The notes under the pieces: model-generated
What the model was told of the DNA's origin: nothing
The model's database searches: none
What the model saw: only the letters and a program-made list of their open reading frames with translations
Source of the DNA: a virus
Taxonomy: Duplodnaviria > Caudoviricetes
IMG/VR virus record: IMGVR_UViG_3300025137_000058
Coordinates: 1 to 52,643 of that record
Reading direction: 5' to 3' (one strand)
Length of the DNA stretch: 52,643 nucleotides
Shown here: one piece after another, positions 1-52,643 of the stretch
How the letters are laid out: each line of letters begins with the position of its first letter
Position numbering within the stretch: position 1 is the first letter of the stretch
Translations under genes and position numbers: made by a program

Positions 1-1080
1 CATAATCTTAAATTTAAAGGTAAACAATATAAAGAAATAGATATGGAGTTGGTAAAAATCAACAACTCTACTGAAATGGTTACATTTAAGATTATAGGTC
101 CAAAAGAATTATTTGGTAATGAAACTAACATATCGTTTAAAGCATTAAAACGAGGTCCATTTATGGCAACGAATATACCAAATGCTTTTGAAGTATTAGA
201 TAAAAATGCAGATATGAATGAAGATATGGATAGACAACCACAAGATAAAGACGTAAAGAAAGTAAAAGGTACACAACCTAAAAAGTATTTTAAAGGTATA
301 TCAAAAGATGCAAAAATGAAAAGAGCAAAATATTTTGCAAAGAAAAGTAAGTTACATCATAGTGACCCTGAGAGATATTCAGGTAAAAGACCAGGTGATA
401 GTGATGATGCTAAACCGTCTAAACCAGCAGACGCAACTATAAAGGTAAGAAAAATGTTAAAGAAAAAGGGATTTGAAGAATTTAAGAACGAGATTGCACC
501 AATTAAAGAAGGTAGTCTTGAAGATGTTACAAAAAGATTAAAAGCAAAGAAAATTAGAGTTAAAACAATCACAAGAACAATGGACAAAGTTACACACTTA
601 TATGTTCATGTAAATGATGTTGATGATGCACAACAAATATTAAAGAATGACCCACTGTATATAGCAGGTAAGTTAAGAGTGGTTGCAAAAGAAGAGGTAC
701 AAAATGAAGCATGTTGGGATGGATACAAACAAGTAGGTATGAAAAACAAGGGTGGTAAACAAGTACCTAATTGTGTACCTGAAGAAATGTCAACTGATGA
801 AGCAAAAAAGATAGAGGGTTATGTACCTGAATCTTATGAAGAGGGTGAAGACTATGCAAATCACACAAAAGAGGTAACACCTGGTGAAAAAGCAGACAAA
901 AAACCTATGGATTCCAAGAAAAGAACACCCGAAAATAGAATAACTGCTGAAGATGTAAAAGAATGGGCACTTCAAGATGAAACAATAGATAAATATAAGG
1001 GTAGATACAAGGAAGAGTGGAAATCTAAACTTGTAGAAGTAACTAAAAAGATGATGAGCAGAGTAAATGAAGACATTTAA
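1..1080 (+). CDS. 5'-truncated modular virion/internal-type protein (frame open from base 1)
   Basis: Frame 1 has no stop upstream of the ATG at 43. Contains short modules I recognise from marine T4-like phages (QPKKYFKG..PGD; EACWDGYKQVGMK..VPNCVPEE) separated by acidic linkers. Confidence 0.65.
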   Translation, partial: HNLKFKGKQYKEIDMELVKINNSTEMVTFKIIGPKELFGNETNISFKALKRGPFMATNIPNAFEVLDKNADMNEDMDRQPQDKDVKKVKGTQPKKYFKGISKDAKMKRAKYFAKKSKLHHSDPERYSGKRPGDSDDAKPSKPADATIKVRKMLKKKGFEEFKNEIAPIKEGSLEDVTKRLKAKKIRVKTITRTMDKVTHLYVHVNDVDDAQQILKNDPLYIAGKLRVVAKEEVQNEACWDGYKQVGMKNKGGKQVPNCVPEEMSTDEAKKIEGYVPESYEEGEDYANHTKEVTPGEKADKKPMDSKKRTPENRITAEDVKEWALQDETIDKYKGRYKEEWKSKLVEVTKKMMSRVNEDI

Positions 1081-1414
1081 AGAGTATGAAAATATAGATG
1101 AGAATTGCGAAGAGTGTATATTCGAACACGAAGAAGAAGAATTACAAGAAGCAGAGTATCAAGGTAAAAAAGTAACTCTTAATGACCCTATTAGAGGTGG
1201 TAGTAAGAAATTTTATGTGTATGTTCAAAATGAAAAAGGTAATATTATCAAAGTTTCATTTGGCGACACAACAGGTTTAAGTATTAAACGAGATGACCCG
1301 GCACGAAGAAGGTCTTTTAGAGCAAGACACAATTGTGATAATCCAGGTCCTAAAACAAAAGCACGATATTGGTCTTGTTACCAATGGAGAGCAAACGCAA
1401 AGGTGGATAACTAA
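1067..1414 (+). CDS. Conserved phage protein with capsid-targeting-like N-terminus
   Basis: Starts MKTFKEY. C-terminal basic domain KKFYVYV..VSFGD..RRRSFRARHNC..KARYWSC. Confidence 0.7.
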   Translation: MKTFKEYENIDENCEECIFEHEEEELQEAEYQGKKVTLNDPIRGGSKKFYVYVQNEKGNIIKVSFGDTTGLSIKRDDPARRRSFRARHNCDNPGPKTKARYWSCYQWRANAKVDN

Positions 1415-1415
1415 A

Positions 1416-4043
1416 ATGATTAGATATAGAAAATCAATGAGAGATGCTTTAGGTGAAGTTAGAGGTCTTGTAGAGGATGCTACAACATCATACCCTCCTA
1501 AAGAAATTAATAAAAAGAAACATGATGCTTACAAAGACCCTAAAAAAGGTGAAAAAGAAATTCAAGAAGAAGACCCATCAATTGATGACATTGCGAAAGG
1601 TTTGAAGTTAGATAAGAAACTTGTTAAGAAGATAATGGGTGAAGAAATAAATGATTTACAGGAAATACCTGCTAGTCTAATGCAAGACCTAAGAAAGACT
1701 TTTGAACCATTAAGAGGTAAAAAAATATCAGTTGATAATAGTAATAAATTATCGGCGATTATGAATAAGTTTACATCAAAAGCAGATTTAATTACTTTGT
1801 TTAAAGCAGATATTCCATTTATATCTTTATTAGCATCCACTAGATTAATTCAAAAATTTGGTATGAGTGGTGCCCAAATTAATAAACTAAGAGAAGAAGT
1901 TGAACTTGATGAGATGTTTGACTATGCAATCATAGATGGTGATAATAAAATCCTAGGATTGTATAAAGGTCAAGACGGAAAAAAACATGCACAGATGAAT
2001 TTAAAAGGTGCAGAAAGACAACTTGGTATTAAGAAACCTCTTAAAGTTAGACCAGTGAGTAAAAAGAAAGTTGGTGACACAGTCATAGGTATTGGAGAAG
2101 AAGTTGAACTAAAAGAATTTTCATCACAACAAATTAAACAAGCATATGGTATTGCAAATGACCCTAGATATAAACAAGGTAATATGTCAGGTGCCGTAAA
2201 TGCTATTGAAAAAATTGCAAAAGGATTATCTAAACATCCAGATGTGCAAAAAGTTTTAAAAAGAACACAAGAAGAAGTAGAACTTGATGAAACACTTTTA
2301 GAATTTAAAAAAGGTGATATAGTTATTCCTAATGTAGGTCCTCACAAAGGTGTTAAACATGAAATAATTCACGATTTCAAAGATGGCACATACAACATAC
2401 AACCTGATATAGCATTAGCAAGAAATATTAAATATAGATTAGGCGCCGCTAGAGCAAAAGCAAGTGAACTTGTTGGTGTTGATGAAGAAACTGTTCCTGC
2501 AAATGTAAAAAAGATTGCTAAAGAATTAGACAAAGCAGTTGCTATGCACAAAAGTCAAGCACAAAGATTGCGTAAAGCAGGTGTTAGTGAAGAAGATAAA
2601 CTTGATGAAATGGGTTCTATCAAACCAAGACACTATGATGTAGAAGTAACAATTAAAAATAGAAGAGATGCTAAAGCAGTTGATGAATACATATCTGATA
2701 ACATGAGTATGGGTATAGAAGATTACGATAATGATGGTATAATGACTGCTAGTGGTTACACAGAAGGTACAGTTAACTTTCATGGTGATGATGCAGGTCA
2801 TATCGGTGTTGAATTACAAAAAAAGTTTGGAAGTAAAATAAAAGTTGTTGGTGAACAAGTTGAGATTAAGGAAGAGGTTGCAGATATATTTGTACAAAAT
2901 AAAGTTGGTTCTGAGCATCAAGTTCAAATTGCATTAACAATAAAAGCACTTGCAAATAAATTAGGATTAAGAAATGGTTCAGTAGGACCTGTAGTTAGAG
3001 TAATGGGTCCGAAAAATGTTGTGAATCAATTTCTAGGTTCTGTTATTGGTAAATCAAGTATGGGTAATGCAACACAAAAAGGAACAATTCCTAAAGACTA
3101 TGACAAAAGTTTAAATAAACAACTAAGAGAAGAAACACTAGAACTTGGTGAAGGTACTATGAAGGGTGGACTGATAACTGATAGAGTAGATGACATACTT
3201 AAAATAGGTCCAAAATTTGTTGCTTTAATTAGTCGAAAACCAACAGTACAACAATTAGAAAGAATGTGTGTACAAGAATTGTTTGATGATTCATTACTAG
3301 ATGATTTCTATTACATTGACCCTAGTTCAAAAGGTATTGTAAAGAGTGGTAATCCTGAAGCAAAAAAGGCGTATGGTAAACATGCTAGAGTACTACACAG
3401 TGTAGACCCTAGAAGTGTTTTACAATACAATTTAGCAGGTAGAACATTTCAAGGTAGAAGTGATGGTTTAATGTTACACAGTTTAGGCGCCGCCATGTTA
3501 GCATTTCATCTTGCTGATTTAGGAATACCAGCAATAAAAATTAACCCAGATTTAGAATTGTTTGATAATCCTAAATATAAGGGAACACAAAAAATAAGTC
3601 CTGATGTTATACTAAAAAACTTTAGAGTATCAAAATCTGATGTTTTGCGTGTGATACAAATGCATATGAGAGATATGAGTGGACCAGAAATAAGTAAATT
3701 AGTTTCTATCTCACCAAAAAGTTTACAATATCAATTTAAAGAAAATTCACAACATGCAGGTGCTAGAGGATTAGTTGAAAGATTAACGGGTATGGATTTA
3801 ACTGAAGTAAATGCTGATGTAACAAAAAGTCTTACAAAGAAATCAAAAGCATCAGGTATTCCCTTAGGTATATTAAAACAAGTTTTCAAAAGAGGAATGG
3901 CGGCGTTTGGTAGTGGTAGTAGAACTAACATGTCCCAACACGGATGGTCACACGCAAGAGTAAATTCTTTCATAGCAAAGAAACCAGGCACTTGGGGTGG
4001 AGCAGATAAAGATTTAGCAAAACAGGCGAGGAGTTCAAAATGA
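1416..4043 (+). CDS. Large modular putative head-internal polyprotein
   Basis: ORF track 1293..4043; the start is more likely the ATG at 1416, right after the upstream stop. Repeated EEVEL(D/K)E linkers. C-terminal SGIPLGILKQVFKRGMAAF..WSHARVNSF module. Confidence 0.7.
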   Translation: MIRYRKSMRDALGEVRGLVEDATTSYPPKEINKKKHDAYKDPKKGEKEIQEEDPSIDDIAKGLKLDKKLVKKIMGEEINDLQEIPASLMQDLRKTFEPLRGKKISVDNSNKLSAIMNKFTSKADLITLFKADIPFISLLASTRLIQKFGMSGAQINKLREEVELDEMFDYAIIDGDNKILGLYKGQDGKKHAQMNLKGAERQLGIKKPLKVRPVSKKKVGDTVIGIGEEVELKEFSSQQIKQAYGIANDPRYKQGNMSGAVNAIEKIAKGLSKHPDVQKVLKRTQEEVELDETLLEFKKGDIVIPNVGPHKGVKHEIIHDFKDGTYNIQPDIALARNIKYRLGAARAKASELVGVDEETVPANVKKIAKELDKAVAMHKSQAQRLRKAGVSEEDKLDEMGSIKPRHYDVEVTIKNRRDAKAVDEYISDNMSMGIEDYDNDGIMTASGYTEGTVNFHGDDAGHIGVELQKKFGSKIKVVGEQVEIKEEVADIFVQNKVGSEHQVQIALTIKALANKLGLRNGSVGPVVRVMGPKNVVNQFLGSVIGKSSMGNATQKGTIPKDYDKSLNKQLREETLELGEGTMKGGLITDRVDDILKIGPKFVALISRKPTVQQLERMCVQELFDDSLLDDFYYIDPSSKGIVKSGNPEAKKAYGKHARVLHSVDPRSVLQYNLAGRTFQGRSDGLMLHSLGAAMLAFHLADLGIPAIKINPDLELFDNPKYKGTQKISPDVILKNFRVSKSDVLRVIQMHMRDMSGPEISKLVSISPKSLQYQFKENSQHAGARGLVERLTGMDLTEVNADVTKSLTKKSKASGIPLGILKQVFKRGMAAFGSGSRTNMSQHGWSHARVNSFIAKKPGTWGGADKDLAKQARSSK

Positions 4044-4855
4044 GTTATTTAGAAACAAAAACAGGTAGTCTTGAAGAGGCAATCAGAAAGCATGATGAAG
4101 ACTATCAAGCAATGTTTAAAAAAGAATTAGATAAATCAGGTAAGTCGATAGGTCAAATGACACCTGATGAAAAGAAAGCATTCTTTAATAAGTTAGATAA
4201 AATGCATACTGCAAAGAATGAAGCAAAGGTTGACGAGTTAACTAAAGCACAAAAGAAGTTACCACCTGGATTGCAAAAAGCAATCAAGAAAAAGGAAATG
4301 AAAGAAGAACAGATTGATGAGGTTAATTTAACCTTTATTAGAAAGTTTGCAGACGATATGAAGAAGGACAAACAGTTTAAACCATTCGCAGATAAGTTTA
4401 TGAAAATGGCAATGAAGGGTGGTAGTCCAAGAGATGCACTTGAAAAATCATTACCAGATTATATCTCTGGTAAAGACATAGAAAAATTAATTGATAAAAA
4501 TAGAATGAGTGCTATATTTGGTGAAGATGTGCGTGAGTCAAAACAAGGTAAAGTTGATGTATTGAAAACAAAACTTGCTAAAGAGAAAGACACAGACGCA
4601 TTGCAAAAACAAATAACACAGTTGACAGGTCAGTTAGCATTAGCAAAACAAAAATTAGAAAACGAAAAGCACGGAAAATTACAACCTGAACCTAATCCTG
4701 AAACAGGTGAAGTTCCGTTAACAGTTGGTATTGCATACAAACATTTAAGAGATAAGATGAAAAAAGAAGAAGAGAAAAAACCAATAAAGAAAACTATGGT
4801 AGGGTCAAAAGCAGATAAAGTTGATACGGAACCTGAGGTTGAATTCGACAGATAA
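4040..4855 (+). CDS. Charged modular hypothetical (putative internal protein)
   Basis: 271-aa ORF overlapping the previous stop; KVDEL and EEQIDE linkers. Confidence 0.6.
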   Translation: MSYLETKTGSLEEAIRKHDEDYQAMFKKELDKSGKSIGQMTPDEKKAFFNKLDKMHTAKNEAKVDELTKAQKKLPPGLQKAIKKKEMKEEQIDEVNLTFIRKFADDMKKDKQFKPFADKFMKMAMKGGSPRDALEKSLPDYISGKDIEKLIDKNRMSAIFGEDVRESKQGKVDVLKTKLAKEKDTDALQKQITQLTGQLALAKQKLENEKHGKLQPEPNPETGEVPLTVGIAYKHLRDKMKKEEEKKPIKKTMVGSKADKVDTEPEVEFDR

Positions 4856-5346
4856 TGGATTCATCTACAAGAATTTATTGTGATATGGATGGTGTGCTTT
4901 GCGATTTTGCGAGAAACATTAAAACAACAACGGGAATGACAATCGATAAGTGGATGCGAGTCGATAAAAACGAAAGATGGAAAAAAATAATAGAAAAGGG
5001 TACTTTTTGGTCAACAATGCCATGGTTAAATGATGGTAAAAATCTTTGGAGATTTATAGAAAAGCATGACCCATATATTTTATCCGCCGCATCTCAACAA
5101 GACCCTAATTGTAAACCTGGAAAAATGCAATGGATAGCAAGAAACTTAGGTATACCTAGAAGTAGAGTTCATCTAGTTCAAAGACATGAAAAACAGATGT
5201 TTGCAAAGACGGGTGGTCAACCTTGTATTTTAATAGATGACTATGGCAGAAATACAAAAGAATTTACAACACGAGGTGGTGTTGGTATCAGATTTCAAAA
5301 TGCTGGTCAAGTTATCAGAGAATTGAAAGGACTTGGTTTCAATTGA
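4855..5346 (+). CDS. HAD-family 5'(3')-deoxyribonucleotidase-like protein
   Basis: HAD motif I DMDGVL, ILSA, and LIDD motif. Confidence 0.85.
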   Translation: MDSSTRIYCDMDGVLCDFARNIKTTTGMTIDKWMRVDKNERWKKIIEKGTFWSTMPWLNDGKNLWRFIEKHDPYILSAASQQDPNCKPGKMQWIARNLGIPRSRVHLVQRHEKQMFAKTGGQPCILIDDYGRNTKEFTTRGGVGIRFQNAGQVIRELKGLGFN

Positions 5347-5347
5347 T

Positions 5348-5355
5348 TATAAATA
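5348..5355 (+). promoter_or_regulatory. T4-type late promoter
   Basis: Exact TATAAATA in an intergenic position, upstream of SD AAGGAG and pqqA. Confidence 0.75.
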
Positions 5356-5378
5356 CTTTTTTAATTAAGGAGAAATTT

Positions 5379-5453
5379 ATGTGGAAGAAACCAGAAATAA
5401 AAATGATAAGTGTAGGATTAGAAATTAATTGCTATGCTTGTGCAGAAATATAA
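5379..5453 (+). CDS. pqqA: PQQ precursor peptide (24 aa; absent from ORF track)
   Basis: Manual translation MWKKPEIKMISVGLEINCYACAEI*. Has the W-x-x-P N-terminus and the G-x-E-x-x-x-Y core; strong SD AAGGAG. Confidence 0.88.
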   Translation: MWKKPEIKMISVGLEINCYACAEI

Positions 5454-5498
5454 ACAATTAAATTAACAAAGTGAGTACCTAAAAAGGGAGAGAATATT

Positions 5499-5804
5499 AT
5501 GTCAAGTTGGTCAAATACAGATGCTCATGGTAGTGCGCCGTTATGGGCACTAGCAAGGGTAAATAAAGAACCTAAAGCGGCGAACATGGGCGCCGCCGCA
5601 TCAGGTAAACTATTTAATAACGCAACAGAAGATAATCTTATAGATGGAGTGACTATCGGTCTTTTTAATTTTAAAGACGGAGAAGAACAAAGTGGTAAGA
5701 TTGCTCATGTTGGTTGGAATTTAAAAACTACTGGAACAGGAGGTCGTGCTAGTAGAATACAATTCGAAACTTTAGTATCTTTGGCAAATAGTCAAGATGC
5801 ATAA
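5499..5804 (+). CDS. Hypothetical, probable virion protein
   Basis: SD GGGAGAG; IAHVGW..GTGGRASRIQFETLV motif seen in T4-like structural regions. Confidence 0.6.
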   Translation: MSSWSNTDAHGSAPLWALARVNKEPKAANMGAAASGKLFNNATEDNLIDGVTIGLFNFKDGEEQSGKIAHVGWNLKTTGTGGRASRIQFETLVSLANSQDA

Positions 5805-5815
5805 TTAACTTAACA

Positions 5816-5889
5816 AGGGACACTTTACGGTGTGGGGTGTCCCTACTAATTGATGTAAGTAAATACTTACAGTAGCATTCCCGAAAGGG
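5816..5889 (+). other. Candidate structured intergenic RNA (three hairpins)
   Basis: agggacactttac/gtggggtgtccct, tgtaagta/tacttaca and ccc-GAAA-ggg stems, directly before the SD. Confidence 0.5.
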
Positions 5890-5904
5890 TTTAAAGGAGA
5901 TAAA

Positions 5905-6366
5905 ATGGCAGATAAAAAAATTACAGCATTAACCGATTTAGGTAATGGTCTAGCATCAGTAGATTTGTTTCATGTAGTTGACGACCCTACAGGAACACCT
6001 ATCAATAAAAAAATTACAGCAGAAGATGTATTTAATAATATACCGACATGGTTAGGATTAAATTCTACTTCACAAGCAATTACTGGAGATGGTTCAACAT
6101 CAACAGCAATTAATATTACAACACCAGTTACAGAAGTTAACGCAACTTCCGCCGCCGCTCCTTGTACATTGGCAGATGGAGCAAACGGTCAAATAAAAAC
6201 TATTATAAATGTTTCTACAAGTGGTACAAACAATATTGTAATAACACCTAGTAATTTGAGAGGATATGCAACAATAACTCTTAATGCACCTGGTGAAACA
6301 GTGACTTGTATGTTTAAGAATAGTAATTGGAATGTAATCGCAGGTAATGGTTACGCATTAGCATAA
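5905..6366 (+). CDS. Probable virion structural (fibre-like) protein
   Basis: MADKKITALTDL N-terminus; T/S/N/G-rich beta-type composition. Confidence 0.65.
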   Translation: MADKKITALTDLGNGLASVDLFHVVDDPTGTPINKKITAEDVFNNIPTWLGLNSTSQAITGDGSTSTAINITTPVTEVNATSAAAPCTLADGANGQIKTIINVSTSGTNNIVITPSNLRGYATITLNAPGETVTCMFKNSNWNVIAGNGYALA

Positions 6367-6381
6367 TAAGGAAATTTTAGA

Positions 6382-6609
6382 ATGAGTATATCAAAAAAAC
6401 TTTTAGTGGTTGAAAAACAAAAATTAGAGCAAGACTTTAATGCTCTATCTGAAAAATTAAAACAAAGTGAACTATCTATGCAAGGTTTAAGAAATAATTT
6501 AAACGCAATACACGGTGCTATGCAACAAGTGGACAAGTTATTAGGTATGTTTACAGACGATAAAGATGAGAAGGAAAAATCAGATGGTAAAGTCGTTCAA
6601 AAAACATGA
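6382..6609 (+). CDS. Small coiled-coil hypothetical
   Basis: 75-aa ORF with SD AAGGA and a heptad pattern. Confidence 0.6.
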   Translation: MSISKKLLVVEKQKLEQDFNALSEKLKQSELSMQGLRNNLNAIHGAMQQVDKLLGMFTDDKDEKEKSDGKVVQKT

Positions 6610-6730
6610 TAAAGATAGAGAAGTAGAAGAATTTGAAGAAGATTTAACACAAGGAAAATCTTCTAAAAAAAACGAAGAGAAGAATAAAAACGAAGAAAAT
6701 AACGATAGAGGAAAAAATGAAAACATTTAA
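6584..6730 (+). CDS. Small charged protein with CTS-like start (absent from ORF track)
   Basis: Manual translation MVKSFKKHDKDREVEEFEEDLTQG..ENI* (48 aa); SD AAGGA; fills the gap between neighbours. Confidence 0.55.
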   Translation: MVKSFKKHDKDREVEEFEEDLTQGKSSKKNEEKNKNEENNDRGKNENI

Positions 6731-7145
6731 ACAACATGTGAAAGAAGACCATGGTAGTATGGGTGTCGGTACATCTGACCAAAATGCTATTGAAGATGGT
6801 TCTATAGGTGTGCATAATGTACATGACCCTGATGTTTTAAAAAGAGTTAACATATTTGTTAATTCTATGTCTATGAAAGAATATTTAAGTCCTGACCATG
6901 CAATAACTGAACTAAGAAATAAACTTATGAGAATAGGTTTAAATTTTGGTCCTGTTGGTTTTGATGAAAATAAAGGAGACCAAACAGTAAGAGTAAGTAG
7001 ATTTAAAACATTTGGTAAAGCAGATGACGGACAAGACATTGATAATGATGGTATCGAAGATGTGAAAGAAGGTGGTCTTAATCTAAGAATTAGACACGAA
7101 AAATCAAGTGAAGGAACATCAAAGGTATATTGCGAATTGATATAG
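6717..7145 (+). CDS. Conserved T4-like hypothetical with CTS-like start
   Basis: Starts MKTFKQHVKE. Confidence 0.7.
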   Translation: MKTFKQHVKEDHGSMGVGTSDQNAIEDGSIGVHNVHDPDVLKRVNIFVNSMSMKEYLSPDHAITELRNKLMRIGLNFGPVGFDENKGDQTVRVSRFKTFGKADDGQDIDNDGIEDVKEGGLNLRIRHEKSSEGTSKVYCELI

Positions 7146-7508
7146 ATGTTTCACACAATAACGAAAGAGAACTGGTTATTATTCGCACAAAAGCATTATG
7201 ATAACCCTACTTTAGAAAAAGAAGTAGAATTTTATGATGATTTAAAGAGATTTAAATATCTTAAAAGACTTTTTCGTAAGTATGATACTAATTCAAGATT
7301 AAAAGTTCGATTAGCATTGAATCATATTATTGTGTTACAAAACGTGTTTGGTGTTGAACCATGCGTAACATTATTACTATATAAGATAGATAATAAACAC
7401 TATGGTATTTTGAAAGCAATATTAAATTATTTACAGTATTTGTATCCAGATGAATTAAATTTTGTAAAAGAGGATAAAATAGTAAGGGAACAACTAGAGA
7501 GGTTATAA
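7146..7508 (+). CDS. Conserved T4-like hypothetical
   Basis: FAQKHYDNP..FYDDLKRFKYLKRL..RLALNHII..NVFG pattern. Confidence 0.75.
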   Translation: MFHTITKENWLLFAQKHYDNPTLEKEVEFYDDLKRFKYLKRLFRKYDTNSRLKVRLALNHIIVLQNVFGVEPCVTLLLYKIDNKHYGILKAILNYLQYLYPDELNFVKEDKIVREQLERL

Positions 7509-8122
7509 TGTCAACAAAAGGTAATAGAGCAATAGATATGTTAATTACATATCGAGTATTGAAAATATTAACCACACCATTTGAAAAACAAGATGCTTTT
7601 AAATTCGGTATTATAGATAAAAATGGTAAAGTGTTAAGAAGATATAAAGATGTATCAAAGTCAGATGAGAAAAAAACATATACCTGGTTACATAGATTTG
7701 TTTTTAATATCAAAAGATTATTAGGTAAAGCAGGTCTTGGTGGAAGATTAGGTAGTTTAGGAGTAGCACTAGCACTTTTATTAAAAGAGGAGGAGTATAT
7801 TAGTAGACAACCTGCTAAGATGAGAAGACTTCTAGAACATACTGCTGGTGATTATAAGAAATATGATAAAGTTTTTGAGTCAGCAATTGTTCAATACTGT
7901 AAACATATTGGTATATGGGAAACATTAATAAAAGAAGATGCAAATCTACCATCAACTTCAATAGCAGTTTTACAAGAAAAATTTGAAAAAAATCCTGATA
8001 TGAAATTAACAGCAAATTATTTTGGTTGTGATATATTTGAAAATGCAGATAAAAGAATTGTTACTTCATCTAGGTCAAACAACGCCATTGGAAGTTTTTT
8101 AGGTAGAGGTTCATCAGTATGA
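7508..8122 (+). CDS. Conserved T4-like hypothetical
   Basis: RVLKILTTPFEKQDAFKFGIIDKNGKVL..HRFVFNIKRLL pattern. Confidence 0.7.
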   Translation: MSTKGNRAIDMLITYRVLKILTTPFEKQDAFKFGIIDKNGKVLRRYKDVSKSDEKKTYTWLHRFVFNIKRLLGKAGLGGRLGSLGVALALLLKEEEYISRQPAKMRRLLEHTAGDYKKYDKVFESAIVQYCKHIGIWETLIKEDANLPSTSIAVLQEKFEKNPDMKLTANYFGCDIFENADKRIVTSSRSNNAIGSFLGRGSSV

Positions 8123-9630
8123 AAACATTTAAATCATTAGCACATGAAATGATAACAAAGGTAGATGAAGATGCTCCTGCTAATGCAGTGGGTACAGGTG
8201 CAAATGTGGCGTTACCACCAACACACGAACCTGGTGTTAAGAAAAAGAAGAAGAAGAAACACGACCCTATTTTAATGAACACCCTTAAAAGAAAAGTAGA
8301 AGAGAATAACGACAACAATAGTACAATGCTCAAAGGAGTATTAGATAAACTAGAACAGTTAGATACAATTGTTGATGAAGTATCAGGTGTAAAAAAAACG
8401 GATATATTTGAACAAGATTTTCAAAGCGAATACACCACATTTAAAGACAAATATATGGGTCAACTTTTAAATGAAACAGATACGGCGGCGGCGAAAGAAA
8501 TGGAACAATTGTTAGTTGATTGTGCAAGAAATGTTGCAAAAGATAATAATTATAATAAAGTTAAGAAAAAAATGGGAAGAGATGGTGATCCTGTGAAGTT
8601 AGGTAAAAGTATACTTACAAAAATAGGTAATCCAACATCTGGTATGATGATGAAAAGTGGTGATATAAACGGAAAGGTTTGGGGACCTGGACCTTATGAG
8701 GGTGAAAAACAATGGATAGGTACTCAACCCACTGCTAAAACGGATATAATATTAGATAAAATGAAAATATCTTTAAAAACAGGTAGTGCCCAATTAATGT
8801 CAGGTACTCCTGAAGAAACGGAATCAACTATGAGATATGCTATTAGAAAAGTTGGTGAAAAAAGAAATCGTGAAACTGAAAACATAAGTAACAATATTGT
8901 TGATGAAATAAATAAATTATTACGAAGTGGTGAACTTGACCCAAAATTTCCTGGTGGTGTCGATTTTCAGAAGAAGGGTGGAACTATAAAATATTTTGTA
9001 GGTACAAAACCAGTTACTCAAAAGGTTAAAGGTTGGGATAAAGGTGACATTGATGCTGAATTACAAAAAGCAGACAACTTCAATTTAAAATTTAAAGATG
9101 AATTAAGTACATTTTTTAATAATAATCTTGATTTCAAAACATTTTTTGTCTATGAGGCGATGACAGGTGAAACCAAATTTGATAAAGGTGATGCAACAGC
9201 AGACCATTTTTTAGTTGTTGATTATTCAGGTAGTGCAAATTTACATCAAGTTAGATTTCCTGGTAGTAATTATGTTAATTCTATTTTAAGACAAGTTAAA
9301 CCTGATGTTAAATTTAAAACTGCTCAAAGAAAAAGAAAAATTGATGGTACAAAATATGGGCAAGGATTTTATAGTATTAGGTCAGTTGTTGGTTTAGGAT
9401 ACAAAGCAATAGCACAAGCACAAAACGAATGTTTTGAAATGACAAAAGATACAAATTTTTTAACAGAAGGTATTATTGATAGAATAAAATCAATTTGGTC
9501 AAAAACAAAAAATTTCATTTCAGGTCTTATAAGAGATGTAAAACTATTCTTATCAAAAAGCATATCTAATATTATGGAATTTTTAGGTGTAGAACCTGAA
9601 GTTAGATTTAATAATACAGTAAGATGGTAA
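8119..9630 (+). CDS. CTS-like protein with possible PD-(D/E)XK nuclease-like domain
   Basis: MKTFKS start, EDAPANAVG module, then AKTDII..KISLK. Confidence 0.55.
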   Translation: MKTFKSLAHEMITKVDEDAPANAVGTGANVALPPTHEPGVKKKKKKKHDPILMNTLKRKVEENNDNNSTMLKGVLDKLEQLDTIVDEVSGVKKTDIFEQDFQSEYTTFKDKYMGQLLNETDTAAAKEMEQLLVDCARNVAKDNNYNKVKKKMGRDGDPVKLGKSILTKIGNPTSGMMMKSGDINGKVWGPGPYEGEKQWIGTQPTAKTDIILDKMKISLKTGSAQLMSGTPEETESTMRYAIRKVGEKRNRETENISNNIVDEINKLLRSGELDPKFPGGVDFQKKGGTIKYFVGTKPVTQKVKGWDKGDIDAELQKADNFNLKFKDELSTFFNNNLDFKTFFVYEAMTGETKFDKGDATADHFLVVDYSGSANLHQVRFPGSNYVNSILRQVKPDVKFKTAQRKRKIDGTKYGQGFYSIRSVVGLGYKAIAQAQNECFEMTKDTNFLTEGIIDRIKSIWSKTKNFISGLIRDVKLFLSKSISNIMEFLGVEPEVRFNNTVRW

Positions 9631-10784
9631 AATCTCTTAAAGAATATTTGGGTGTTGGTGGTGGTTATAGAATAGGTGGTGCTGATAGTCTTGTACCAAC
9701 AGCAGACTTAGGAGATGGACCACCAAAAGGTCAAGGTGGTAGAGATATGCGTGGTGTAGGACTTCATGCATCAGCAGGTATAAAATATCTTATATATCAG
9801 ACAGGTAATGTAGGTAAGACTGCAAGAATTGTTATGAAGAACCTTAAAGATATTCAAACTGCAAGAAACTGGATTAAAGATAACGGACATAATTTTGTCC
9901 ATAAAGGTAAGAACTTTAGAATATATCAATACAAAGGTAACCCTAATAATATTAGACCAGATGATTTAATAGAACAAACAGACTTAACAAAACCACAAAT
10001 TAAAAAAGTACATAAAGTCGCAGATGAATTACCAAAGAAAGATTTTAGAGATAGATATGGGAAGAAAAAAGGTGATGAAGTAAGATATGGTACTGCAACA
10101 AACATGGTAAAGAAAAAATTAGGTCTAGAAAAATATGATAGTGATAAGACTTTCAGTGGAAAAGGAACACCAGAACAAAGATTGCAACTTCTAAAATTAA
10201 CAACTAAAGCATTAAAAACTTTTCCTAATTCACCTAAACAAAAAGAAATTCAAAAAGATATAAATGCATTACGAAAAAAAATGGGAATGAAATTTAAGGA
10301 GGAATTAGAATTAGATGAGTTGACAGTTTCAGGTGTAGCAACTAAAAAATTACAAATGTATTATAATAAGTTTAAAGATGCAGTTACAAAAACTGAAGTA
10401 TCTATACTTAATAATATAAAAAGAGAATTACAAAAAAGAGGTGTTGCACCATTAGTTGCATCTTACGAAGATAAAAATAGAATACCTAGAAAAGCAGGTC
10501 AAAAAGCAGGTTCAGATAGTCATTCTGACTTATATACTGACGAAAATCCTAAAGGTACGATACATGGTTTAGGATTTACTGATGAAAAGAAAGCAAGAGA
10601 ATCTATAAATAAGATTAAGAACTCTGGTAAGACACATGCTCATAAAATACAGGCGGCGATAGCAATGAGTCAGAGAGCAAAAGTCGCCAGTCAAAGAGCA
10701 AAAGACTCAGAGAAGAAAAAGAATTTAGGACAAGCACATAAAGTTTATCAGAGTTATATTGACACAAATAAAAAGAGTAAGTGA
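9624..10784 (+). CDS. Modular putative internal protein
   Basis: MVKSLKEY start; EELELDE linker; C-terminal RIPRK..HSDLYTDENPKGTIHGLGF module. Confidence 0.65.
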   Translation: MVKSLKEYLGVGGGYRIGGADSLVPTADLGDGPPKGQGGRDMRGVGLHASAGIKYLIYQTGNVGKTARIVMKNLKDIQTARNWIKDNGHNFVHKGKNFRIYQYKGNPNNIRPDDLIEQTDLTKPQIKKVHKVADELPKKDFRDRYGKKKGDEVRYGTATNMVKKKLGLEKYDSDKTFSGKGTPEQRLQLLKLTTKALKTFPNSPKQKEIQKDINALRKKMGMKFKEELELDELTVSGVATKKLQMYYNKFKDAVTKTEVSILNNIKRELQKRGVAPLVASYEDKNRIPRKAGQKAGSDSHSDLYTDENPKGTIHGLGFTDEKKARESINKIKNSGKTHAHKIQAAIAMSQRAKVASQRAKDSEKKKNLGQAHKVYQSYIDTNKKSK

Positions 10785-11479
10785 TGTATAGATATTTGAA
10801 TTTACCATTTCCATCAACACCAGATTTATCATTTGTTAGTAAGTATAAAAACAAAGACGCATTACTTGTTAATCCTAAAACAAATTTCAAAATAATTTTT
10901 GCAGATAAAGATGTTAATAGTTACAAGAATATACCCTATGATGATGAAATTGAGATAGACAAAGATATTAAATTTGATTTTCAAAATGATTTTGAAGAAT
11001 GGTTTAACAATAATTATTCAGATAAAAATTTAAAAATAGATAATGGTGGTATATCAATTACAAGACCTGGTGGAGCAAATACAATACATTCAGACTCACA
11101 TCATATAGGAAATATAAGTAGAGTTAAGATTAACTTTACATTCTCTGATTATAATAGTCAATTAGAATACGTTGAACAACATTCTGATGATAAAATTTAC
11201 ACATTTAAAGATGAAACAGGTTGTGTAATATCTTGTATAGATGAAAATGACTGTGATGTAAAACAACAAATCAAACATGAAACTTGGTTTCCTGTGCTAC
11301 TAGATGTTAAAAAATTTCATAGAAGAAATAATAGAAAATGTAAAACATCTAGTGTGGTTTTATCTTACAATGTAAGAGATAGTGAGAATAATTTTATAGA
11401 TTTTGATATAGTAGAAAAAATTCTAAGCACTAACTTATTACCTAAAGATTGTAAATTTAATTTGTTAAGTGATATATGA
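10781..11479 (+). CDS. Putative 2OG-Fe(II) oxygenase-fold protein
   Basis: IHSD..KINFT..FH..N..VVLSYN pattern; paralog of the 44079 and 44719 ORFs. Confidence 0.55.
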   Translation: MMYRYLNLPFPSTPDLSFVSKYKNKDALLVNPKTNFKIIFADKDVNSYKNIPYDDEIEIDKDIKFDFQNDFEEWFNNNYSDKNLKIDNGGISITRPGGANTIHSDSHHIGNISRVKINFTFSDYNSQLEYVEQHSDDKIYTFKDETGCVISCIDENDCDVKQQIKHETWFPVLLDVKKFHRRNNRKCKTSSVVLSYNVRDSENNFIDFDIVEKILSTNLLPKDCKFNLLSDI

Positions 11480-12213
11480 CAGACAATGGATTAAAATCTT
11501 GTGGTATAAGTCCTGCAATGCTATCTTTAGATACTATTGCTCAAGCAATAGTACAGAAAAATTTATGTAGACCTAAAGTATATAATTGTTTGAAACAGAT
11601 AACAAATCTACAAAATAAAAAGATATTAGATTGGGGTTGTGGGTCAGGATATTTTATATATGATAGTGGTGGTGAAATAGATATAAAAAAATATACAGGT
11701 GTAGATGTTGATTTAAGATGTGTAAAAAGATTGAAAGGAACCTGGAAAGATGCAACTGCAATTCATTATAATAAATATAATCAGCAATATAATTCACAAG
11801 GTGAACAAAATCCAGAATGGTGTTTACAAGAAACGGATAAATTTGATGTTATCTTTTCTTATTCTATTTTTACACACACATCATTTGAAGAATTTGAATA
11901 TGTTTTTAACAGACACAAAAAACATCTAGATAAAAATGGTATAATAGTACATACATTTGTTGACTTATATAATGTAACAGATACACAATATATGATACCA
12001 ACAGATAAATTACCTAAGTATTTAAAGGGAGAATATTTCCCTACAAATGAACTATATAGATATGATAATACAGTAAAAAAAGAATATGAAGAAATAAATA
12101 GCGAAAGATTTGATGCAATGTTTAGTAGACATTACGTCAAAGAAAAATTAAATTGTGAGATAAACGAATCCGATATGTTGTTATGTTCAGCAATTTATAA
12201 AAGGGAGGATTAA
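11476..12213 (+). CDS. Class I SAM-dependent methyltransferase
   Basis: ILDWGCGSG, YTGVDVD, FDVIFSYSIFTH. Confidence 0.85.
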   Translation: MTDNGLKSCGISPAMLSLDTIAQAIVQKNLCRPKVYNCLKQITNLQNKKILDWGCGSGYFIYDSGGEIDIKKYTGVDVDLRCVKRLKGTWKDATAIHYNKYNQQYNSQGEQNPEWCLQETDKFDVIFSYSIFTHTSFEEFEYVFNRHKKHLDKNGIIVHTFVDLYNVTDTQYMIPTDKLPKYLKGEYFPTNELYRYDNTVKKEYEEINSERFDAMFSRHYVKEKLNCEINESDMLLCSAIYKRED

Positions 12214-12214
12214 T

Positions 12215-12610
12215 ATGGCGTTACCATTAATAGGTACAGCACTAGGACTTGTAGGAGATTTAGCAGGTAACTGGATGAAAGGTAAAGTCGATAAACAGAA
12301 AGCAGAGAGTGACGTTAAAGTTGCAAAAGCAAAAGCAGAAGCAGTTGTGTATCAAAAACAAGCAACCGGTGAAATAGATTGGGATATAGAATCAATGAAA
12401 GGTTCACAATCATCATGGAAAGATGAATGGTTAACAGTTATATTTTCTATACCATTAGTGATGTGTTTTATTCCAGGTATGGAAGAAATAGTGCAGAATG
12501 GATTTGCTAGACTTAACGAACTACCAGAATGGTATCAATACACATTAGGTGTTATTGTCGCCGCCAGTTTTGGTGTACGTTCTGCGACTAAGTTTTTCGG
12601 AAAGAAATAG
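12215..12610 (+). CDS. Putative 3TM-type holin
   Basis: SSWKDEW motif, hydrophobic segments, VAASFGVR C-terminus. Confidence 0.65.
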   Translation: MALPLIGTALGLVGDLAGNWMKGKVDKQKAESDVKVAKAKAEAVVYQKQATGEIDWDIESMKGSQSSWKDEWLTVIFSIPLVMCFIPGMEEIVQNGFARLNELPEWYQYTLGVIVAASFGVRSATKFFGKK

Positions 12611-12629
12611 TCGATTTTTTGACTTTTAT

Positions 12630-12667
12630 GGCAGTCAATTATTTTTGACTGTCAATTCTTTGTTTTT
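12630..12667 (+). terminator. Possible intrinsic terminator / inverted repeat
   Basis: ggcagtcaa-ttattt-ttgactgtc stem followed by a T-rich tract. Confidence 0.45.
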
Positions 12668-12683
12668 AACTAAATACTAATAG

Positions 12684-12884
12684 GTGTCTATGAGAAGATT
12701 AAGACAGCGATTATTATGTGCAGTTTTGAAAAAAAAGAAACGACCTGACGATAGAACAATTATATATCTTTTAAATCATAAATATTTAACTATAAGAAAA
12801 CAAAAAGACCGAAGACGAAGAAAAACATTAAAGAAGTTAGGTGTATTTAAGAGGAAAAGATATTCATGGATGAGTCAAATGTAG
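12684..12884 (+). CDS. Small very basic hypothetical
   Basis: 66-aa R/K-rich ORF with GTG start. Confidence 0.4.
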   Translation: MSMRRLRQRLLCAVLKKKKRPDDRTIIYLLNHKYLTIRKQKDRRRRKTLKKLGVFKRKRYSWMSQM

Positions 12885-13294
12885 AATTAAAAGTCCAGAT
12901 TGAAGGACTAAGAAAAGACGTAGAAAATGTAAACAACATACAGTCAAAGTTAGATACTGCTATAGATAAGTTGACAGACGTTTCATCTAGTATAAAGTCC
13001 ATGTTAGCAGTCCATGAAGAAAAGATAACAAAACAAGAACAAATAGATGAAGTCATATTTGATAAGTTAAAAGAAAGACAGGCGAATATAAATCAGGTCT
13101 ATGATGATTTATACAAAAATATAACACAAGTAGAAAGAAGATTACTACTAGAGATTAAATCACTTAAACATGAATTAACAGGTAGAGTAAGTATGTTGGA
13201 AAAGTGGAAATGGTTGATTGTTGGTGGTTCTATAGTTGTTGGTTTTATACTGTCTAGAAATCTTATGCCCTTGATAGATATGATGTCAAAATAG
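12866..13294 (+). CDS. Coiled-coil protein with C-terminal TM (gp61.1-like position)
   Basis: LAVHEEKI, LEKWKW plus TM segment; directly upstream of primase. Confidence 0.65.
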   Translation: MDESNVELKVQIEGLRKDVENVNNIQSKLDTAIDKLTDVSSSIKSMLAVHEEKITKQEQIDEVIFDKLKERQANINQVYDDLYKNITQVERRLLLEIKSLKHELTGRVSMLEKWKWLIVGGSIVVGFILSRNLMPLIDMMSK

Positions 13295-13296
13295 AC

Positions 13297-13325
13297 TTGA
13301 CAATATACTTACTTTAGAGTATATT
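13297..13325 (+). promoter_or_regulatory. sigma70-like promoter before primase
   Basis: TTGACA followed by AT-rich -10-like hexamers in the intergenic gap. Confidence 0.45.
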
Positions 13326-13331
13326 CATTCA

Positions 13332-14327
13332 ATGACTTCATATATTGATTCAAAATACATATCCAAAATATCATCTAGATTAGAACAGTTTAAACAAAAG
13401 AATAACTTGTTTAATTTCAGATGTCCACATTGTGGTGATTCTAAGAAATCTAAGACAAAAGCAAGAGCATATCTGTATACTAAGAAAAATGATGTGTTTT
13501 TTAAGTGTCACAACTGTGGTATGGGTCAAAATCTCTTAAACTTTCTCAAGTTTGTAGACCCAAAAATGTATGAAGAATACTTGCTTGACAGGTATAAAGA
13601 TAGTAGACCTGCAACACCTAAACCAGATTTTAACTTTAAACCTGTCAAGTTTACGGATCCAACACTACTAGATAGCATCACAAAGATATGTGACTTAAAA
13701 GACACACATCCTGCTAAAGAGTATTGTGTAAATAGAAAAATACCTGAAAAACATCTTGACAAATTATATTATTGTGATAAGTTTACAGAGTTTGTTAACA
13801 GAGCAAAGAAGGGTACTTTTGTAACTGCCAAGGAGCATCCTAGACTGATTATACCATTCTTTAATATGTCTAAAAAATTAATAGCATTTCAAGGTAGAGC
13901 ATTTGGAAATGAGAACCCAAAGTATCTTACAATAAAAATAGAAGAAGATGCTAAAAAAATATTCGGATTAGATAGAATCAATCTACAAGACCACATATAT
14001 ATTACAGAAGGTCCTATAGACTCTTTATTTCTAGACAATTGTATCGCCGCCGGTGGTTCTGATTTACTATTTGAAGAAGCACCTTCTAAGCAAGTTACAT
14101 ATATATTTGACAACGAACCTAGAAATCTTGAGATAATAAATAGAATGTCAATGATTATTAACAAAGATTTCAACATTGTTATATGGTCTGATAAAGTTAA
14201 AGAAAAAGACATAAATGATTTGGTTATGAACGGCATATCGAAAGACGAACTACTAAAAATTATTAAAGAAAATACATACTCAAAGTTATCTGCTTTGACT
14301 AAATTAACATATTGGAGGAAAAGATAA
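13332..14327 (+). CDS. gp61: T4-like DNA primase
   Basis: Zn finger RCPHCGDS..CHNCG; FQGR; TEGPIDSLF; FDNEPRN; KDIND. Confidence 0.95.
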   Translation: MTSYIDSKYISKISSRLEQFKQKNNLFNFRCPHCGDSKKSKTKARAYLYTKKNDVFFKCHNCGMGQNLLNFLKFVDPKMYEEYLLDRYKDSRPATPKPDFNFKPVKFTDPTLLDSITKICDLKDTHPAKEYCVNRKIPEKHLDKLYYCDKFTEFVNRAKKGTFVTAKEHPRLIIPFFNMSKKLIAFQGRAFGNENPKYLTIKIEEDAKKIFGLDRINLQDHIYITEGPIDSLFLDNCIAAGGSDLLFEEAPSKQVTYIFDNEPRNLEIINRMSMIINKDFNIVIWSDKVKEKDINDLVMNGISKDELLKIIKENTYSKLSALTKLTYWRKR

Positions 14328-16628
14328 ATGGAAAAACAAATATCAGTTGTTAAAAGAAGGAGCAGAGGTAGAGAACCATTAAACATAGAAAAGATACATG
14401 AGATGGTAGAGTATGCAGTTGAAGGTATAACAGGTGTTTCTTCTTCTCAAGTAGAAATGAGCAGTGGTTTACAATTCTTTGATGGTATCACTACTGATGA
14501 AATACAACAGATATTAGTTAAATCCGCCGCAGATTTAATATCGTTAGATACACCTAATTATCAATTTGTTGCTGGTAGATTATTATTGTTTAGTTTAAGA
14601 AAGCAGGTTTTCAAAAGAATGTGGGACCACCCACAATTTTATAGTCATGTAAAAAAATGTGTAGATATGAAACTATATGATGATGAAATATTAGAAAATT
14701 ATAATGAAGAAGACTTTAATCAAATGCAATCTTGGTTAGACCATGCAAGAGATTACGATTTTACATATGCTGGTCTTAGACAAGTTATAGATAAATACCT
14801 AGTGCAGGATAGAAGTACAAACGAGTTGTTTGAAACACCACAGTTTATGTATATGATGATATCTGCTACAGTGTTTGCAAAATATCCTGATACTACTAGA
14901 ATGGGTTATGTAAGGAGATACTATGATGCTATTAGTAAATTTAAAATCAATATTCCTACTCCCGTTATGGCAGGTGTTCGAACTCCTCTTCGTCAGTATG
15001 CTAGTTGCGTTCTCGTTGATGTTGATGATACTCTCGACAGTATTTTTAGTAGTGATATGGGTATTGGTAAGTATGTTGCTCAAAGGGCAGGAATTGGTAT
15101 CAACGCAGGAAGAATAAGAGGTATCAACTCTAGAATTAGAGGTGGTGAAGTTCAGCACACAGGTGTTATTCCATTTCTTAAAAAGTTTGAAGCAACAGTA
15201 AAATGTTGTACACAGAATGGTGTTAGAGGTGGTAGTGCAACTGTTCACTTTCCTATATGGCACACTGAGATAGAAGATATTATTGTGTTGAAAAATAACA
15301 AAGGTTCTGATGATAATAGAGTTAGAAAATTAGACTATTCTATTCAATTATCAAAACTTTTCTATGAGAGATTTATAAATGATGAAGACATAACTTTATT
15401 TTCACCACACGAGGTACCTGAATTATATGAAGCATGGGGTAGTGAAGAATTTGATGAGTTGTATGAGAAAGCAGAAAGAAAAACTAGTGTTAAGAAAAAG
15501 AAAATAAGTTGTCAGCAATTATTCTTTGACATATTAAAAGAAAGAGCAGAAACAGGTCGTATATACATTATGAATATTGACCATTGCAATACACATTCTA
15601 GTTTTAAAGATAGAGTTTATATGTCTAACTTATGTCAAGAAATTACATTACCCACAGACCCTATTCAACACATAGATGGTAATGGAGAGATTGCATTATG
15701 TATTTTGAGTGCTATCAATGTAGGTACTTTAAAGTCATTAGATGATTTAGAAGATTTATGTGATTTAGCAGTCAGAAGTTTAGAAGAAATAATAGACCAT
15801 CAACATTATCCTGTAAAAGCGGCGGAAATATCTACTAAATCAAGAAGAAGTTTAGGTATAGGATATATTGGTCTGGCACATTATCTTGCAAAAAATAAAG
15901 TTTCTTATGAAGATAAAGAAGCATGGAAATTAGTAGATGAACTTACAGAGTATTTTCAATATAACTTACTTAAAGCAAGTAACGAGTTATCAAAAGAAAA
16001 AGGTAAATGTGAATATTTTCATAGAACAAAATATGCAGATGGAATTTTACCTATTGATACATATAAAAAAGATGTTGATACTTTAGTCAATAGAAAACTA
16101 TCATTACCTTGGGAAGATTTAAGAAACAATATTAAAAAAGATGGGTTAAGACATAGCACACTATCTGCACAGATGCCATCTGAATCATCCAGTGTTGTGA
16201 GCAATGCAACAAATGGTATTGAACCACCTAGAGATTATATAAGTGTCAAGAAATCAAAGAAAGGTCCATTAAAACAAGTTGTTCCTGATTACACTAGACT
16301 TAAAAATAATTATACCTTACTATGGGATATGAATTCTATGGCAGGATATATAAATATAGTTTCTGTTATGCAAAAATATTTCGACCAAGCAATCAGTGGT
16401 AATTGGTCTTATAATCCAGAACACTTTGAAGATGGTCAAGTACCAGTATCAGTTATGGCACAAGATTTGTTAACAACGTATAAATTAGGTTGGAAGACTT
16501 CTTACTACCAGAATACATATGATAGTAAAAGAGATGATGATGAACCAGCACACTCAATTGGTTTTAAAGATGAAGTACCAGAAACAATTACTAAAGACGA
16601 AGAAGAATGTGAAAGTTGTACAATTTAA
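14328..16628 (+). CDS. nrdA: Ribonucleotide reductase class Ia alpha subunit
   Basis: ATP cone; SNLCQEI; ALCILS; MPSESSS; GWKTSYY; C-terminal CESC. Confidence 0.97.
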   Translation: MEKQISVVKRRSRGREPLNIEKIHEMVEYAVEGITGVSSSQVEMSSGLQFFDGITTDEIQQILVKSAADLISLDTPNYQFVAGRLLLFSLRKQVFKRMWDHPQFYSHVKKCVDMKLYDDEILENYNEEDFNQMQSWLDHARDYDFTYAGLRQVIDKYLVQDRSTNELFETPQFMYMMISATVFAKYPDTTRMGYVRRYYDAISKFKINIPTPVMAGVRTPLRQYASCVLVDVDDTLDSIFSSDMGIGKYVAQRAGIGINAGRIRGINSRIRGGEVQHTGVIPFLKKFEATVKCCTQNGVRGGSATVHFPIWHTEIEDIIVLKNNKGSDDNRVRKLDYSIQLSKLFYERFINDEDITLFSPHEVPELYEAWGSEEFDELYEKAERKTSVKKKKISCQQLFFDILKERAETGRIYIMNIDHCNTHSSFKDRVYMSNLCQEITLPTDPIQHIDGNGEIALCILSAINVGTLKSLDDLEDLCDLAVRSLEEIIDHQHYPVKAAEISTKSRRSLGIGYIGLAHYLAKNKVSYEDKEAWKLVDELTEYFQYNLLKASNELSKEKGKCEYFHRTKYADGILPIDTYKKDVDTLVNRKLSLPWEDLRNNIKKDGLRHSTLSAQMPSESSSVVSNATNGIEPPRDYISVKKSKKGPLKQVVPDYTRLKNNYTLLWDMNSMAGYINIVSVMQKYFDQAISGNWSYNPEHFEDGQVPVSVMAQDLLTTYKLGWKTSYYQNTYDSKRDDDEPAHSIGFKDEVPETITKDEEECESCTI

Positions 16629-16637
16629 GGAGAGAGA

Positions 16638-17285
16638 ATGGCATATTTAGCAATTAATACACCACACGAAGAAGTTTTTGTGAAGAAAGAATATTTGTAC
16701 GACTTAGAAAAAGGTCATGGTGAACTAGTACCTGGTATTTGGGTAAGTGCGAAGTCTATTATGGGAAGAGCATTATACTTTGAAACATTCTTACCAGAGT
16801 ATGGTGCATTGTTTGATAAACTTCCTATATCAGCATTTGTATGGAAAAAAGATTTTGAAGGTAATTTACCTTTAACAGAATTACAATTATGGGATTGTTT
16901 TAGTTATGACGTAACAATTATACAAAAAGTTTTATTAGGTGGTAGTGTATGTAAATACATGTCACCAGAAAAGAAGTGGTATAAAGGACATTACATGTGG
17001 ACTATAGATAGTTGTGCATCATCTGAGTTAGAGAGAGATGTTACTTTTTCTGAAACTCCTAGTCAACACAAGTCTTTTAATATTATAAGATTAGAAAACG
17101 GTCATTTCGCCGCCCAACCAAATAACAGAGTAATATTTTATGATAAATCTTTATCACCTAGTAAATTAAAGTTTCCTGATTTTAAAGTTTCTACTGTAGA
17201 ATATGAAGTGGAAGGAACACATAAATGGACTGCTGGAGATACAGACGATTGGTACTATGAACTAAAGGATAATAAAGATGAGTAA
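16638..17285 (+). CDS. Conserved phage hypothetical between nrdA and nrdB
   Basis: KKEYLYD, KLPISAF, LQLWDCFSY, QPNNR motifs; strong SD. Confidence 0.7.
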   Translation: MAYLAINTPHEEVFVKKEYLYDLEKGHGELVPGIWVSAKSIMGRALYFETFLPEYGALFDKLPISAFVWKKDFEGNLPLTELQLWDCFSYDVTIIQKVLLGGSVCKYMSPEKKWYKGHYMWTIDSCASSELERDVTFSETPSQHKSFNIIRLENGHFAAQPNNRVIFYDKSLSPSKLKFPDFKVSTVEYEVEGTHKWTAGDTDDWYYELKDNKDE

Positions 17286-18381
17286 AAGTGTATTTAATAA
17301 AAGAAAAGGATTAGATTCGACTAAGCAACCTATGTTTTTTGGTGAAGATTTAGCAGTACAAAGATATGATACTTTTAAATATCCTGTATTTGATAAATTA
17401 AATCAAACACAACTAGGTTATTTTTGGAGACCAGAGGAAGTATCTTTACAAAAAGATAGAAATGATTTTTTAGATTTAAGAGATGAACAAAAATTTATAT
17501 TTACTTCTAATTTAAAATATCAAACTATGTTAGATAGTGTACAAGGTAGAGGACCATGTTTAGCATTTTTACCTTTTGTTTCATTACCTGAGATAGAAGG
17601 TTGTATAGTAACATGGGATTTCATGGAAACAATACACAGTAGAAGTTATACATACATTATAAAGAACTTATACCCTAATCCTAGTGAGTTATTTGATACT
17701 ATTATAGAAGACGAGAAGATAGAACGCAGAGCAAAATCAGTAACACAAACATATGATGATTTAATAAAATTAGGTTATCAGTGGACAATATCACCAGATA
17801 AGGTTGATATGTATGAGTTAAAGAAAAGATTGTGGTTAGCAATGTGTACTGTTAACATACTTGAAGGGTTAAGGTTTTATGTATCATTTGCTTGTTCATT
17901 TGGATTTGGTGAACTTAAAAAATTAGAGGGTTCAGCAAAGATAATATCTTTTATAGCAAGAGATGAAAGTCAACACTTTGCAATGTCACAACAAATTATT
18001 AATATGTATAGAGAACGAGAAAACGATAAGGTAATGAATCAAGTTATAAAAGATACAGAGCAACAAGTTTATCAGATGTTTGATGATGCTGTATCAGAGG
18101 AGAAAAGATGGGCAACATATCTATTTTCACAAGGCAGTATGATTGGATTGTCAGAAAAATTGTTACACCAGTTTGTAGAACACATGGCAAACCGAAGAAT
18201 GAAAGCGATACGACTAACGCCGAAATACGACCAAAAGTCAAACCCTTTACCATGGATAACACATTGGTTAAGTAGTAGAGGATTGCAAAACGCACCACAA
18301 GAAACAGAGATAGAATCTTATGTTATTGGAGGAATAAAACAAGATGTTAAAAAAGACCAATTTAAAAAGTTCAAGTTATGA
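17278..18381 (+). CDS. nrdB: Ribonucleotide reductase class Ia beta subunit
   Basis: FWRPEEV; METIHSRSY; LEGLRFY; RDESQH; APQETE. Confidence 0.97.
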   Translation: MSKSVFNKRKGLDSTKQPMFFGEDLAVQRYDTFKYPVFDKLNQTQLGYFWRPEEVSLQKDRNDFLDLRDEQKFIFTSNLKYQTMLDSVQGRGPCLAFLPFVSLPEIEGCIVTWDFMETIHSRSYTYIIKNLYPNPSELFDTIIEDEKIERRAKSVTQTYDDLIKLGYQWTISPDKVDMYELKKRLWLAMCTVNILEGLRFYVSFACSFGFGELKKLEGSAKIISFIARDESQHFAMSQQIINMYRERENDKVMNQVIKDTEQQVYQMFDDAVSEEKRWATYLFSQGSMIGLSEKLLHQFVEHMANRRMKAIRLTPKYDQKSNPLPWITHWLSSRGLQNAPQETEIESYVIGGIKQDVKKDQFKKFKL

Positions 18382-18539
18382 TACAAAAACATAAGTGTCA
18401 GAGTTGTGGAACTGAAATGGAAATAAAATTTAATGAAACAAAAGAAATATATCCTATAATGTGTCCATTTTGTGGACACGAATTTGAAGATGAGGAGATA
18501 AGTGAATATGGTGAAGAAGACGAGGACGATTGGGATTGA
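18378..18539 (+). CDS. Small zinc-ribbon protein with acidic tail (absent from ORF track)
   Basis: Manual translation MIQKHKCQSCG..MCPFCGHEFEDEEISEYGEEDEDDWD* (53 aa). Confidence 0.7.
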   Translation: MIQKHKCQSCGTEMEIKFNETKEIYPIMCPFCGHEFEDEEISEYGEEDEDDWD

Positions 18540-19074
18540 TTACAGTTTAAACAGTCCAGCAGTCTGTATAAATGATGAAGAAGAAGTTGATATTACAAAA
18601 TGCAAGTTTTATTTCTTAACTACAAAGAAAAAATATCAAGGTAACATTGCTAAAGGTGTTTATGGTGACGAGTACCCTTTATATAGCACACCTGAGGAAA
18701 GATTTGATGGTATATCGAATTGGGTACTAAGTCTAATAAAAGATATACATAGTTATGTGTATATCGAAGGATATTCCTATGGTTCAAAAGGTCAAGGTTT
18801 ATTTCAGATAGCAGAGAATGGTGGTTTACTCAAACACAAGTTATGGAAATCACCAAACGCAGAGTTTAATATTATAGTACCAAGTGTTGTCAAAAAGAGA
18901 GCAACTGGTAAAGGTAACGCAGACAAACAAATGATGTATGAACAATTTATGAAAGATAGTGGAACTGATTTAGTATCTGAATTAGGTATGAATAGGTTGA
19001 ACAATCCTGTAACAGACATAGTTGATGCATACTACATAATGAGGACAGGATATGAAAATAGGAATAGTAACTAG
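18502..19074 (+). CDS. RuvC-like Holliday junction resolvase
   Basis: IGIDYSL; YIEGYSYG; KKRATGKGNADK; DIVDAY. Confidence 0.85.
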   Translation: MNMVKKTRTIGIDYSLNSPAVCINDEEEVDITKCKFYFLTTKKKYQGNIAKGVYGDEYPLYSTPEERFDGISNWVLSLIKDIHSYVYIEGYSYGSKGQGLFQIAENGGLLKHKLWKSPNAEFNIIVPSVVKKRATGKGNADKQMMYEQFMKDSGTDLVSELGMNRLNNPVTDIVDAYYIMRTGYENRNSN

Positions 19075-19825
19075 TTTTAACGAAAGACTTTATAAGTATT
19101 ATGCACATAGATTTTTAAAATCTTATAATTTACCATTCAATTTACACATCTACCACGAAGGTTGGACACCTGAAGACTTTCCTTTAAGAGATAATATACA
19201 TTATCATAATATAATGGCAGGTAAGAATGGTAATGCTTTAAAAAAATTCATACAAAGAATTAAAGAAAGAAATATACCTAGCACAGAAGAAGGTAGACCT
19301 GATAAAATAATTCAGGGAGCAAATTATAAAATGGATGCAATTAGGTTTGCTTACAAAGTTTTTGCAAAAACAGATTTAATGTTACATGAAACAGAGAAAA
19401 CTAATTATGATTATGTTTTTTGGATGGATGCTGATGTAGTGTTCAAAAAGTTTTTTGATGCAAAAGTTATTGTAGAAAAGTTCTTACCAAGTGAATACCA
19501 TATATCACACATACACAGACCCACATACTATAGTGAATGTGGATTTGTAGGTTATAATTTAAGACATTGGGAAACAAAAATGTTTGTTAAAAAATTTAGA
19601 CATATGTATACTTCAATGAGTTTTGCAAGAGAAGAAGAATGGCACGATAGTTATTTATTTGATGTTGTTAGAAAAAAATGTGAAGATGTAGATGGATTAA
19701 AAAGTTTTAATTTAGCACCATATATTAGAAAAGTAGGAAATCCTTGGCCTAATACTCCGATGTCAGAGTATATGGACCATCATAAAGGTAAAGCAAGAAA
19801 AGATGCAGGTGAAATGCTACCATGA
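19052..19825 (+). CDS. GT-A-like glycosyltransferase/nucleotidyl-sugar transferase
   Basis: AIRFAYKVFA; WMDAD; SECGFVGYN; EWHDSYLFD. Confidence 0.7.
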   Translation: MKIGIVTSFNERLYKYYAHRFLKSYNLPFNLHIYHEGWTPEDFPLRDNIHYHNIMAGKNGNALKKFIQRIKERNIPSTEEGRPDKIIQGANYKMDAIRFAYKVFAKTDLMLHETEKTNYDYVFWMDADVVFKKFFDAKVIVEKFLPSEYHISHIHRPTYYSECGFVGYNLRHWETKMFVKKFRHMYTSMSFAREEEWHDSYLFDVVRKKCEDVDGLKSFNLAPYIRKVGNPWPNTPMSEYMDHHKGKARKDAGEMLP

Positions 19826-20319
19826 AGAAATTTAAAAATAAATTATCAAACTTTTTTAAATGGGTTAAAGGTGCTAATATAGTTGAGTTAGATTATATAG
19901 ACGTAAATGAGGATCCTGTTAGACCTGAATTAGATTTGAAATTTAGGTTAGAAAATAATAGAAAGATATATGGTTTAGAATATAAAGACAACATTGAGGG
20001 TATTACTTGTGTTGCTATGTGTAGTGAAGTTCCTAAATCAACAAGAGCATTAGAAAAATTTAGTAGTGATGCAAAAGAAAAACATACTGCAATTGCTTAC
20101 ACAGTCTGGTCTAGAAAAAGAGGAGCAGGAAAAGTCTTACTTGATAAACTAAAAAAACATTTAGAAAAAAATACTAGTGCTAAAAGATTTTTAACATTAT
20201 CACCATTAACACCTGTTGCAACACATTTTCACATTAAAAATGGTGCTAGATGTTTATCAATAAATTCAAATACACAAAATTTTGAATATGAATTAAATAA
20301 GAGAGGTAAAGATGAGTAA
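19822..20319 (+). CDS. Hypothetical, GNAT-like
   Basis: YTVWS..RGAGK..LTLSP..FHIKNGA. Confidence 0.55.
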   Translation: MKKFKNKLSNFFKWVKGANIVELDYIDVNEDPVRPELDLKFRLENNRKIYGLEYKDNIEGITCVAMCSEVPKSTRALEKFSSDAKEKHTAIAYTVWSRKRGAGKVLLDKLKKHLEKNTSAKRFLTLSPLTPVATHFHIKNGARCLSINSNTQNFEYELNKRGKDE

Positions 20320-20668
20320 TATATCGGGTAAAATATGGGGTCAAACAGAACTTATACATGCTAATGGAGTGTTAGAGTTTCATAGAATTGAATACAAGAA
20401 AGATATATCTTGTTCAAAACATAGACACAAATATAAATGGAATGGGTTCTTTTGTGAATCTGGTAAAATGATTGTAAGAGTTTGGAAAAATGATTATGAT
20501 TTAGTAGATGAAACAATACTAGGACCTGGCGATTTTACACAAGTAAAACCAAATGAGTATCACCAGTTCATAGGTTTAGAAGATGGTGTAGCATTTGAAT
20601 TATATTGGGCAGAGTTTGACCATGGTGATATAGAAAGAGAAACAGTTGGTAGTAAAATAAATGATTAA
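20312..20668 (+). CDS. Cupin-fold protein (sugar isomerase-like)
   Basis: KIWG; CSKHRH; PNEYHQF; FELY. Confidence 0.75.
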   Translation: MSNISGKIWGQTELIHANGVLEFHRIEYKKDISCSKHRHKYKWNGFFCESGKMIVRVWKNDYDLVDETILGPGDFTQVKPNEYHQFIGLEDGVAFELYWAEFDHGDIERETVGSKIND

Positions 20669-21335
20669 TGTTTTTATAGGTTACGATACAAAAGAAAAAG
20701 TATCGTTCAGTGTGTTGTCATATAGCATTATGAAGAATAGCACCCAACCTATATCAATAACACCAATATACTTAGACAATATAAAAGATGATTTTGTTAG
20801 AGAGAGAAACAATTTATCATCTACGGAGTTTTCATTTAGTAGATTTATCACACCTCACCTAATGAACTATCAAGGGTGGGCGGTGTTTATGGATTGTGAT
20901 ATGCTAATGAAAGCAGATATCAATGAACTCTGGAGATTAAGAGATGACAAGTATGCAGTACAAGTCTGTAAACATGATTATACACCAAAGAGTAAAGTAA
21001 AGTTTTTAAATCAAAAACAAACTGTATACCCTAAAAAGAATTGGTCTAGTTTTATGTTGATGAACTGTAAGAAGTGTACAGCACTTACACCTAATTATGT
21101 GAACAGAGCATCAGGATTAGAACTACATCAATTTAAATGGTTAGAAAGTGAAAAATTAATAGGTGAAATACCTTTAGAGTGGAACTGGTTAGCAGGAGAA
21201 TACGAATATAAAGAAGATGTGAAGAATGTGCATTTCACAGAAGGAGGTCCTTGGTTTAATGCTTATGAAGACGTTGATTATTCTAATGACTGGTTTAATA
21301 ATTATAGTCAAACAACACAAACGGATATGGAATGA
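20661..21335 (+). CDS. GT8-like glycosyltransferase
   Basis: FIGYD; STEFSFSRF; FMDCDM; KNWSS; HFTEGGPW. Confidence 0.8.
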   Translation: MINVFIGYDTKEKVSFSVLSYSIMKNSTQPISITPIYLDNIKDDFVRERNNLSSTEFSFSRFITPHLMNYQGWAVFMDCDMLMKADINELWRLRDDKYAVQVCKHDYTPKSKVKFLNQKQTVYPKKNWSSFMLMNCKKCTALTPNYVNRASGLELHQFKWLESEKLIGEIPLEWNWLAGEYEYKEDVKNVHFTEGGPWFNAYEDVDYSNDWFNNYSQTTQTDME

Positions 21336-22318
21336 AATCTTTAGCAGTATATTACAACACAACAGTTAAGTATGGTTTTAAAATGGAGTTGATGAGTGCA
21401 TTTGCAAAACCCATTGAAGAAAGTGGAATTAGAGTCAGACACTTCAGAGGTCCTGAAGGATTTGAGGTAGCAGATGACTTTTCACATGCAATTATTTTTA
21501 ACTATCAAAGAGTAAAAGAAAATCAAGCAGAATTGAAAGCACGATTGCAGTTAAGAGTAAACGTATGGAACAAATATAAAGAAAGTGGTAAAATCTGGAT
21601 GTTCGATAATGATGTACTAAATGGGGTAGACGCACATTTAAATCATAACTATCATTATGATGTAAAAAATTCTTATGTAAGAGTTGCTTATGGTAACATA
21701 TATCCAGGTAAAGCAAAATACTTTAATGATAATTGTCCAAGAGATAGATGGGATTTGATGGCGAAGATTAAAAGAATTAAAGTACAAGAGTATGATTTAA
21801 GAAAAGGTGAATTCATTTACATTTGTTGTAATAGAGGTTCAAGTGGATACTCAGGTCTTGGTGTTAACGCATCAATGTGGGCGATAGAAACAGCAGATGA
21901 GTTAAGAAAACATACAGATAGACCTATAATAATAAGACAACATTCATCAAGGTCATATGAAGAACATAAAACGGATTTTAAAAGATTAACAGAATATTGT
22001 GAAACAGCAGATAAAGTTTCTTTAGAATCACCTTTAGGTGAATATCCAGGATTAGTGGGTCAAATAAAAAGAGCATATGCAGTTGTAATATTTACATCTA
22101 CTGCTGGTGGTCCTGCTATTGTGGAAGGAAAACCATTGTTCATTTGTAATGAGCATTGTTATTATCTACCTATGAACGCAGGTGAGTTATCTGATATAGA
22201 AAAACCTAACATAAGTATGGATAGACAACAATTTTTAAATAATTTGGGTTACTCACATTGGAGATTACCAGATTTAAAATCAGGAGAATATTGGGAGAGA
22301 ATAAAAGATGTCATATAG
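21332..22318 (+). CDS. Capsule-biosynthesis-like glycosyltransferase
   Basis: LRKHTDRPIIIRQH; VVIFTSTAG..AIVEGKP; LGYSHW. Confidence 0.6.
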   Translation: MKSLAVYYNTTVKYGFKMELMSAFAKPIEESGIRVRHFRGPEGFEVADDFSHAIIFNYQRVKENQAELKARLQLRVNVWNKYKESGKIWMFDNDVLNGVDAHLNHNYHYDVKNSYVRVAYGNIYPGKAKYFNDNCPRDRWDLMAKIKRIKVQEYDLRKGEFIYICCNRGSSGYSGLGVNASMWAIETADELRKHTDRPIIIRQHSSRSYEEHKTDFKRLTEYCETADKVSLESPLGEYPGLVGQIKRAYAVVIFTSTAGGPAIVEGKPLFICNEHCYYLPMNAGELSDIEKPNISMDRQQFLNNLGYSHWRLPDLKSGEYWERIKDVI

Positions 22319-23228
22319 ATGTGTAGACTGGTCATTAGAAAAAGCAAACGAAAGAGTAAAAAATGGTAAAAATGAGAGAGACCCTTATATTGAAAGTTTT
22401 TCTACAGGAAGTGGTGGTAAATACTTAAATGAAGATACTTTCACAACTAAGGATAAAACACCTTGTGTATTTAGAGGGTTAGGTAAAACTCATTTAATAT
22501 ATGCTTGTATAGAAAATAATATTGATTACTTATATATTGACACAGGTTATATGGGTAATAATTTAACAAAACATTATCATAGAATAGCATTTAATAATTT
22601 ACAAACACTAAATCATCTATCACCTAAAGAAGTAAAAGATAGAATGTATGCAGAGTTTGGTGACATCATAGCACCTAAAGTTTTGAATACTAAAAGACCT
22701 TTAGTAAGGTGGAATTTGCAAGTTAGAGAAGAACATAAGAATAAAAAAATATTAGTTGTGCCACCTAGTCAAAAAGTTTTTAATCATTTTGGCGGTGATG
22801 CTAAAAAGTATACTAAAAATTTAATAGAGAAGATTAAAACAATATCAAACAGACAAATTATTATAAGAGAAAAAATGTCAAGGTCACAAAGAGTTGATTA
22901 CTCTTTACAAGACCAACTAAGAAAAGGTAAATATCATTGCATAGTTACATTCAATAGTATAGCATCTGTTGAAGCAGTAAGTATGGGTGTTCCAGCAGTA
23001 ACTTTAGGTCCAAATGCTGGTGGATTTATAAGTGAGTTAAATTTTAAGAACATAGATAAACCATATTTTCCTAACACACAAGATATATTTGACCACTTAG
23101 AGTATTTAAAATGGTGTCAATTTACAGGTCCTGAAATGCTAAGACCAGATACTTCTAGAGTTATAAAATGTTTGCAAGGTGATGAAAGACCACAACTGTT
23201 CAAAATAAATGAGGATTTTAATGTTTAG
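22308..23228 (+). CDS. Capsule-biosynthesis-like glycosyltransferase
   Basis: YIDTGY; ILVVPPS; VTFNSIASVEA..GVP; CQFT. Confidence 0.6.
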   Translation: MSYRCVDWSLEKANERVKNGKNERDPYIESFSTGSGGKYLNEDTFTTKDKTPCVFRGLGKTHLIYACIENNIDYLYIDTGYMGNNLTKHYHRIAFNNLQTLNHLSPKEVKDRMYAEFGDIIAPKVLNTKRPLVRWNLQVREEHKNKKILVVPPSQKVFNHFGGDAKKYTKNLIEKIKTISNRQIIIREKMSRSQRVDYSLQDQLRKGKYHCIVTFNSIASVEAVSMGVPAVTLGPNAGGFISELNFKNIDKPYFPNTQDIFDHLEYLKWCQFTGPEMLRPDTSRVIKCLQGDERPQLFKINEDFNV

Positions 23229-24447
23229 ATTTCTAAATCATTCTAGTTTTATAGTAGGTAATATTTTAGTGGATCCATGGTTTAACGAAAGTGTTTTTTT
23301 AAATAGTTGGAACTTACTAAAAGAATTTGATTATGATATTAATAAATTAAGATACGAATACATTTACCTATCACACGAACACCCAGACCATTTTCACATA
23401 CCAACTTTAAAAAAGATTGCTAATCCTGAAAGTAAGACAGTTATATTTCACAAAACCACAGACGGTAAAGTTGTAGACTTTGTAAAAAATATGGGTTTTA
23501 AAATTATAGAATGTGAAAATGACATGTTTTATGACTTGAACTTTGGTAAAATAAAAGTACAATCAAATGGGTTTGACAGTTTCTTCATCTATAAAACAAG
23601 CACAGGTCAAACTATTATTAATATGAATGATTATCAAGTAAAAGATGCTGATGAACTTGAAAAATTAAATGAACCAGATGTGGACTATTTATTCTCACAA
23701 TTTACATATGCTAATTGGGCAGGTAATAAAGATGATGATATGCTACCCAAAAAAGCACAGAGAATTATAAATGATAGGTTGAGTATACAGTTTAAAGTAT
23801 TTAAACCAAAAACATGGATACCTTCAGCATCATACATCTACTTTTCACATGAAGAAAATTTTTATATGAATAAACATACTCCTAGTTTTAGTAGTATCAA
23901 AGCATTTGCAGAATCAAAAAATATTAATTGTGTTTTTCCTACACCTGATATGATACACAATAATAGAATGGGTGATAATGCAATACAATATTGGACAACA
24001 ATGAAAGGATTAATAAATCCTATACATAAAAATAATGTGCAACCTTTAGAAGAAGTAAAAAAATCATTCTTAGTAATGTGTGAGGAAATACATAATAAAA
24101 ATAATATGTCTTTGTTTAACGAAGAAGAAACTTACATTAGTGTACCAGACTGGAGCAATGTCATAAAATATGATATTAAAAATACAACATTTGAAATAGT
24201 ATCACAACTAGAAAACGATATAACTATGTCGAGTGAGTGCTTACATTTTTTAATTAAAAATAAATGGGGTAGAGGTACTGTATTAATAAGTGGTAGGTGT
24301 CAGATAAATTACGAAAAAGCAAATAACTTTTTTAATCAGACAAACTTATGGTATTATAATAACATTGGTAAACATTTAGGTACAAACCTAACAATGAGTG
24401 AAATTATTAATCAAGATAACTTTTATGAGGAATTAATTAATGTCTGA
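23221..24447 (+). CDS. Metallo-beta-lactamase-fold protein (CMAH/UlaG-like)
   Basis: NHSS; VDPW; SHEHPDH; DS; NMND; PSASY. Confidence 0.75.
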   Translation: MFRFLNHSSFIVGNILVDPWFNESVFLNSWNLLKEFDYDINKLRYEYIYLSHEHPDHFHIPTLKKIANPESKTVIFHKTTDGKVVDFVKNMGFKIIECENDMFYDLNFGKIKVQSNGFDSFFIYKTSTGQTIINMNDYQVKDADELEKLNEPDVDYLFSQFTYANWAGNKDDDMLPKKAQRIINDRLSIQFKVFKPKTWIPSASYIYFSHEENFYMNKHTPSFSSIKAFAESKNINCVFPTPDMIHNNRMGDNAIQYWTTMKGLINPIHKNNVQPLEEVKKSFLVMCEEIHNKNNMSLFNEEETYISVPDWSNVIKYDIKNTTFEIVSQLENDITMSSECLHFLIKNKWGRGTVLISGRCQINYEKANNFFNQTNLWYYNNIGKHLGTNLTMSEIINQDNFYEELINV

Positions 24448-24748
24448 CTTAAAACAATCAGTAGTTGAAGCATTGAGATGTGTGTACGACCCTGAGATGC
24501 CATCAGTAAACATATTAGACTTAGGTTTGATATATGAAATTGAGTGCAAACAAGATGGTGAAGTTTATATAGAACACACACTGACCAGCATGAACTGTCC
24601 GTTTGCAGATGAGATATGCAAAAGCATAGAAGATGCAGTCAAAGGTGTAGTAGGAGTATCCAAGGTCAATCGTAAGTTAGTGTTCACACCACCATTTGAT
24701 ATTAACATGATACCTGAAGAAACAAAAATTATATTAGGATTGATGTAA
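24440..24748 (+). CDS. DUF59/SufT-like Fe-S cluster assembly protein
   Basis: VYDPE..NILDLGLIY; TLTSMNCP; LVFTPPF. Confidence 0.88.
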   Translation: MSDLKQSVVEALRCVYDPEMPSVNILDLGLIYEIECKQDGEVYIEHTLTSMNCPFADEICKSIEDAVKGVVGVSKVNRKLVFTPPFDINMIPEETKIILGLM

Positions 24749-24751
24749 AAT

Positions 24752-25606
24752 ATGTCAATAGATAGATATTTTTTTAGAACAGTGTGCAGAACTTTAAAAG
24801 ACTTGCAAAGTTCCAAAAGACTTACTGTTGCAACTTTAGGTTATCCTGATTTACTTGTTACAGAAACCATGTTTAAAAATCAAGGTATAGATACAAACAA
24901 ATTAGAAGTAAGAAAGAAGTTTGCAGATACAAGTATGCATAAAAAGTTACGAGCAAAACTGGAAGCAGATGGTACAGAACATCTGTACACAGCAGAGAGT
25001 TTCTTTGATTACTTTAATATGAACATAGATGTCTTTGATGTATATTCACATTTAGGTATCGAAAGAATATTAGATTTAAATGAATCTCTACCCTTTGCTT
25101 ATGTAGATAAGTATGATTTGATTTTAGATGTGGGTACATTAGAGCATTGTTTTAATGTAGGTCAAGCATTTAAAAATATTATGCAGATGACTAAATTAAA
25201 TGGGTCTATTTTCATGGCAGGTCCAGCATCAAAGATAAATCATGGGTTCTGGAACTTTAACCCTACTGCATACACAGATATATTTCACCAAAATGGTTGG
25301 GTCATAAAAGATTTAATAGGTGTTAAAGGTACAACTAGAGATATAGGTGAACTTGTAGAACATAATCTAGATTATTTTATACCTGACCCAGAGAATAGAA
25401 AGATGTACCCTAACAAACCTGAAGAAGTTATAATTATGTGTATTGCTAAAAAAGTAAAACAACAAGAGTTTCAATATCCTCTACAAATGAAGTATGCAGG
25501 TGATAGAGAAGATAAGACATTATATAAAGAACTACAAAATATGTATTCTAACACAAAAAAGACAACAGTGTTAGATGGTGAAAAGACACTTGATTATTCT
25601 TCATAA
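24752..25606 (+). CDS. SAM-dependent methyltransferase-like protein
   Basis: DLN; DVGTLEHCFN; NHGFWNFNP. Confidence 0.65.
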   Translation: MSIDRYFFRTVCRTLKDLQSSKRLTVATLGYPDLLVTETMFKNQGIDTNKLEVRKKFADTSMHKKLRAKLEADGTEHLYTAESFFDYFNMNIDVFDVYSHLGIERILDLNESLPFAYVDKYDLILDVGTLEHCFNVGQAFKNIMQMTKLNGSIFMAGPASKINHGFWNFNPTAYTDIFHQNGWVIKDLIGVKGTTRDIGELVEHNLDYFIPDPENRKMYPNKPEEVIIMCIAKKVKQQEFQYPLQMKYAGDREDKTLYKELQNMYSNTKKTTVLDGEKTLDYSS

Positions 25607-25635
25607 ATAGTATAAACTAAATCAACGAGGTAAAA

Positions 25636-26055
25636 ATGATACGAGATGTTAAGACGGGTGAGAACTGTAATATAGTAGAACCTGTAAATCTATATGATTG
25701 TACAATAGGCGACCATTGTATGGTAGGTCCATTTGTAGAGATACAAGGTAATGTTACTATTGGTAATAAAGTAAGAATTCAATCGCATAGTTTCATATGC
25801 GAGAACACACAGATATTAGATAGTACCTTTATAGGTCACGGTGTTATGTTTACAAATGATAAGTTTACAGACGGTAAATTAACTAAAGATTTTCTACCAA
25901 CAAAGGTAGGTTATAGATGTAGAATAGGTTCAAATGTAACTATATTACCCGTTTCTATTTGTGATGATGTTGTGATTGGTGCAGGTTCAGTTGTTACAAA
26001 AGATATCACTAGAAGAGGAGTTTATGCAGGTAATCCAGCAGTGAGAATTAAGTAA
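25636..26055 (+). CDS. Hexapeptide-repeat N-acetyltransferase (WbpD-like)
   Basis: LbH repeats; GHGVMFTND; GAGSVVTKD; GNPA. Confidence 0.88.
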   Translation: MIRDVKTGENCNIVEPVNLYDCTIGDHCMVGPFVEIQGNVTIGNKVRIQSHSFICENTQILDSTFIGHGVMFTNDKFTDGKLTKDFLPTKVGYRCRIGSNVTILPVSICDDVVIGAGSVVTKDITRRGVYAGNPAVRIK

Positions 26056-27005
26056 TGATTGCACTTGTTGGTTATGGTTATTGGGGAAAGAATTTAGCAA
26101 GAGTATTTAAAGATAAATTAAAATACATAATTGATAAAGACGACCATAATTTAAATAAAGCAAAGTATAGTTATGGTAATAATGTTAACTATGATAGAAG
26201 TTTAACGAATGTTTTAAAAACTGATAAAAGTATTAAAGCAATACTAATAGCAACAAAACCCGAATCACATTTAGACATTGCAAAGTTGTGTTTAAGATAT
26301 GGTAAACATATATGGATTGAAAAACCTGTTTGTACAACATACAAACAAGCATTAGAACTACTAAAATACCATGAGAAGACAAATAATAGATTAAGAGTGA
26401 TGGTTGACCATACATTTTTATTTCATCCTGCTATTAATAAATTAGTATCAATTAATATAGGTGAACCTTTATATTACGATAGTCATAGAATTAGTTTAGG
26501 ATTATTTCAAAAAGATGTTGATGTTGTAAAAGATTTAGCAATACATGACTTAGCAATAATTAAACATTTGTATCCCATGATGCAATTAAAGAAAAAAACT
26601 ATAGTTAAACATAATCATGTGAATAATATTCATAATCAAGCAATATTATGTTTAGAATTTGAACAAGGTGGGTTGACAAAACGAAAGTTTACTGCTACCA
26701 TTAATTGCAATTGGGTAAGTCCTGTAAAGAAACGAGAAATAATCTTGACAGGAACAAAAAAATCTGTTATATATGATGACATAGACGTGAATAAAATTAA
26801 AATTTATAATACAGGAAAGATTGGCGAAGATTATAATATAAATCAATTAGGTGATATGAAAAGTCCTAAACTAGATACGACTGAAGCATTAGTCAATGGT
26901 AGAGCAAACTTTTTAGGTGCAATAGATAATGAGTGCAAACCTATGATGTCAGACTTAAAATTTTCTGTAGATTTGATGAGATGGATAGATGATACCATAT
27001 TATGA
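26055..27005 (+). CDS. Gfo/Idh/MocA oxidoreductase (WbpB-like)
   Basis: GYGYWG; IEKP; DLAIHD. Confidence 0.88.
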   Translation: MIALVGYGYWGKNLARVFKDKLKYIIDKDDHNLNKAKYSYGNNVNYDRSLTNVLKTDKSIKAILIATKPESHLDIAKLCLRYGKHIWIEKPVCTTYKQALELLKYHEKTNNRLRVMVDHTFLFHPAINKLVSINIGEPLYYDSHRISLGLFQKDVDVVKDLAIHDLAIIKHLYPMMQLKKKTIVKHNHVNNIHNQAILCLEFEQGGLTKRKFTATINCNWVSPVKKREIILTGTKKSVIYDDIDVNKIKIYNTGKIGEDYNINQLGDMKSPKLDTTEALVNGRANFLGAIDNECKPMMSDLKFSVDLMRWIDDTIL

Positions 27006-28083
27006 CATGAATGAAATTCATAAACCTCTGAAAGACGAGTTTATGAGTCAAGTAAAAGAATTACTGGATACAAACAATTTTGTATTTGGAACAGATAAGT
27101 TCGAAGAAGAATTTGCAGAGTATACTGGTGCAAAATATTGTGTGGGTGTAAATAGTGGTACATCAGCATTAATACTTGCCCAATTTGCATGTGGTGTTCG
27201 ACCTGGTGACTTAGTAAAAACAGTATCTCATACATTTACAGCAACAGTCACAAGTATAAAACATTTAGGTGCTTCACACGAATTTGTAGATATAGATGAA
27301 AAAACTTATTGCATGGATCCAGAAAAATTAACACAAGATTTTAGAACAAAAATTATACTACCTGTGCATATGTATGGTAATGCTTGTGATATGCCTGGAA
27401 TAATCTCTAAGAAATCAACATCTACAATTATAGAAGATTGCTCACAAGCACACGGAACTAGAATAAATGGTAAACACGTTGGTACTTTTGGTAAAGCAGG
27501 TACTTTTAGTTTTTATCCAGGAAAAGGTATAGGTGCATTTGGTGATGCTGGTTGCATTATAACAGATGATGAGGGTTTAGCAATCGAATTAAAAGAACAA
27601 CGTAGTTGGAAAGAAAATGATGTAGGTTTTAATTTTAGAATGGCAAACATTAATGCTAAGTTTATAAGTTTAAAACTAAAACACTATCCTGAAGTTTTAA
27701 AAGCAAAGAAAGAAATAGCACAATATTATGATAAACATTTATCAGATTGTCATGTTAATGATGGTGTAGAGCATAGTTATCATATCTATCCTTTATTACA
27801 TAAAGATAGAGAGAACTTGATTAGGAGATGTAATACTGAATTACAATTAAAAAAACATTACGACAAACCTGTGCATCATAATCCAGCATTTCATTTCACA
27901 TCAGATACATGCACATATTGTAGTGCTAAAGAAATGAAAGATTTTAATTTACCTGTAACAGATAAAGTATCTGCATCACAGGTGAGTGTACCTATTTATC
28001 CAGGTCTAAATAAAGAAGAAGTGATTGATATTTTACAAAAACATTGGAGTAATGGTAATGGTTCATCTAATTCCGTTTTATAA
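26989..28083 (+). CDS. DegT/DnrJ/EryC1/StrS aminotransferase (WbpE-like)
   Basis: NSGTSAL; PVHMYG; EDCSQAHG; SFYPGK..GDAG. Confidence 0.9.
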   Translation: MIPYYDMNEIHKPLKDEFMSQVKELLDTNNFVFGTDKFEEEFAEYTGAKYCVGVNSGTSALILAQFACGVRPGDLVKTVSHTFTATVTSIKHLGASHEFVDIDEKTYCMDPEKLTQDFRTKIILPVHMYGNACDMPGIISKKSTSTIIEDCSQAHGTRINGKHVGTFGKAGTFSFYPGKGIGAFGDAGCIITDDEGLAIELKEQRSWKENDVGFNFRMANINAKFISLKLKHYPEVLKAKKEIAQYYDKHLSDCHVNDGVEHSYHIYPLLHKDRENLIRRCNTELQLKKHYDKPVHHNPAFHFTSDTCTYCSAKEMKDFNLPVTDKVSASQVSVPIYPGLNKEEVIDILQKHWSNGNGSSNSVL

Positions 28084-28891
28084 AGACGCAAATTTTAAAA
28101 TAAAAGAAGCACCAGAAATCATTGACTTTGTCAAGAAAAAGAGATATGATTATCACAAATACTTAGAGTGTTTAACTGAAACATTTTACAGATATAATCC
28201 TGAAGGTAAATTATTATTGTCAACAGATATGACTACCAATCCAGTTAATTATCAAGGTGAATGCTACAGACAAGATACAAGTGATAAAACAATCATACAG
28301 TCTAAAGTATACAATGAAACAAGATTAATTTGTGACGATAATGGTATAGATGAAAACATTATTATGTGTGGTACAGACCACTTAATTAACAGAAAGTTAG
28401 ATAAAATATTTTTAAACCAAGACTTTGATATAAAAATACCTATAAGAAAAACTGCTAGAGTAAACAATGCTATGATAGTTGTTAAAAAGGTAACTGATAA
28501 TGTTAAGAGATTTTTTGAGTACCGATATGAGAGGTTTATATCTGATGAAGATAGCGATCCACATTGGAATTGGTATGGAGACCAAAGAACTTACGATAAA
28601 ATATTAAGAGAAGAATTAAATTTATTACCTGTGCGAGAACCACCTCAAAAGTTTCCTTATCAATTAGGTTCTTATGAGGTCAGAGGTTGTAAAATAAAAC
28701 TCATAGAATACGGCGGAAATGAGTGTGGTAGTTTCGACATATGGCCTAACCATAGAAGAGGATTTGAAGACAATACTTATTTTTACGATTTTAAAGGGAA
28801 GAGGAAAGAATACTTCTTCTCATCATATGAAAAAGAGAGGAGAAATTATGAACGACAAAGAAAAAAAGAAGATATACGAGTGTCACCCTAA
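28058..28891 (+). CDS. Putative glycosyltransferase
   Basis: VNNAM; WYGDQ; FKGKRK. Start chosen by SD spacing. Confidence 0.55.
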   Translation: MVHLIPFYKDANFKIKEAPEIIDFVKKKRYDYHKYLECLTETFYRYNPEGKLLLSTDMTTNPVNYQGECYRQDTSDKTIIQSKVYNETRLICDDNGIDENIIMCGTDHLINRKLDKIFLNQDFDIKIPIRKTARVNNAMIVVKKVTDNVKRFFEYRYERFISDEDSDPHWNWYGDQRTYDKILREELNLLPVREPPQKFPYQLGSYEVRGCKIKLIEYGGNECGSFDIWPNHRRGFEDNTYFYDFKGKRKEYFFSSYEKERRNYERQRKKEDIRVSP

Positions 28892-29141
28892 TACTGGTCA
28901 AATAAGATGGAGATATGTGGGTGAAAACCCAGATGATTATGGTTACCCTAATTATGGTAATATGTTGAATAAGAAAGAAACTTGGGGTAAGATGCCACCT
29001 CCACCATTAAATGAACCAGCAAGAACACCTGATGCTCCTTGGATAGACGAAAGAGTGAATGAAAATAAGAGTCATAAACTATTGAAAGAGGATAAAAATG
29101 ATGAACAAGAAGATAGGCAATTATCTTTTCCCTTCAAGTGA
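28848..29141 (+). CDS. Hypothetical
   Basis: In-frame ATG after SD GAGGAG within ORF 28719..29141. Confidence 0.5.
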   Translation: MNDKEKKKIYECHPNTGQIRWRYVGENPDDYGYPNYGNMLNKKETWGKMPPPPLNEPARTPDAPWIDERVNENKSHKLLKEDKNDEQEDRQLSFPFK

Positions 29142-29739
29142 TATACATTTTGAAAGATGGATATTAGAAGGTGAATATCAAGCAAAACAAAGAGATGCTC
29201 TCTTTGAATTCATGGATGACCGAAGAAAAATAGAATATATCATTGACGTAGGTGGACATGTTGGATTATGGTCAAGACCTATGATGCGAAGAGCAGACAC
29301 AAAATACATTTGGGCGTTTGAACCAAACAAAACAGTAAGAGAGTGTTATGTCTTAAATATGGGTGGATTTGAAAATTATTCTATTTACCCATTTGCTTTA
29401 GGTCACAAAAAAACAAAAGGTTACTTAAATGTAGAAAGTGATAACTCTGGTAATACAAATATACACCCTACAAAAACTGGTAATACTGAGATTAGAACTT
29501 TAGATAGTTTTAACATTAAAAATGTTGATTATATAAAAGTAGATGCTGAAGGTTATGAGTATAATATTGTACAAGGTGCAAAAGAAACATTAGAAAGATG
29601 TAAACCTTATGTTCATCTTGAAATGAAAACAAAAAGAATGCGTCATACGTTTAAAGATTATGCTAAATTATTAAAGACAATGAATTACAAAGAAGTTTAT
29701 AGAATAGGTTGTGAGGTACTATATGATTATAACACATAA
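29098..29739 (+). CDS. FkbM-family methyltransferase
   Basis: IDVGGHVG; FEPN; YIKVDAEGYE..VQGA. Confidence 0.88.
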   Translation: MMNKKIGNYLFPSSDIHFERWILEGEYQAKQRDALFEFMDDRRKIEYIIDVGGHVGLWSRPMMRRADTKYIWAFEPNKTVRECYVLNMGGFENYSIYPFALGHKKTKGYLNVESDNSGNTNIHPTKTGNTEIRTLDSFNIKNVDYIKVDAEGYEYNIVQGAKETLERCKPYVHLEMKTKRMRHTFKDYAKLLKTMNYKEVYRIGCEVLYDYNT

Positions 29740-30544
29740 ATTAGCATGGGATAAATGTTTATCACATCAAATATTTCCTCTTATAGAAAAAGGGTGGAAA
29801 GATGAAGATAGACCTATACACTTCTTTTGGGGATTAGCAGGTAAAAATAGAGGTGAAATAGCGAAGTGTGTGGAGAAACAAGAAGAATGGTATTATATTG
29901 ATATAGGTTATATTACAGACGAAATTACTCGATATCCTGCACCAAAGATTACAAAACCTGATACAACTTACTTTAGAATAGTAAAAGGTGGTTTACACAC
30001 TATAAAAGGTAAAGTAGGTGATGGTAAACGACTGAAAAGATTACAAACAGAAGGTTTAGATGCTGAATTTAAAGGTTGGTATACTGGTGATACAAAACAT
30101 GTGCTAATATGTCCTTCATCACCCACAGTAACACAACAACTTAACAATATGACACAAGAAGATTGGGTGTTTGAAGTTAAAATGGAGTTAGAGAAGCATA
30201 CTGATAGAGAACTTATTGTTAGAAATAAACCTAGACCAGGAAATGAATGGTGGGGAACAAATATTAGAGAACAATTAAAGGATTGTCACTGCTTAGTAAC
30301 AAATATGAGTATTGCATCTGTAGACGCAATATTAAACAGAGTACCTGTAGTAACTGATGGTAGAAATGTGGCATGGGCGGTAGCATCTAGAGAACCAAGA
30401 TTTATAGAAAAACCTTTTAAACCAGGTAAAAAAACGGTAAATGAGTGGTTAAAATTTATTACCGAACAACAATTTACTCTGGATGAGATAGAAGATGGTA
30501 TAGCATATAAATTATTAAAAGAACAAGGTGTTGTGAGTGATTAA
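29723..30544 (+). CDS. Capsule-biosynthesis-like glycosyltransferase
   Basis: YYIDIGY; LICPSS; HTDRELIVRNKP; LVTNMS; QQFT. Confidence 0.6.
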   Translation: MIITHKLAWDKCLSHQIFPLIEKGWKDEDRPIHFFWGLAGKNRGEIAKCVEKQEEWYYIDIGYITDEITRYPAPKITKPDTTYFRIVKGGLHTIKGKVGDGKRLKRLQTEGLDAEFKGWYTGDTKHVLICPSSPTVTQQLNNMTQEDWVFEVKMELEKHTDRELIVRNKPRPGNEWWGTNIREQLKDCHCLVTNMSIASVDAILNRVPVVTDGRNVAWAVASREPRFIEKPFKPGKKTVNEWLKFITEQQFTLDEIEDGIAYKLLKEQGVVSD

Positions 30545-31229
30545 TTTCTGTTGTGTGTTGTATGGAGAAAAATATGGCACAGATTATGTGCAAAATCTAT
30601 ATAATATGGTCAAAAGACATTTAACTGTTGAGCATAAATTTTATGCATTTTCTGACAATGTTAGACTAAAAAAATTAGTAAAAGGGGATATTATCGTAAA
30701 AGAGTTTCCTTTATACGATATGCAAGGTTGGTGGAACAAAATGCAGTTGTTTCACCCAGACAATGGTCTATCAGGTTTAAATCTTTACATGGATTTAGAT
30801 GTTGTGATTCTTAAAAATATAGACTGTTTCGCACAATTTTCAAATAAATCTTCATTTAACATTACATCTGACTTCAATGGTAGAAAAATATGGTATAATT
30901 CTAGTCTAATGAAATGGGATAGTGAAACCATGAAACCTATAATATGGGATGAATTTATTAAGAAAAGAAGTCATTATTACAGACTTCAAGGTGACCAAAA
31001 TGCTATTACAGAATTGCTAAGACAGAATAAGAAGTTTCACCATGAGAATGTAGAGACCTTTCCTAATGATTGGACTAACTCATATAAGTGGTTTGATAGA
31101 GTTGACCCTAGATTTAGTAAGAATCTATGGACTTTTGAGCAAAAACCAGACAGTAAAGTAGCAGTTTTTCACGGATATCCTAAACCTCATCAATCTGAAG
31201 AAGAGTGGGTAAAAAACAACTGGAAATAA
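30537..31229 (+). CDS. GT-A-like glycosyltransferase
   Basis: GEKY..YVQNL; GWWNKM; YMDLDVV; NSS; GDQ; FHGYPKP. Confidence 0.75.
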   Translation: MINFCCVLYGEKYGTDYVQNLYNMVKRHLTVEHKFYAFSDNVRLKKLVKGDIIVKEFPLYDMQGWWNKMQLFHPDNGLSGLNLYMDLDVVILKNIDCFAQFSNKSSFNITSDFNGRKIWYNSSLMKWDSETMKPIIWDEFIKKRSHYYRLQGDQNAITELLRQNKKFHHENVETFPNDWTNSYKWFDRVDPRFSKNLWTFEQKPDSKVAVFHGYPKPHQSEEEWVKNNWK

Positions 31230-31233
31230 AGTG

Positions 31234-31302
31234 TTGACATTTACACCCAATCTGCTATTATAATAGTATACTGATTCGTAACAATAACAAAAGGAAAAAA
31301 TT
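31234..31302 (+). promoter_or_regulatory. Early sigma70 promoter cassette 1 with TGATTCG
   Basis: TTGACA-N16-(TGc)TATTAT..AATAGTATACTGATTCG..AAAGGA RBS. Confidence 0.8.
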
Positions 31303-31527
31303 ATGTCTACTATGTATAATAATGATGATATTTACCAATTAATAAATGAAGACGTTGCACTGGACGTTGATAAAGTTAAAGTCGCCACAGACAAGATTGA
31401 TGTTCAAATGTCGATTTTAGTTGATACCTTGAAGAAAATGCAAGTTAAACTGAACATTCTTCAAGAAGATAATTCAATGATGAAATCAAAACTTGATAGC
31501 ATTGAGCAAGATATTTTATTAACCTAA
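31303..31527 (+). CDS. Small early hypothetical
   Basis: 74-aa ORF behind promoter and RBS. Confidence 0.6.
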   Translation: MSTMYNNDDIYQLINEDVALDVDKVKVATDKIDVQMSILVDTLKKMQVKLNILQEDNSMMKSKLDSIEQDILLT

Positions 31528-31540
31528 TTGAGAGGACACT

Positions 31541-31813
31541 ATGGACTATTCAAAACAATTCAATAAACGAAGAACTGAATTCTTTGCTTCACTAATATCA
31601 AGCATTGATTATAAGTCTTTTAAAAGTCAAGAGGACTATGAAAAGACTATAGAGGGTGTGTATATGACTATGTTTAGACACAATCTAAAAGGTCAATATG
31701 TTTATGAAAACCCTAATCCTAACGCAGACAATGATGATGCGTGGTTAGTTGGGGAAACTTATGATGATGATGACAGGAAAAAAACACTTGACATTATACA
31801 CAATAAGGTGTAA
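31541..31813 (+). CDS. Small early hypothetical
   Basis: 90-aa ORF with SD GAGAGGA. Confidence 0.6.
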   Translation: MDYSKQFNKRRTEFFASLISSIDYKSFKSQEDYEKTIEGVYMTMFRHNLKGQYVYENPNPNADNDDAWLVGETYDDDDRKKTLDIIHNKV

Positions 31814-31850
31814 TATAATAGTATACTGATTCGTAACAAAAGGAAATAAT
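31788..31850 (+). promoter_or_regulatory. Early sigma70 promoter cassette 2 with TGATTCG
   Basis: TTGACA-N17-TAATAT..AATAGTATACTGATTCG..AAAGGA. Confidence 0.8.
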
Positions 31851-32078
31851 ATGAAAAATAATAATGTGAGTGCAAGAACTTTAAATGAAAGAGTTTATTT
31901 AAAACAGACTGCTTATAAGATTTACATGGACTGTCAAGCAGTTATGGCAGGTCAATGCAATACAGAGATATCTATATTAGAAGACAAGTTTGGTGAAATT
32001 GCAGAAAAGTTGAATACAAATACCGAATCACTTTGGGAAAAGTGTGAGTGTATACAAGAACAAAATATCAACGTATAG
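31851..32078 (+). CDS. Small early hypothetical
   Basis: 75-aa ORF behind promoter. Confidence 0.6.
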   Translation: MKNNNVSARTLNERVYLKQTAYKIYMDCQAVMAGQCNTEISILEDKFGEIAEKLNTNTESLWEKCECIQEQNINV

Positions 32079-32091
32079 GAGTAATATAAAT

Positions 32092-32313
32092 ATGGGTATG
32101 ATGGATGATGCATGGCGTGAAACTGTAAAGGATAAGAAAAAAGTGAATGATGAAGATAAAATATTTGATGATGTTTACCTTTCAAAGGTGAAAGAAAGAA
32201 TTCGCACATCTGAAGGTGATTTTACTACTGTAGGTAGTACCGATTTGCAAGAAATAAAAGAAATATTAAGACATCTAATAAAAAAACTTGACAAAATATC
32301 AGGAATAAGTTAA
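32092..32313 (+). CDS. Small hypothetical
   Basis: ATG after SD AGGAG; MGMMDDAWRE start. Confidence 0.55.
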   Translation: MGMMDDAWRETVKDKKKVNDEDKIFDDVYLSKVKERIRTSEGDFTTVGSTDLQEIKEILRHLIKKLDKISGIS

Positions 32314-32322
32314 ACTGATTCG
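32288..32322 (+). promoter_or_regulatory. Early sigma70 promoter 3 with TGATTCG
   Basis: TTGACA-N17-TAAACT, overlapping TGATTCG. Confidence 0.7.
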
Positions 32323-32328
32323 TATATT

Positions 32329-32643
32329 ATGAAAAAATTGAATAAAAAACAAAGATTAGACAAAGCACAAAAAGAACATAGAAAGTTTCTATTATCTATG
32401 GGTCTAACTATCAATAGCAGAAACAAAGTTATAATTAAACAAAGATTAGGAACACCGTTTCCTGATTTGTCTACAAAAGAAACATATAAATTAAGCAATA
32501 ACATATCAGGTATTGGTAGAAAGAAATGGTCTCCTAGTGAACCTTATATTCCTGCTGGTAAGACTGTTGGTATAGGGTACAATAAAGGTACATATCAGTT
32601 AGTTGATGGTTCTGATATAATAACAATGGGGAGAAAAGTATGA
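32329..32643 (+). CDS. Basic hypothetical
   Basis: 104-aa ORF with YNKGTYQ motif. Confidence 0.6.
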   Translation: MKKLNKKQRLDKAQKEHRKFLLSMGLTINSRNKVIIKQRLGTPFPDLSTKETYKLSNNISGIGRKKWSPSEPYIPAGKTVGIGYNKGTYQLVDGSDIITMGRKV

Positions 32644-32852
32644 GCGATTTTAAATTAACAGAGTCCGATTTTGATGATTGCTCTACTATAATATGCTTGA
32701 GTGAAAGAGCAAAAGAATTTTGGAATATGAGAGAGTATTCTAAATTTGTGGTTGTAGGTAATTCTGTGAATAACCTATATGTTATTAATAATTATAATAG
32801 AAGGAAAATTTGTAATGAAATTCGTGAAAATGATATGGATTTTACTAACTAG
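32640..32852 (+). CDS. Small hypothetical
   Basis: 70-aa ORF overlapping the previous stop. Confidence 0.5.
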   Translation: MSDFKLTESDFDDCSTIICLSERAKEFWNMREYSKFVVVGNSVNNLYVINNYNRRKICNEIRENDMDFTN

Positions 32853-33288
32853 TTTAGCACTTGTTAATTGTGCTAGTCGTTCCGAGATAGGTGCAGTAGT
32901 GGGTGGTGCATCAGCGACATACAGTTGTGTAGAATTTTTAAGTAATAATCCTTATGTAGCAGGTGCGTGTGCTATAGCAGGTGCATTTGTTGGTGCAAAT
33001 GCTATGTATAATGATGACCAAGATGTACATAATGCACAATTCGTAGACCATTTAAATAATGCAGGTTCTAGAACACACTATACTAACTGGTTCAATCAAA
33101 AAACTGGAAATAGTGGTATAATAAGAACATCTAATACCTATATGGAAGGTCCACTAGTCTGCAAAGATTATGACTCAACAATAGATATATCTCCGACATT
33201 TCCTATGTACGGATATGGTAAATCTGGTAGAAACGTAACACACGGTGTTGTTTGTCAGTTACCTGATGGAAGATGGGTGCATAGATAA
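32815..33288 (+). CDS. 17-kDa surface-antigen-like (RT0821/Lpp0805) lipoprotein
   Basis: Lipobox LALVNC; glycine zipper; WFNQKTGNSG; CKDY; CQLPDGRW. Confidence 0.7.
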   Translation: MKFVKMIWILLTSLALVNCASRSEIGAVVGGASATYSCVEFLSNNPYVAGACAIAGAFVGANAMYNDDQDVHNAQFVDHLNNAGSRTHYTNWFNQKTGNSGIIRTSNTYMEGPLVCKDYDSTIDISPTFPMYGYGKSGRNVTHGVVCQLPDGRWVHR

Positions 33289-33668
33289 TGAATAACTTTT
33301 TTAAAATAATGTTTGTTGCATTTTTTGTTTTAATTGCAATAATATCACTAGTGAGAGATAGTGATGCTGGTGATGATATACTATATCAAAAAATAGTACC
33401 TTCACAACAAAATGTAGACGGACAACATTGTCTTATAAAAACTATTATCAGACAAAAAGGTGATACTATTACTAAAGAAGAAGTATTAGAGTGTGCTGAT
33501 GGTAGAAATAGATTAGATGGTCCTAGTTATTGGGAAATCTTTGCAGAATTTTACTATAGAGATGTATCTGCTCCTGAATATTGTAGATACTATAGTAGAG
33601 GTAGACATGCATTTAAAAGTGCTGGTAAAACTTGTTTAAAAACTAACGGAAGGTGGGAGATAAAATGA
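33288..33668 (+). CDS. Exported Cys-containing hypothetical
   Basis: N-terminal TM; CRYY..CLKTNGRW resembles the previous gene's C-terminus. Confidence 0.55.
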   Translation: MNNFFKIMFVAFFVLIAIISLVRDSDAGDDILYQKIVPSQQNVDGQHCLIKTIIRQKGDTITKEEVLECADGRNRLDGPSYWEIFAEFYYRDVSAPEYCRYYSRGRHAFKSAGKTCLKTNGRWEIK

Positions 33669-33844
33669 TTAAGAATATTATAATAGTAGGATTACTTGCG
33701 TGGGTAATCTATTTAACAGGTCTGTCAAATTTTTTTGATAGCATACGAACCACGGTTGACAAAGTAGAAGAAATAGTCGATAATAAAGATAAAATTATAG
33801 GCGAATTTAATAATGAAAGTGAAAGTGAGGAAGAAAATGAATAA
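33665..33844 (+). CDS. Small membrane protein
   Basis: MIKNIIIVGLLAWVIYL TM segment. Confidence 0.5.
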   Translation: MIKNIIIVGLLAWVIYLTGLSNFFDSIRTTVDKVEEIVDNKDKIIGEFNNESESEEENE

Positions 33845-34460
33845 ATTTATTATGTTAATAAGTTTAATTGTACTAGCAGGTTGTAGCAGTAAAAATTACT
33901 CTATCAAAAGTGAGAGTGGTAAAGTAGTTAACACTGTACCTAGTTGGTTTATGGCAGATATTAAAGAGTCTAAAGCATGTGACTTATCTATGTGGACTAA
34001 GAAAGATAATAGCAAACAATGTATCTATGGTATGGGTACTGCTGTATCACCAAGTTTAGACCTTGCGATAGAGAAAGCAAAGTTAAAAGCAAAAGCAGAT
34101 TTGGCAGACTTAGTTAAAGGTCAAATGAATAAGCAATCAAAAATATTTGCAAAGGAAGTTGGTGCTAGTGTAAAGAATAAGAAAGTAGCAAATGATTTTG
34201 AAACTGTAACAGTCAACGAGATTAAAGCAACTGTAGTAAAAGGTTATGAAATCTTTGAACAAGATGTTACACTGACTGTTAACGGTAACTACAGAGCATG
34301 GGTAGGTCTAAGATTACCTCTTGGTGAGTTTAATAAGTTGTACGAATACAATGCAGAGGAAATATTAAATGCTTACAAAGTACAAGATAAATCTAAAGAA
34401 GCATACTCTAGTCTTATGAAAAAAGACGAAGGTTCAAATGAAAATAGAAATATTCAGTAA
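33837..34460 (+). CDS. LPP20-like lipoprotein
   Basis: Lipobox LAGC; VPSWF; GTAVS..LAIEKA. Confidence 0.7.
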   Translation: MNKFIMLISLIVLAGCSSKNYSIKSESGKVVNTVPSWFMADIKESKACDLSMWTKKDNSKQCIYGMGTAVSPSLDLAIEKAKLKAKADLADLVKGQMNKQSKIFAKEVGASVKNKKVANDFETVTVNEIKATVVKGYEIFEQDVTLTVNGNYRAWVGLRLPLGEFNKLYEYNAEEILNAYKVQDKSKEAYSSLMKKDEGSNENRNIQ

Positions 34461-34710
34461 ACCTAACTGCATCTATTGTGAAAAGTCCAAGACCTTGTTA
34501 AGAGGTCTTGGATTTAAGTACATTGAGAAGAGTATTAATGACTATGAAACAAAACAGCAATTTCTAGAAGCGATTGGTAAGAGAGTTAAAACTGTACCTC
34601 AAATTAAAATAAATAGTAAACTAGTTGGTGGTTATAATCAATTAGTAGAATACTTTGCTGATAAGGGTAAAGTAAATTTTAAAGGAGAGATTATAAATGA
34701 GCAAAGATAA
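34438..34710 (+). CDS. Glutaredoxin
   Basis: CIYC; TVPQI; VGGY. Confidence 0.9.
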   Translation: MKIEIFSKPNCIYCEKSKTLLRGLGFKYIEKSINDYETKQQFLEAIGKRVKTVPQIKINSKLVGGYNQLVEYFADKGKVNFKGEIINEQR

Positions 34711-34867
34711 TATAATACGATTTCCTAAAATTAATTCAAGAGAAGTTAAATTAAAAGATTTAGCAAAAGATATTGAAGTACAGATGATACAAATAAAAGA
34801 ACAAAGGTCATTGATAGATGAAGAAAAAAAATTAATTCTAGAGAGTATACTGAATGACAAAAGATAA
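34697..34867 (+). CDS. Small coiled-coil hypothetical (absent from ORF track)
   Basis: Manual translation MSKDNIIRFPK..ILNDKR* (56 aa); SD AAGGAG. Confidence 0.6.
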   Translation: MSKDNIIRFPKINSREVKLKDLAKDIEVQMIQIKEQRSLIDEEKKLILESILNDKR

Positions 34868-35324
34868 TGTAATACTATTTCCTGGTAAACCTTTTGATAA
34901 GAAAAAAATAATTACAGACAAAAAAGAAGTACAAAAGATATCAAAAGAAATAGAAGAACAACAAACACGAGAGTTTGTGGAAGCATGTGTTGATGATGTT
35001 GCACTACATTTAATTAGATTTTTCTATGATTTAAAAATACAAGTGAACTCTCCACAATTTACAAGAGATTTTGCTATGGTAATTGATACAATCAGAGGTT
35101 TAGTTTATAGAGATTTTGGTACAAAACATCCATCACAAAAATTAGTAGATGAAATAGTATCACTCTTTTCAAGTAAAACCAAAGGACCTAGTGCAAAAAT
35201 AGATTACAAAAGAATTTTAAAGAATGTAAAAGAAAAGAAGAAAGAAGCATTTAGTAAAACATTAAAAAAAGATTTACAAGAAATTGACGAAAATGATGGT
35301 ATAGGATTTGACCCAGATTTTTAG
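34854..35324 (+). CDS. Conserved T4-like hypothetical
   Basis: MTKDNVILFP start; HPSQ motif. Confidence 0.6.
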   Translation: MTKDNVILFPGKPFDKKKIITDKKEVQKISKEIEEQQTREFVEACVDDVALHLIRFFYDLKIQVNSPQFTRDFAMVIDTIRGLVYRDFGTKHPSQKLVDEIVSLFSSKTKGPSAKIDYKRILKNVKEKKKEAFSKTLKKDLQEIDENDGIGFDPDF

Positions 35325-35332
35325 TATAAATA
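35325..35332 (+). promoter_or_regulatory. T4-type late promoter
   Basis: Intergenic TATAAATA. Confidence 0.7.
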
Positions 35333-35356
35333 CCAATATGAATTGAAGGAGAAATT

Positions 35357-35929
35357 ATGGTAGATAACCGATTTAGAGTAGAAAATTTAAACAACCCACC
35401 TGGACAACCAAAGGGTAAAGACAATCCAAACTTAATATCCAGAAAAAGTATGGAATCTTTTGCAAGAACATCAGGTAAAAGTAGTAAAGCAACATATCAC
35501 GAGATATTAAAAAGAATTAACAATGCAAAAGATAAACCAAAGAAGTTGCAAATATTAAGAGATTATGACAGCGAACCATTAAGAATGTTAATGAAGGGTG
35601 CATTTGACACTCGCATTAAATGGGATTTACCACCAGGAACACCTCCATATAAAGCAAATGAGGCGCCTGTTGGTACACAACATACTTGGTTAGCAGATGA
35701 ATCAAGGAAATTATGGCACTTTTTAGTGGGTGGTAATCCTGGTTTATCGAAGACTAGAAAAGAAACAATGTTTATACAAGTTTTAGAAAATTTATCTAAA
35801 GAAGAAGCAACATTATTGATTAATATCAAAGATAATAAATTGAACAAAGCATATAAAGGTCTAACTGCTAATTTAGTAAAAGAAGCATTTGGATGGAATG
35901 ATGAATTTATGAGAAAAGAAAATGTCTAA
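35357..35929 (+). CDS. Conserved T4-like hypothetical
   Basis: WDLPPGTPPY; RKETMFIQVLE; YKGLT..LVKEAF. Confidence 0.7.
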   Translation: MVDNRFRVENLNNPPGQPKGKDNPNLISRKSMESFARTSGKSSKATYHEILKRINNAKDKPKKLQILRDYDSEPLRMLMKGAFDTRIKWDLPPGTPPYKANEAPVGTQHTWLADESRKLWHFLVGGNPGLSKTRKETMFIQVLENLSKEEATLLINIKDNKLNKAYKGLTANLVKEAFGWNDEFMRKENV

Positions 35930-36056
35930 ATTAACACGATATAAACTAGAAGTTCCAGGTGGTTCATATGAACACACAAACCTTACAGTACTATATTTAA
36001 CTGTATTTTTACATAGATTTACACACTTGATAAAAGACGGTAAATGGATGGATTGA
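35922..36056 (+). CDS. Small hypothetical (absent from ORF track)
   Basis: Manual translation MSKLTRYKLEVPGGSY..HRFTHLIKDGKWMD* (44 aa); coupled to both neighbours. Confidence 0.5.
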   Translation: MSKLTRYKLEVPGGSYEHTNLTVLYLTVFLHRFTHLIKDGKWMD

Positions 36057-36331
36057 TGCGACCAGATAAAGATATAATAAGAGATATCAATGATATCATT
36101 AAAAGACAGATACAACCATCAGTAGAAATGCATGGTGGTGTCGTAACTTTAGAGAAATATGAAGATGGTGTAGCAACTATGTTTATGAGTGGTGCTTGTA
36201 GTGGTTGTGCATCATCTGATTATACTCTCCAACAAGGTATTTTACAGTTATTACAACATTATATACCTGAAATCAAAAACATACAAAAAATAGAAGACCC
36301 TAATTCGACTGTAGACCCATATTTTACTTGA
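36056..36331 (+). CDS. NifU-C/NfuA-like Fe-S carrier
   Basis: IQPSVEMHGG; MSGACSGCASS..TLQQGI..IPEI. Confidence 0.9.
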   Translation: MRPDKDIIRDINDIIKRQIQPSVEMHGGVVTLEKYEDGVATMFMSGACSGCASSDYTLQQGILQLLQHYIPEIKNIQKIEDPNSTVDPYFT

Positions 36332-36395
36332 CATTTTCGCCAGTTATGCTATTATAATAGTATACTGATTCGAAATGATAACAAAAGGAAAAAAT
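36328..36395 (+). promoter_or_regulatory. Early sigma70 promoter cassette 4 with TGATTCG
   Basis: TTGACA-N16-(TGc)TATTAT..AATAGTATACTGATTCG..AAAGGA. Confidence 0.8.
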
Positions 36396-36764
36396 ATGAT
36401 AAACAATGATAAAAAATTAGATGTAGCAATAACAAATTTGACGACATATTGTATTCAAGATTATATAAGATGGTCAACAAATAATGGTGTGCAAAAATTA
36501 AGCGATTATTGTAAAAAAGAAGTTGAAAAGGGTCTTGGATTTAAGGTTAAAAAAGGTTCAAAATACATAAAAATTCTTAGAGAACAAGGTTCACAAGAAT
36601 CTGTTTGGGGATTTATAGTTGCTAGTGAAAATGATAAGAAGTTTCAACTTGGTGATATACTTATGGCGGCAGGTTGGAGAGGTCCAGCGAGAAATAAAGC
36701 AAGAGGAAACGTACTTTCCGGTGACTTTAATAGTAGATGGACTGGTCCTAATTATCTTAATTAG
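36396..36764 (+). CDS. Conserved early phage protein
   Basis: GSKYIKI; SVWGFI; GDILMAAGWRGPA..ARGN; WTGPNYL. Confidence 0.7.
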   Translation: MINNDKKLDVAITNLTTYCIQDYIRWSTNNGVQKLSDYCKKEVEKGLGFKVKKGSKYIKILREQGSQESVWGFIVASENDKKFQLGDILMAAGWRGPARNKARGNVLSGDFNSRWTGPNYLN

Positions 36765-36773
36765 GACTTTTTT
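36745..36773 (+). terminator. Intrinsic terminator
   Basis: gtcctaatta-tct-taattaggac followed by T6. Confidence 0.65.
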
Positions 36774-36774
36774 C

Positions 36775-36830
36775 TTGACAATAGTGAAAAAGTTTAGTAT
36801 AATTATAGTATGATTCGAAAGGGAAAAAAT
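36775..36830 (+). promoter_or_regulatory. Early sigma70 promoter 5 with TGATTCG
   Basis: TTGACA-N17-TATAAT..TAGTATGATTCG..AAGGGA. Confidence 0.8.
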
Positions 36831-37040
36831 ATGACACAAACAAATATGACATTCAATGAAAACTTAGGTTTTCAATTCGAAAGATTTATCAGTGATGAGA
36901 TAGTTCTTAATGGTATAAAAGGTATTCCAAATATACTTGAGATGATTAAAGACACTATTGATAACGGTGACACTGAAGATGCTAAAATGTGGGTATCAGA
37001 ACTACAGAATGAACTACTTGAAAACAACGTGAGAGGTTAA
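36831..37040 (+). CDS. Small early hypothetical
   Basis: ATG after RBS within ORF 36810..37040. Confidence 0.55.
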   Translation: MTQTNMTFNENLGFQFERFISDEIVLNGIKGIPNILEMIKDTIDNGDTEDAKMWVSELQNELLENNVRG

Positions 37041-37041
37041 T

Positions 37042-37254
37042 ATGACAAACAGTGAAGTTCTTAAAATGAGAGAAAAACTAGACAACTTGACGGATGCAAT
37101 TGACAATATAGACAATTTTGTGTTTTTGAAAACAAATGAAGATAATGTAAAAGACTCTTGGTCGAGTGTCTGGAATTTTCTAAATAAGTTGAGTAAAAAC
37201 AACTTTACAGACGTTGAGCAGATAAACAAATTTGCAAAAGAGAATGCTGAATGA
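37042..37254 (+). CDS. Small hypothetical
   Basis: 70-aa ORF with SD GAGG. Confidence 0.55.
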   Translation: MTNSEVLKMREKLDNLTDAIDNIDNFVFLKTNEDNVKDSWSSVWNFLNKLSKNNFTDVEQINKFAKENAE

Positions 37255-37526
37255 ATACAGCATCAAAAATATTATTTGTGTTAGGTATATGTTTATTAAG
37301 TTACCTAACAGTGAAAGACACTAATTCAGGAGAGGTAGACGTTACTCAGATTTTAAAAGTTGAACTTCAACGTCTTGCACATAAACAATCATTAGAAATA
37401 ATTGCTATAATGAAAGAATATTTACCTGCTATATTAGACCAAGTTGCACAAGATTTGCGATATGATGCAGACCAGAAATTTAAGTGCAGTCTTTTAGAAG
37501 ATACTGCAATTAAAGACGACTGTTAA
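37251..37526 (+). CDS. Small exported hypothetical
   Basis: N-terminal hydrophobic segment; two C-terminal Cys. Confidence 0.55.
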   Translation: MNTASKILFVLGICLLSYLTVKDTNSGEVDVTQILKVELQRLAHKQSLEIIAIMKEYLPAILDQVAQDLRYDADQKFKCSLLEDTAIKDDC

Positions 37527-37557
37527 ATTTTTATTAATATATTATGAAAGGACCATT

Positions 37558-37818
37558 ATGTCAAAAGAAATAGACACATACCTAAAATCACTAATTAAAG
37601 ATATACCAGATAAACTAGACCGTTTCTACAACTCAAATGAGAAATCTATGGTGTATTATGTGGGTAACTTCGCAGAAGATGTACTAAATAACTTTACAGA
37701 GAAACAATCTGATAAACTATTTAAGAAAGTACGAGGTTACCACGATAATTATATTTTTGTACAACGAAAGTTAAAGCAAGAATTAGACGGGTATGAATAC
37801 ATTGTCGCAAAAAAATAA
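37558..37818 (+). CDS. Small hypothetical
   Basis: 86-aa ORF; FVQRK..YEYI. Confidence 0.55.
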   Translation: MSKEIDTYLKSLIKDIPDKLDRFYNSNEKSMVYYVGNFAEDVLNNFTEKQSDKLFKKVRGYHDNYIFVQRKLKQELDGYEYIVAKK

Positions 37819-38467
37819 AACATCTTGGAAGAATAGATTACTACTGCTATTGCACACTTGCATAGTGGTAGTAGTTGCATATGGTGTAGGTACATTTTTA
37901 CCTAATGAATATGCAGAAAAAAAGATATCTACTAAGATAGAAGATTTTTACACATCATGGGCGTTAAATATAGGATTACACGAACCTAGTTTTGAATATT
38001 CAAATGATGCTACTTTTGTTAGAGCAATGTACAAATGTATTGATTTTGTTAATTTTACAACACCTATAGATAAACGTATACCATATGAAATGATTATTGG
38101 TATGGGAGGTTTAGAAACTGGTTATGGTACAAGTCGGTTTTCAAAAGAAGCAAATAATCTTTTTGGTATCAGAACATACAATGAGAATATACCACACATA
38201 TTAATTGAATCGAAGACAAAATGGTATGGTTGGGGAATTAGAAAGTTTGAAACTAAGTGTCAATCAGTCGAGTATCTAGTGCAGTTACTAAATAGTCATT
38301 ATGCTTACAAAGAGTTTAGAAAAAAAAGACAACAAATGCTTGATAACAAGCAAGACCTGGAAACAGAGGAACTGTTAAGAACTTTAACAGGAGTATTTCA
38401 CACAACACCAGATTACACAGAGAGGGTATTGAAACAAATACCTAGAATAAGGAAACATATGCAATGA
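37793..38467 (+). CDS. GH73 glucosaminidase (Bax-like), membrane anchored
   Basis: LETGYGTSRF..ANNLFGIR; HYAYKEFR; N-terminal TM. Confidence 0.8.
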   Translation: MNTLSQKNKTSWKNRLLLLLHTCIVVVVAYGVGTFLPNEYAEKKISTKIEDFYTSWALNIGLHEPSFEYSNDATFVRAMYKCIDFVNFTTPIDKRIPYEMIIGMGGLETGYGTSRFSKEANNLFGIRTYNENIPHILIESKTKWYGWGIRKFETKCQSVEYLVQLLNSHYAYKEFRKKRQQMLDNKQDLETEELLRTLTGVFHTTPDYTERVLKQIPRIRKHMQ

Positions 38468-39531
38468 TATTTACCTTACTAACATTTTTTTCAGCAATAT
38501 TAATATCCGTAATCGCCGCCGGGTATAGTATTATGGGTTTAGCAACATTATTTTCAGGTGCAGTTGTACCTATTATTGCTATGGGTACTGCATTAGAAAT
38601 AGGTAAACTGGTAAGTGCAAGTTGGTTGTATCAAAACTGGAAGAATAGCAATGTATCTGTACTATTAAAAACGTATTTGTTTAGTGCTATTATAGTATTA
38701 ATTTTTATAACATCTATGGGTATCTTTGGATTTCTATCTAAAGCACATTTAGACCAGGTAAAACCTACATCAGGTAACAAAATACAAATAGAGTTGCTTG
38801 ATAGTAAGATTAATGCTCAACAAAATAGAATTGATAGGTCGCAGAAAACTATTAATCAATTAGATAAAGCATTAGATGTTTACATAGAAAAAGAGTTTGT
38901 TACAAGAGGGTTAAGGGAAAGAAAAAAACAAGAACCAGAAAGAAACATATTAAATGATGATATTACAGACGCATCTACCGTCTTAGGTGAACTAATGTTA
39001 GAGAAAAATACTCTTAAAATAGCACAAGATAAAATAGAAGCAGAAGTAGGTCCATTAAAATATGTTGCAGAACTAATATACGGTGATAGTGCAGAAGATT
39101 ACTTTGATTCGGCAGTTCGAATTGTTATCATTATATTAGTATTTGTTTTTGACCCTTTAGCAGTATTATTGCTTATATCAGCAAATATTTCATTATCAGA
39201 ACATAGACAAAGAAAAAGGTTGACAAAAGTAAATGAAAAGGATATACTGGTACAGAGATTAGAAAAAATATCACATTCAGAAAAAATCAAAGATAAAAAA
39301 TTGAGAGAGTTAAGAAAAAAAGAAAGAGATTATAAACAGTTTGTACATAAGTTAGGTGCAAAAGAATTATCAGATTTAAATGCTGATGAGATAAAAGTTA
39401 AATTAGACCAGATTATGGATTGGAATGAACAAGCAGACAATCAAAAACCACAAGACATATCTGAGCAATTTAAACCTAAAAAATATTTGGAGGTAGATAA
39501 TGACGGACTTAATAGAAAAAAGAATAAGTAG
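38464..39531 (+). CDS. Membrane-anchored coiled-coil protein
   Basis: Several TMs; ITSMGIFGFLSKAH; EVGPLKY; VFDPLAV. Confidence 0.7.
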   Translation: MIFTLLTFFSAILISVIAAGYSIMGLATLFSGAVVPIIAMGTALEIGKLVSASWLYQNWKNSNVSVLLKTYLFSAIIVLIFITSMGIFGFLSKAHLDQVKPTSGNKIQIELLDSKINAQQNRIDRSQKTINQLDKALDVYIEKEFVTRGLRERKKQEPERNILNDDITDASTVLGELMLEKNTLKIAQDKIEAEVGPLKYVAELIYGDSAEDYFDSAVRIVIIILVFVFDPLAVLLLISANISLSEHRQRKRLTKVNEKDILVQRLEKISHSEKIKDKKLRELRKKERDYKQFVHKLGAKELSDLNADEIKVKLDQIMDWNEQADNQKPQDISEQFKPKKYLEVDNDGLNRKKNK

Positions 39532-39634
39532 AGCAGAAAAGGCGAAAGCAAGGTGTACTGACACCGATATGATAAACTTTTGGGATAGAGTTATAAAGTA
39601 TTTTGAAAATAAATTAGAGAGGACATATCATTAA
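39500..39634 (+). CDS. Small hypothetical (absent from ORF track)
   Basis: Manual translation MTDLIEKRISRAEKAKARC..FWDRVIKYFENKLERTYH* (44 aa); SD GGAGG. Confidence 0.6.
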   Translation: MTDLIEKRISRAEKAKARCTDTDMINFWDRVIKYFENKLERTYH

Positions 39635-40230
39635 TGAATATATTTTACCTAGATAGATGTCCCGTAAAATCAGCAGAGATGTCCTGTGATAAGCACGTTG
39701 TTAAAATGATATTAGAATCAGCACAACTATTATGCACAGTGCATAGAGTATCTGATGGTACAGAGTATTATGATAAGACTGCTAAAGGTAGAAGGATAAA
39801 AAGATGGAAGCACCCAAATAGTAATCTAGAAGCAACATTATATAAAGCAGGTTGGTTAAAACACCCTAGCACACAATGGTTATTTGAAAGTCCATTTAAT
39901 TACGTTTGGTTGTATGAACATATGATGGCGTTAAATGAAGAATACAAAAAAAGATACAATCATACAAAAGACCATATAACAATACAAAAACTAGGAGAAG
40001 TGTTAAAATCATTACCTGTAAATTTTGAGAATGAAGATGCATGGGAAACAGAACCATTACCTGCAATGCCTGAATATTGTAAAATAAAAGGTGATGCAGT
40101 AGCATCTTATAGGAAGTATTACATTATGGAGAAGAGAAGATTTGCAACTTGGAAATCACCTGCTAAAATACCTGACTGGTATTTAAAAGGTATTAATAAT
40201 ATAAAGGAGAAAGAATGTCAAAGTCAATGA
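39634..40230 (+). CDS. Pyrimidine-dimer DNA glycosylase/endonuclease V-like protein
   Basis: MNIFYLD..CDKHVVKMILESAQLL; HPSTQW; PAMPE; YRKYY. Confidence 0.8.
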   Translation: MNIFYLDRCPVKSAEMSCDKHVVKMILESAQLLCTVHRVSDGTEYYDKTAKGRRIKRWKHPNSNLEATLYKAGWLKHPSTQWLFESPFNYVWLYEHMMALNEEYKKRYNHTKDHITIQKLGEVLKSLPVNFENEDAWETEPLPAMPEYCKIKGDAVASYRKYYIMEKRRFATWKSPAKIPDWYLKGINNIKEKECQSQ

Positions 40231-40457
40231 GAAATGATATGCTTGATGCAGTAAGAATGTCTTGTGAAGGACAATTACAAGCACATAAAATAAACGTAGA
40301 AATTTATTTAAATAAATCAATAGGTATTGGTGAACATAGTGATATCATACAAACTGTTATAAAAGAATTAGAGCAAGTGGCGAAGTATGAAGAACTATTG
40401 AATACTTTAGAAAATCATTTTAAAAAAGAAGAAGTTTACATAGATGAAATTAAGTAA
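40215..40457 (+). CDS. Conserved small phage protein
   Basis: NVEIYL..GIGEHSDI motif. Confidence 0.65.
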   Translation: MSKSMRNDMLDAVRMSCEGQLQAHKINVEIYLNKSIGIGEHSDIIQTVIKELEQVAKYEELLNTLENHFKKEEVYIDEIK

Positions 40458-41496
40458 GATACCTGGTTTAGGTAGATTTGGCATATACGTTGATGATTTA
40501 AAGATTGAAGATTTGAATAATGATAGATGGTTACTATTAGGTGAAGAACACCTAAAAGGTTTAGTAACCATTATTCGTGATGTTAAATTCAAAGATGCAG
40601 GTGAGTATAAAAAGTGGATGAAGAAATGGGGTAATCCACTTTATTTACCCATGTTAGCATTAAAGAAAAAATACAACATCAAAAAGTGGACTGCTTATGA
40701 TTTCTTTAAAATGGATAAAGAAGATAAAAAGTATATAGAAGATGTTAAAAGAATGGTCGTATCAGCAGATGGTAGATTTAATAGTGTGTTGAGAGTTACA
40801 GAGAACAGAACATCTGATGATAAACCTATGGGTCTATTTGGTAGAGGTGATTTAGAATGGCACTGTAATGATGGTGGACTGCTATATTCTATTCCTGGTA
40901 TATCATTATGGGGTCAAAGAAATATGACCAATAGTAGCACAGGTTTTATGACAACAGTTGATTGGTATGAGGAACAACCTGAGAGTGTTAGAAAAGAATT
41001 AGATGATGCAATTGTGATTCACAAATATTCATCACAACAAGTTAATCCAGATGGTGAAAAATATGATGATGAGGTTGTAAGCAGAAACGTATTCTGTGAT
41101 GGTAATATAGCATCAAAATTACATAATGATGAAAACCTACCAGAGATACCTTTGGTTAGAAAATCTTTATACGGATATCGTGGTATACATTTAAGCACAT
41201 CATGTTATCAAATCGTAGGTTTATCAGTAAAAGAATCACAAAAGTTTTTTGACCATTTACGAAAGTCACTGTTTCAGGAGAAATATACTTACAGACATAA
41301 ATATAAGAAAGACAATGATTTATTGATTTTTGATAATACCATTACGTTACACAATAGAGAAGGTAAAACTAAGGATAGATTAGCATTTAGAATACCTAAC
41401 GATTATTCTAAATTAAGACCTGAGTATAATCCTTACATTCAAGAACCATATAAATCAGATTACGCAATAATAAAGGAAAATTATGCCAACATATGA
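40444..41496 (+). CDS. TauD/TfdA-like dioxygenase
   Basis: LEWHCND; TGF; DLLIFDNTITLHNR; R near C-terminus. Confidence 0.75.
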   Translation: MKLSKIPGLGRFGIYVDDLKIEDLNNDRWLLLGEEHLKGLVTIIRDVKFKDAGEYKKWMKKWGNPLYLPMLALKKKYNIKKWTAYDFFKMDKEDKKYIEDVKRMVVSADGRFNSVLRVTENRTSDDKPMGLFGRGDLEWHCNDGGLLYSIPGISLWGQRNMTNSSTGFMTTVDWYEEQPESVRKELDDAIVIHKYSSQQVNPDGEKYDDEVVSRNVFCDGNIASKLHNDENLPEIPLVRKSLYGYRGIHLSTSCYQIVGLSVKESQKFFDHLRKSLFQEKYTYRHKYKKDNDLLIFDNTITLHNREGKTKDRLAFRIPNDYSKLRPEYNPYIQEPYKSDYAIIKENYANI

Positions 41497-41788
41497 TTTT
41501 GAAAATACAAAGACTGGTAAAGTTTTTGAGAAGTTTATTTCTATTTCTGACAAAGAAAAGTATTTAAAAGATAATCCAGATATAAAACAATGTGTTTCTG
41601 GAATAAATATAGTAGGTGGAGTTTCTGGTATATCATACAAATCTGATAGTGGTTGGAATGATAATTTAACTAGAATTGCAGAAGCACACCCACAAAGTAA
41701 TTTAGCAAAAAATCAATTAAGAAGAAGCACAAAACAAGTTAAGACTGAAAATGTCTTAAAAAAACATAGAAAGAGAAACAGATGGTAG
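41483..41788 (+). CDS. FmdB-like protein (degenerate zinc ribbon)
   Basis: MPTYDFENTKTG..YLKDNP; the Cys ligands are missing. Confidence 0.55.
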   Translation: MPTYDFENTKTGKVFEKFISISDKEKYLKDNPDIKQCVSGINIVGGVSGISYKSDSGWNDNLTRIAEAHPQSNLAKNQLRRSTKQVKTENVLKKHRKRNRW

Positions 41789-42183
41789 ATATTCCAGATT
41801 ATATGCGAGGGTTTGATTTAGATGAAGATTATGGATTTACTACTGTCCAAGCAAAACCAAAAACAGAAACATCTGTTGATAAGAAAGTGGTGGAAAATAC
41901 TAACATAGAATTATCAAAAGTAAAAAACGATTTATCAGATTTAAAATCAATGATGAACGAAGTATTACAAGTGGTTGCAGAAAAAGATGATATAACAAAA
42001 GAGATAGAAGATACAGAAGTTCTTAAAAGATTTAAAAGCATAGAAAAAGTCATATTACCATTTTTATATAATCTGAGTAAAACAGATGAACCTTACATAC
42101 ATTGGCCTAATAGAGGTCCTATTATAAAAGCACAAATAGATAAGATATTAGAATTAACAAGAGGTAGAGATGGAACTAAGTAA
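41782..42183 (+). CDS. Conserved T4-like hypothetical
   Basis: DYGFT; ILPFLYNL..YIHWPNR. Confidence 0.65.
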   Translation: MVDIPDYMRGFDLDEDYGFTTVQAKPKTETSVDKKVVENTNIELSKVKNDLSDLKSMMNEVLQVVAEKDDITKEIEDTEVLKRFKSIEKVILPFLYNLSKTDEPYIHWPNRGPIIKAQIDKILELTRGRDGTK

Positions 42184-42679
42184 AAACTTTACATTAAGAG
42201 AGATGACAAGGTCACAAACTGCTACTAGAAAAGGACTAGATAATAAACCTTCTGGAACCCACGAAGCAAATTTAGTATTACTTTGTCAAAACATATTACA
42301 ACCATTAAGAGATTATTATGGTAGACCTTTAAGAGTAACATCTGGTTATAGAAGTCCAGAATTATGTGTTGCTATCGGGTCATCAATTAATTCACAACAC
42401 GCAAAAGGTCAGGCGGCGGATTTTGAGATACCAGGTGTATCAAATAAAGATTTAGCAGAACACATCAGAGATAATTTAAGTTTTGACCAATTGATATTAG
42501 AGTTTCATAGTCCAGTAGACCCTATGAGTGGTTGGGTACATTGTTCTTTTAATAACAAAGTTGAAAATAGAAAAGAATTTTTAAGAGCATATAAAGATAA
42601 TGGTAAAACAAAATATGAAATGTATAGTAATGAAGTATTTGCAACTGAAAGTGATATAGTGAGTGGTTCAAAAAAATAA
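42170..42679 (+). CDS. Peptidase M15A (possible endolysin)
   Basis: LSKNFTL; SGYRS; SQHAKGQAAD; DQLILE; WVH. Confidence 0.88.
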   Translation: MELSKNFTLREMTRSQTATRKGLDNKPSGTHEANLVLLCQNILQPLRDYYGRPLRVTSGYRSPELCVAIGSSINSQHAKGQAADFEIPGVSNKDLAEHIRDNLSFDQLILEFHSPVDPMSGWVHCSFNNKVENRKEFLRAYKDNGKTKYEMYSNEVFATESDIVSGSKK

Positions 42680-43049
42680 AACTGATGACCATTTTATTGA
42701 AGAAGATGATTATGTATATGCAGGCAATCATTTAATAGTAGACATATATGGTTACGATAAAGAGTATAGAGATTTTAATCATCTATTAGCAAAAGCATCA
42801 CATCTTGCAGGTGCTAAATTGCTCTACTCATATACACATGATTTTGACAATGGTGGTATTACAGGTGTCGCCATATTAGCAGAATCACATATATCATTTC
42901 ACACTTGGGCAGAGAGAGATTATATTGCATTTGATGTCTTTATGTGTGGTGACACACAACCATACAAAGCAATTAATTTTATCAAAAAAGAATTGAAAGC
43001 AGAAGACGTGAAAATTAAAATAATTAAAAGAGGTAAAATTGCAAAGTAG
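42663..43049 (+). CDS. speD: Pyruvoyl-dependent AdoMet decarboxylase-family proenzyme
   Basis: GNHLIVD; GITGVAILAESHISFHTW; DVFMCG. Confidence 0.85.
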   Translation: MVQKNKTDDHFIEEDDYVYAGNHLIVDIYGYDKEYRDFNHLLAKASHLAGAKLLYSYTHDFDNGGITGVAILAESHISFHTWAERDYIAFDVFMCGDTQPYKAINFIKKELKAEDVKIKIIKRGKIAK

Positions 43050-43407
43050 TTGGGGTTTCCATTTGATATTAGATTGTAAAGGTAGTAAAATGTCTAAAGA
43101 GTTAGTCAAAGATGCTAAATTTATAAAGGAGTTTACAAAGATTTTAGTAGATGGTATTGAGATGAAAGCATATGGTGAACCTATTATAGAACACTTTGCA
43201 ACGCACGAAGAAAATGCATCAGGTTATAGTTTGGTGCAATTAATAGAAACATCAGCAATCACAGGTCACTTTTGTGATATCAATGGTGATTTTTATTTAG
43301 ATATTTTTAGTTGCAAGAGTTTCAGCATTGACATTGCAAAAGAAATAGTGTATAGTTACTTTAAACCTAAATTAATAAGAGAAACATTTTTAACTAGACA
43401 GGCATAA
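43039..43407 (+). CDS. Second, divergent AdoMetDC-family protein
   Basis: WGFHLILDC; GYSLVQLIETSAITGHF; YLDIFSCK; TTG start after SD GAGG. Confidence 0.75.
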   Translation: MQSSWGFHLILDCKGSKMSKELVKDAKFIKEFTKILVDGIEMKAYGEPIIEHFATHEENASGYSLVQLIETSAITGHFCDINGDFYLDIFSCKSFSIDIAKEIVYSYFKPKLIRETFLTRQA

Positions 43408-43411
43408 TATA

Positions 43412-44098
43412 ATGAAATTTAATTTTATAGACATAGACAAGAGTGTATTACCTACTGCAAAAGGTAGAAGAAAAGGTAAGTATCGTTTTTATGAAGTAAA
43501 TGGTACAAACTATCCAAGTGTTACATCCGTTCTAGGTGTAAGAAAGAAAGTAGAACTTCAACAGTGGAGAGATAGAATTGGCGAAAATGTTGCTAATTGG
43601 GAAATGGGTAGGGCGGCAAGACGTGGTACTGCAACACACAATCTTATAGAAAACTACATCAAAGGTGAACCACTCACAGAAAAGAGTGTACTACCTTTAG
43701 GTTTATTTAAGTTAATGAAACCTTATGTTGATAAGATAGAGAATATACATTGTTTAGAAACAGTATTATATTCTAGTAAGTATAAATTAGCAGGTCAAGT
43801 AGACTGTATTGCAGAGTATGATGGTGAATTATCAGTAATTGATTTTAAGACTGCTAACAAAGAACGAAAAGTAGAGTGGATTGAAAACTATTTCTTACAA
43901 TGCACTGCATATGGTTTAATGTATGAAGAATTATTCGAAAAACCTATAAAGAAGATAGTTTTAATCATAGGTGGTGAAGATGGTTCTATGGTGACTCATG
44001 TAAGAAATAAAGAAGATTACATACCTAAATTAGAAGAAGTCGTAGAAGACTTTTATAAGATGTTTAATCTGGAGTATAATGAGCAACAACTTTCATAG
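43412..44098 (+). CDS. PD-(D/E)XK exonuclease
   Basis: YPSVT; RGTATH; AGQVDC; IDFKT; YFLQ..AY. Confidence 0.88.
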   Translation: MKFNFIDIDKSVLPTAKGRRKGKYRFYEVNGTNYPSVTSVLGVRKKVELQQWRDRIGENVANWEMGRAARRGTATHNLIENYIKGEPLTEKSVLPLGLFKLMKPYVDKIENIHCLETVLYSSKYKLAGQVDCIAEYDGELSVIDFKTANKERKVEWIENYFLQCTAYGLMYEELFEKPIKKIVLIIGGEDGSMVTHVRNKEDYIPKLEEVVEDFYKMFNLEYNEQQLS

Positions 44099-44726
44099 AT
44101 ACATCAAATTGCCTTTCGATTTTATAAAACCTTCTGAAACTATGAGAACAATGAGTTCTGAACAAGAAGAAAAAACTTCTATATGGGATACAGAGAAAAA
44201 AGGTAAAACAGATGTATACAAATTCAATATACCAGAATTAAATGAAAATGTAAAATCCTTCTTAGATGACTATGATTTGTTTTATAATACAAAATTAATG
44301 TTTTATACAAGTCCTAAAGACAGGATAAATATTCATGTTGATAGCAACAAAGATGCAAATTATTTAAACGATACAAAGAACTATTTTGATAACCATGTTA
44401 AACTAAATTATACTTGGGAAAATGAAAATAGTTCTTTGAGATGGTGGAAAACAGAAGATAATAATAATCTGAAGGTAGATACACATACTTATGAAAATGG
44501 TAAGACATGGAAGGTCATATGGGCAGAAGAGGGTAAATGTCAAATGATATATGAAAAACGAATTGATAAACCAAGTATTGTAAATACAGGAATGTTACAT
44601 TCTACAAATAATCCATCAAATAAAGAGAGGATTACATTGTCATACAATTTAGTTAAAAAAGAAAACTTACAACTTTTAACTTTTGATGAGATAGAAGAGG
44701 TTTTTGGAGATTTATTATATGAATAA
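44079..44726 (+). CDS. Putative 2OG-Fe(II) oxygenase-fold protein
   Basis: IHVD..KLNYTW..PSIVNTGMLHS..RITLS. Confidence 0.6.
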   Translation: MSNNFHRYIKLPFDFIKPSETMRTMSSEQEEKTSIWDTEKKGKTDVYKFNIPELNENVKSFLDDYDLFYNTKLMFYTSPKDRINIHVDSNKDANYLNDTKNYFDNHVKLNYTWENENSSLRWWKTEDNNNLKVDTHTYENGKTWKVIWAEEGKCQMIYEKRIDKPSIVNTGMLHSTNNPSNKERITLSYNLVKKENLQLLTFDEIEEVFGDLLYE

Positions 44727-45429
44727 GTACCATAGATACATAAACGTACCTTTCGAACTAAAAGAACCACCTTTAAATCGTTATGCTGATGATGAAGAGT
44801 TCAGAGTTAAGGGTAGATGTGGATTAGACCAGTGCAAAGACAGATGCGAGTTCGCAAATATTAATGCTTGTTACGACCAAGATTTTTTTAAGTGGTTGAA
44901 ACTATCATTAAAAGTGAATGAGGATAAAGTTCAAGATTTTTTAGCAGAATATGGTTTGTTTAGTGATAATATATTATATTTTATTACCAAACCTGATGAT
45001 AAGATGATTGTGCATATAGATAATAATAAAGAAGAATATTATCTTGCAGAAGAAAGAAAAATAGAAGATTACTTAGATGACCATGCTAAGATTAATTTCA
45101 CTTGGGGACCTAAAGAAAGCACAATGCGTTGGTGGTCAAGTGATAAAAAAGATATTAGTATAGAAAGTGATGTTGATGAAGACGGTAATGATTGGAAATT
45201 AGTTATAGGTAACGAGAAGAAAAGTAAACTACTGTACGAGAAATCGATTTATAAACCAAGTCTTGTAAATGCAGGAGTTTTGCATTCCGTTTACAATCCA
45301 TCAAAAATAGAAAGAAGAATAACACAATCTTTTAATATAGTAGACAAGAGAAAAATAAAGTTAGTATCTTTTCAAGATGCAGTTGAAATATTTGATAAAT
45401 ATATAACGGAACAAGAGGAAATAGCATGA
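44719..45429 (+). CDS. Putative 2OG-Fe(II) oxygenase-fold protein (tandem paralog)
   Basis: VHID..KINFTW..PSLVNAGVLHS..RITQS. Confidence 0.6.
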   Translation: MNKYHRYINVPFELKEPPLNRYADDEEFRVKGRCGLDQCKDRCEFANINACYDQDFFKWLKLSLKVNEDKVQDFLAEYGLFSDNILYFITKPDDKMIVHIDNNKEEYYLAEERKIEDYLDDHAKINFTWGPKESTMRWWSSDKKDISIESDVDEDGNDWKLVIGNEKKSKLLYEKSIYKPSLVNAGVLHSVYNPSKIERRITQSFNIVDKRKIKLVSFQDAVEIFDKYITEQEEIA

Positions 45430-45989
45430 CTTCAAAAACAGTAAAATACACAGTATATGAGAATACAGAAGCACCAACAACTTGGAGTAATAGTGATAAT
45501 GATGTTACAGTTGTAAATGACGGAACTACGCACATTGTTATTAGTGATTTAGACCACACTACTTCTAGAAGTGGTAATGTAGTTAGACAAGGTACATTTG
45601 ATTTAGACTTAACAAAAGATACTACTCTTAATTCAAAATTTTTTACTAATATTGGTGGTGAAGAAATTGTATCAACATTTAATGTTGTAATATCACCTCA
45701 AGGCGGTACTAGTTATAATCTTGTAGCAAAATATGTTGATGAAACAGATTCAACAACATTAGAAGATGCAGTAGAAAATGATAGTTTTGATGATTGGTGT
45801 AAATTTAAAATAAATGGTGTAACAAAGCATACATTAGATTCATTAAGTGTGGGTGAGCAACAATTAGGAACTCATGCACATACATGGAATGGGTCTGATG
45901 CATTATCAATCGAATATGAGGCAAGTCAAAGAAATATTGATGACTCATCATATCAAACAGCATTTAGTGTAAAATTTGACATAACCTAA
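45426..45989 (+). CDS. T/S/D-rich hypothetical
   Basis: 187-aa ORF with beta-rich composition. Confidence 0.55.
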   Translation: MTSKTVKYTVYENTEAPTTWSNSDNDVTVVNDGTTHIVISDLDHTTSRSGNVVRQGTFDLDLTKDTTLNSKFFTNIGGEEIVSTFNVVISPQGGTSYNLVAKYVDETDSTTLEDAVENDSFDDWCKFKINGVTKHTLDSLSVGEQQLGTHAHTWNGSDALSIEYEASQRNIDDSSYQTAFSVKFDIT

Positions 45990-46003
45990 ACTAATTTATT
46001 ATT

Positions 46004-47137
46004 ATGAGATTTGATGGATTAATACCTGGTTATCAGGTGGATGTGAATGTAAATAATAAATCTTCAGTAAACAGATATTGGGATTATGGTAGAATTGTTG
46101 ATGGTAAGAAACAATTAGACCCACATTTACATTATGGTTGTTATCTTCTAGGATATAAACAATTAGATTTTATAACAAAAACACAAATACAGATGATACT
46201 ATCTGAACTACCAGAAGTTGGTGAGAACTTTCTATCTTCAGATGAACTATATCTAAACAGTAGAAGTTTTGAGTTAGCAACAAAAATAAAAGAGATGAGT
46301 GGTGGATTTAAAAGTTTCTATGCACTATCAGGTAGTGATGCAAATGAAGGTGCTATCAAATTAGCATTTGCATATAATCAGAAAAAAGGTAATGATAAAA
46401 GAAAAGTCATATTAAGTTTTGATGGTAGTTATCACGGTTCTACATATCTAACTCAATCAGTCGGTAATACTTTATTTAATGAAGACCCATTTTATGGAGT
46501 ACCAAAATATAATTGGAGTAGAATAATTGATAGAAATGATGACATTACAAAAACAGTTGATTTAGAAAAAGTAGCATGTATTATAGTAGAAACACATACT
46601 TATGCTAAGAAATTAAAACCATATACAGAGAAGTTTTGGAAGAATTTAGAAATCATTAGAATCATGTACGATATTCCTATAATTGTAGATGATATATTCA
46701 TGGGTGGTGGTAAATTAGGTAAGTTCTTTGGTTGGGAGACAACATCATTTAGACCTAGTATATTTACAATGGGTAAATCAATCACTGGTGGTCATTTTCC
46801 ATTATCAATGACTTGTTATGACAGTTATATTGATGACGCATTAGGTGATGATTTTAATTGGGACCATGGATATACATATTCTTTTTATCAACCAGGTATT
46901 ATGAGTATGTTATACTATCTTGAAAAATTAAACTTTGATAATTTTGATAAAATTAGAAAAACAGTCACAGAAATATTTGAGAAAAATGACTTTGAAATAC
47001 AAGCAAATGCTGGTATTATTTTTAGCACTAAACGAGAAAAACCATATCATCTAATAGCACCTTTAAATGCTACTGATGAATATTATGACGTGTTAAATAC
47101 AACATTGACAAATTTAAAAGAAAGTGTTATAACATAG
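46004..47137 (+). CDS. Class III PLP aminotransferase
   Basis: SGSDANEGAIK; SYHGST; IVDDIFMGGGKLG; MGKSITGG; HGYTY. Confidence 0.85.
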   Translation: MRFDGLIPGYQVDVNVNNKSSVNRYWDYGRIVDGKKQLDPHLHYGCYLLGYKQLDFITKTQIQMILSELPEVGENFLSSDELYLNSRSFELATKIKEMSGGFKSFYALSGSDANEGAIKLAFAYNQKKGNDKRKVILSFDGSYHGSTYLTQSVGNTLFNEDPFYGVPKYNWSRIIDRNDDITKTVDLEKVACIIVETHTYAKKLKPYTEKFWKNLEIIRIMYDIPIIVDDIFMGGGKLGKFFGWETTSFRPSIFTMGKSITGGHFPLSMTCYDSYIDDALGDDFNWDHGYTYSFYQPGIMSMLYYLEKLNFDNFDKIRKTVTEIFEKNDFEIQANAGIIFSTKREKPYHLIAPLNATDEYYDVLNTTLTNLKESVIT

Positions 47138-47138
47138 T

Positions 47139-47315
47139 ATGACAAAAGATAGTTTTGGAAATTTCTCTAATCATATCATTAAGATTGATTGGGCAAAAAT
47201 AGAATGCTCAGGACAAGATAATAGTCACCCGAAGGTTTACTATCATCTTAAAGTAGGCGAAACAAAACAATGTGCATATTGCAACTTAACCTGGAAGAGA
47301 ATAAAATTATTATGA
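47139..47315 (+). CDS. zf-CHCC zinc-finger protein (absent from ORF track)
   Basis: Manual translation ..IECSGQDNSHPKVYYHL..KQCAYC.. (58 aa); C-x6-HP-x-VY..CxYC pattern. Confidence 0.8.
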   Translation: MTKDSFGNFSNHIIKIDWAKIECSGQDNSHPKVYYHLKVGETKQCAYCNLTWKRIKLL

Positions 47316-47524
47316 ATAGTGTTACATTTTATAGTGAAGTAGAAAAGATTAAAAGACAGAAACGAGATATGACATATATGGACGCAGTTGTTTTTTATTG
47401 TGAAGAAAATGATATAGAGATAGAAACTGTAGGTAAATTTATATCAAAAGTTTTAAAAGAAAAGATAGAATCAGAAGCAAGAGATTTAAACTTCTTACCA
47501 AAAGTAGGAAAATTACCTATATGA
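47312..47524 (+). CDS. gp33: Late-transcription coactivator
   Basis: YMDAVV.YCEEN.IEIE..LKEKIE.EA..LNFL; ATG overlaps the zf-CHCC stop. Confidence 0.85.
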   Translation: MNSVTFYSEVEKIKRQKRDMTYMDAVVFYCEENDIEIETVGKFISKVLKEKIESEARDLNFLPKVGKLPI

Positions 47525-48141
47525 CACAAGTAACATTGATGGATAAAATGGGTTCTGACTTATCTGTTGTTAATTCTGCAAGAGTTTCATTTGCAAAAGA
47601 GCATGAAACAATGCAAGATAATGATGAGAAGTTGATTAAATATCTAGCAAATCATAATCATTGGTCACCTTTTGGTCATGGTTCTTTGCAATTTAGAATA
47701 AAAGCACCTGTATTTGTTGCAAGACAGTTAGTTAAACATCAAGTAGGTTTAGTCTGGAATGAAGTTAGTCGTAGATATATTGACTCAGACCCAGAGTTTT
47801 ATGTTCCGTTTTTATGGAGAGAAAAACATGAAAACAAAAAGCAAGGTTCTACTGATAAAGAGGTAGAATATGATATTACACCTTTGATTAAGAAATCAAA
47901 AGAGATGTATCAAGATATGTTAGATAGTAATATTGCACCTGAGTTAGCAAGAATGATATTACCTCAATGTATGATGACAGAGTGGATATGGTCAGGTACA
48001 TTATATGCTTTTGCTAGAGTATGTAATTTAAGAAATAAACCAGATGCTCAACAAGAAACAACTGAAGTTACAAGAGATATAGCACATCATATGAAGGACC
48101 AGTTTCCTATTAGCAGTAAATATTTGTTAGAGAATGAATGA
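47521..48141 (+). CDS. thyX: Flavin-dependent thymidylate synthase
   Basis: VNSARVS; HWSPF; ARQLVKH..WNEVSRRY; ARMILP; LR..AQ.E. Confidence 0.95.
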   Translation: MTQVTLMDKMGSDLSVVNSARVSFAKEHETMQDNDEKLIKYLANHNHWSPFGHGSLQFRIKAPVFVARQLVKHQVGLVWNEVSRRYIDSDPEFYVPFLWREKHENKKQGSTDKEVEYDITPLIKKSKEMYQDMLDSNIAPELARMILPQCMMTEWIWSGTLYAFARVCNLRNKPDAQQETTEVTRDIAHHMKDQFPISSKYLLENE

Positions 48142-48977
48142 AAAGAGTATTTTGTATTGGTAATGGTGAGAGTAGAAAGGGTGTTAATTTAGACACACTA
48201 AAACCTCATGGTAAAATATATGGGTGTAATGCTATATATCGAGATTATACACCTGACGTATTGATTGCAGTTGACCAAGGTATCATACACGAGATATATC
48301 ATAGTGGATATGCATACAATAACGAGTGTTACTTTAGAAATTGGCACTTACATGATGAAAAGAATTTCAACATAACAGTTTACGGAACTGAAGATAAAGA
48401 GGTGATAGATTTCATAAAGAGTCTAAATTTATTGACAGTAAATAAAAAAGGTAATAGCACAAAGTTTGCTATGGGTGGACCTGCACTATATCAGTTTGCA
48501 AAACAAGTTAAAAAGAATCCAGCAAAATTAAAACAGTATCAAGAATCATTTAAAGCAAAGGTAACTTGGGTTGAAAATGATAAGGTCAATAGTATTAAAG
48601 AAGAGCAAGGTGGTCAGGATTTAGGTTGGGCGGCAGGTTGCACTGCTATATGGTTTGCGATTAGGAATGAAGAACCACAACAAGTTTATTTAATTGGACA
48701 TGATTTAAATAGTAAGACAGATTTAATTAATAATATGTACAAGGGTACACCTAATTATAGTGGAGTATCACATAAAGAAACACCGTCAAATAATTGGTTG
48801 ATACAGTTGAATGCACTTATAAAAGAAAATCCTGATATAGCATTTTATAAAGTAAACAGAGAACCTATTGATAACAATTGTAAAGTAAATAGACAACAAC
48901 CACAATTAAGAGGTCATAAAAATTTAGTGTATATTACATATGAACAATTACAAAGGAGCATTGACAATAAGTGGTAA
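48138..48977 (+). CDS. Conserved hypothetical (Rossmann-like, IGNGESR family)
   Basis: IGNGESR; YGCNAIYR; YLIGHD; NMYKGT.NY. Confidence 0.6.
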   Translation: MKRVFCIGNGESRKGVNLDTLKPHGKIYGCNAIYRDYTPDVLIAVDQGIIHEIYHSGYAYNNECYFRNWHLHDEKNFNITVYGTEDKEVIDFIKSLNLLTVNKKGNSTKFAMGGPALYQFAKQVKKNPAKLKQYQESFKAKVTWVENDKVNSIKEEQGGQDLGWAAGCTAIWFAIRNEEPQQVYLIGHDLNSKTDLINNMYKGTPNYSGVSHKETPSNNWLIQLNALIKENPDIAFYKVNREPIDNNCKVNRQQPQLRGHKNLVYITYEQLQRSIDNKW

Positions 48978-49015
48978 TTTTGATATAGTAGTACACATTA
49001 TGAATCATATAAATA
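48961..49015 (+). promoter_or_regulatory. Tandem sigma70-like and late promoters upstream of gene 32
   Basis: TTGACA-N17-TATAGT, then TATAAATA at 49008-49015. Confidence 0.7.
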
Positions 49016-49068
49016 GTAATGATACCGATAATATAGGTAACACGAATATAATAATATAAGGAGAATAT

Positions 49069-49962
49069 ATGGATTTCGAAACATTAAAACAATCATCTAG
49101 CAACTTTGATGCTTTAACCAAAGCATTAGATGAAAAACTAAACACAGAAGATAATAAAGGTGATAAGAGTAAATATCAAGACGATAGACTCTGGAAACCA
49201 GAACTTGATAAATCAGGTAATGGTTATGCAGTATTAAGATTTTTACCTGCATCTGAAGGTGAAGACATGCCATGGGTAAGATTATGGTCACATGCATTTC
49301 AAGGACCTGGTGGTTGGTTTATCGAAAACTCTCTTACAACTCTTAATCAAAAAGACCCGGTGTCAGAAGAAAATTCAAGACTTTGGAATACTGGTGTTGA
49401 TTCTGACAAAGAGATTGCAAGAAAGAGAAAAAGAAAATTATCATATTATGCAAACGTCTATGTTGTGAGTGACCCTAAAAGACCAGAGAACGAGGGTAAA
49501 GTATTCTTATACAAATTTGGTAAGAAGATATTTGATAAGATTACTGAAGCAATGAAACCACAATTTGAAGACGAATCACCAATCAACCCATTTGACTTCT
49601 GGAAAGGTGCAAACTTTAAACTGAAGATTAGAAAAGTTGATGGTTATTGGAACTACGATAAATCAGAATTTGAGGGTGTAAAACCTGTTGCTGAAGACGA
49701 TACAAAGATAAAAGCAATATGGCAGAAACAATATCCTCTAAAAGAATTCTCTGACCCTAGTAATTTTAAATCCTATGATGAACTCAAAGAGAAACTGAAT
49801 AGGACAATTATGGGTTCGAGAAGTGCTACAGACATCAGTCAAACAGACCTCCCACCTAAGACTAATGGTGTAGCAAAAGTTGAAGAAGTTAAAACTTCCA
49901 ATGCTAGTGAAGGTGAAGACGATACTATGTCATATTTTAGTAAGTTAGCAGACGAAGATTAA
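49069..49962 (+). CDS. gp32: T4-like single-stranded DNA-binding protein
   Basis: DDRLWKP..GNGYAVLRFLP; HAFQGPGGW.IENS; FGKKIFDKI; acidic tail YFSKLADED. Confidence 0.95.
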   Translation: MDFETLKQSSSNFDALTKALDEKLNTEDNKGDKSKYQDDRLWKPELDKSGNGYAVLRFLPASEGEDMPWVRLWSHAFQGPGGWFIENSLTTLNQKDPVSEENSRLWNTGVDSDKEIARKRKRKLSYYANVYVVSDPKRPENEGKVFLYKFGKKIFDKITEAMKPQFEDESPINPFDFWKGANFKLKIRKVDGYWNYDKSEFEGVKPVAEDDTKIKAIWQKQYPLKEFSDPSNFKSYDELKEKLNRTIMGSRSATDISQTDLPPKTNGVAKVEEVKTSNASEGEDDTMSYFSKLADED

Positions 49963-49987
49963 TCTCTCTCATACTTCGAAACTTTAG

Positions 49988-50016
49988 AAGGGAAGTGGAA
50001 ACACTTCCCTTTTTTT
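49988..50016 (+). terminator. Intrinsic terminator
   Basis: aagggaagtg-GAAA-cacttccctt followed by a T run. Confidence 0.85.
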
Positions 50017-50017
50017 A

Positions 50018-50025
50018 TATAAATA
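50018..50025 (+). promoter_or_regulatory. T4-type late promoter
   Basis: TATAAATA immediately after the terminator. Confidence 0.75.
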
Positions 50026-50031
50026 TATGTT

Positions 50032-50586
50032 ATGGTAAGTATATTAGACCCAATCACTAAAAAACAAGGTGACTCAATGAAGTCACAATCTTGGTATAGA
50101 AGTCAAATAGCAAGTCTTACAGACAAAATTACTGCTGGTAATTTATTGCGTTCAGGTAGACTCTTAAACAGACCTAGTGCAGGTAGATTAAATATGTTTA
50201 TCTATGACCCTAAAACAAAAGATAAATTACCATATTACGATATGTTTCCTCTAGTATTACCCTTAGATGTGATACCTGGTGGATTTATAGGAGTAAACTT
50301 TCATTATCTACCTCCAGCATTAAGATTAAGATTTTTAGAATCCTTACAAGCATATGCATCAAGCAAACTTATTAATAAAAGAACACGACTTGATGTATCG
50401 TATGACCAATTAAAGAAAAACAAATACACAAAACCAACCATAAAGAAGTATTTGTATAAACAAGCAAGGTCAAATTTTTTAAGAGTAGACGCAAACGAAT
50501 CAGCAATCGCAGTTATGTTACCGGTGGCACAATTTGCTAAAGAAAGTGTAAGGAGGGTATATACTGATAGTAGAGGTATGTTATGA
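50032..50586 (+). CDS. gp2: DNA end protector protein
   Basis: YDPKTKDKLPYYD.FPLV; GVNFHYLP; KKYL; LPVAQF. Confidence 0.85.
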   Translation: MVSILDPITKKQGDSMKSQSWYRSQIASLTDKITAGNLLRSGRLLNRPSAGRLNMFIYDPKTKDKLPYYDMFPLVLPLDVIPGGFIGVNFHYLPPALRLRFLESLQAYASSKLINKRTRLDVSYDQLKKNKYTKPTIKKYLYKQARSNFLRVDANESAIAVMLPVAQFAKESVRRVYTDSRGML

Positions 50587-50804
50587 GTTTTCGACAACGT
50601 ATCAAAGATAGGTATAACAAACTATGCACCACAGACAATGTTATAGATATAACTGTAGATGCTATTATATTGTTAGCAGATGTTCTGACATCACCTATTT
50701 TAATTGTTGTTAGACTTATCAAACACATTGTCAATGTCTATTTTATAGATAGAATAAAAAGAGCAATCAAATGGGTTGTTCATAAAGTATTAAGGATAAA
50801 ATAA
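50583..50804 (+). CDS. Small hypothetical membrane-associated protein
   Basis: 73-aa ORF with a hydrophobic centre. Confidence 0.5.
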   Translation: MSFRQRIKDRYNKLCTTDNVIDITVDAIILLADVLTSPILIVVRLIKHIVNVYFIDRIKRAIKWVVHKVLRIK

Positions 50805-51208
50805 TGTATGAATATAGAATAAAAGAAATTACAAAGATAGTTGATGGTGACACTATTGATGCTATAATAGACTTAGGATTTGACATATTACATAGTGCTA
50901 GAATTAGATTATATGGTATAGACACACCTGAAAGCAGAACAAGAGATTTAGAAGAGAAGAAGTATGGATTATTAGCAAAGAAGTTTCTGACTAATTGTTT
51001 AAAAACTGAACACCCTATCATATTAAGAACACATAAAGAAGAGAAGGGTAAGTTTGGTAGAATATTAGGTGAAATAATTATTGATGAAAAGAACATAAAT
51101 ACATATATGATAGAGAGTTATCATGCTGTTCCTTATCAAGGTCAAAGTAAATATGACATTGATGAGTTACATATGAACAATAGAGAGATGTTAAGTAAGG
51201 ATAATTAA
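50804..51208 (+). CDS. Thermonuclease (SNase-like)
   Basis: IVDGDT; RIRLYGIDTPE; GKFGRILG. Confidence 0.88.
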   Translation: MYEYRIKEITKIVDGDTIDAIIDLGFDILHSARIRLYGIDTPESRTRDLEEKKYGLLAKKFLTNCLKTEHPIILRTHKEEKGKFGRILGEIIIDEKNINTYMIESYHAVPYQGQSKYDIDELHMNNREMLSKDN

Positions 51209-52185
51209 TGGGAATAATAAAAATAGGTGGTAAAATTGCTGGTATTGATGTAGGTATCAATATAACAAGAGATAAATCACTAGAAAATGTAACAAGAGAC
51301 CCGAGATTAAAACAGAATGGTGGTAAACCTGGTGTAAATCCTAATTCTGTATTAGGACAATTCTTAGCAAAAACAAATAAAGCAGAAGGATTTAGCAGAC
51401 CAAATAGATTTTACATAAACATACGACCACCGAAGGCGATGAGAGCATCTGCTGGTCAATTAGGAACTATAGATGAATTTGATGGTTTTCCTAATTACAA
51501 ATTTGAAACAAATACCATTGCAAGAGATGTACAAGCATTTTGTAGTAAAATTTCGATACCTGATAGAAAAATGGGTACAACAGACTATAAGACGGGTGCA
51601 GGTCCAACAAGAAATATAGTAACAGATGTAACATATGCAGACTTTAGTGCAACATTTTATTGTGACAAAATGATGGTAGAAAGAAACTTTTTTGAATTAT
51701 GGCAACAATCTGCATATAATAATCAATCATATAATTATGATTATTATGATAACTATGTTGGTGAGATAGAAATATTTCAATTAGGTAGTTTTACAGAAAA
51801 TCAAAATGGTGATGATATAGCACATGCAGTCTGTATAGAAGAATGTTACCCTACAAGTGTGGGTACAGTTGAATTAGGTTTTGAAACAGGTAAAAATCAG
51901 ATATGTACAATTGATGTAACATTTTCATATAGACAATGGACAAATTATACGATAGATAATATGGGGAAAATACATGGTAGAGGTGGTAAAGATACTGCAA
52001 ATAAATATACTGTTGTAGAAAAACAAGGTGGTGGATTCATCACAGGTATAATGCAAAAATTACCACCTATATTAAGAAGACCAGCAAGACAAGTTACTGA
52101 AGAATTAGTAAGACGAACACCAATAGGAATAATTACAGGTGGTAGAGTATCAGAACCATTTAAAGTTCCTACTGGAATATATTAA
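51208..52185 (+). CDS. Baseplate tail-tube initiator (gp54-like)
   Basis: SRPNRF; TFYCD; FELWQ; YYDNY; CYPTSVG; VTFSYRQW; synteny with gp2 and gp26. Confidence 0.7.
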   Translation: MGIIKIGGKIAGIDVGINITRDKSLENVTRDPRLKQNGGKPGVNPNSVLGQFLAKTNKAEGFSRPNRFYINIRPPKAMRASAGQLGTIDEFDGFPNYKFETNTIARDVQAFCSKISIPDRKMGTTDYKTGAGPTRNIVTDVTYADFSATFYCDKMMVERNFFELWQQSAYNNQSYNYDYYDNYVGEIEIFQLGSFTENQNGDDIAHAVCIEECYPTSVGTVELGFETGKNQICTIDVTFSYRQWTNYTIDNMGKIHGRGGKDTANKYTVVEKQGGGFITGIMQKLPPILRRPARQVTEELVRRTPIGIITGGRVSEPFKVPTGIY

Positions 52186-52208
52186 TATTATAACATTGGA
52201 GTTAGATA

Positions 52209-52643
52209 ATGAAGTTACCTAATTTGGATACACCAAGATATGAGTTGACACTACCATCTACAGGTGCAAAGATACCATACAGACCTTTTTTAGTAAAAGA
52301 AGAGAAACTATTATTAATTGCAAAAGAAACTGATAAAGCAGAGGAAATGTCATCAGCAACTTTGCAAATGATAGAAAATTGTACTTTTAATAAGTTAGAA
52401 TTAGAAACATTACCGTTATTTGATATAGAATATCTATTATTGAAGATAAGAGCAAAATCGGTAGGTGAAAAAGCAACTTTGAGATTAATTGCTCAAGATG
52501 ATAAAACAACAGTTGTACCTGTTGAAATAGACTTATCAAAGATAGAAGTTGTTATTGATAATAAACATACTAATAAAATTATATTAGACGGAGAGAAGAA
52601 ATTAGGAATTGTGTTTGCATATCCTACTTATAAATTAGCATCT
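52209..52643 (+). CDS. gp26: Baseplate hub assembly protein (3'-truncated; absent from ORF track)
   Basis: Manual translation MKLPNLDTPRYELTLPSTG..YRPFLVKEEKLLL..FDIEYLLLKIRAKSVGE. Confidence 0.88.
   Translation, partial: MKLPNLDTPRYELTLPSTGAKIPYRPFLVKEEKLLLIAKETDKAEEMSSATLQMIENCTFNKLELETLPLFDIEYLLLKIRAKSVGEKATLRLIAQDDKTTVVPVEIDLSKIEVVIDNKHTNKIILDGEKKLGIVFAYPTYKLAS

Follow-up and report, generated by a model that had tools for sequence, protein, structure and literature searches.

Near-complete silent removal of RGCY, GCWGC and GATC from a fragment of a T4-like marine myophage is consistent with restriction-site avoidance

Restriction-site avoidance in phage genomes is a known kind of phenomenon, on which Sharp, Karlin and Rocha are said to have done earlier work. 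Among Type II systems, Fnu4HI recognizes GCNGC, while TseI and ApeKI recognize GCWGC. As described by Rusinov (2018; PMC6286503), avoidance concerns the sites of orthodox Type II systems in non-temperate dsDNA phages and is not seen in phages with hydroxymethylcytosine; Pelagibacter has 0 occurrences in the main text of that study. For pelagiphages, Seong et al. (2022; PMC9516812) describe a single depleted word, GANTC, and chiefly in podophages. The RGCY cutter named in PMC3681635, where such frequent cutters are called extremely rare in nature, is CviJI, from a Chlorella virus. SAR11, which outnumbers all other bacterial groups in the ocean, is usually described as almost without restriction systems, a restriction-modification system being stated for just 1 of more than 100 genomes (PMC7029224).

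The DNA analyzed here (the window) is a stretch of 52,643 bp with 30.9% GC and 88 called ORFs, all on the + strand and covering 97.5% of it. T4-like core ORFs are predicted to encode gp32, primase, NrdA/B, ThyX, and tail-tube-like and baseplate proteins. By tblastn, 48 of the 88 ORFs match the SAR11 phage Mosig, collinear with Mosig 141 to 105 kb, and the NrdA amino acid identity is 81.6% to Mosig and 75.6% to HTVC008M, another SAR11 phage. In a tree of this single gene (NrdA), built by a quick tree search, the window falls within a 64-row low-GC clade that contains Mosig and HTVC008M (SH-aLRT 100); a separate 19-row clade has higher GC. These matches identify the window as a fragment of a T4-like marine myophage with Mosig and HTVC008M as nearest cultured kin; the genome is probably near 140 kb, so that the window would represent about one third of it. 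Melnitz, an OM43 phage reported as a relative of the pelagimyophage group (PMC9004378), was not among the relatives retrieved by our searches.

The word usage of the window agrees with the rule of Rusinov (2018; PMC6286503), as the missing words are short, mostly palindromic and Type II-like, and are lost silently and from both strands of a lytic-type phage. It is unlike the cases described there in that the main word, RGCY, is equivalent to a 3-bp site, such that ~160 sites had to be removed from 52 kb, and in that no cognate host enzyme was identified. As reported by Seong et al. (2022; PMC9516812), SAR11 phages group by the methylase or restriction word they have lost; the word there is GANTC, whereas this myophage is purged of RGCY, GCWGC and GATC, with GANTC mildly low (68 vs 102.7 in the shuffles below, ORF set). 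The recognition word of CviJI, from Chlorella virus IL-3A, corresponds exactly to the four words missing from the window when compared by word alone, but that system is encoded by a virus of a eukaryotic alga, unlike the marine phage setting here (PMC3681635). There is also a likeness to Bsp6I/Fnu4HI and TseI/ApeKI, since the window is without GCWGC and the SAR11 podophage HTVC011P without GCNGC. Unlike the Bsp6I/Fnu4HI target, however, GCSGC is kept and over-used in the window (22-23 copies), and an agent would therefore need W at the center of its site.

On its + strand, the complete window gave exact counts of 0 for AGCT, AGCC and GGCT, 3 for GGCC, 0 for GCAGC and GCTGC, 6 for GATC and 73 for GANTC, with maximal-order Markov expectations of 66.6 for AGCT, 15.8 for AGCC, 18.1 for GGCT, 4.3 for GGCC and 142.6 for GATC. 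Synonymous codons of the 88 + strand ORFs were also shuffled 500 times within each gene, keeping the protein and codon usage of each. RGCY was observed 3 times vs 163.5 in the shuffles (sd 9.4, minimum 136), GATC 6 times vs 111.7 (sd 7.6, minimum 87) and GCWGC 0 times vs 19.5 (sd 2.3, minimum 13). The original prediction had held that GCAGC/GCTGC and RGCY are avoided, that AGCT, AGCC and GGCT are absent and that GATC is scarce, and these counts, far from expectation, bear it out; its statement that GANTC is not purged is also correct, because GANTC is only mildly low. Words offering an escape were over-represented (TGCT 178 vs 88.5, CGCCGC 13 vs 0.4 and GCSGC 23 vs 5.1). Despite coding on one strand, the depletion is symmetric between strands, with AGCC and GGCT both at 0 and GCAGC and GCTGC both at 0, which indicates recognition of double-stranded DNA rather than mRNA. 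No avoidable RGCY or GCWGC is left in the window, and GATC is nearly gone.

The same purge is visible in codon context. Alanine is encoded by GCA or GCT in 703 of 779 cases, and GCC or GCG opens each of the 22 Ala-Ala pairs, as had been claimed from the sequence; every position then given for such a pair maps to one of the 22 (Table 1). The base before GCT is T (153) or C (2) and never A or G, and that before GCC is only T or C; the base after AGC is always A (43) or G (6), and that after GGC always A (10) or G (12). The three GGCC coincide with the sole three Trp-Pro pairs of the window, the only place where the word had been expected. Aspartate is GAC in 19/19 Asp-Gln and 23/23 Asp-His pairs, again as anticipated, and all six GATC are GAT-CCW at Asp-Pro, the other 33 Asp-Pro pairs having GAC. 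Across 14 orthologs compared between the window and Mosig, 40 of 73 RGCY sites and 4 of 11 GCWGC sites of Mosig fall at residues identical in both, and the window lacks these sites through codon choice alone. Removal thus proceeded through synonymous change, with the protein sequence kept.

Table 1. Positions of Ala-Ala pairs, residual sites and selected ORFs in the window
Feature	Coordinates	Strand	Remark
First Ala-Ala pair, GCC-GCT	2445..2450	+	
Ala-Ala pair starts	3489, 3900, 5086, 5577, 5592, 5595, 6151	+	
Ala-Ala pair starts	6154, 8485, 8488, 10653, 12560, 14046, 14526	+	
Ala-Ala pair starts	15819, 17109, 36666, 38515, 42413, 43613, 48630	+	
GGCC	19746..19749	+	Unavoidable at Trp-Pro (TGG-CCT)
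GGCC	28743..28746	+	Unavoidable at Trp-Pro (TGG-CCT)
GGCC	42104..42107	+	Unavoidable at Trp-Pro (TGG-CCT)
Residual GATC	8587..8590	+	GAT-CCT, Asp-Pro
Residual GATC	13656..13659	+	Inside GGATCC; GAT-CCA, Asp-Pro
Residual GATC	19912..19915	+	Inside GGATCC; GAT-CCT, Asp-Pro
Residual GATC	23272..23275	+	Inside GGATCC; GAT-CCA, Asp-Pro
Residual GATC	27316..27319	+	Inside GGATCC; GAT-CCA, Asp-Pro
Residual GATC	28556..28559	+	GAT-CCA, Asp-Pro
Primase, NrdA, PurM-like ORF, NrdB	13332..18381	+	Core block; places window among pelagimyophage kin
PD-(D/E)XK nuclease	43412..44098	+	Also in Mosig and HTVC008M
Staphylococcal-nuclease-like (SNase) ORF	50804..51208	+	Unmatched by tblastn in both Mosig and HTVC008M

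Related phages have lost other words. With elimination defined as a count at or below 10% of expectation, one or more short words have been eliminated in 75 of 83 related sequences; the sets vary between lineages, and RGCY and GCWGC reach this level only in the window. Mosig and HTVC008M (Kyanoviridae) are like the window in their core proteins (56-82% identical), in GC and in their low GATC, CGCG, TCATGA and CATCG. Unlike it, they are incompletely purged of RGCY and GCWGC, in place of which Mosig has purged ACGT, and HTVC008M TCGA and GANTC. The observed/expected counts in Mosig are 19/366 for GATC, 0/166 for ACGT and 0/45 for CGCG, with RGCY kept (790/926); in HTVC008M they are 2/95 for TCGA and 262/717 for RGCY, which is 2.7-fold low across all four words. 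On the NrdA tree, the eliminated state changed at least 8 times for GATC, 9 for ACGT, 15 for TCGA, 8 for CATG and 5 for AGCT. Avoidance of GATC, GGCC, CGCG and GCWGC is common to the window and unrelated SAR11 podophages: GATC, GGCC and GCWGC are at 0/81, 0/10 and 3/41 in HTVC011P and at 0/95, 0/20 and 13/49 in HTVC019P, and CGCG is 0 in all three cultured SAR11 podophages compared. The purge in the window is one case of a broader, apparently unreported pattern among related phages. Its kinship and the avoided words in common with cultured SAR11 phages tentatively suggest a SAR11-like host.

We consider classical restriction-site avoidance, through silent changes on both strands, to be the best reading, with a probability of roughly 0.78. 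The phage DNA would enter cells carrying ordinary, unmethylated cytosines, so that each Type II word cut by the host would be a liability, and selection would strip all copies that can be removed silently. The targets would be RGCY, GCWGC and nearly all GATC, with CGCG and TCATGA as probable additions and CATCG, ACGCT and GTCTC as probable partial ones. RGCY would most simply reflect a single CviJI-like enzyme, given the loss of all four words, including the non-palindromic pair AGCC/GGCT. The cost would be forced codons, with GCC or GCG opening Ala-Ala pairs, GCT confined to positions after T or C, AGC and GGC to positions before purines, and GAC used before C. Host restriction enzymes as the selecting agent, which the original prediction had proposed, fit a depletion that is word-specific, strand-symmetric, silent and absent from the SAR11 genome samples, but no RGCY or GATC enzyme was identified. 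That the cytosines are not broadly protected is plausible in view of the lack of avoidance in hydroxymethylcytosine phages and the finding of no methylase in the 60 of 88 ORFs scanned (the remaining 28 are small). As a route to host prediction, the words are common to cultured SAR11 phages, but they are also common restriction targets and so only suggestive. A DNA methylase, base-modification pathway or nuclease could sit in the other two thirds of the genome.

Samples from five SAR11 genomes (382.7 kb, 28.7-32.8% GC) contained RGCY close to the Markov expectation (1086/1114, 429/459, 266/266, 360/378 and 678/690), as they did GATC and GCWGC. The SAR11 samples being undepleted at equal GC, the purge in the window is not a composition effect. 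Candidate m5C restriction-modification genes are present in SAR11. An m5C methylase (PF00145, E ≤ 1e-10) was predicted in 71 of 401 Pelagibacteraceae genomes, and ORFs adjoining it at 31 loci included Bsp6I-family nucleases (6), Eco47II-family nucleases (2), one HNH nuclease and one EndoVII/His-Me nuclease; most of the loci had no recognizable nuclease. M.Bsp6I targets GCNGC (PMC2790894). GCWGC is the only purged word with a plausible SAR11 counterpart, the putative pair of a Bsp6I-family nuclease and an m5C methylase. This link concerns GCNGC, while the window spares GCSGC. The GATC nuclease families DpnII and MutH/Sau3AI each had 0 matches in the 401 SAR11 genomes, and the SAR11 genomes and loci examined yielded no enzyme that cuts at RGCY or GATC. 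Dam-like D12 methylases were found in 15 of 391 genomes, and 7 of 12 of their loci adjoin housekeeping genes and resemble those of orphan methylases.

The phage purges and the SAR11 m5C methylases, some with a nuclease, suggest that encounters between SAR11 and its phages are subject to real and varied pressure from restriction. SMRT sequencing detects m5C poorly, and methylation surveys by this method could therefore have missed SAR11 restriction. The window represents a new, extreme instance of avoidance that includes a very frequent word, and from the complete loss of RGCY we would predict that marine bacteria harbor an enzyme whose specificity is very rare. That a CviJI-like RGCY cutter circulates in streamlined marine bacteria, and that Type II systems in SAR11 far exceed 1 in more than 100 genomes, we regard as possible, at somewhat less than even odds. 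Given host methylomes and enzyme specificities, word sets could tag uncultured phages to host strains.

The words might instead be avoided to escape marking by host or orphan methylases, since nucleases that depend on methylation (Type IIM/IV, DpnI- or McrBC-like) would cut the marked DNA in a subsequent host; we consider this unlikely. The many SAR11 m5C methylases lacking a recognizable nuclease would fit, as would the EVE-domain proteins found next to the methylase at 6 of the 31 loci; domains of this type read modified bases. Mosig, moreover, avoids GATC yet has an annotated partial adenine methylase. Against this, complete Type II pairs of a methylase with a Bsp6I- or Eco47II-family nuclease occur in SAR11, and modification-dependent enzymes are described as drawing only weak avoidance, explained by their sites overlapping those of Type II enzymes (PMC6286503). 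Escape from methylation marks and from direct cutting are mutually compatible.

Less probable still is that the purged words are sites of nucleases with which this phage or competing phages shred the SAR11 chromosome for nucleotides, the phage's own genome surviving because it lacks the sites instead of through DNA modification. These words are abundant in the SAR11 genome, where RGCY occurs roughly once per 150 bp, and the window, about a third of the genome, encodes an SNase-like and a PD-(D/E)XK ORF (Table 1) as well as several lineage-specific ORFs without assignable function; marine T4-like phages would then bear a record of their own weaponry in their lineage-specific word sets. However, at least 5 to 8 separate specificities would be required, ~40-kb SAR11 podophages with just 45-59 annotated genes have purged at least 10 words, and the same words recur across unrelated families of SAR11-infecting phages. 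Scanning 60 of the 88 ORFs revealed no restriction-enzyme family, the staphylococcal nuclease family is non-specific, and the PD-(D/E)XK nuclease, being common to Mosig and HTVC008M, cannot account for a lineage-specific word set. We rank a circulating CviJI-like cutter as likelier than such self-sparing.

It is very improbable that mutation bias, base composition, preferences in codon use or translation, or selection on mRNA produced the purge as a by-product. The window is AT-rich, purine-skewed on its coding strand and CpG-poor (CG odds 0.44), and SAR11, too, is low in words that contain CpG. However, RGCY, GCWGC and GATC contain no CpG, the 500 shuffles never approach the observed counts, reverse-complement partners are equally missing, and kin of similar composition and SAR11 retain the words. 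For these three words we rejected such an origin on the basis of the synonymous shuffles and the near-expectation SAR11 samples. A sequencing or assembly artefact or a designed, recoded sequence, raised only for the cleanness of the purge and with nothing found in its favor, is the least credible of all, since independent public contigs and cultured phage genomes likewise purge other word sets and digestion-based library methods leave internal sites in the assembly. A by-product is still a partial explanation for low counts of CGCG, ACGT and TCGA. Of further words, beyond those in the original prediction, the + strand of the window contains CGCG 0 times, vs 5.4 in the shuffles (minimum 0; not significant from the window alone), GCGC 5 times and CCGG 7 times.

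The window (52,643 bp, 30.9% GC) equals the entire assembly of its record, and all of its substantial ORFs (n = 88, covering 97.5% of the sequence) lie on the + strand. DNA and protein searches gave 74% nucleotide identity to the cultured SAR11 myophage Mosig across the primase-RNR block, with 81.6% amino acid identity for NrdA and 77% identity for gp32, and 72% nucleotide identity to a second cultured SAR11 myophage, HTVC008M (75.6% amino acid identity for NrdA). Tblastn matches in Mosig were obtained for 48 of the 88 ORFs, in an order that follows Mosig from 141 to 105 kb. By sequence similarity, the window is placed beside the cultured SAR11 myophages. A Pfam scan of 60 of the 88 ORFs detected RNR subunits, gp32, ThyX, primase, a denV-like glycosylase, a PD-(D/E)XK nuclease, an SNase-like nuclease, a sugar-modification cluster and two AdoMet-decarboxylase-like ORFs, and revealed no DNA methyltransferase, restriction-enzyme family or integrase among these 60. 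Scans of the window for tRNA, tmRNA and Rfam families gave no hits, and by the same scans the window lacks the tmRNA/riboswitch locus known from Melnitz and Mosig. A PHROGs search with 10 lineage-specific ORFs returned one match, to a family without known function, and a protein atlas search gave no lead to a nuclease. One candidate DNA methylase ORF was rejected, as it matches Mosig_00205 only and not the adjacent partial 'adenine methyltransferase' of Mosig.

Exact counting in the window gave no GCWGC, no AGCT, AGCC or GGCT, 3 GGCC (the fourth RGCY word), 6 GATC and 73 GANTC. Maximal-order Markov expectations were 66.6 for AGCT, 15.8 for AGCC, 18.1 for GGCT and 142.6 for GATC. As a second null, 500 within-gene synonymous-codon exchanges were performed, preserving the protein and the per-gene codon usage; this null is conservative, because the preserved codon usage is itself already shaped by avoidance. 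The counts fell far under both nulls (Table), bearing out the original prediction, read by eye, that GCWGC and RGCY are avoided and GATC is scarce. GANTC, which had been described as not purged, was indeed only mildly low (68 vs 102.7 within the ORFs). The codon rules proposed at the same time were also borne out. GCC or GCG stands first in 22 of 22 Ala-Ala pairs, while GCA and GCT account for 703 of the 779 Ala codons; GAC is used in 19/19 Asp-Gln and 23/23 Asp-His pairs; and the three GGCC are the window's only three Trp-Pro pairs, Trp-Pro being the one dipeptide that forces this word. We also found that the codon before GCT ends only in T (153) or C (2) and that before GCC only in T or C, that the base after AGC and GGC codons is always a purine, and that escape words are in excess (TGCT 178 vs 88.5, CGCCGC 13 vs 0.4 and GCSGC 23 vs 5.1 expected).

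Words and other features of the window. Expectations are from synonymous shuffles for the first three rows; the words from ACGCT/AGCGT to AGGC/GCCT were scanned with RGCY and GATC masked first and strands pooled.
Feature	Position	Observed	Expected	Remarks
RGCY		3	163.5 (sd 9.4)	z -17; lowest shuffle 136
GATC	8587, 13656, 19912, 23272, 27316, 28556	6	111.7 (sd 7.6)	z -13.9; lowest shuffle 87
GCWGC (both strands)		0	19.5 (sd 2.3)	z -8.6; lowest shuffle 13
Trp-Pro pairs	19746, 28743, 42104	3	7.8	expected from residue frequencies
ACGCT/AGCGT		0	18.4	
CATCG/CGATG		3	29.7	low too in Mosig and HTVC008M
GAGAC/GTCTC		8	43.7	an Alw26I/BsmAI-type word
TCATGA		0	9.5	the BspHI word; 0-1 in Mosig, HTVC008M, HTVC011P and HTVC019P
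AGCG/CGCT		16	56.2	
AGGC/GCCT		29	77.4	
Rejected DNA methylase candidate	9624-10784			
ORF with oxygenase lead	10781-11479			weak protein-atlas lead to 2OG-Fe(II) oxygenases
Sugar/surface-modification cluster	19052-31229			GT8 glycosyltransferase, cupin, GFO_IDH_MocA oxidoreductase, hexapeptide acyltransferase, DegT aminotransferase, FkbM methyltransferase, Fe-S assembly protein
DegT aminotransferase	26989-28083			
AdoMet-decarboxylase-like pair	42663-43407			two adjoining ORFs; PF02675, E 3e-30 and 7e-14
SNase-like ORF	50804-51208			between gp2-like end protector and baseplate/tail-tube genes

The few remaining sites have features of their own. All six GATC are GAT-CCW Asp-Pro codon pairs, four of them within GGATCC. 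Where Asp-Pro follows a G-ending codon, GAT is kept in 4 of 4 cases, with 0 copies of GGACCC and 1 of GGGTCC; in this very small sample (n = 4), GGACCC seems to be avoided to the point that a GATC is tolerated. Pro-Trp pairs number 7, and the low Trp-Pro count faintly suggests that removal of GGCC extends into protein sequence.

The kin of the window carry other word sets. Across its whole genome (observed/Markov), Mosig has lost GATC (19/366), ACGT (0/166), CGCG (0/45) and TCATGA (1/20) and retains RGCY (790/926) and GCWGC (126/140). HTVC008M has lost TCGA (2/95), GAWTC (28/171), GASTC (15/69), CGCG (1/68) and TCATGA (0/18) and shows partial depletion of GATC (83/379) and of each RGCY word (262/717 for the four). 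CGCG, significant in such larger relatives, is at 0 vs 5.4 expected in the window and is not significant there. We then compared 80 IMG/VR loci at NrdA homologues (70-83% amino acid identity, 4-22 kb each), scoring a word as eliminated at ≤10% of its composition expectation where that expectation was ≥8. At least one word was eliminated in 75 of the 83 sequences (the 80 loci, the window, Mosig and HTVC008M) and none in eight (L021, L033, L040, L051, L063, L078, L083 and L086), the calls at these short loci being individually soft and CpG words being overstated by the composition expectation. Recurring sets were {ACGT, GATC}, {CATG, TCGA, CCGG}, {TCGA} and {CATG}, with {CCGG, GCGC, CGCG} in higher-GC, cyanophage-like loci. 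RGCY and GCWGC were eliminated only in the window (n = 83), and AGCT in 6 of the 82 others; in one 4.4-kb locus, L035, RGCY stands at 3/27. In an NrdA tree (83 rows, LG+G4, quick search, SH-aLRT support only), the window falls within a 64-row low-GC clade that also holds Mosig and HTVC008M, and its nearest rows (L008, L011, L012 and L017) carry different word sets. The eliminated state requires at least 8 changes for GATC, 9 for ACGT, 15 for TCGA, 8 for CATG and 5 for AGCT, and these many changes indicate that the sets are partly clade-bound, with frequent turnover. Four loci with near-identical NrdA from different metagenomes (L016, L024, L028 and L030) have a common set (CATG 0, TCGA 0, CCGG 0, CGCG 0 and CATCG 0-1), which shows that a word set can stay stable inside a clade.

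Three podophages cultured on SAR11 strain HTCC1062 are purged more broadly than the window and its myophage kin. Against Markov expectations, HTVC011P has GATC 0/81, TCGA 0/23, GGCC 0/10, GCWGC 3/41, GGWCC 0/14, CCWGG 0/27 and GAWTC 1/46; HTVC019P has GATC 0/95, GGCC 0/20, GGWCC 0/16, CCWGG 0/25 and GCWGC 13/49; HTVC010P has ACGT 3/20 and GGCC 0/6; and CGCG is at 0 in all three. Between them, the cultured SAR11 phages avoid, fully or partly, each word that the window avoids; for RGCY the avoidance is partial and confined to HTVC008M. Such words, common to unrelated phage families, indicate a shared host-side pressure. We also noted that HTVC011P and HTVC019P both have zero GATC, GGCC, CCGG, GCGC, CGCG, GGNCC, CCNGG and TCATGA, and HTVC011P in addition has zero TCGA and a single GANTC. 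Their purge is far wider than the published GANTC depletion of pelagiphages, described for about half of 33 pelagiphages in PMC9516812.

At a probability of roughly 0.78, we favor classical avoidance of orthodox Type II sites by unprotected phage DNA, with varied, strain-specific host enzymes exerting the pressure. Because all four RGCY words are gone, the non-palindromic pair included, one CviJI-like specificity is the simplest account; a single CviJI-like enzyme would read RGCY. Against the host reading stands that no reader of RGCY is known apart from CviJI. CviJI, from a Chlorella virus, is described in PMC3681635 as cutting RGCY and as one of very few such frequent natural cutters. CviJI 'star' specificity (RGCN/YGCY) was considered as the cause of the low AGCG/CGCT and dropped, as AGCA, GGCG, CGCC and TGCT are over-represented. 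Alternatively, methylation itself might be avoided, since methyl-dependent cutting would follow; this is compatible with Type II avoidance rather than exclusive of it, and we consider it unlikely. Self-sparing from phage-borne nucleases is less likely still. It keeps some probability because two thirds of the genome lie outside the window and several ORFs are without known function, but it is weakened by how many words are avoided and by their recurrence in different phage families, and ten own site-specific nucleases are implausible in 35-42 kb phages.

Composition or translation bias is refuted for the main words and highly improbable overall. Reverse-complement partners are equally missing on a genome coded on one strand, which indicates recognition of duplex DNA. 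In DNA sampled from five SAR11 genomes (382.7 kb, 28.7-32.8% GC), RGCY, GATC, GCWGC and TCATGA are near Markov expectation and at or above composition expectation, and only GAWTC and CpG-containing words are low; GAWTC scarcity is a published SAR11 feature, reported in PMC8919816. In 14 window-Mosig orthologue pairs, the Mosig genes carry 73 RGCY and 11 GCWGC sites. Of these, 40 and 4, respectively, fall on identical residues and are removed in the window by codon choice alone (for example, GCA-GCT becomes GCC-GCC, and GGC-CAG becomes GGT-CAA); the others (33 RGCY and 7 GCWGC) fall on residues that differ in the window. An artefact is so improbable that we give it next to no weight.

Restriction-site avoidance is a textbook phenomenon. 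Near-complete site elimination was found in ~1/10 of phage genomes by Rusinov 2018 (PMC6286503), and the purge in the window is an extreme case of a known phenomenon. Literature searches found no report of an RGCY, GCWGC or GATC purge in pelagimyophages, for which supplementary motif tables might exist, and no paper on restriction site avoidance in pelagiphages, on RGCY avoidance in phages or on palindromes in connection with SAR11 restriction-modification. The purge is of broader interest because it contrasts with the supposed lack of restriction in SAR11 and predicts an RGCY cutter in marine bacteria.

On the host side, SAR11 genomes were reached via a 16S probe, and one genome per species of the family (Pelagibacteraceae) was searched. 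A full-length m5C methylase (PF00145, E ≤ 1e-10) was present in 71 of 401 genomes, a floor given that many genomes are partial, and several were tandem pairs, as in the genomes G243, G062, G124, G179 and G275. The 121 ORFs at 31 m5C loci include 33 methylases, 6 Bsp6I-family nucleases (28-48 bits, cut-off 25), 2 Eco47II-family nucleases, 1 HNH nuclease, 1 EndoVII/His-Me nuclease, 6 EVE-domain and 3 AIPR proteins. Eco47II reads GGNCC. The target of M.Bsp6I is GCNGC, according to PMC2790894, and both targets fit HTVC011P, which lacks GCNGC and GGNCC; the fit to the window is partial, since only the GCWGC half is missing there. Together, the m5C methylases and adjoining nucleases are at odds with the published figure, given in PMC7029224, of an R-M system in only 1 of >100 SAR11 genomes. 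Other findings weigh against the host reading. For GATC, neither the DpnII nor the MutH/Sau3AI family was found in 401 SAR11 genomes (0/401 each). Dam-like methylases were detected in 15 of 391 genomes. In 7 of 12 such loci the methylase has an EF-Tu-like GTPase or GroEL as a neighbour and so resembles conserved orphan methylases, and none of the 12 loci showed an adjoining GATC nuclease of a known kind. m5C is poorly detected by SMRT sequencing. SMRT-based marine methylome surveys, PMC8919816 among them, report GANTC/GAWTC for SAR11.

Several further observations concern individual genes and words. The DegT aminotransferase was dropped as a clue to the host: its search against bacterial genomes showed no host-like copy and only 2 distant matches (30-33% identity, in Aminicenantes and Acidobacteriota MAGs). 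In the cluster that holds it, the avoided words are fully purged, as in core genes. Tblastn of the SNase-like ORF against Mosig and HTVC008M gave no match. The AdoMet-decarboxylase-like pair is followed by a PD-(D/E)XK nuclease, by three ORFs without known function and by a class-III aminotransferase, and together these may form a polyamine-related auxiliary module. On the coding strand, CCCC is at 0 vs 6.1 in shuffles and 10.6 by Markov, with GGGG at 20-22; this loss is strand-specific and therefore probably acts at the codon or translation level rather than through restriction. A/T homopolymer runs are also under the synonymous-shuffle expectation (AAAAAA/TTTTTT 208 vs 344.7), and AAGGA/AGGA words are scarce within genes, possibly reflecting avoidance of internal Shine-Dalgarno-like sites.

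Follow-up and report, generated by a model that had tools for sequence, protein, structure and literature searches.

A stand-alone pqqA gene of marine alphaproteobacterial type in a T4-like marine phage genome

Why would a phage carry a 24-codon gene for the peptide precursor of PQQ, and how would such a gene serve it? The question is raised by a small open reading frame in an IMG/VR virus record that was analyzed over its entire length of 52.6 kb (hereafter, the window), with an estimated completeness of 37% and a G+C content of 31%. According to two published accounts (PMC7678222 and PMC9851590), the radical-SAM enzyme PqqE receives PqqA from PqqD and links a Glu of the peptide to a Tyr, after which PqqB and PqqC finish the cofactor—with one PqqA peptide spent per PQQ molecule. 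A preliminary description of this DNA had proposed a 24-residue pqqA product preceded by a strong Shine-Dalgarno (SD) sequence, an exact TATAAATA box 23 nt upstream of the start codon and an E-x-x-x-Y pair within the peptide; all of these elements read as claimed. The features on which the argument rests are as follows.

4855..5346, + strand: 5'-deoxynucleotidase gene (phrog_2643, E 9e-25; PF06941 under its cut-off), the upstream edge of the insertion site
5348..5355, + strand: TATAAATA box, matching the T4-type late-promoter consensus, 23 nt ahead of the pqqA ATG
5367..5372, + strand: Shine-Dalgarno sequence AAGGAG, 6 nt ahead of the pqqA ATG
5379..5453, + strand: pqqA, 24 codons plus stop (ATG at 5379, stop at 5451-5453), with the product MWKKPEIKMISVGLEINCYACAEI
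5421-5423 and 5433-5435, + strand: codons for Glu15 and Tyr19, the E-x-x-x-Y pair of the pqqA peptide, which would become the PQQ skeleton
5471..5479 (GTGAGTACC), then 5486-5495 (GGGAGAGAAT), + strand: conserved leader ahead of the 101-aa gene, marking the insertion's downstream edge
5499..5804, + strand: 101-aa gene, related to genes in 21 viral loci; neither Pfam nor PHROG gives a match
47270..47524, + strand: gp33-like late-transcription coactivator gene (PF16805, 82.5 bits, E 1.9e-23)

The identity of the peptide was examined with two family models. The PqqA equivalog model TIGR02107 matched the 24-mer over profile positions 1-21 of 21 with 29.2 bits (E 5.9e-7), above the curated NCBI cut-off of 20 bits, and a PqqA model match was thus found as the preliminary description had anticipated; the Pfam model of PqqA (PF08042) scored 20.5 bits, narrowly below its gathering score of 21.1. 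A six-frame search across the whole 52.6-kb record returned the ORF at 5379-5453 as the sole PqqA match. A longer, TTG-initiated reading of 36 residues was rejected; this extended form bears a sub-threshold resemblance to the sactipeptide precursor model NF045558 (12.2 bits, cut-off 42), and the ATG start is preferred because every relative begins at the MW of the ATG form. The peptide of the window is unusual at position 9, where it has Met (ATG, 5403-5405) while 78 of the 79 distinct viral peptides, and likewise the bacterial copies listed, have Glu. Met9 is common only to the window and contig L014/L025, and two base changes are required to reach it from GAG. The substitution could weaken binding of the peptide to its chaperone. 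The Met9 codon is also an in-frame internal ATG, initiation at which would yield a leaderless 16-mer.

To place this copy among its viral counterparts, IMG/VR was scanned with three DNA patterns, directed at the N-terminus (4 matches, 3 of them real), the core (at least 120 matches) and the leader (at least 120 matches). The one spurious N-terminal match, L026, was a chance match within a larger gene. All of the core-pattern matches listed, at least 120, were PqqA-like small ORFs. The leader pattern is the more telling of these scans for the reactive residues, as it specifies nothing past Val12-Gly13 and leaves Glu15 and Tyr19 unspecified: each of the 120 matches listed ends in VGLEINCY[AMVS]CAE[ILV] (core LEINCY.CAE), with Glu15 and Tyr19 constant in 120 out of 120. 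Across the 67 distinct DNA sequences of this set, codons 14-19 and 21-23 each occur in two to five synonymous forms with zero amino-acid change. When the 79 distinct viral peptides are pooled, differences in the leader occur at positions 3, 4, 6, 7, 8, 10 and 11, and Trp2, Pro5 and the stretch from Val12 to Tyr19 are fixed—a constancy that is due in part to the patterns used for searching; for the core, the unbiased set is the leader-only one. The preliminary description had looked to syntenic copies with dN/dS<1 in related phages; viral copies occur in both syntenic and non-syntenic settings, and comparison of the window with the L023 copy of a PolA-type phage gave a pN of 0.039 and a pS of 0.63.

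The peptide is also widespread. At least 138 distinct viral neighborhoods of 275 nt contain it, along with 8 more that are cut by contig ends, and the flanking genes come in more than 50 combinations, including the gap between the large terminase and portal genes and a site beside a late-transcription (late-promoter) regulator. Among the carriers is G003, a phage of PolA type with no relation to T4. Searches of GenBank phages with the peptide (tblastn) and with positions 5340-5500 (blastn) gave only short spurious matches; the alphaproteobacterial type of pqqA was therefore not found in that collection. By these sequence measures, the ORF at 5379-5453 is a genuine gene and an intact copy of pqqA under strong selection.

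The genome that carries this gene is a bona fide T4-like marine phage genome. With two exceptions, the 84 ORFs called in the window lie on the + strand, and Pfam matches among 77 ORFs include gp32, the gp33-like coactivator, both ribonucleotide reductase subunits, ThyX and a gp19-like tail tube. When positions 4000-7500 were compared with GenBank phages by blastn, only Pelagibacter phage HTVC008M and four Melnitz OM43 phages matched, and this similarity is weak (76-77% identity across 4% of the query). DNA sequencing runs contain 99% of the window. One element of the preliminary description found no support in this analysis, namely the placement of pqqA among virion-type genes: its neighbors are the 5'-deoxynucleotidase gene upstream and, downstream, genes for which no Pfam or PHROG family was matched, and the gp19-type tail tube gene—the only virion-like match in the window—lies 46 kb away.

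Pfam matches further show that host-like helper genes are plentiful in the window. They include an Fe-S assembly protein (24440-24748), a NifU-like domain (36044-36331), a glutaredoxin (34438-34710), a TauD-family dioxygenase (40444-41496), two adjacent S-adenosylmethionine decarboxylase genes (42663-43407) and a sugar-modification cluster (25636-28083) with a hexapeptide transferase, a GFO/IDH/MocA oxidoreductase and a DegT aminotransferase. An ORF of 916 residues at 1293-4043 has a C-terminal DUF5824 segment as its sole family match.

How the gene came to lie at this position can be read from syntenic relatives, which were sought via the 101-aa gene and comprise 21 viral loci. The 5'-deoxynucleotidase gene is syntenic in 20 of them. 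In five loci (L002, L003, L004, L005 and L014), the nucleotidase and 101-aa genes flank pqqA; the remaining 16 have no pqqA there. Within the latter group, 15 have TATAAATA directly ahead of the leader of the 101-aa gene, 20-30 nt before TGAGTAC. This TGAGTAC core precedes the 101-aa gene in 21 of 21 loci, pqqA or not, and is followed in order by a short A-rich spacer, GGGAGAGAAT or a close variant of it, and the ATG, with L016-L018 being the most divergent. Since the same leader (5471-5495) follows pqqA in the window, pqqA and its SD sequence would sit between a late promoter and a late gene. As judged from these comparisons, pqqA is an insert of about 100 nt at one exact spot, present or absent among close relatives. 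No PqqA match was found elsewhere on the records of the 16 relatives that lack the gene at this site, records that are 5-76% complete. In L003 (2380-2441), two tandem TATAAATA boxes stand ahead of pqqA, one on each side of the old junction; ancestral sequence surrounds the first, and the second has the surroundings seen with pqqA, as though the promoter had come with the insert or been duplicated by it.

The box ahead of pqqA calls for a cautious reading. There are 7 copies of TATAAATA in the window, all on the coding strand, against 13.4 +/- 3.6 in shuffled sequences; at least 7 copies occurred in 99 of 100 shuffles, such that the box is rarer in the window than expected rather than enriched, and its count therefore proves nothing by itself. 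Position is more informative: three of the seven boxes (5348, 35325 and 49008) lie 23-53 nt before AAGGAG and an ATG, and the box at 35325, before a DUF6433 gene, shows a layout nearly identical to that of the pqqA site (box, about 23 nt, AAGGAG, ATG). Among the 116 other viral copies of pqqA, an SD-like site is located within 20 nt of the start in 98, and TATAAATA is found within 100 nt of the gene in only 1. Given that the box is unenriched in the window and present in 1 of the 116 other copies, we infer that late-promoter control of the window's pqqA would be specific to this phage group. As regards the transcription machinery, the gp33-like coactivator is present, and no gp55-type sigma factor appeared among the Pfam matches of the 77 ORFs in this record, which holds about 37% of the genome.

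Downstream of the box, the + strand shows nothing resembling a terminator either around pqqA or between pqqA and the 101-aa gene, and the RNA spanning 5356-5510 folds no better than its shuffles (z = 0.12). Contigs from metatranscriptome libraries of two studies match the locus with 0 mismatches at 5374-5731 and 5394-5539, bridging pqqA and the 101-aa gene. Such contigs show neither start nor strand nor timing, and DNA may occur in these libraries; they are compatible with, but no proof of, a transcript in which pqqA and the 101-aa gene are probably co-transcribed. The lack of RNA-library contigs over 5263-5364 would fit a transcript start past the box, yet a coverage gap of this kind is no evidence.

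The preliminary description had also reported that no pqqB, pqqD or pqqE is visible beside this pqqA, and this observation extends from the window (about 37% of the genome) to the other viral records searched. No PQQ-related family occurs among the Pfam matches of the 77 ORFs in the window. PqqE was found in none of 10 pqqA-bearing viral records, two of which are 97% and 100% complete by CheckV and belong to other phage types than the window; nor was a PQQ-dependent alcohol dehydrogenase (TIGR03075) found in the same ten. PqqD and PqqB were each absent from 4 of 4 viral records, with bacterial positive controls matching at 74 and 366 bits, respectively; the corresponding search for PqqC in 5 viral records also returned nothing, but it is uninformative because its control matched nowhere. 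In the viral records searched, then, pqqA stands alone. No linkage to pqqB-E is seen in the window; among bacterial members of the PqqA family, unlinked copies are usual (PMC4109929).

Next, we turn to the bacterial source of the peptide. In contigs of bacteria and archaea represented by one genome per species, the core pattern occurs at 95 places, 91 of which are labelled Alphaproteobacteria, Rhodospirillaceae, Rhodospirillales, Pelagibacterales, MarineAlpha9 or TMED; the remaining four comprise one Virgifigura deserti and three with other labels. Seven loci were tested for sharing of flanks, and two of the three loci with other labels, both in metagenome-assembled genomes (MAGs), L210 (labelled Anaerolineales) and L193 (labelled Acidobacteriota), match viral loci in their flanks and not just in pqqA: L210 resembles L063 over most of its length, and L193 resembles L013 and L016-L018. 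In both cases, a phage contig was probably assigned to a bacterial MAG in error.

Like the phage, 39 of the bacterial loci have a G+C content of 35% or less, and 21 of these have an ORF of PqqB size beginning no more than 120 nt downstream. In all three low-GC loci scanned, the core VGLEINCYACAE lies directly ahead of PqqB (367-384 bits; cut-off 245 bits) and then PqqC (329-341 bits; cut-off 240 bits), and in one such genome pqqB, pqqD and pqqE stand in one row. Five low-GC genomes of 1.1-1.9 Mb were taken as candidate hosts: PqqE is present in all five, and a PQQ dehydrogenase of the methanol/ethanol family scores above the cut-off in four. When G008 and 30 relatives were searched, 19 of these 31 genomes gave PqqA matches. 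A second, orphan pqqA also occurs in low-GC marine Alphaproteobacteria (L155, L160, L164, L174, L175, L179, L185 and L230). The place of this copy is conserved: it comes after a gene for a LysR-family regulator and is oriented convergently with EmrB/EmrA-type efflux genes.

Residues 1-7 (MWKKPEI) are identical in the window and in the nearest operon copy, MWKKPEIREVAVGLEINCYACAEL, of four single-cell genomes; 70 of the 79 distinct viral peptides have their nearest bacterial neighbors only among low-GC genomes, and 3 are identical to bacterial copies over all 24 residues. The G+C content of the phage, 0.31, falls within the 0.28-0.33 of the candidate hosts. The preliminary description had argued that the gene points to a PQQ-producing host, and this view is upheld, with the peptide being of the type that belongs to pqqABCDE operons of low-GC marine Alphaproteobacteria and of no classical methylotroph. 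Based on peptide type and G+C content, the hosts are likely small, low-GC marine Alphaproteobacteria and not OM43-type methylotrophs.

Taken together, these observations lead us to consider it rather likely that the window carries a functional, stand-alone phage pqqA, derived from the PQQ operon lineage of low-GC marine Alphaproteobacteria, that resupplies precursor to the PQQ enzymes of the host. A helper gene feeding the host PQQ pathway had been proposed from the outset, and this proposal now draws support from the identity of the peptide, the selection acting on it, its insertion site, its stand-alone state and the presence of the pathway in candidate hosts. For the steps that follow—translation, conversion to PQQ, timing and phage benefit—we infer a plausible course. 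The source of the gene would be the PQQ operon lineage found in small, low-GC marine Alphaproteobacteria. In the phage, the gene would be transcribed late, probably with the 101-aa gene, and translated from its own strong SD sequence. The 24-mer would then be bound by host PqqD, host PqqE would cross-link Glu15 and Tyr19, and host PqqB and PqqC, together with a peptidase, would complete PQQ. Each PQQ uses up one PqqA, but the enzymes can act again, and a phage that silences host gene expression would therefore need to replace the peptide only. Ongoing PQQ synthesis would in turn keep energy-yielding PQQ-dependent alcohol dehydrogenases supplied. As a cofactor, PQQ is not consumed in catalysis, and extra PQQ would therefore pay only if apo-enzyme or PQQ turnover is limiting. 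Two observations on the precursor are recorded in PMC9851590: in a PQQ overproducer, expression of the pqqA copies exceeds that of all other pqq genes, and a cell-free extract, as cited there, converted added PqqA into PQQ.

Several other explanations for the gene have to be weighed against this reading. The preliminary description had offered a decoy as an alternative, in which the phage peptide occupies host PqqD and PqqE without yielding PQQ and so stops host PQQ synthesis. A PqqA-type leader, as retained here, is what an inhibitor of this sort would keep, and Met9 in the window shows that leader variants occur; but a decoy should have lost the reactive residues or diverged in its core, and instead Glu15 and Tyr19 are constant in 120 of the 120 copies listed, the core is identical to that of operon-linked bacterial PqqA, and the three distinct viral peptides noted above match bacterial copies at every residue. 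The decoy is accordingly disfavored, and we regard it as very unlikely because the peptide retains its reactive residues and its core in full. About equally improbable is a use outside PQQ altogether, either as the precursor of a different radical-SAM-modified peptide or as a small regulatory protein; the two Cys in the core and the faint NF045558 resemblance of the 36-residue form lend it some color, yet the identical core is that of the first gene in canonical pqqA-B-C-D-E operons, and there is no other modifying enzyme nearby.

Strong purifying selection over many phage lineages and contexts, along with an own SD sequence kept in 98 of 116 copies, speaks against the notion that pqqA is a neutral passenger—a piece of host DNA captured recently and serving no function in its carrier, as the very short insert and its presence in just 5 of 21 syntenic relatives might imply—and we give this explanation hardly any credence. 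A larger phage PQQ module, in which the unseen 63% of the genome encodes a quinoprotein dehydrogenase or more pqq genes that pqqA would serve, is unlikely in our estimation. The Lake Baikal viral population VP_266 does pair PqqA with a methanol dehydrogenase (PMC7678222), and the window is only 37% complete; on the other side stand the 10 viral records without a PQQ-dependent dehydrogenase or PqqE, two of them 97-100% complete, albeit from other phage types. Resupply of the peptide precursor to host enzymes thus remains our preferred explanation.

If so, phages can carry the single consumable part of a cofactor pathway, a 24-residue peptide that gene callers usually skip. Phage-borne pqqA itself was already reported in 2020 from Lake Baikal (PMC7678222); what appears to be new here is the marine alphaproteobacterial type, of which no description in phages was found in the literature searched. 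Likewise, that search returned no literature on AEGEAN-169 with PQQ. The present analysis would extend phage-borne pqqA from phages of methylotrophs to phages of small-genome marine Alphaproteobacteria, bacteria equipped with full pqqABCDE operons as well as PQQ-dependent alcohol dehydrogenases. The peptide type would also provide a cheap clue to the hosts of uncultured phages—alphaproteobacterial in the window, Methylophilaceae in Melnitz and none in HTVC008M—and what the gene is worth to the phage could be gauged from a natural experiment, its presence or absence at one exact site.

More tentatively, stand-alone pqqA could be a common helper, repeatedly and independently acquired by phages of several unrelated lineages whose hosts are abundant, streamlined marine Alphaproteobacteria; we see this as possible, though the odds are against it. 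Were it true, the supply of PqqA peptide would be the step in PQQ synthesis that is the first to fail upon phage takeover, PQQ-dependent alcohol oxidation would be a significant source of energy for virus production in the open ocean, and the variable leader (residues 3-11) would track host PqqD and could mark phage host range.

Several known systems help to put the gene in perspective. One is that of the Lake Baikal phages (Coutinho et al. 2020, Microbiome 8:163; PMC7678222), for which viral PqqA with predicted Methylophilaceae hosts is reported. As in the window, a PqqA gene lies on a viral contig without pqqB-E and is read as an auxiliary gene for PQQ-dependent alcohol oxidation by the host. 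Unlike the window, the Baikal phage is of freshwater origin, has a betaproteobacterial methylotroph as its predicted host and encodes a methanol dehydrogenase, whereas the phage examined here is marine, has a peptide of alphaproteobacterial type and belongs to a set of viral records with a dehydrogenase in 0 of 10 (the window being 37% complete). Bacteria themselves often have 3-12 copies of pqqA per single pqqBCDE set, Methylophilaceae being one example (PMC4109929). The likeness to the window lies in extra copies of the consumable precursor only, unlinked to the enzymes; the Methylophilaceae copies differ in being chromosomal and of another sequence type, while the extra copy in the window is virus-borne.

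The pqqA of low-GC Alphaproteobacteria shares with the phage gene its length of 24 residues and an identical core VGLEINCYACAE. Those bacterial copies lie before pqqB-pqqC or after a LysR gene, in contrast to the phage copy with its phage neighbors and TATAAATA box, and the window's peptide differs from the low-GC operon copies at 5 residues, including Met9. A looser parallel, without homology, may be drawn with cyanophage psbA, which encodes a protein subunit that gets damaged and replaced. By analogy, the phage would in both cases resupply one fast-turnover part of an energy system of the host and rely on the host for the stable parts, with the difference that psbA replaces a damaged subunit and PqqA is a substrate that is chemically consumed.

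Finally, the Methylophilales phage Melnitz (MZ577097.1) is, like the phage of the window, a T4-like marine myovirus with pqqA. Its 24-codon gene (L373, 76140-76196), preceded by AAGGAGG, scores 31.6 bits against TIGR02107, above the cut-off. Melnitz has no pqqA at the site used by the phage of the window, and the Pelagibacter (SAR11) phage HTVC008M has no PqqA match. Unlike the peptide of the window, that of Melnitz, MKWTKPVAQEMRFGFEVTMYIMTR, is of Methylophilaceae type, with another core and at another genomic site—differences which imply that the two phages would have acquired pqqA independently, each in a form matched to its host.

Follow-up and report, generated by a model that had tools for sequence, protein, structure and literature searches.

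Candidate GcrA boxes at predicted early promoters of sigma70 type in a T4-like relative of SAR11 phages

Background

The early promoters of phage T4 are strong, close to the sigma70 consensus, and stand before small early ORFs of unknown function in repeated mobile cassettes. Such promoter/stem-loop cassettes are copied and homogenised by recombination. T4 favours its own promoters through injected and early proteins, and no T4 early promoter is known to bear a host-activator or methylation site. Host adenine methylation of a short promoter site sets the activity of the mom promoter of phage Mu (Dam, OxyR) and of promoters of phage P1 (GATC). SAR11 is the most abundant marine bacterial group, and phages are a major cause of its mortality.

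In Caulobacter, the consensus of the sigma70 cofactor GcrA is given as "TGATTCG or, more broadly, YGAKTCK" (PMC4647560, PMC7987155), which agrees with the preference for TGATTCG-type sites that the initial annotation of this DNA had stated. All seven positions of the heptamer are contacted in the GcrA crystal structure (PMC5887438), GcrA boxes have their centres at -20, at -30 or anywhere from +5 to +30, counted from the start site, with the two boxes of mipZ at +4 and +12 (PMC9976885), and methylation changes the affinity of GcrA for duplex DNA only about two-fold in vitro (PMC4647560). The extended motif was not found in Brevundimonas (PMC7987155), so the preference for TGATTCG is not universal. 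Methylation of GANTC or GAWTC has been reported in SAR11 (PMC8919816, PMC9516812, PMC3973325), and the specificities of both types of enzyme found in SAR11 include GAWTC (PMC8919816). In addition, two reports describe CtrA boxes in phages of Alphaproteobacteria, associated with "lytic deferment" (PMC9437464), and a GcrA homologue encoded by the Caulobacter phage phiCbK (PMC7987155).

Predicted early promoters and their boxes

The whole stretch of DNA analysed here (the window; 52,643 nt) is assigned to an uncultured marine myophage of T4-like type. Its closest relatives in culture infect SAR11, which is the presumed host group. Five predicted early promoters (P1-P5) and the promoter of gene 32 have the following layout.

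31234..31305, + strand: P1, with -35 TTGACA at 31234-31239, extended -10 (TGc TATTAT) at 31253-31261 and box TGATTCG at 31272-31278
31290-31295 and 31303, + strand: P1 leader, with AAAGGA at 31290-31295 and the ATG of a 74-aa ORF at 31303
31788..31853, + strand: P2, with -35 at 31788-31793, -10 TAATAT at 31811-31816, box at 31827-31833 and the ATG of a 75-aa ORF at 31851
32288..32331, + strand: P3, with -35 at 32288-32293, -10 TAAACT at 32311-32316, box at 32316-32322 and ATG at 32329
36328..36398, + strand: P4, with -35 at 36328-36333, extended -10 TATTAT at 36350-36355, box at 36366-36372 and ATG at 36396
36744..36833, + strand: P5, with a terminator-like hairpin at 36744-36768, then -35 at 36775-36780, -10 TATAAT at 36798-36803, box at 36811-36817 and ATG at 36831
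48961..49071, + strand: gene 32 promoter, with TTGACA at 48961, -10 TATAGT, variant box TGAATCA at 49001-49007 and the gp32 ATG at 49069

Judged by sequence alone, P1-P5 all combine TTGACA with a spacer of 16-17 nt and a -10 that scores 10-12 of 12 against the consensus (12/12 for the TATAAT of P5), and can be classed as putative sigma70-type promoters. The initial annotation had described five TTGACA promoters that each carry TGATTCG; all ten coordinates are correct, and the heptamer lies downstream and on the sense strand. At 5/5 promoters it is the exact optimum of the GcrA consensus, and it also fits the broader YGAKTCK. Start sites were placed 7 nt past the -10, and all box positions relative to the start depend on this placement. 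For P1, whose -10 and start (about 31268) were assigned from spacing, the box would thus lie at about +4 to +10. Box centres would fall at about +7 in P1, P2 and P4, about +4 in P5, about -4 in P3 and about +15 in a class found among relatives. The P3 box, which shares one base with the -10 (the last base of the latter), would span about -7 to -1, and its centre would fall outside the published range of GcrA-box positions. P3 sits inside the 3' end of the upstream ORF, and its ATG at 32329 lacks a Shine-Dalgarno sequence.

A longer sequence that had been noted at three promoters was recovered as a 20-mer common to P1, P2 and P4 (31259-31278, 31814-31833 and 36353-36372), a cassette repeated before small early ORFs. 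Because these three promoters have one cassette in common, the five boxes of the window amount to about three independent contexts, and related phages add many more. The ORFs downstream of boxes are ORFans of 69-122 aa, nine of ten without a PHROG match and one, the 122-aa ORF downstream of P4, matching PHROGs of unknown function. A stem-loop or terminator was found near one of the five promoters only (P5).

The promoters of primase and gene 32 had been said to lack TGATTCG, and the exact heptamer is indeed missing from both, although near-variants are present. TGATTCA follows the primase promoter (13297) at a distance of 49 nt, within the ORF, and the gene 32 promoter, before a gene whose identity as gp32 was confirmed, has its variant box TGAATCA at the canonical offset of 40, followed by a late-type TATAAATA. 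In the relative L015, the orthologue of the gene 32 promoter carries the exact TGATTCG at the place of the variant box.

Across both strands, the window contains ten copies of TGATTCG, compared with 2.23 on average (sd 1.48) over 100 dinucleotide shuffles, none of which reached ten. The enrichment that the initial annotation proposed to look for against a Markov background is evident on the + strand, with six copies against 0.9-1.1 expected (orders 1-3), and GANTC overall is scarce (73 observed versus 120.4 expected, sd 9.4). Since 82 of the 83 genes called in the window are on the + strand (the lone exception is probably a spurious ORF), all five boxes are sense-oriented. A sense orientation of all phage boxes is not obviously needed by a DNA reader on a flexible linker.

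Conservation among related phages

Among the window and IMG/VR relatives (L011-L039), 68 unique contexts of TGATTCG were found, of which approximately 40 (counted by eye) lie in promoter cassettes, all sense, with at least seven different left flanks and at least six right flanks. When promoters were defined without reference to the box, TGATTCG ranked first among the 7-mers that follow the -10, occurring in 37 of 53 unique promoter-like cassettes, a set in which L011-L034 had been retrieved using the box-containing 20-mer; no flanking cassette 7-mer occurred more than 31 times. At loci retrieved solely by protein similarity, 15 of 19 cassettes carry the box. The heptamer occurs at four distances from the -10 (10, 11, 7 and 18 nt). 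The P4 box is present in 5/5 close orthologues with differing spacer sequence, the P3 box in 3/4 (lost in one), and the ten P1 orthologues include four with the exact box and one with a one-base variant. In most relatives the flanks vary on both sides while the box stays, and this persistence marks the heptamer itself as under selection.

The identical 20-mer is present in 24 IMG/VR stretches, and a contig from an RNA library fuses the -35 of P5 to a P4-type -10, indicating cassette shuffling. In a sister sub-lineage (L126, L128, L129, L132 and L133) the cassette flanks are retained with no GANTC at the place of the box, and L131 has TGATTCA there; TGATTCG was not found in the six sister-sub-lineage loci, with two promoters apiece. 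The box is therefore dispensable for basal promoter function. The initial annotation held that conserved flanks without GANTC would mean simple cassette duplication; this pattern occurs in part, in the one sister sub-lineage, with the box also lost from one P3 orthologue, and the reverse holds in most relatives.

Relatives in culture are limited to Mosig and HTVC008M, which match in patches at approximately 68% identity. Mosig has 14 copies of TGATTCG, none at promoters, and HTVC008M has none in 147 kb. Conservation is thus seen in most IMG/VR relatives but does not extend to promoters of the cultured pelagimyophages. A phage-borne ccrM or gcrA, for which a search had been advised, was not found in the window, in five related fragments (all at most 37% complete), in Mosig or in HTVC008M, so whether incoming DNA is methylated would be decided by the preceding host.

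GcrA, CcrM and the box in SAR11

Both host factors are encoded in the presumed host group. GcrA was detected in 5/5 Pelagibacter genomes (128-134 bits), as was an N6_N4 methyltransferase of CcrM size (PF01555 match of 226-234 bits within an open frame of 356-377 aa), suggesting that the host, if it is SAR11, has both GcrA and CcrM. All six base-contacting residues of SAR11 GcrA (R33, N34, I37, G38, H41 and R42) are identical to those of Caulobacter GcrA, and its sigma-interacting domain is also alignable. With every contact residue for TGATTCG retained, SAR11 GcrA should bind the phage and host boxes in any case.

The heptamer also occurs at SAR11's own promoters. Upstream of clpX, 26/26 Pelagibacteraceae genomes have a sense TGATTCG whose flanks vary; in 25 of them it precedes the ATG by 2-14 nt, often without a Shine-Dalgarno sequence. 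The distance from CTTG to the box is 38 or 39 nt in 19/26 genomes (mode 39 nt); of the 51 unique phage contexts, 27 have a distance of 39 nt and six a distance of 40 nt. At clpP, a GANTC lies no more than 30 nt from the ATG in 18/26 genomes, and all 18 sites fit YGAKTCK on one strand, ten sense and eight antisense, varying by lineage. This strand flip implies a reader of double-stranded DNA and argues against reading at the RNA level. The clpX box is not class-wide, as YGAKTCK lies within 150 nt upstream of clpX in 6 of 29 other Alphaproteobacteria. Strain HIMB4 has far fewer GAWTC sites than expected (794 versus approximately 1938), yet 8 of 13 TGATTCG copies are intergenic against 1.48 expected (intergenic DNA is approximately 4% of the genome), including sites upstream of clpX, recA and proteorhodopsin. 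The proposal that the phage may use the host CcrM/GcrA system is partly supported, by the presence of both host genes, the identical base-contacting residues and the boxes at host promoters; the phage GcrA that it also allowed for was not found in the phage DNA searched.

A proposed mechanism and its alternatives

P1-P5 probably form a GcrA-box class of sigma70-type early promoters. In the proposed mechanism, each early promoter would have one GcrA box just past the -10, at about +1 to +18 from the placed start site. In Alphaproteobacteria, GcrA travels on sigma70-RNA polymerase and reads TGATTCG with its N-terminal domain, preferring boxes whose GANTC adenines are methylated by CcrM, which improves polymerase binding and open-complex formation. 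The phage would imitate the layout of the SAR11 clpX promoter (CTTGA, approximately 39 nt, TGATTCG), and because the phage promoters share this layout, GcrA-loaded polymerase would be drawn to the early genes upon DNA entry. That SAR11 clpX has this heptamer at an equal distance suggests that the phage probably borrows a host switch to start infection. We infer that GcrA would read the boxes in this host, that these would be methylated and that early transcription would be tied to the cell-cycle state of the host; cell-cycle or epigenetic coupling of phage early transcription is plausible.

Among described systems, the closest appear to be Caulobacter promoters of the PmipZ type, which likewise combine a sigma70 core with a single asymmetric m6A-GANTC box of the YGAKTCK class, a few to approximately 20 nt past the start, read by a sigma70-tethered GcrA monomer (PMC4647560, PMC9976885, PMC5887438); the phage reader and methylation are putative. 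Unlike PmipZ, the phage element belongs to a phage genome of virulent type instead of a chromosome and recurs at each of the early promoters found, with a P3 copy that overlaps the -10, the host would be SAR11-like, and the boxes are candidate GcrA and methylation sites. Like T4 early promoters, the cassettes of the window are repeated, close to the sigma70 consensus, placed before small early ORFs and shuffled among relatives, and P5 follows a hairpin, whereas four of the five lack the stem-loop of T4 cassettes. As in the CtrA-box phages and phiCbK, the phage would be plugged into the alphaproteobacterial cell-cycle circuit, but through a putative cis element for host GcrA, with no phage gcrA found, rather than through CtrA sites or a phage-encoded regulator. 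If methylation matters, host adenine methylation of a short promoter site would set phage promoter activity as in Mu mom and P1; those cases involve Dam and GATC, relief of repression, and late or special genes, in contrast to the CcrM/GANTC methylation, activator recruitment and whole early class proposed here.

Three other explanations were weighed. T4 RegA and RegB act on early messages, and the heptamer, as UGAUUCG in the 5' leaders of early mRNAs, might likewise be a linear RNA signal, through which an RNA-binding protein or a ribonuclease, from either host or phage, sets translation or decay. The phage boxes, all sense and between the -10 and the start codon, often adjoin the AAAGGA ribosome site, and the SAR11 clpX box lies close to an ATG that frequently lacks a Shine-Dalgarno sequence, as such a signal might. 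This is nevertheless quite improbable, since the antisense clpP boxes (8/18) still fit the consensus on the other strand although a flip would destroy an RNA signal, the P3 box overlaps the -10 and would lie outside the transcript from P3, and an exact match to a known DNA-protein consensus would be coincidental. The leaders are also unstructured (36 unique leaders folded; mean MFE -1.2 kcal/mol, mean z +0.66 versus shuffles), and pairing with the free 3' tail of SAR11 16S rRNA is negligible (-0.3 kcal/mol, rank approximately 9,500 of 16,384 heptamers).

The box could instead be the operator of a DNA-binding protein other than GcrA, either a phage early or middle regulator that silences early promoters or another SAR11 factor that also controls clpX. 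The conservation of the motif in phage and host, the still putative role of GcrA as reader in SAR11, the ORFans downstream of boxes, which could include regulators, and the lack of the box at most other alphaproteobacterial clpX promoters would all accord with such a protein, which we consider unlikely because a phage-only regulator leaves the conservation at host clpX (26/26) unexplained and SAR11 GcrA has all base contacts for exactly TGATTCG. That the box is a functionless passenger in a promoter cassette copied and homogenised by recombination is very hard to credit: the shared 20-mer, the shuffled contig and the boxless sister lineage fit this view, but the heptamer is retained at four -10 distances where both flanks differ, outnumbers every flanking cassette 7-mer, and recurs with the same spacing in host clpX promoters, which hitch-hiking cannot yield.

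Implications

If P1-P5 are indeed read by GcrA, placing a site for a host sigma70 cofactor within the promoter would differ from the takeover route of T4 and cost less. Should methylation play a part as well, P1-P5 would be the first class of early promoters with an epigenetic CcrM input in a phage of lytic type. A search of literature outside subscription journals showed, among the titles listed, none on phage promoters with GcrA boxes. We tentatively raise the possibility that an entire clade of phages abundant in the ocean has its full early programme wired into the host GcrA/CcrM epigenetic cell-cycle circuit, with the methylation of encapsidated DNA as a one-generation memory. Early transcription would then be best in GcrA-holding (replicating) cells, virion DNA methylated by the CcrM of the previous host would also be favoured, and the state of the last host would set, via this methylation imprint, the vigour of the next infection; loss of the box in the sister lineage would represent escape from dependence or a host shift. 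As a by-product, a sigma70 promoter with TGATTCG at fixed spacing could help to assign uncultured phages to alphaproteobacterial hosts, and clpX (26/26 genomes), clpP, recA and proteorhodopsin emerge as a candidate SAR11 GcrA regulon.

TGATTCG at the early promoters

The initial annotation had placed a TGATTCG heptamer, here termed the box, behind the TTGACA hexamers of five sigma70-type early promoters (P1 to P5), and all ten coordinates proved right, each box lying on the + strand 3' of its TTGACA.

Early promoters of the window, with coordinates, strand and distances
P1: TTGACA at 31234, box at 31272, + strand; TTGACA to box 38 nt, box to ATG 31 nt
P2: TTGACA at 31788, box at 31827, + strand; TTGACA to box 39 nt, box to ATG 24 nt
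P3: TTGACA at 32288, box at 32316, + strand; TTGACA to box 28 nt, box to ATG 13 nt
P4: TTGACA at 36328, box at 36366, + strand; TTGACA to box 38 nt, box to ATG 30 nt
P5: TTGACA at 36775, box at 36811, + strand; TTGACA to box 36 nt, box to ATG 20 nt

With start sites inferred 7 nt past the best-fitting -10, the boxes of P1, P2, and P4 would occupy approximately +4 to +10 and that of P5 approximately +1 to +7, and the P3 box shares the last base of the -10. The heptamer is also enriched in the window as a whole, with 10 occurrences on both strands vs 2.23 expected (at least 10 in 0 of 100 shuffles) and 6 vs approximately 1 expected on the + strand only, whereas GANTC as a whole is depleted (73 vs 120). 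This geometry recurs at the gene 32 promoter (48961), where a variant box, TGAATCA, stands at an offset of 40; the exact box occupies this position in the relative L015. The genes behind P1 to P5 are small ORFans, nine of ten having no PHROG match and PHROG and Pfam searches giving no informative name, which is consistent with early genes. Six public RNA runs contain small shares of the window, and contigs from four metatranscriptome runs aligned as short pieces, some spanning P2-P3, none of which defines a start.

Conservation of the heptamer in related phages

Exact copies of the 20-mer common to P1, P2, and P4 were found in 24 IMG/VR stretches. Together, the window and the relatives L011 to L039 contain 68 unique TGATTCG contexts, approximately 40 of which (counted by eye) lie inside promoter cassettes, all in the sense direction and with diverse left and right flanks. 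When promoters were defined without the box, TGATTCG was present in 37 of 53 unique cassettes and was the top 7-mer (runner-up 31), a count biased upward by the retrieval of L011 to L034 with the 20-mer, which includes the box; several of the 16 box-less cassettes are false positives within genes. Among loci retrieved by protein similarity alone, 15 of 19 cassettes carry the box. The distance from the end of the -10 to the box is 10 nt in 24 cassettes, 11 nt in seven, 7 nt in three, and 18 nt in three. Orthologues of P4 retain the box in all five close relatives (69-97% protein identity) despite altered spacers, and those of P3 in three of four; at the P4 position of 38 more distant relatives, TGATTCG was found in none. 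The heptamer itself is under selection, not merely the cassette, and TGATTCG at P1 to P5 is very probably a functional cis element.

Affiliation of the phage

The window is an entire IMG/VR record, linear, with an estimated completeness of 37% and a GC content of 31%; of the 83 ORFs called, 82 are on the + strand. In a blastn search against 50,697 phage records, only the Pelagibacter phages Mosig EXVC030M and HTVC008M (Kyanoviridae) matched, patchily and at approximately 68% identity. These matches, together with a gene content that includes gp32, a primase-like protein, both ribonucleotide reductase subunits, and a sugar-modification gene cluster, indicate an uncultured T4-like myophage akin to SAR11 phages, whose host is presumably a SAR11 bacterium. 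T4-type late promoters (TATAAATA) are also present in the window.

GcrA, CcrM, and boxes in SAR11 genomes

Published work gives the binding consensus of the sigma70 cofactor GcrA as "TGATTCG or, more broadly, YGAKTCK" (Haakonsen et al., PMC4647560), and in the crystal structure R33, N34, I37, G38, H41, and R42 contact all seven TGATTCG positions (PMC5887438). GcrA is described as a monomer tethered to sigma70 that activates from boxes at -20, -30, or +5 to +30, those of PmipZ lying at +4 and +12 (PMC9976885). Methylation has only an approximately two-fold effect on duplex binding by GcrA but matters for activation (PMC4647560), and in Brevundimonas no extended motif was reported (PMC7987155). 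For SAR11, a CcrM homologue, GANTC or GAWTC methylation, GAWTC depletion of the genomes, and GANTC depletion in approximately half of pelagiphages have been published (PMC3973325, PMC8919816, PMC9516812).

All five Pelagibacter genomes tested, which were found via a SAR11 probe, encode GcrA (128-134 bits), and in each an open frame of 356-377 aa contains a match to the methyltransferase family PF01555. The GcrA of strain HIMB4 aligns with that of Caulobacter over both domains, and the six base-contacting residues are identical. In the HIMB4 genome, GAATC (428) and GATTC (366) fall well below the approximately 970 expected for each, while GASTC is undepleted. Of 13 copies of TGATTCG or its complement in this genome, eight are intergenic (approximately 4% of the genome) vs 1.48 expected under an order-2 model of intergenic DNA, an excess ranking 20th among 2,327 heptamers. 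Intergenic boxes lie 5' of clpX, recA, proteorhodopsin, a TPR protein, an unknown 547-aa protein, and a small lysine-rich ORF, and one lies upstream of clpP in antisense orientation. At approximately 457958-457974 of the same genome, two inverted TGATTCG copies with 3 nt between them lie 3' of a TTGACA promoter and 5' of a 29-codon lysine/arginine-rich ORF.

A sense TGATTCG is located just 5' of clpX in all 26 Pelagibacteraceae genomes in which clpX was matched over its full length (77-100% identity), amid otherwise variable intergenic sequence. Measured from a conserved CTTG, this box lies at a distance of 38 or 39 nt in 19 genomes out of the 26; of 51 unique phage contexts, 27 have a distance of 39 nt and six one of 40 nt. 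The phage promoters thus copy a host promoter layout. Upstream of clpP, a GANTC lies no more than 30 nt from the ATG in 18 of the 26 genomes, and all 18 sites fit YGAKTCK on one strand (10 sense, 8 antisense). The clpX box was rejected as a class-wide trait, YGAKTCK occurring within 150 nt upstream in only six of 29 other Alphaproteobacteria, and its layout appears specific to Pelagibacteraceae within this sample. The clpX and clpP boxes constitute a candidate GcrA regulon of SAR11, of which the literature excerpts consulted contain no earlier description.

Alternative explanations

The heptamer is unlikely to be a passenger of simple cassette duplication, for which the initial annotation had named flanks conserved without GANTC as the telltale sign. 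Most relatives keep the heptamer despite changed flanks, but a sister group does keep flanks without GANTC: among 10 loci with the P1 position, four have the exact box, one has TGATTCA, and five near-identical loci have no GANTC. In these box-less loci and their kin (L126, L128, L129, L131, L132, and L133), TGATTCG is missing from both strands of the 4-5 kb available for each, and the two promoters retain the core cassette but not the box. The box is thus an add-on that individual lineages can lose. In the cultured relatives, Mosig has 14 TGATTCG, all in coding-like contexts and none at a promoter, and no GANTC at its early promoters; HTVC008M has none on either strand of its 147,284 bases, where a reversed control word occurs three times. 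An 81-nt blastn query for the cassette in cultured phages gave chance-level matches only (E >= 0.02). In T4-like marine phages further removed from the window, different words are conserved directly 3' of the -10, indicating that such words are common in the group and that the peculiarity here is the identity of the word. In distant T4-like loci (L049, L051-L056, L058, L062, L063, L071, and L076), whose clades also have such words, a conserved GAATC-containing word lies approximately 30 nt 5' of the -35 of an orthologous early promoter.

A role in RNA found little favor. As an alternative Shine-Dalgarno sequence, the heptamer was rejected for its negligible pairing with the free SAR11 16S 3' tail (-0.3 kcal/mol, approximately rank 9,500 of 16,384), and leader structure was rejected because 36 unique leaders (mean -1.2 kcal/mol) folded no better than shuffles (z +0.66). 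Moreover, the clpP box flips strand between lineages and keeps its consensus, which points to reading on double-stranded DNA rather than RNA.

Proposed mechanism

Recognition by GcrA is the reading that we favor, and TGATTCG at the early promoters is somewhat more probably a GcrA box than some other element. Under this model, the host would already contain GcrA-loaded sigma70 holoenzyme, and a box lying a few nucleotides downstream of the start would offer an additional holoenzyme contact in the closed complex; this contact is proposed to let phage early promoters outcompete ordinary host promoters. A larger effect would be expected with methylated box adenines. The coupling of early transcription to methylation or the cell cycle, as put forward in the initial annotation, is plausible but less likely than not. 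Searches of the window, Mosig, HTVC008M, and five related fragments (15-37% complete) for ccrM and gcrA were negative, all uncultured records among them being fragments; with no CcrM-family methyltransferase found in these eight records, incoming phage DNA would carry only the marks of its previous host. P1 to P5 join two known kinds, phage early sigma70 promoters and GcrA-box promoters, and form no new category; a literature search judged by titles returned no paper on phage promoters with GcrA boxes.

Additional observations

In run X3, an RNA-library contig fuses window position 36779 to 36345, so that 12 other letters separate the P5 -35 region from a -10 and box of P4 type; it comes from a relative whose promoter cassette is put together differently. 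The MAG G001 has one contig carrying an RNR gene 81% identical, and encodes a GcrA whose relatives are titled "Rhodospirillaceae" or "Rickettsiales". It was rejected as a guide to the phage host, the two contigs examined being a likely contaminant of 54% GC and a contig of the host, neither of them the phage contig. The MAG (0.9 Mb) is AT-rich apart from its contig C57 (L364; 18.5 kb, 54% GC), which was probably binned there in error.

Immediately 5' of P1, the sugar-modification cluster (26055-31229) encodes a GFO/IDH oxidoreductase, a DegT-type aminotransferase, and an FkbM-type methyltransferase, with neighbours that are glycosyltransferases by Mosig annotation. Its target might be the virion, the host surface, or DNA, and DNA modification, if true, would be relevant to box reading. 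Two coding-like intervals, 42679-43090 (410 nt) and 28891-29098 (206 nt), are without an ATG-started ORF in the crude gene call and may represent genes with non-ATG starts or frameshifts.
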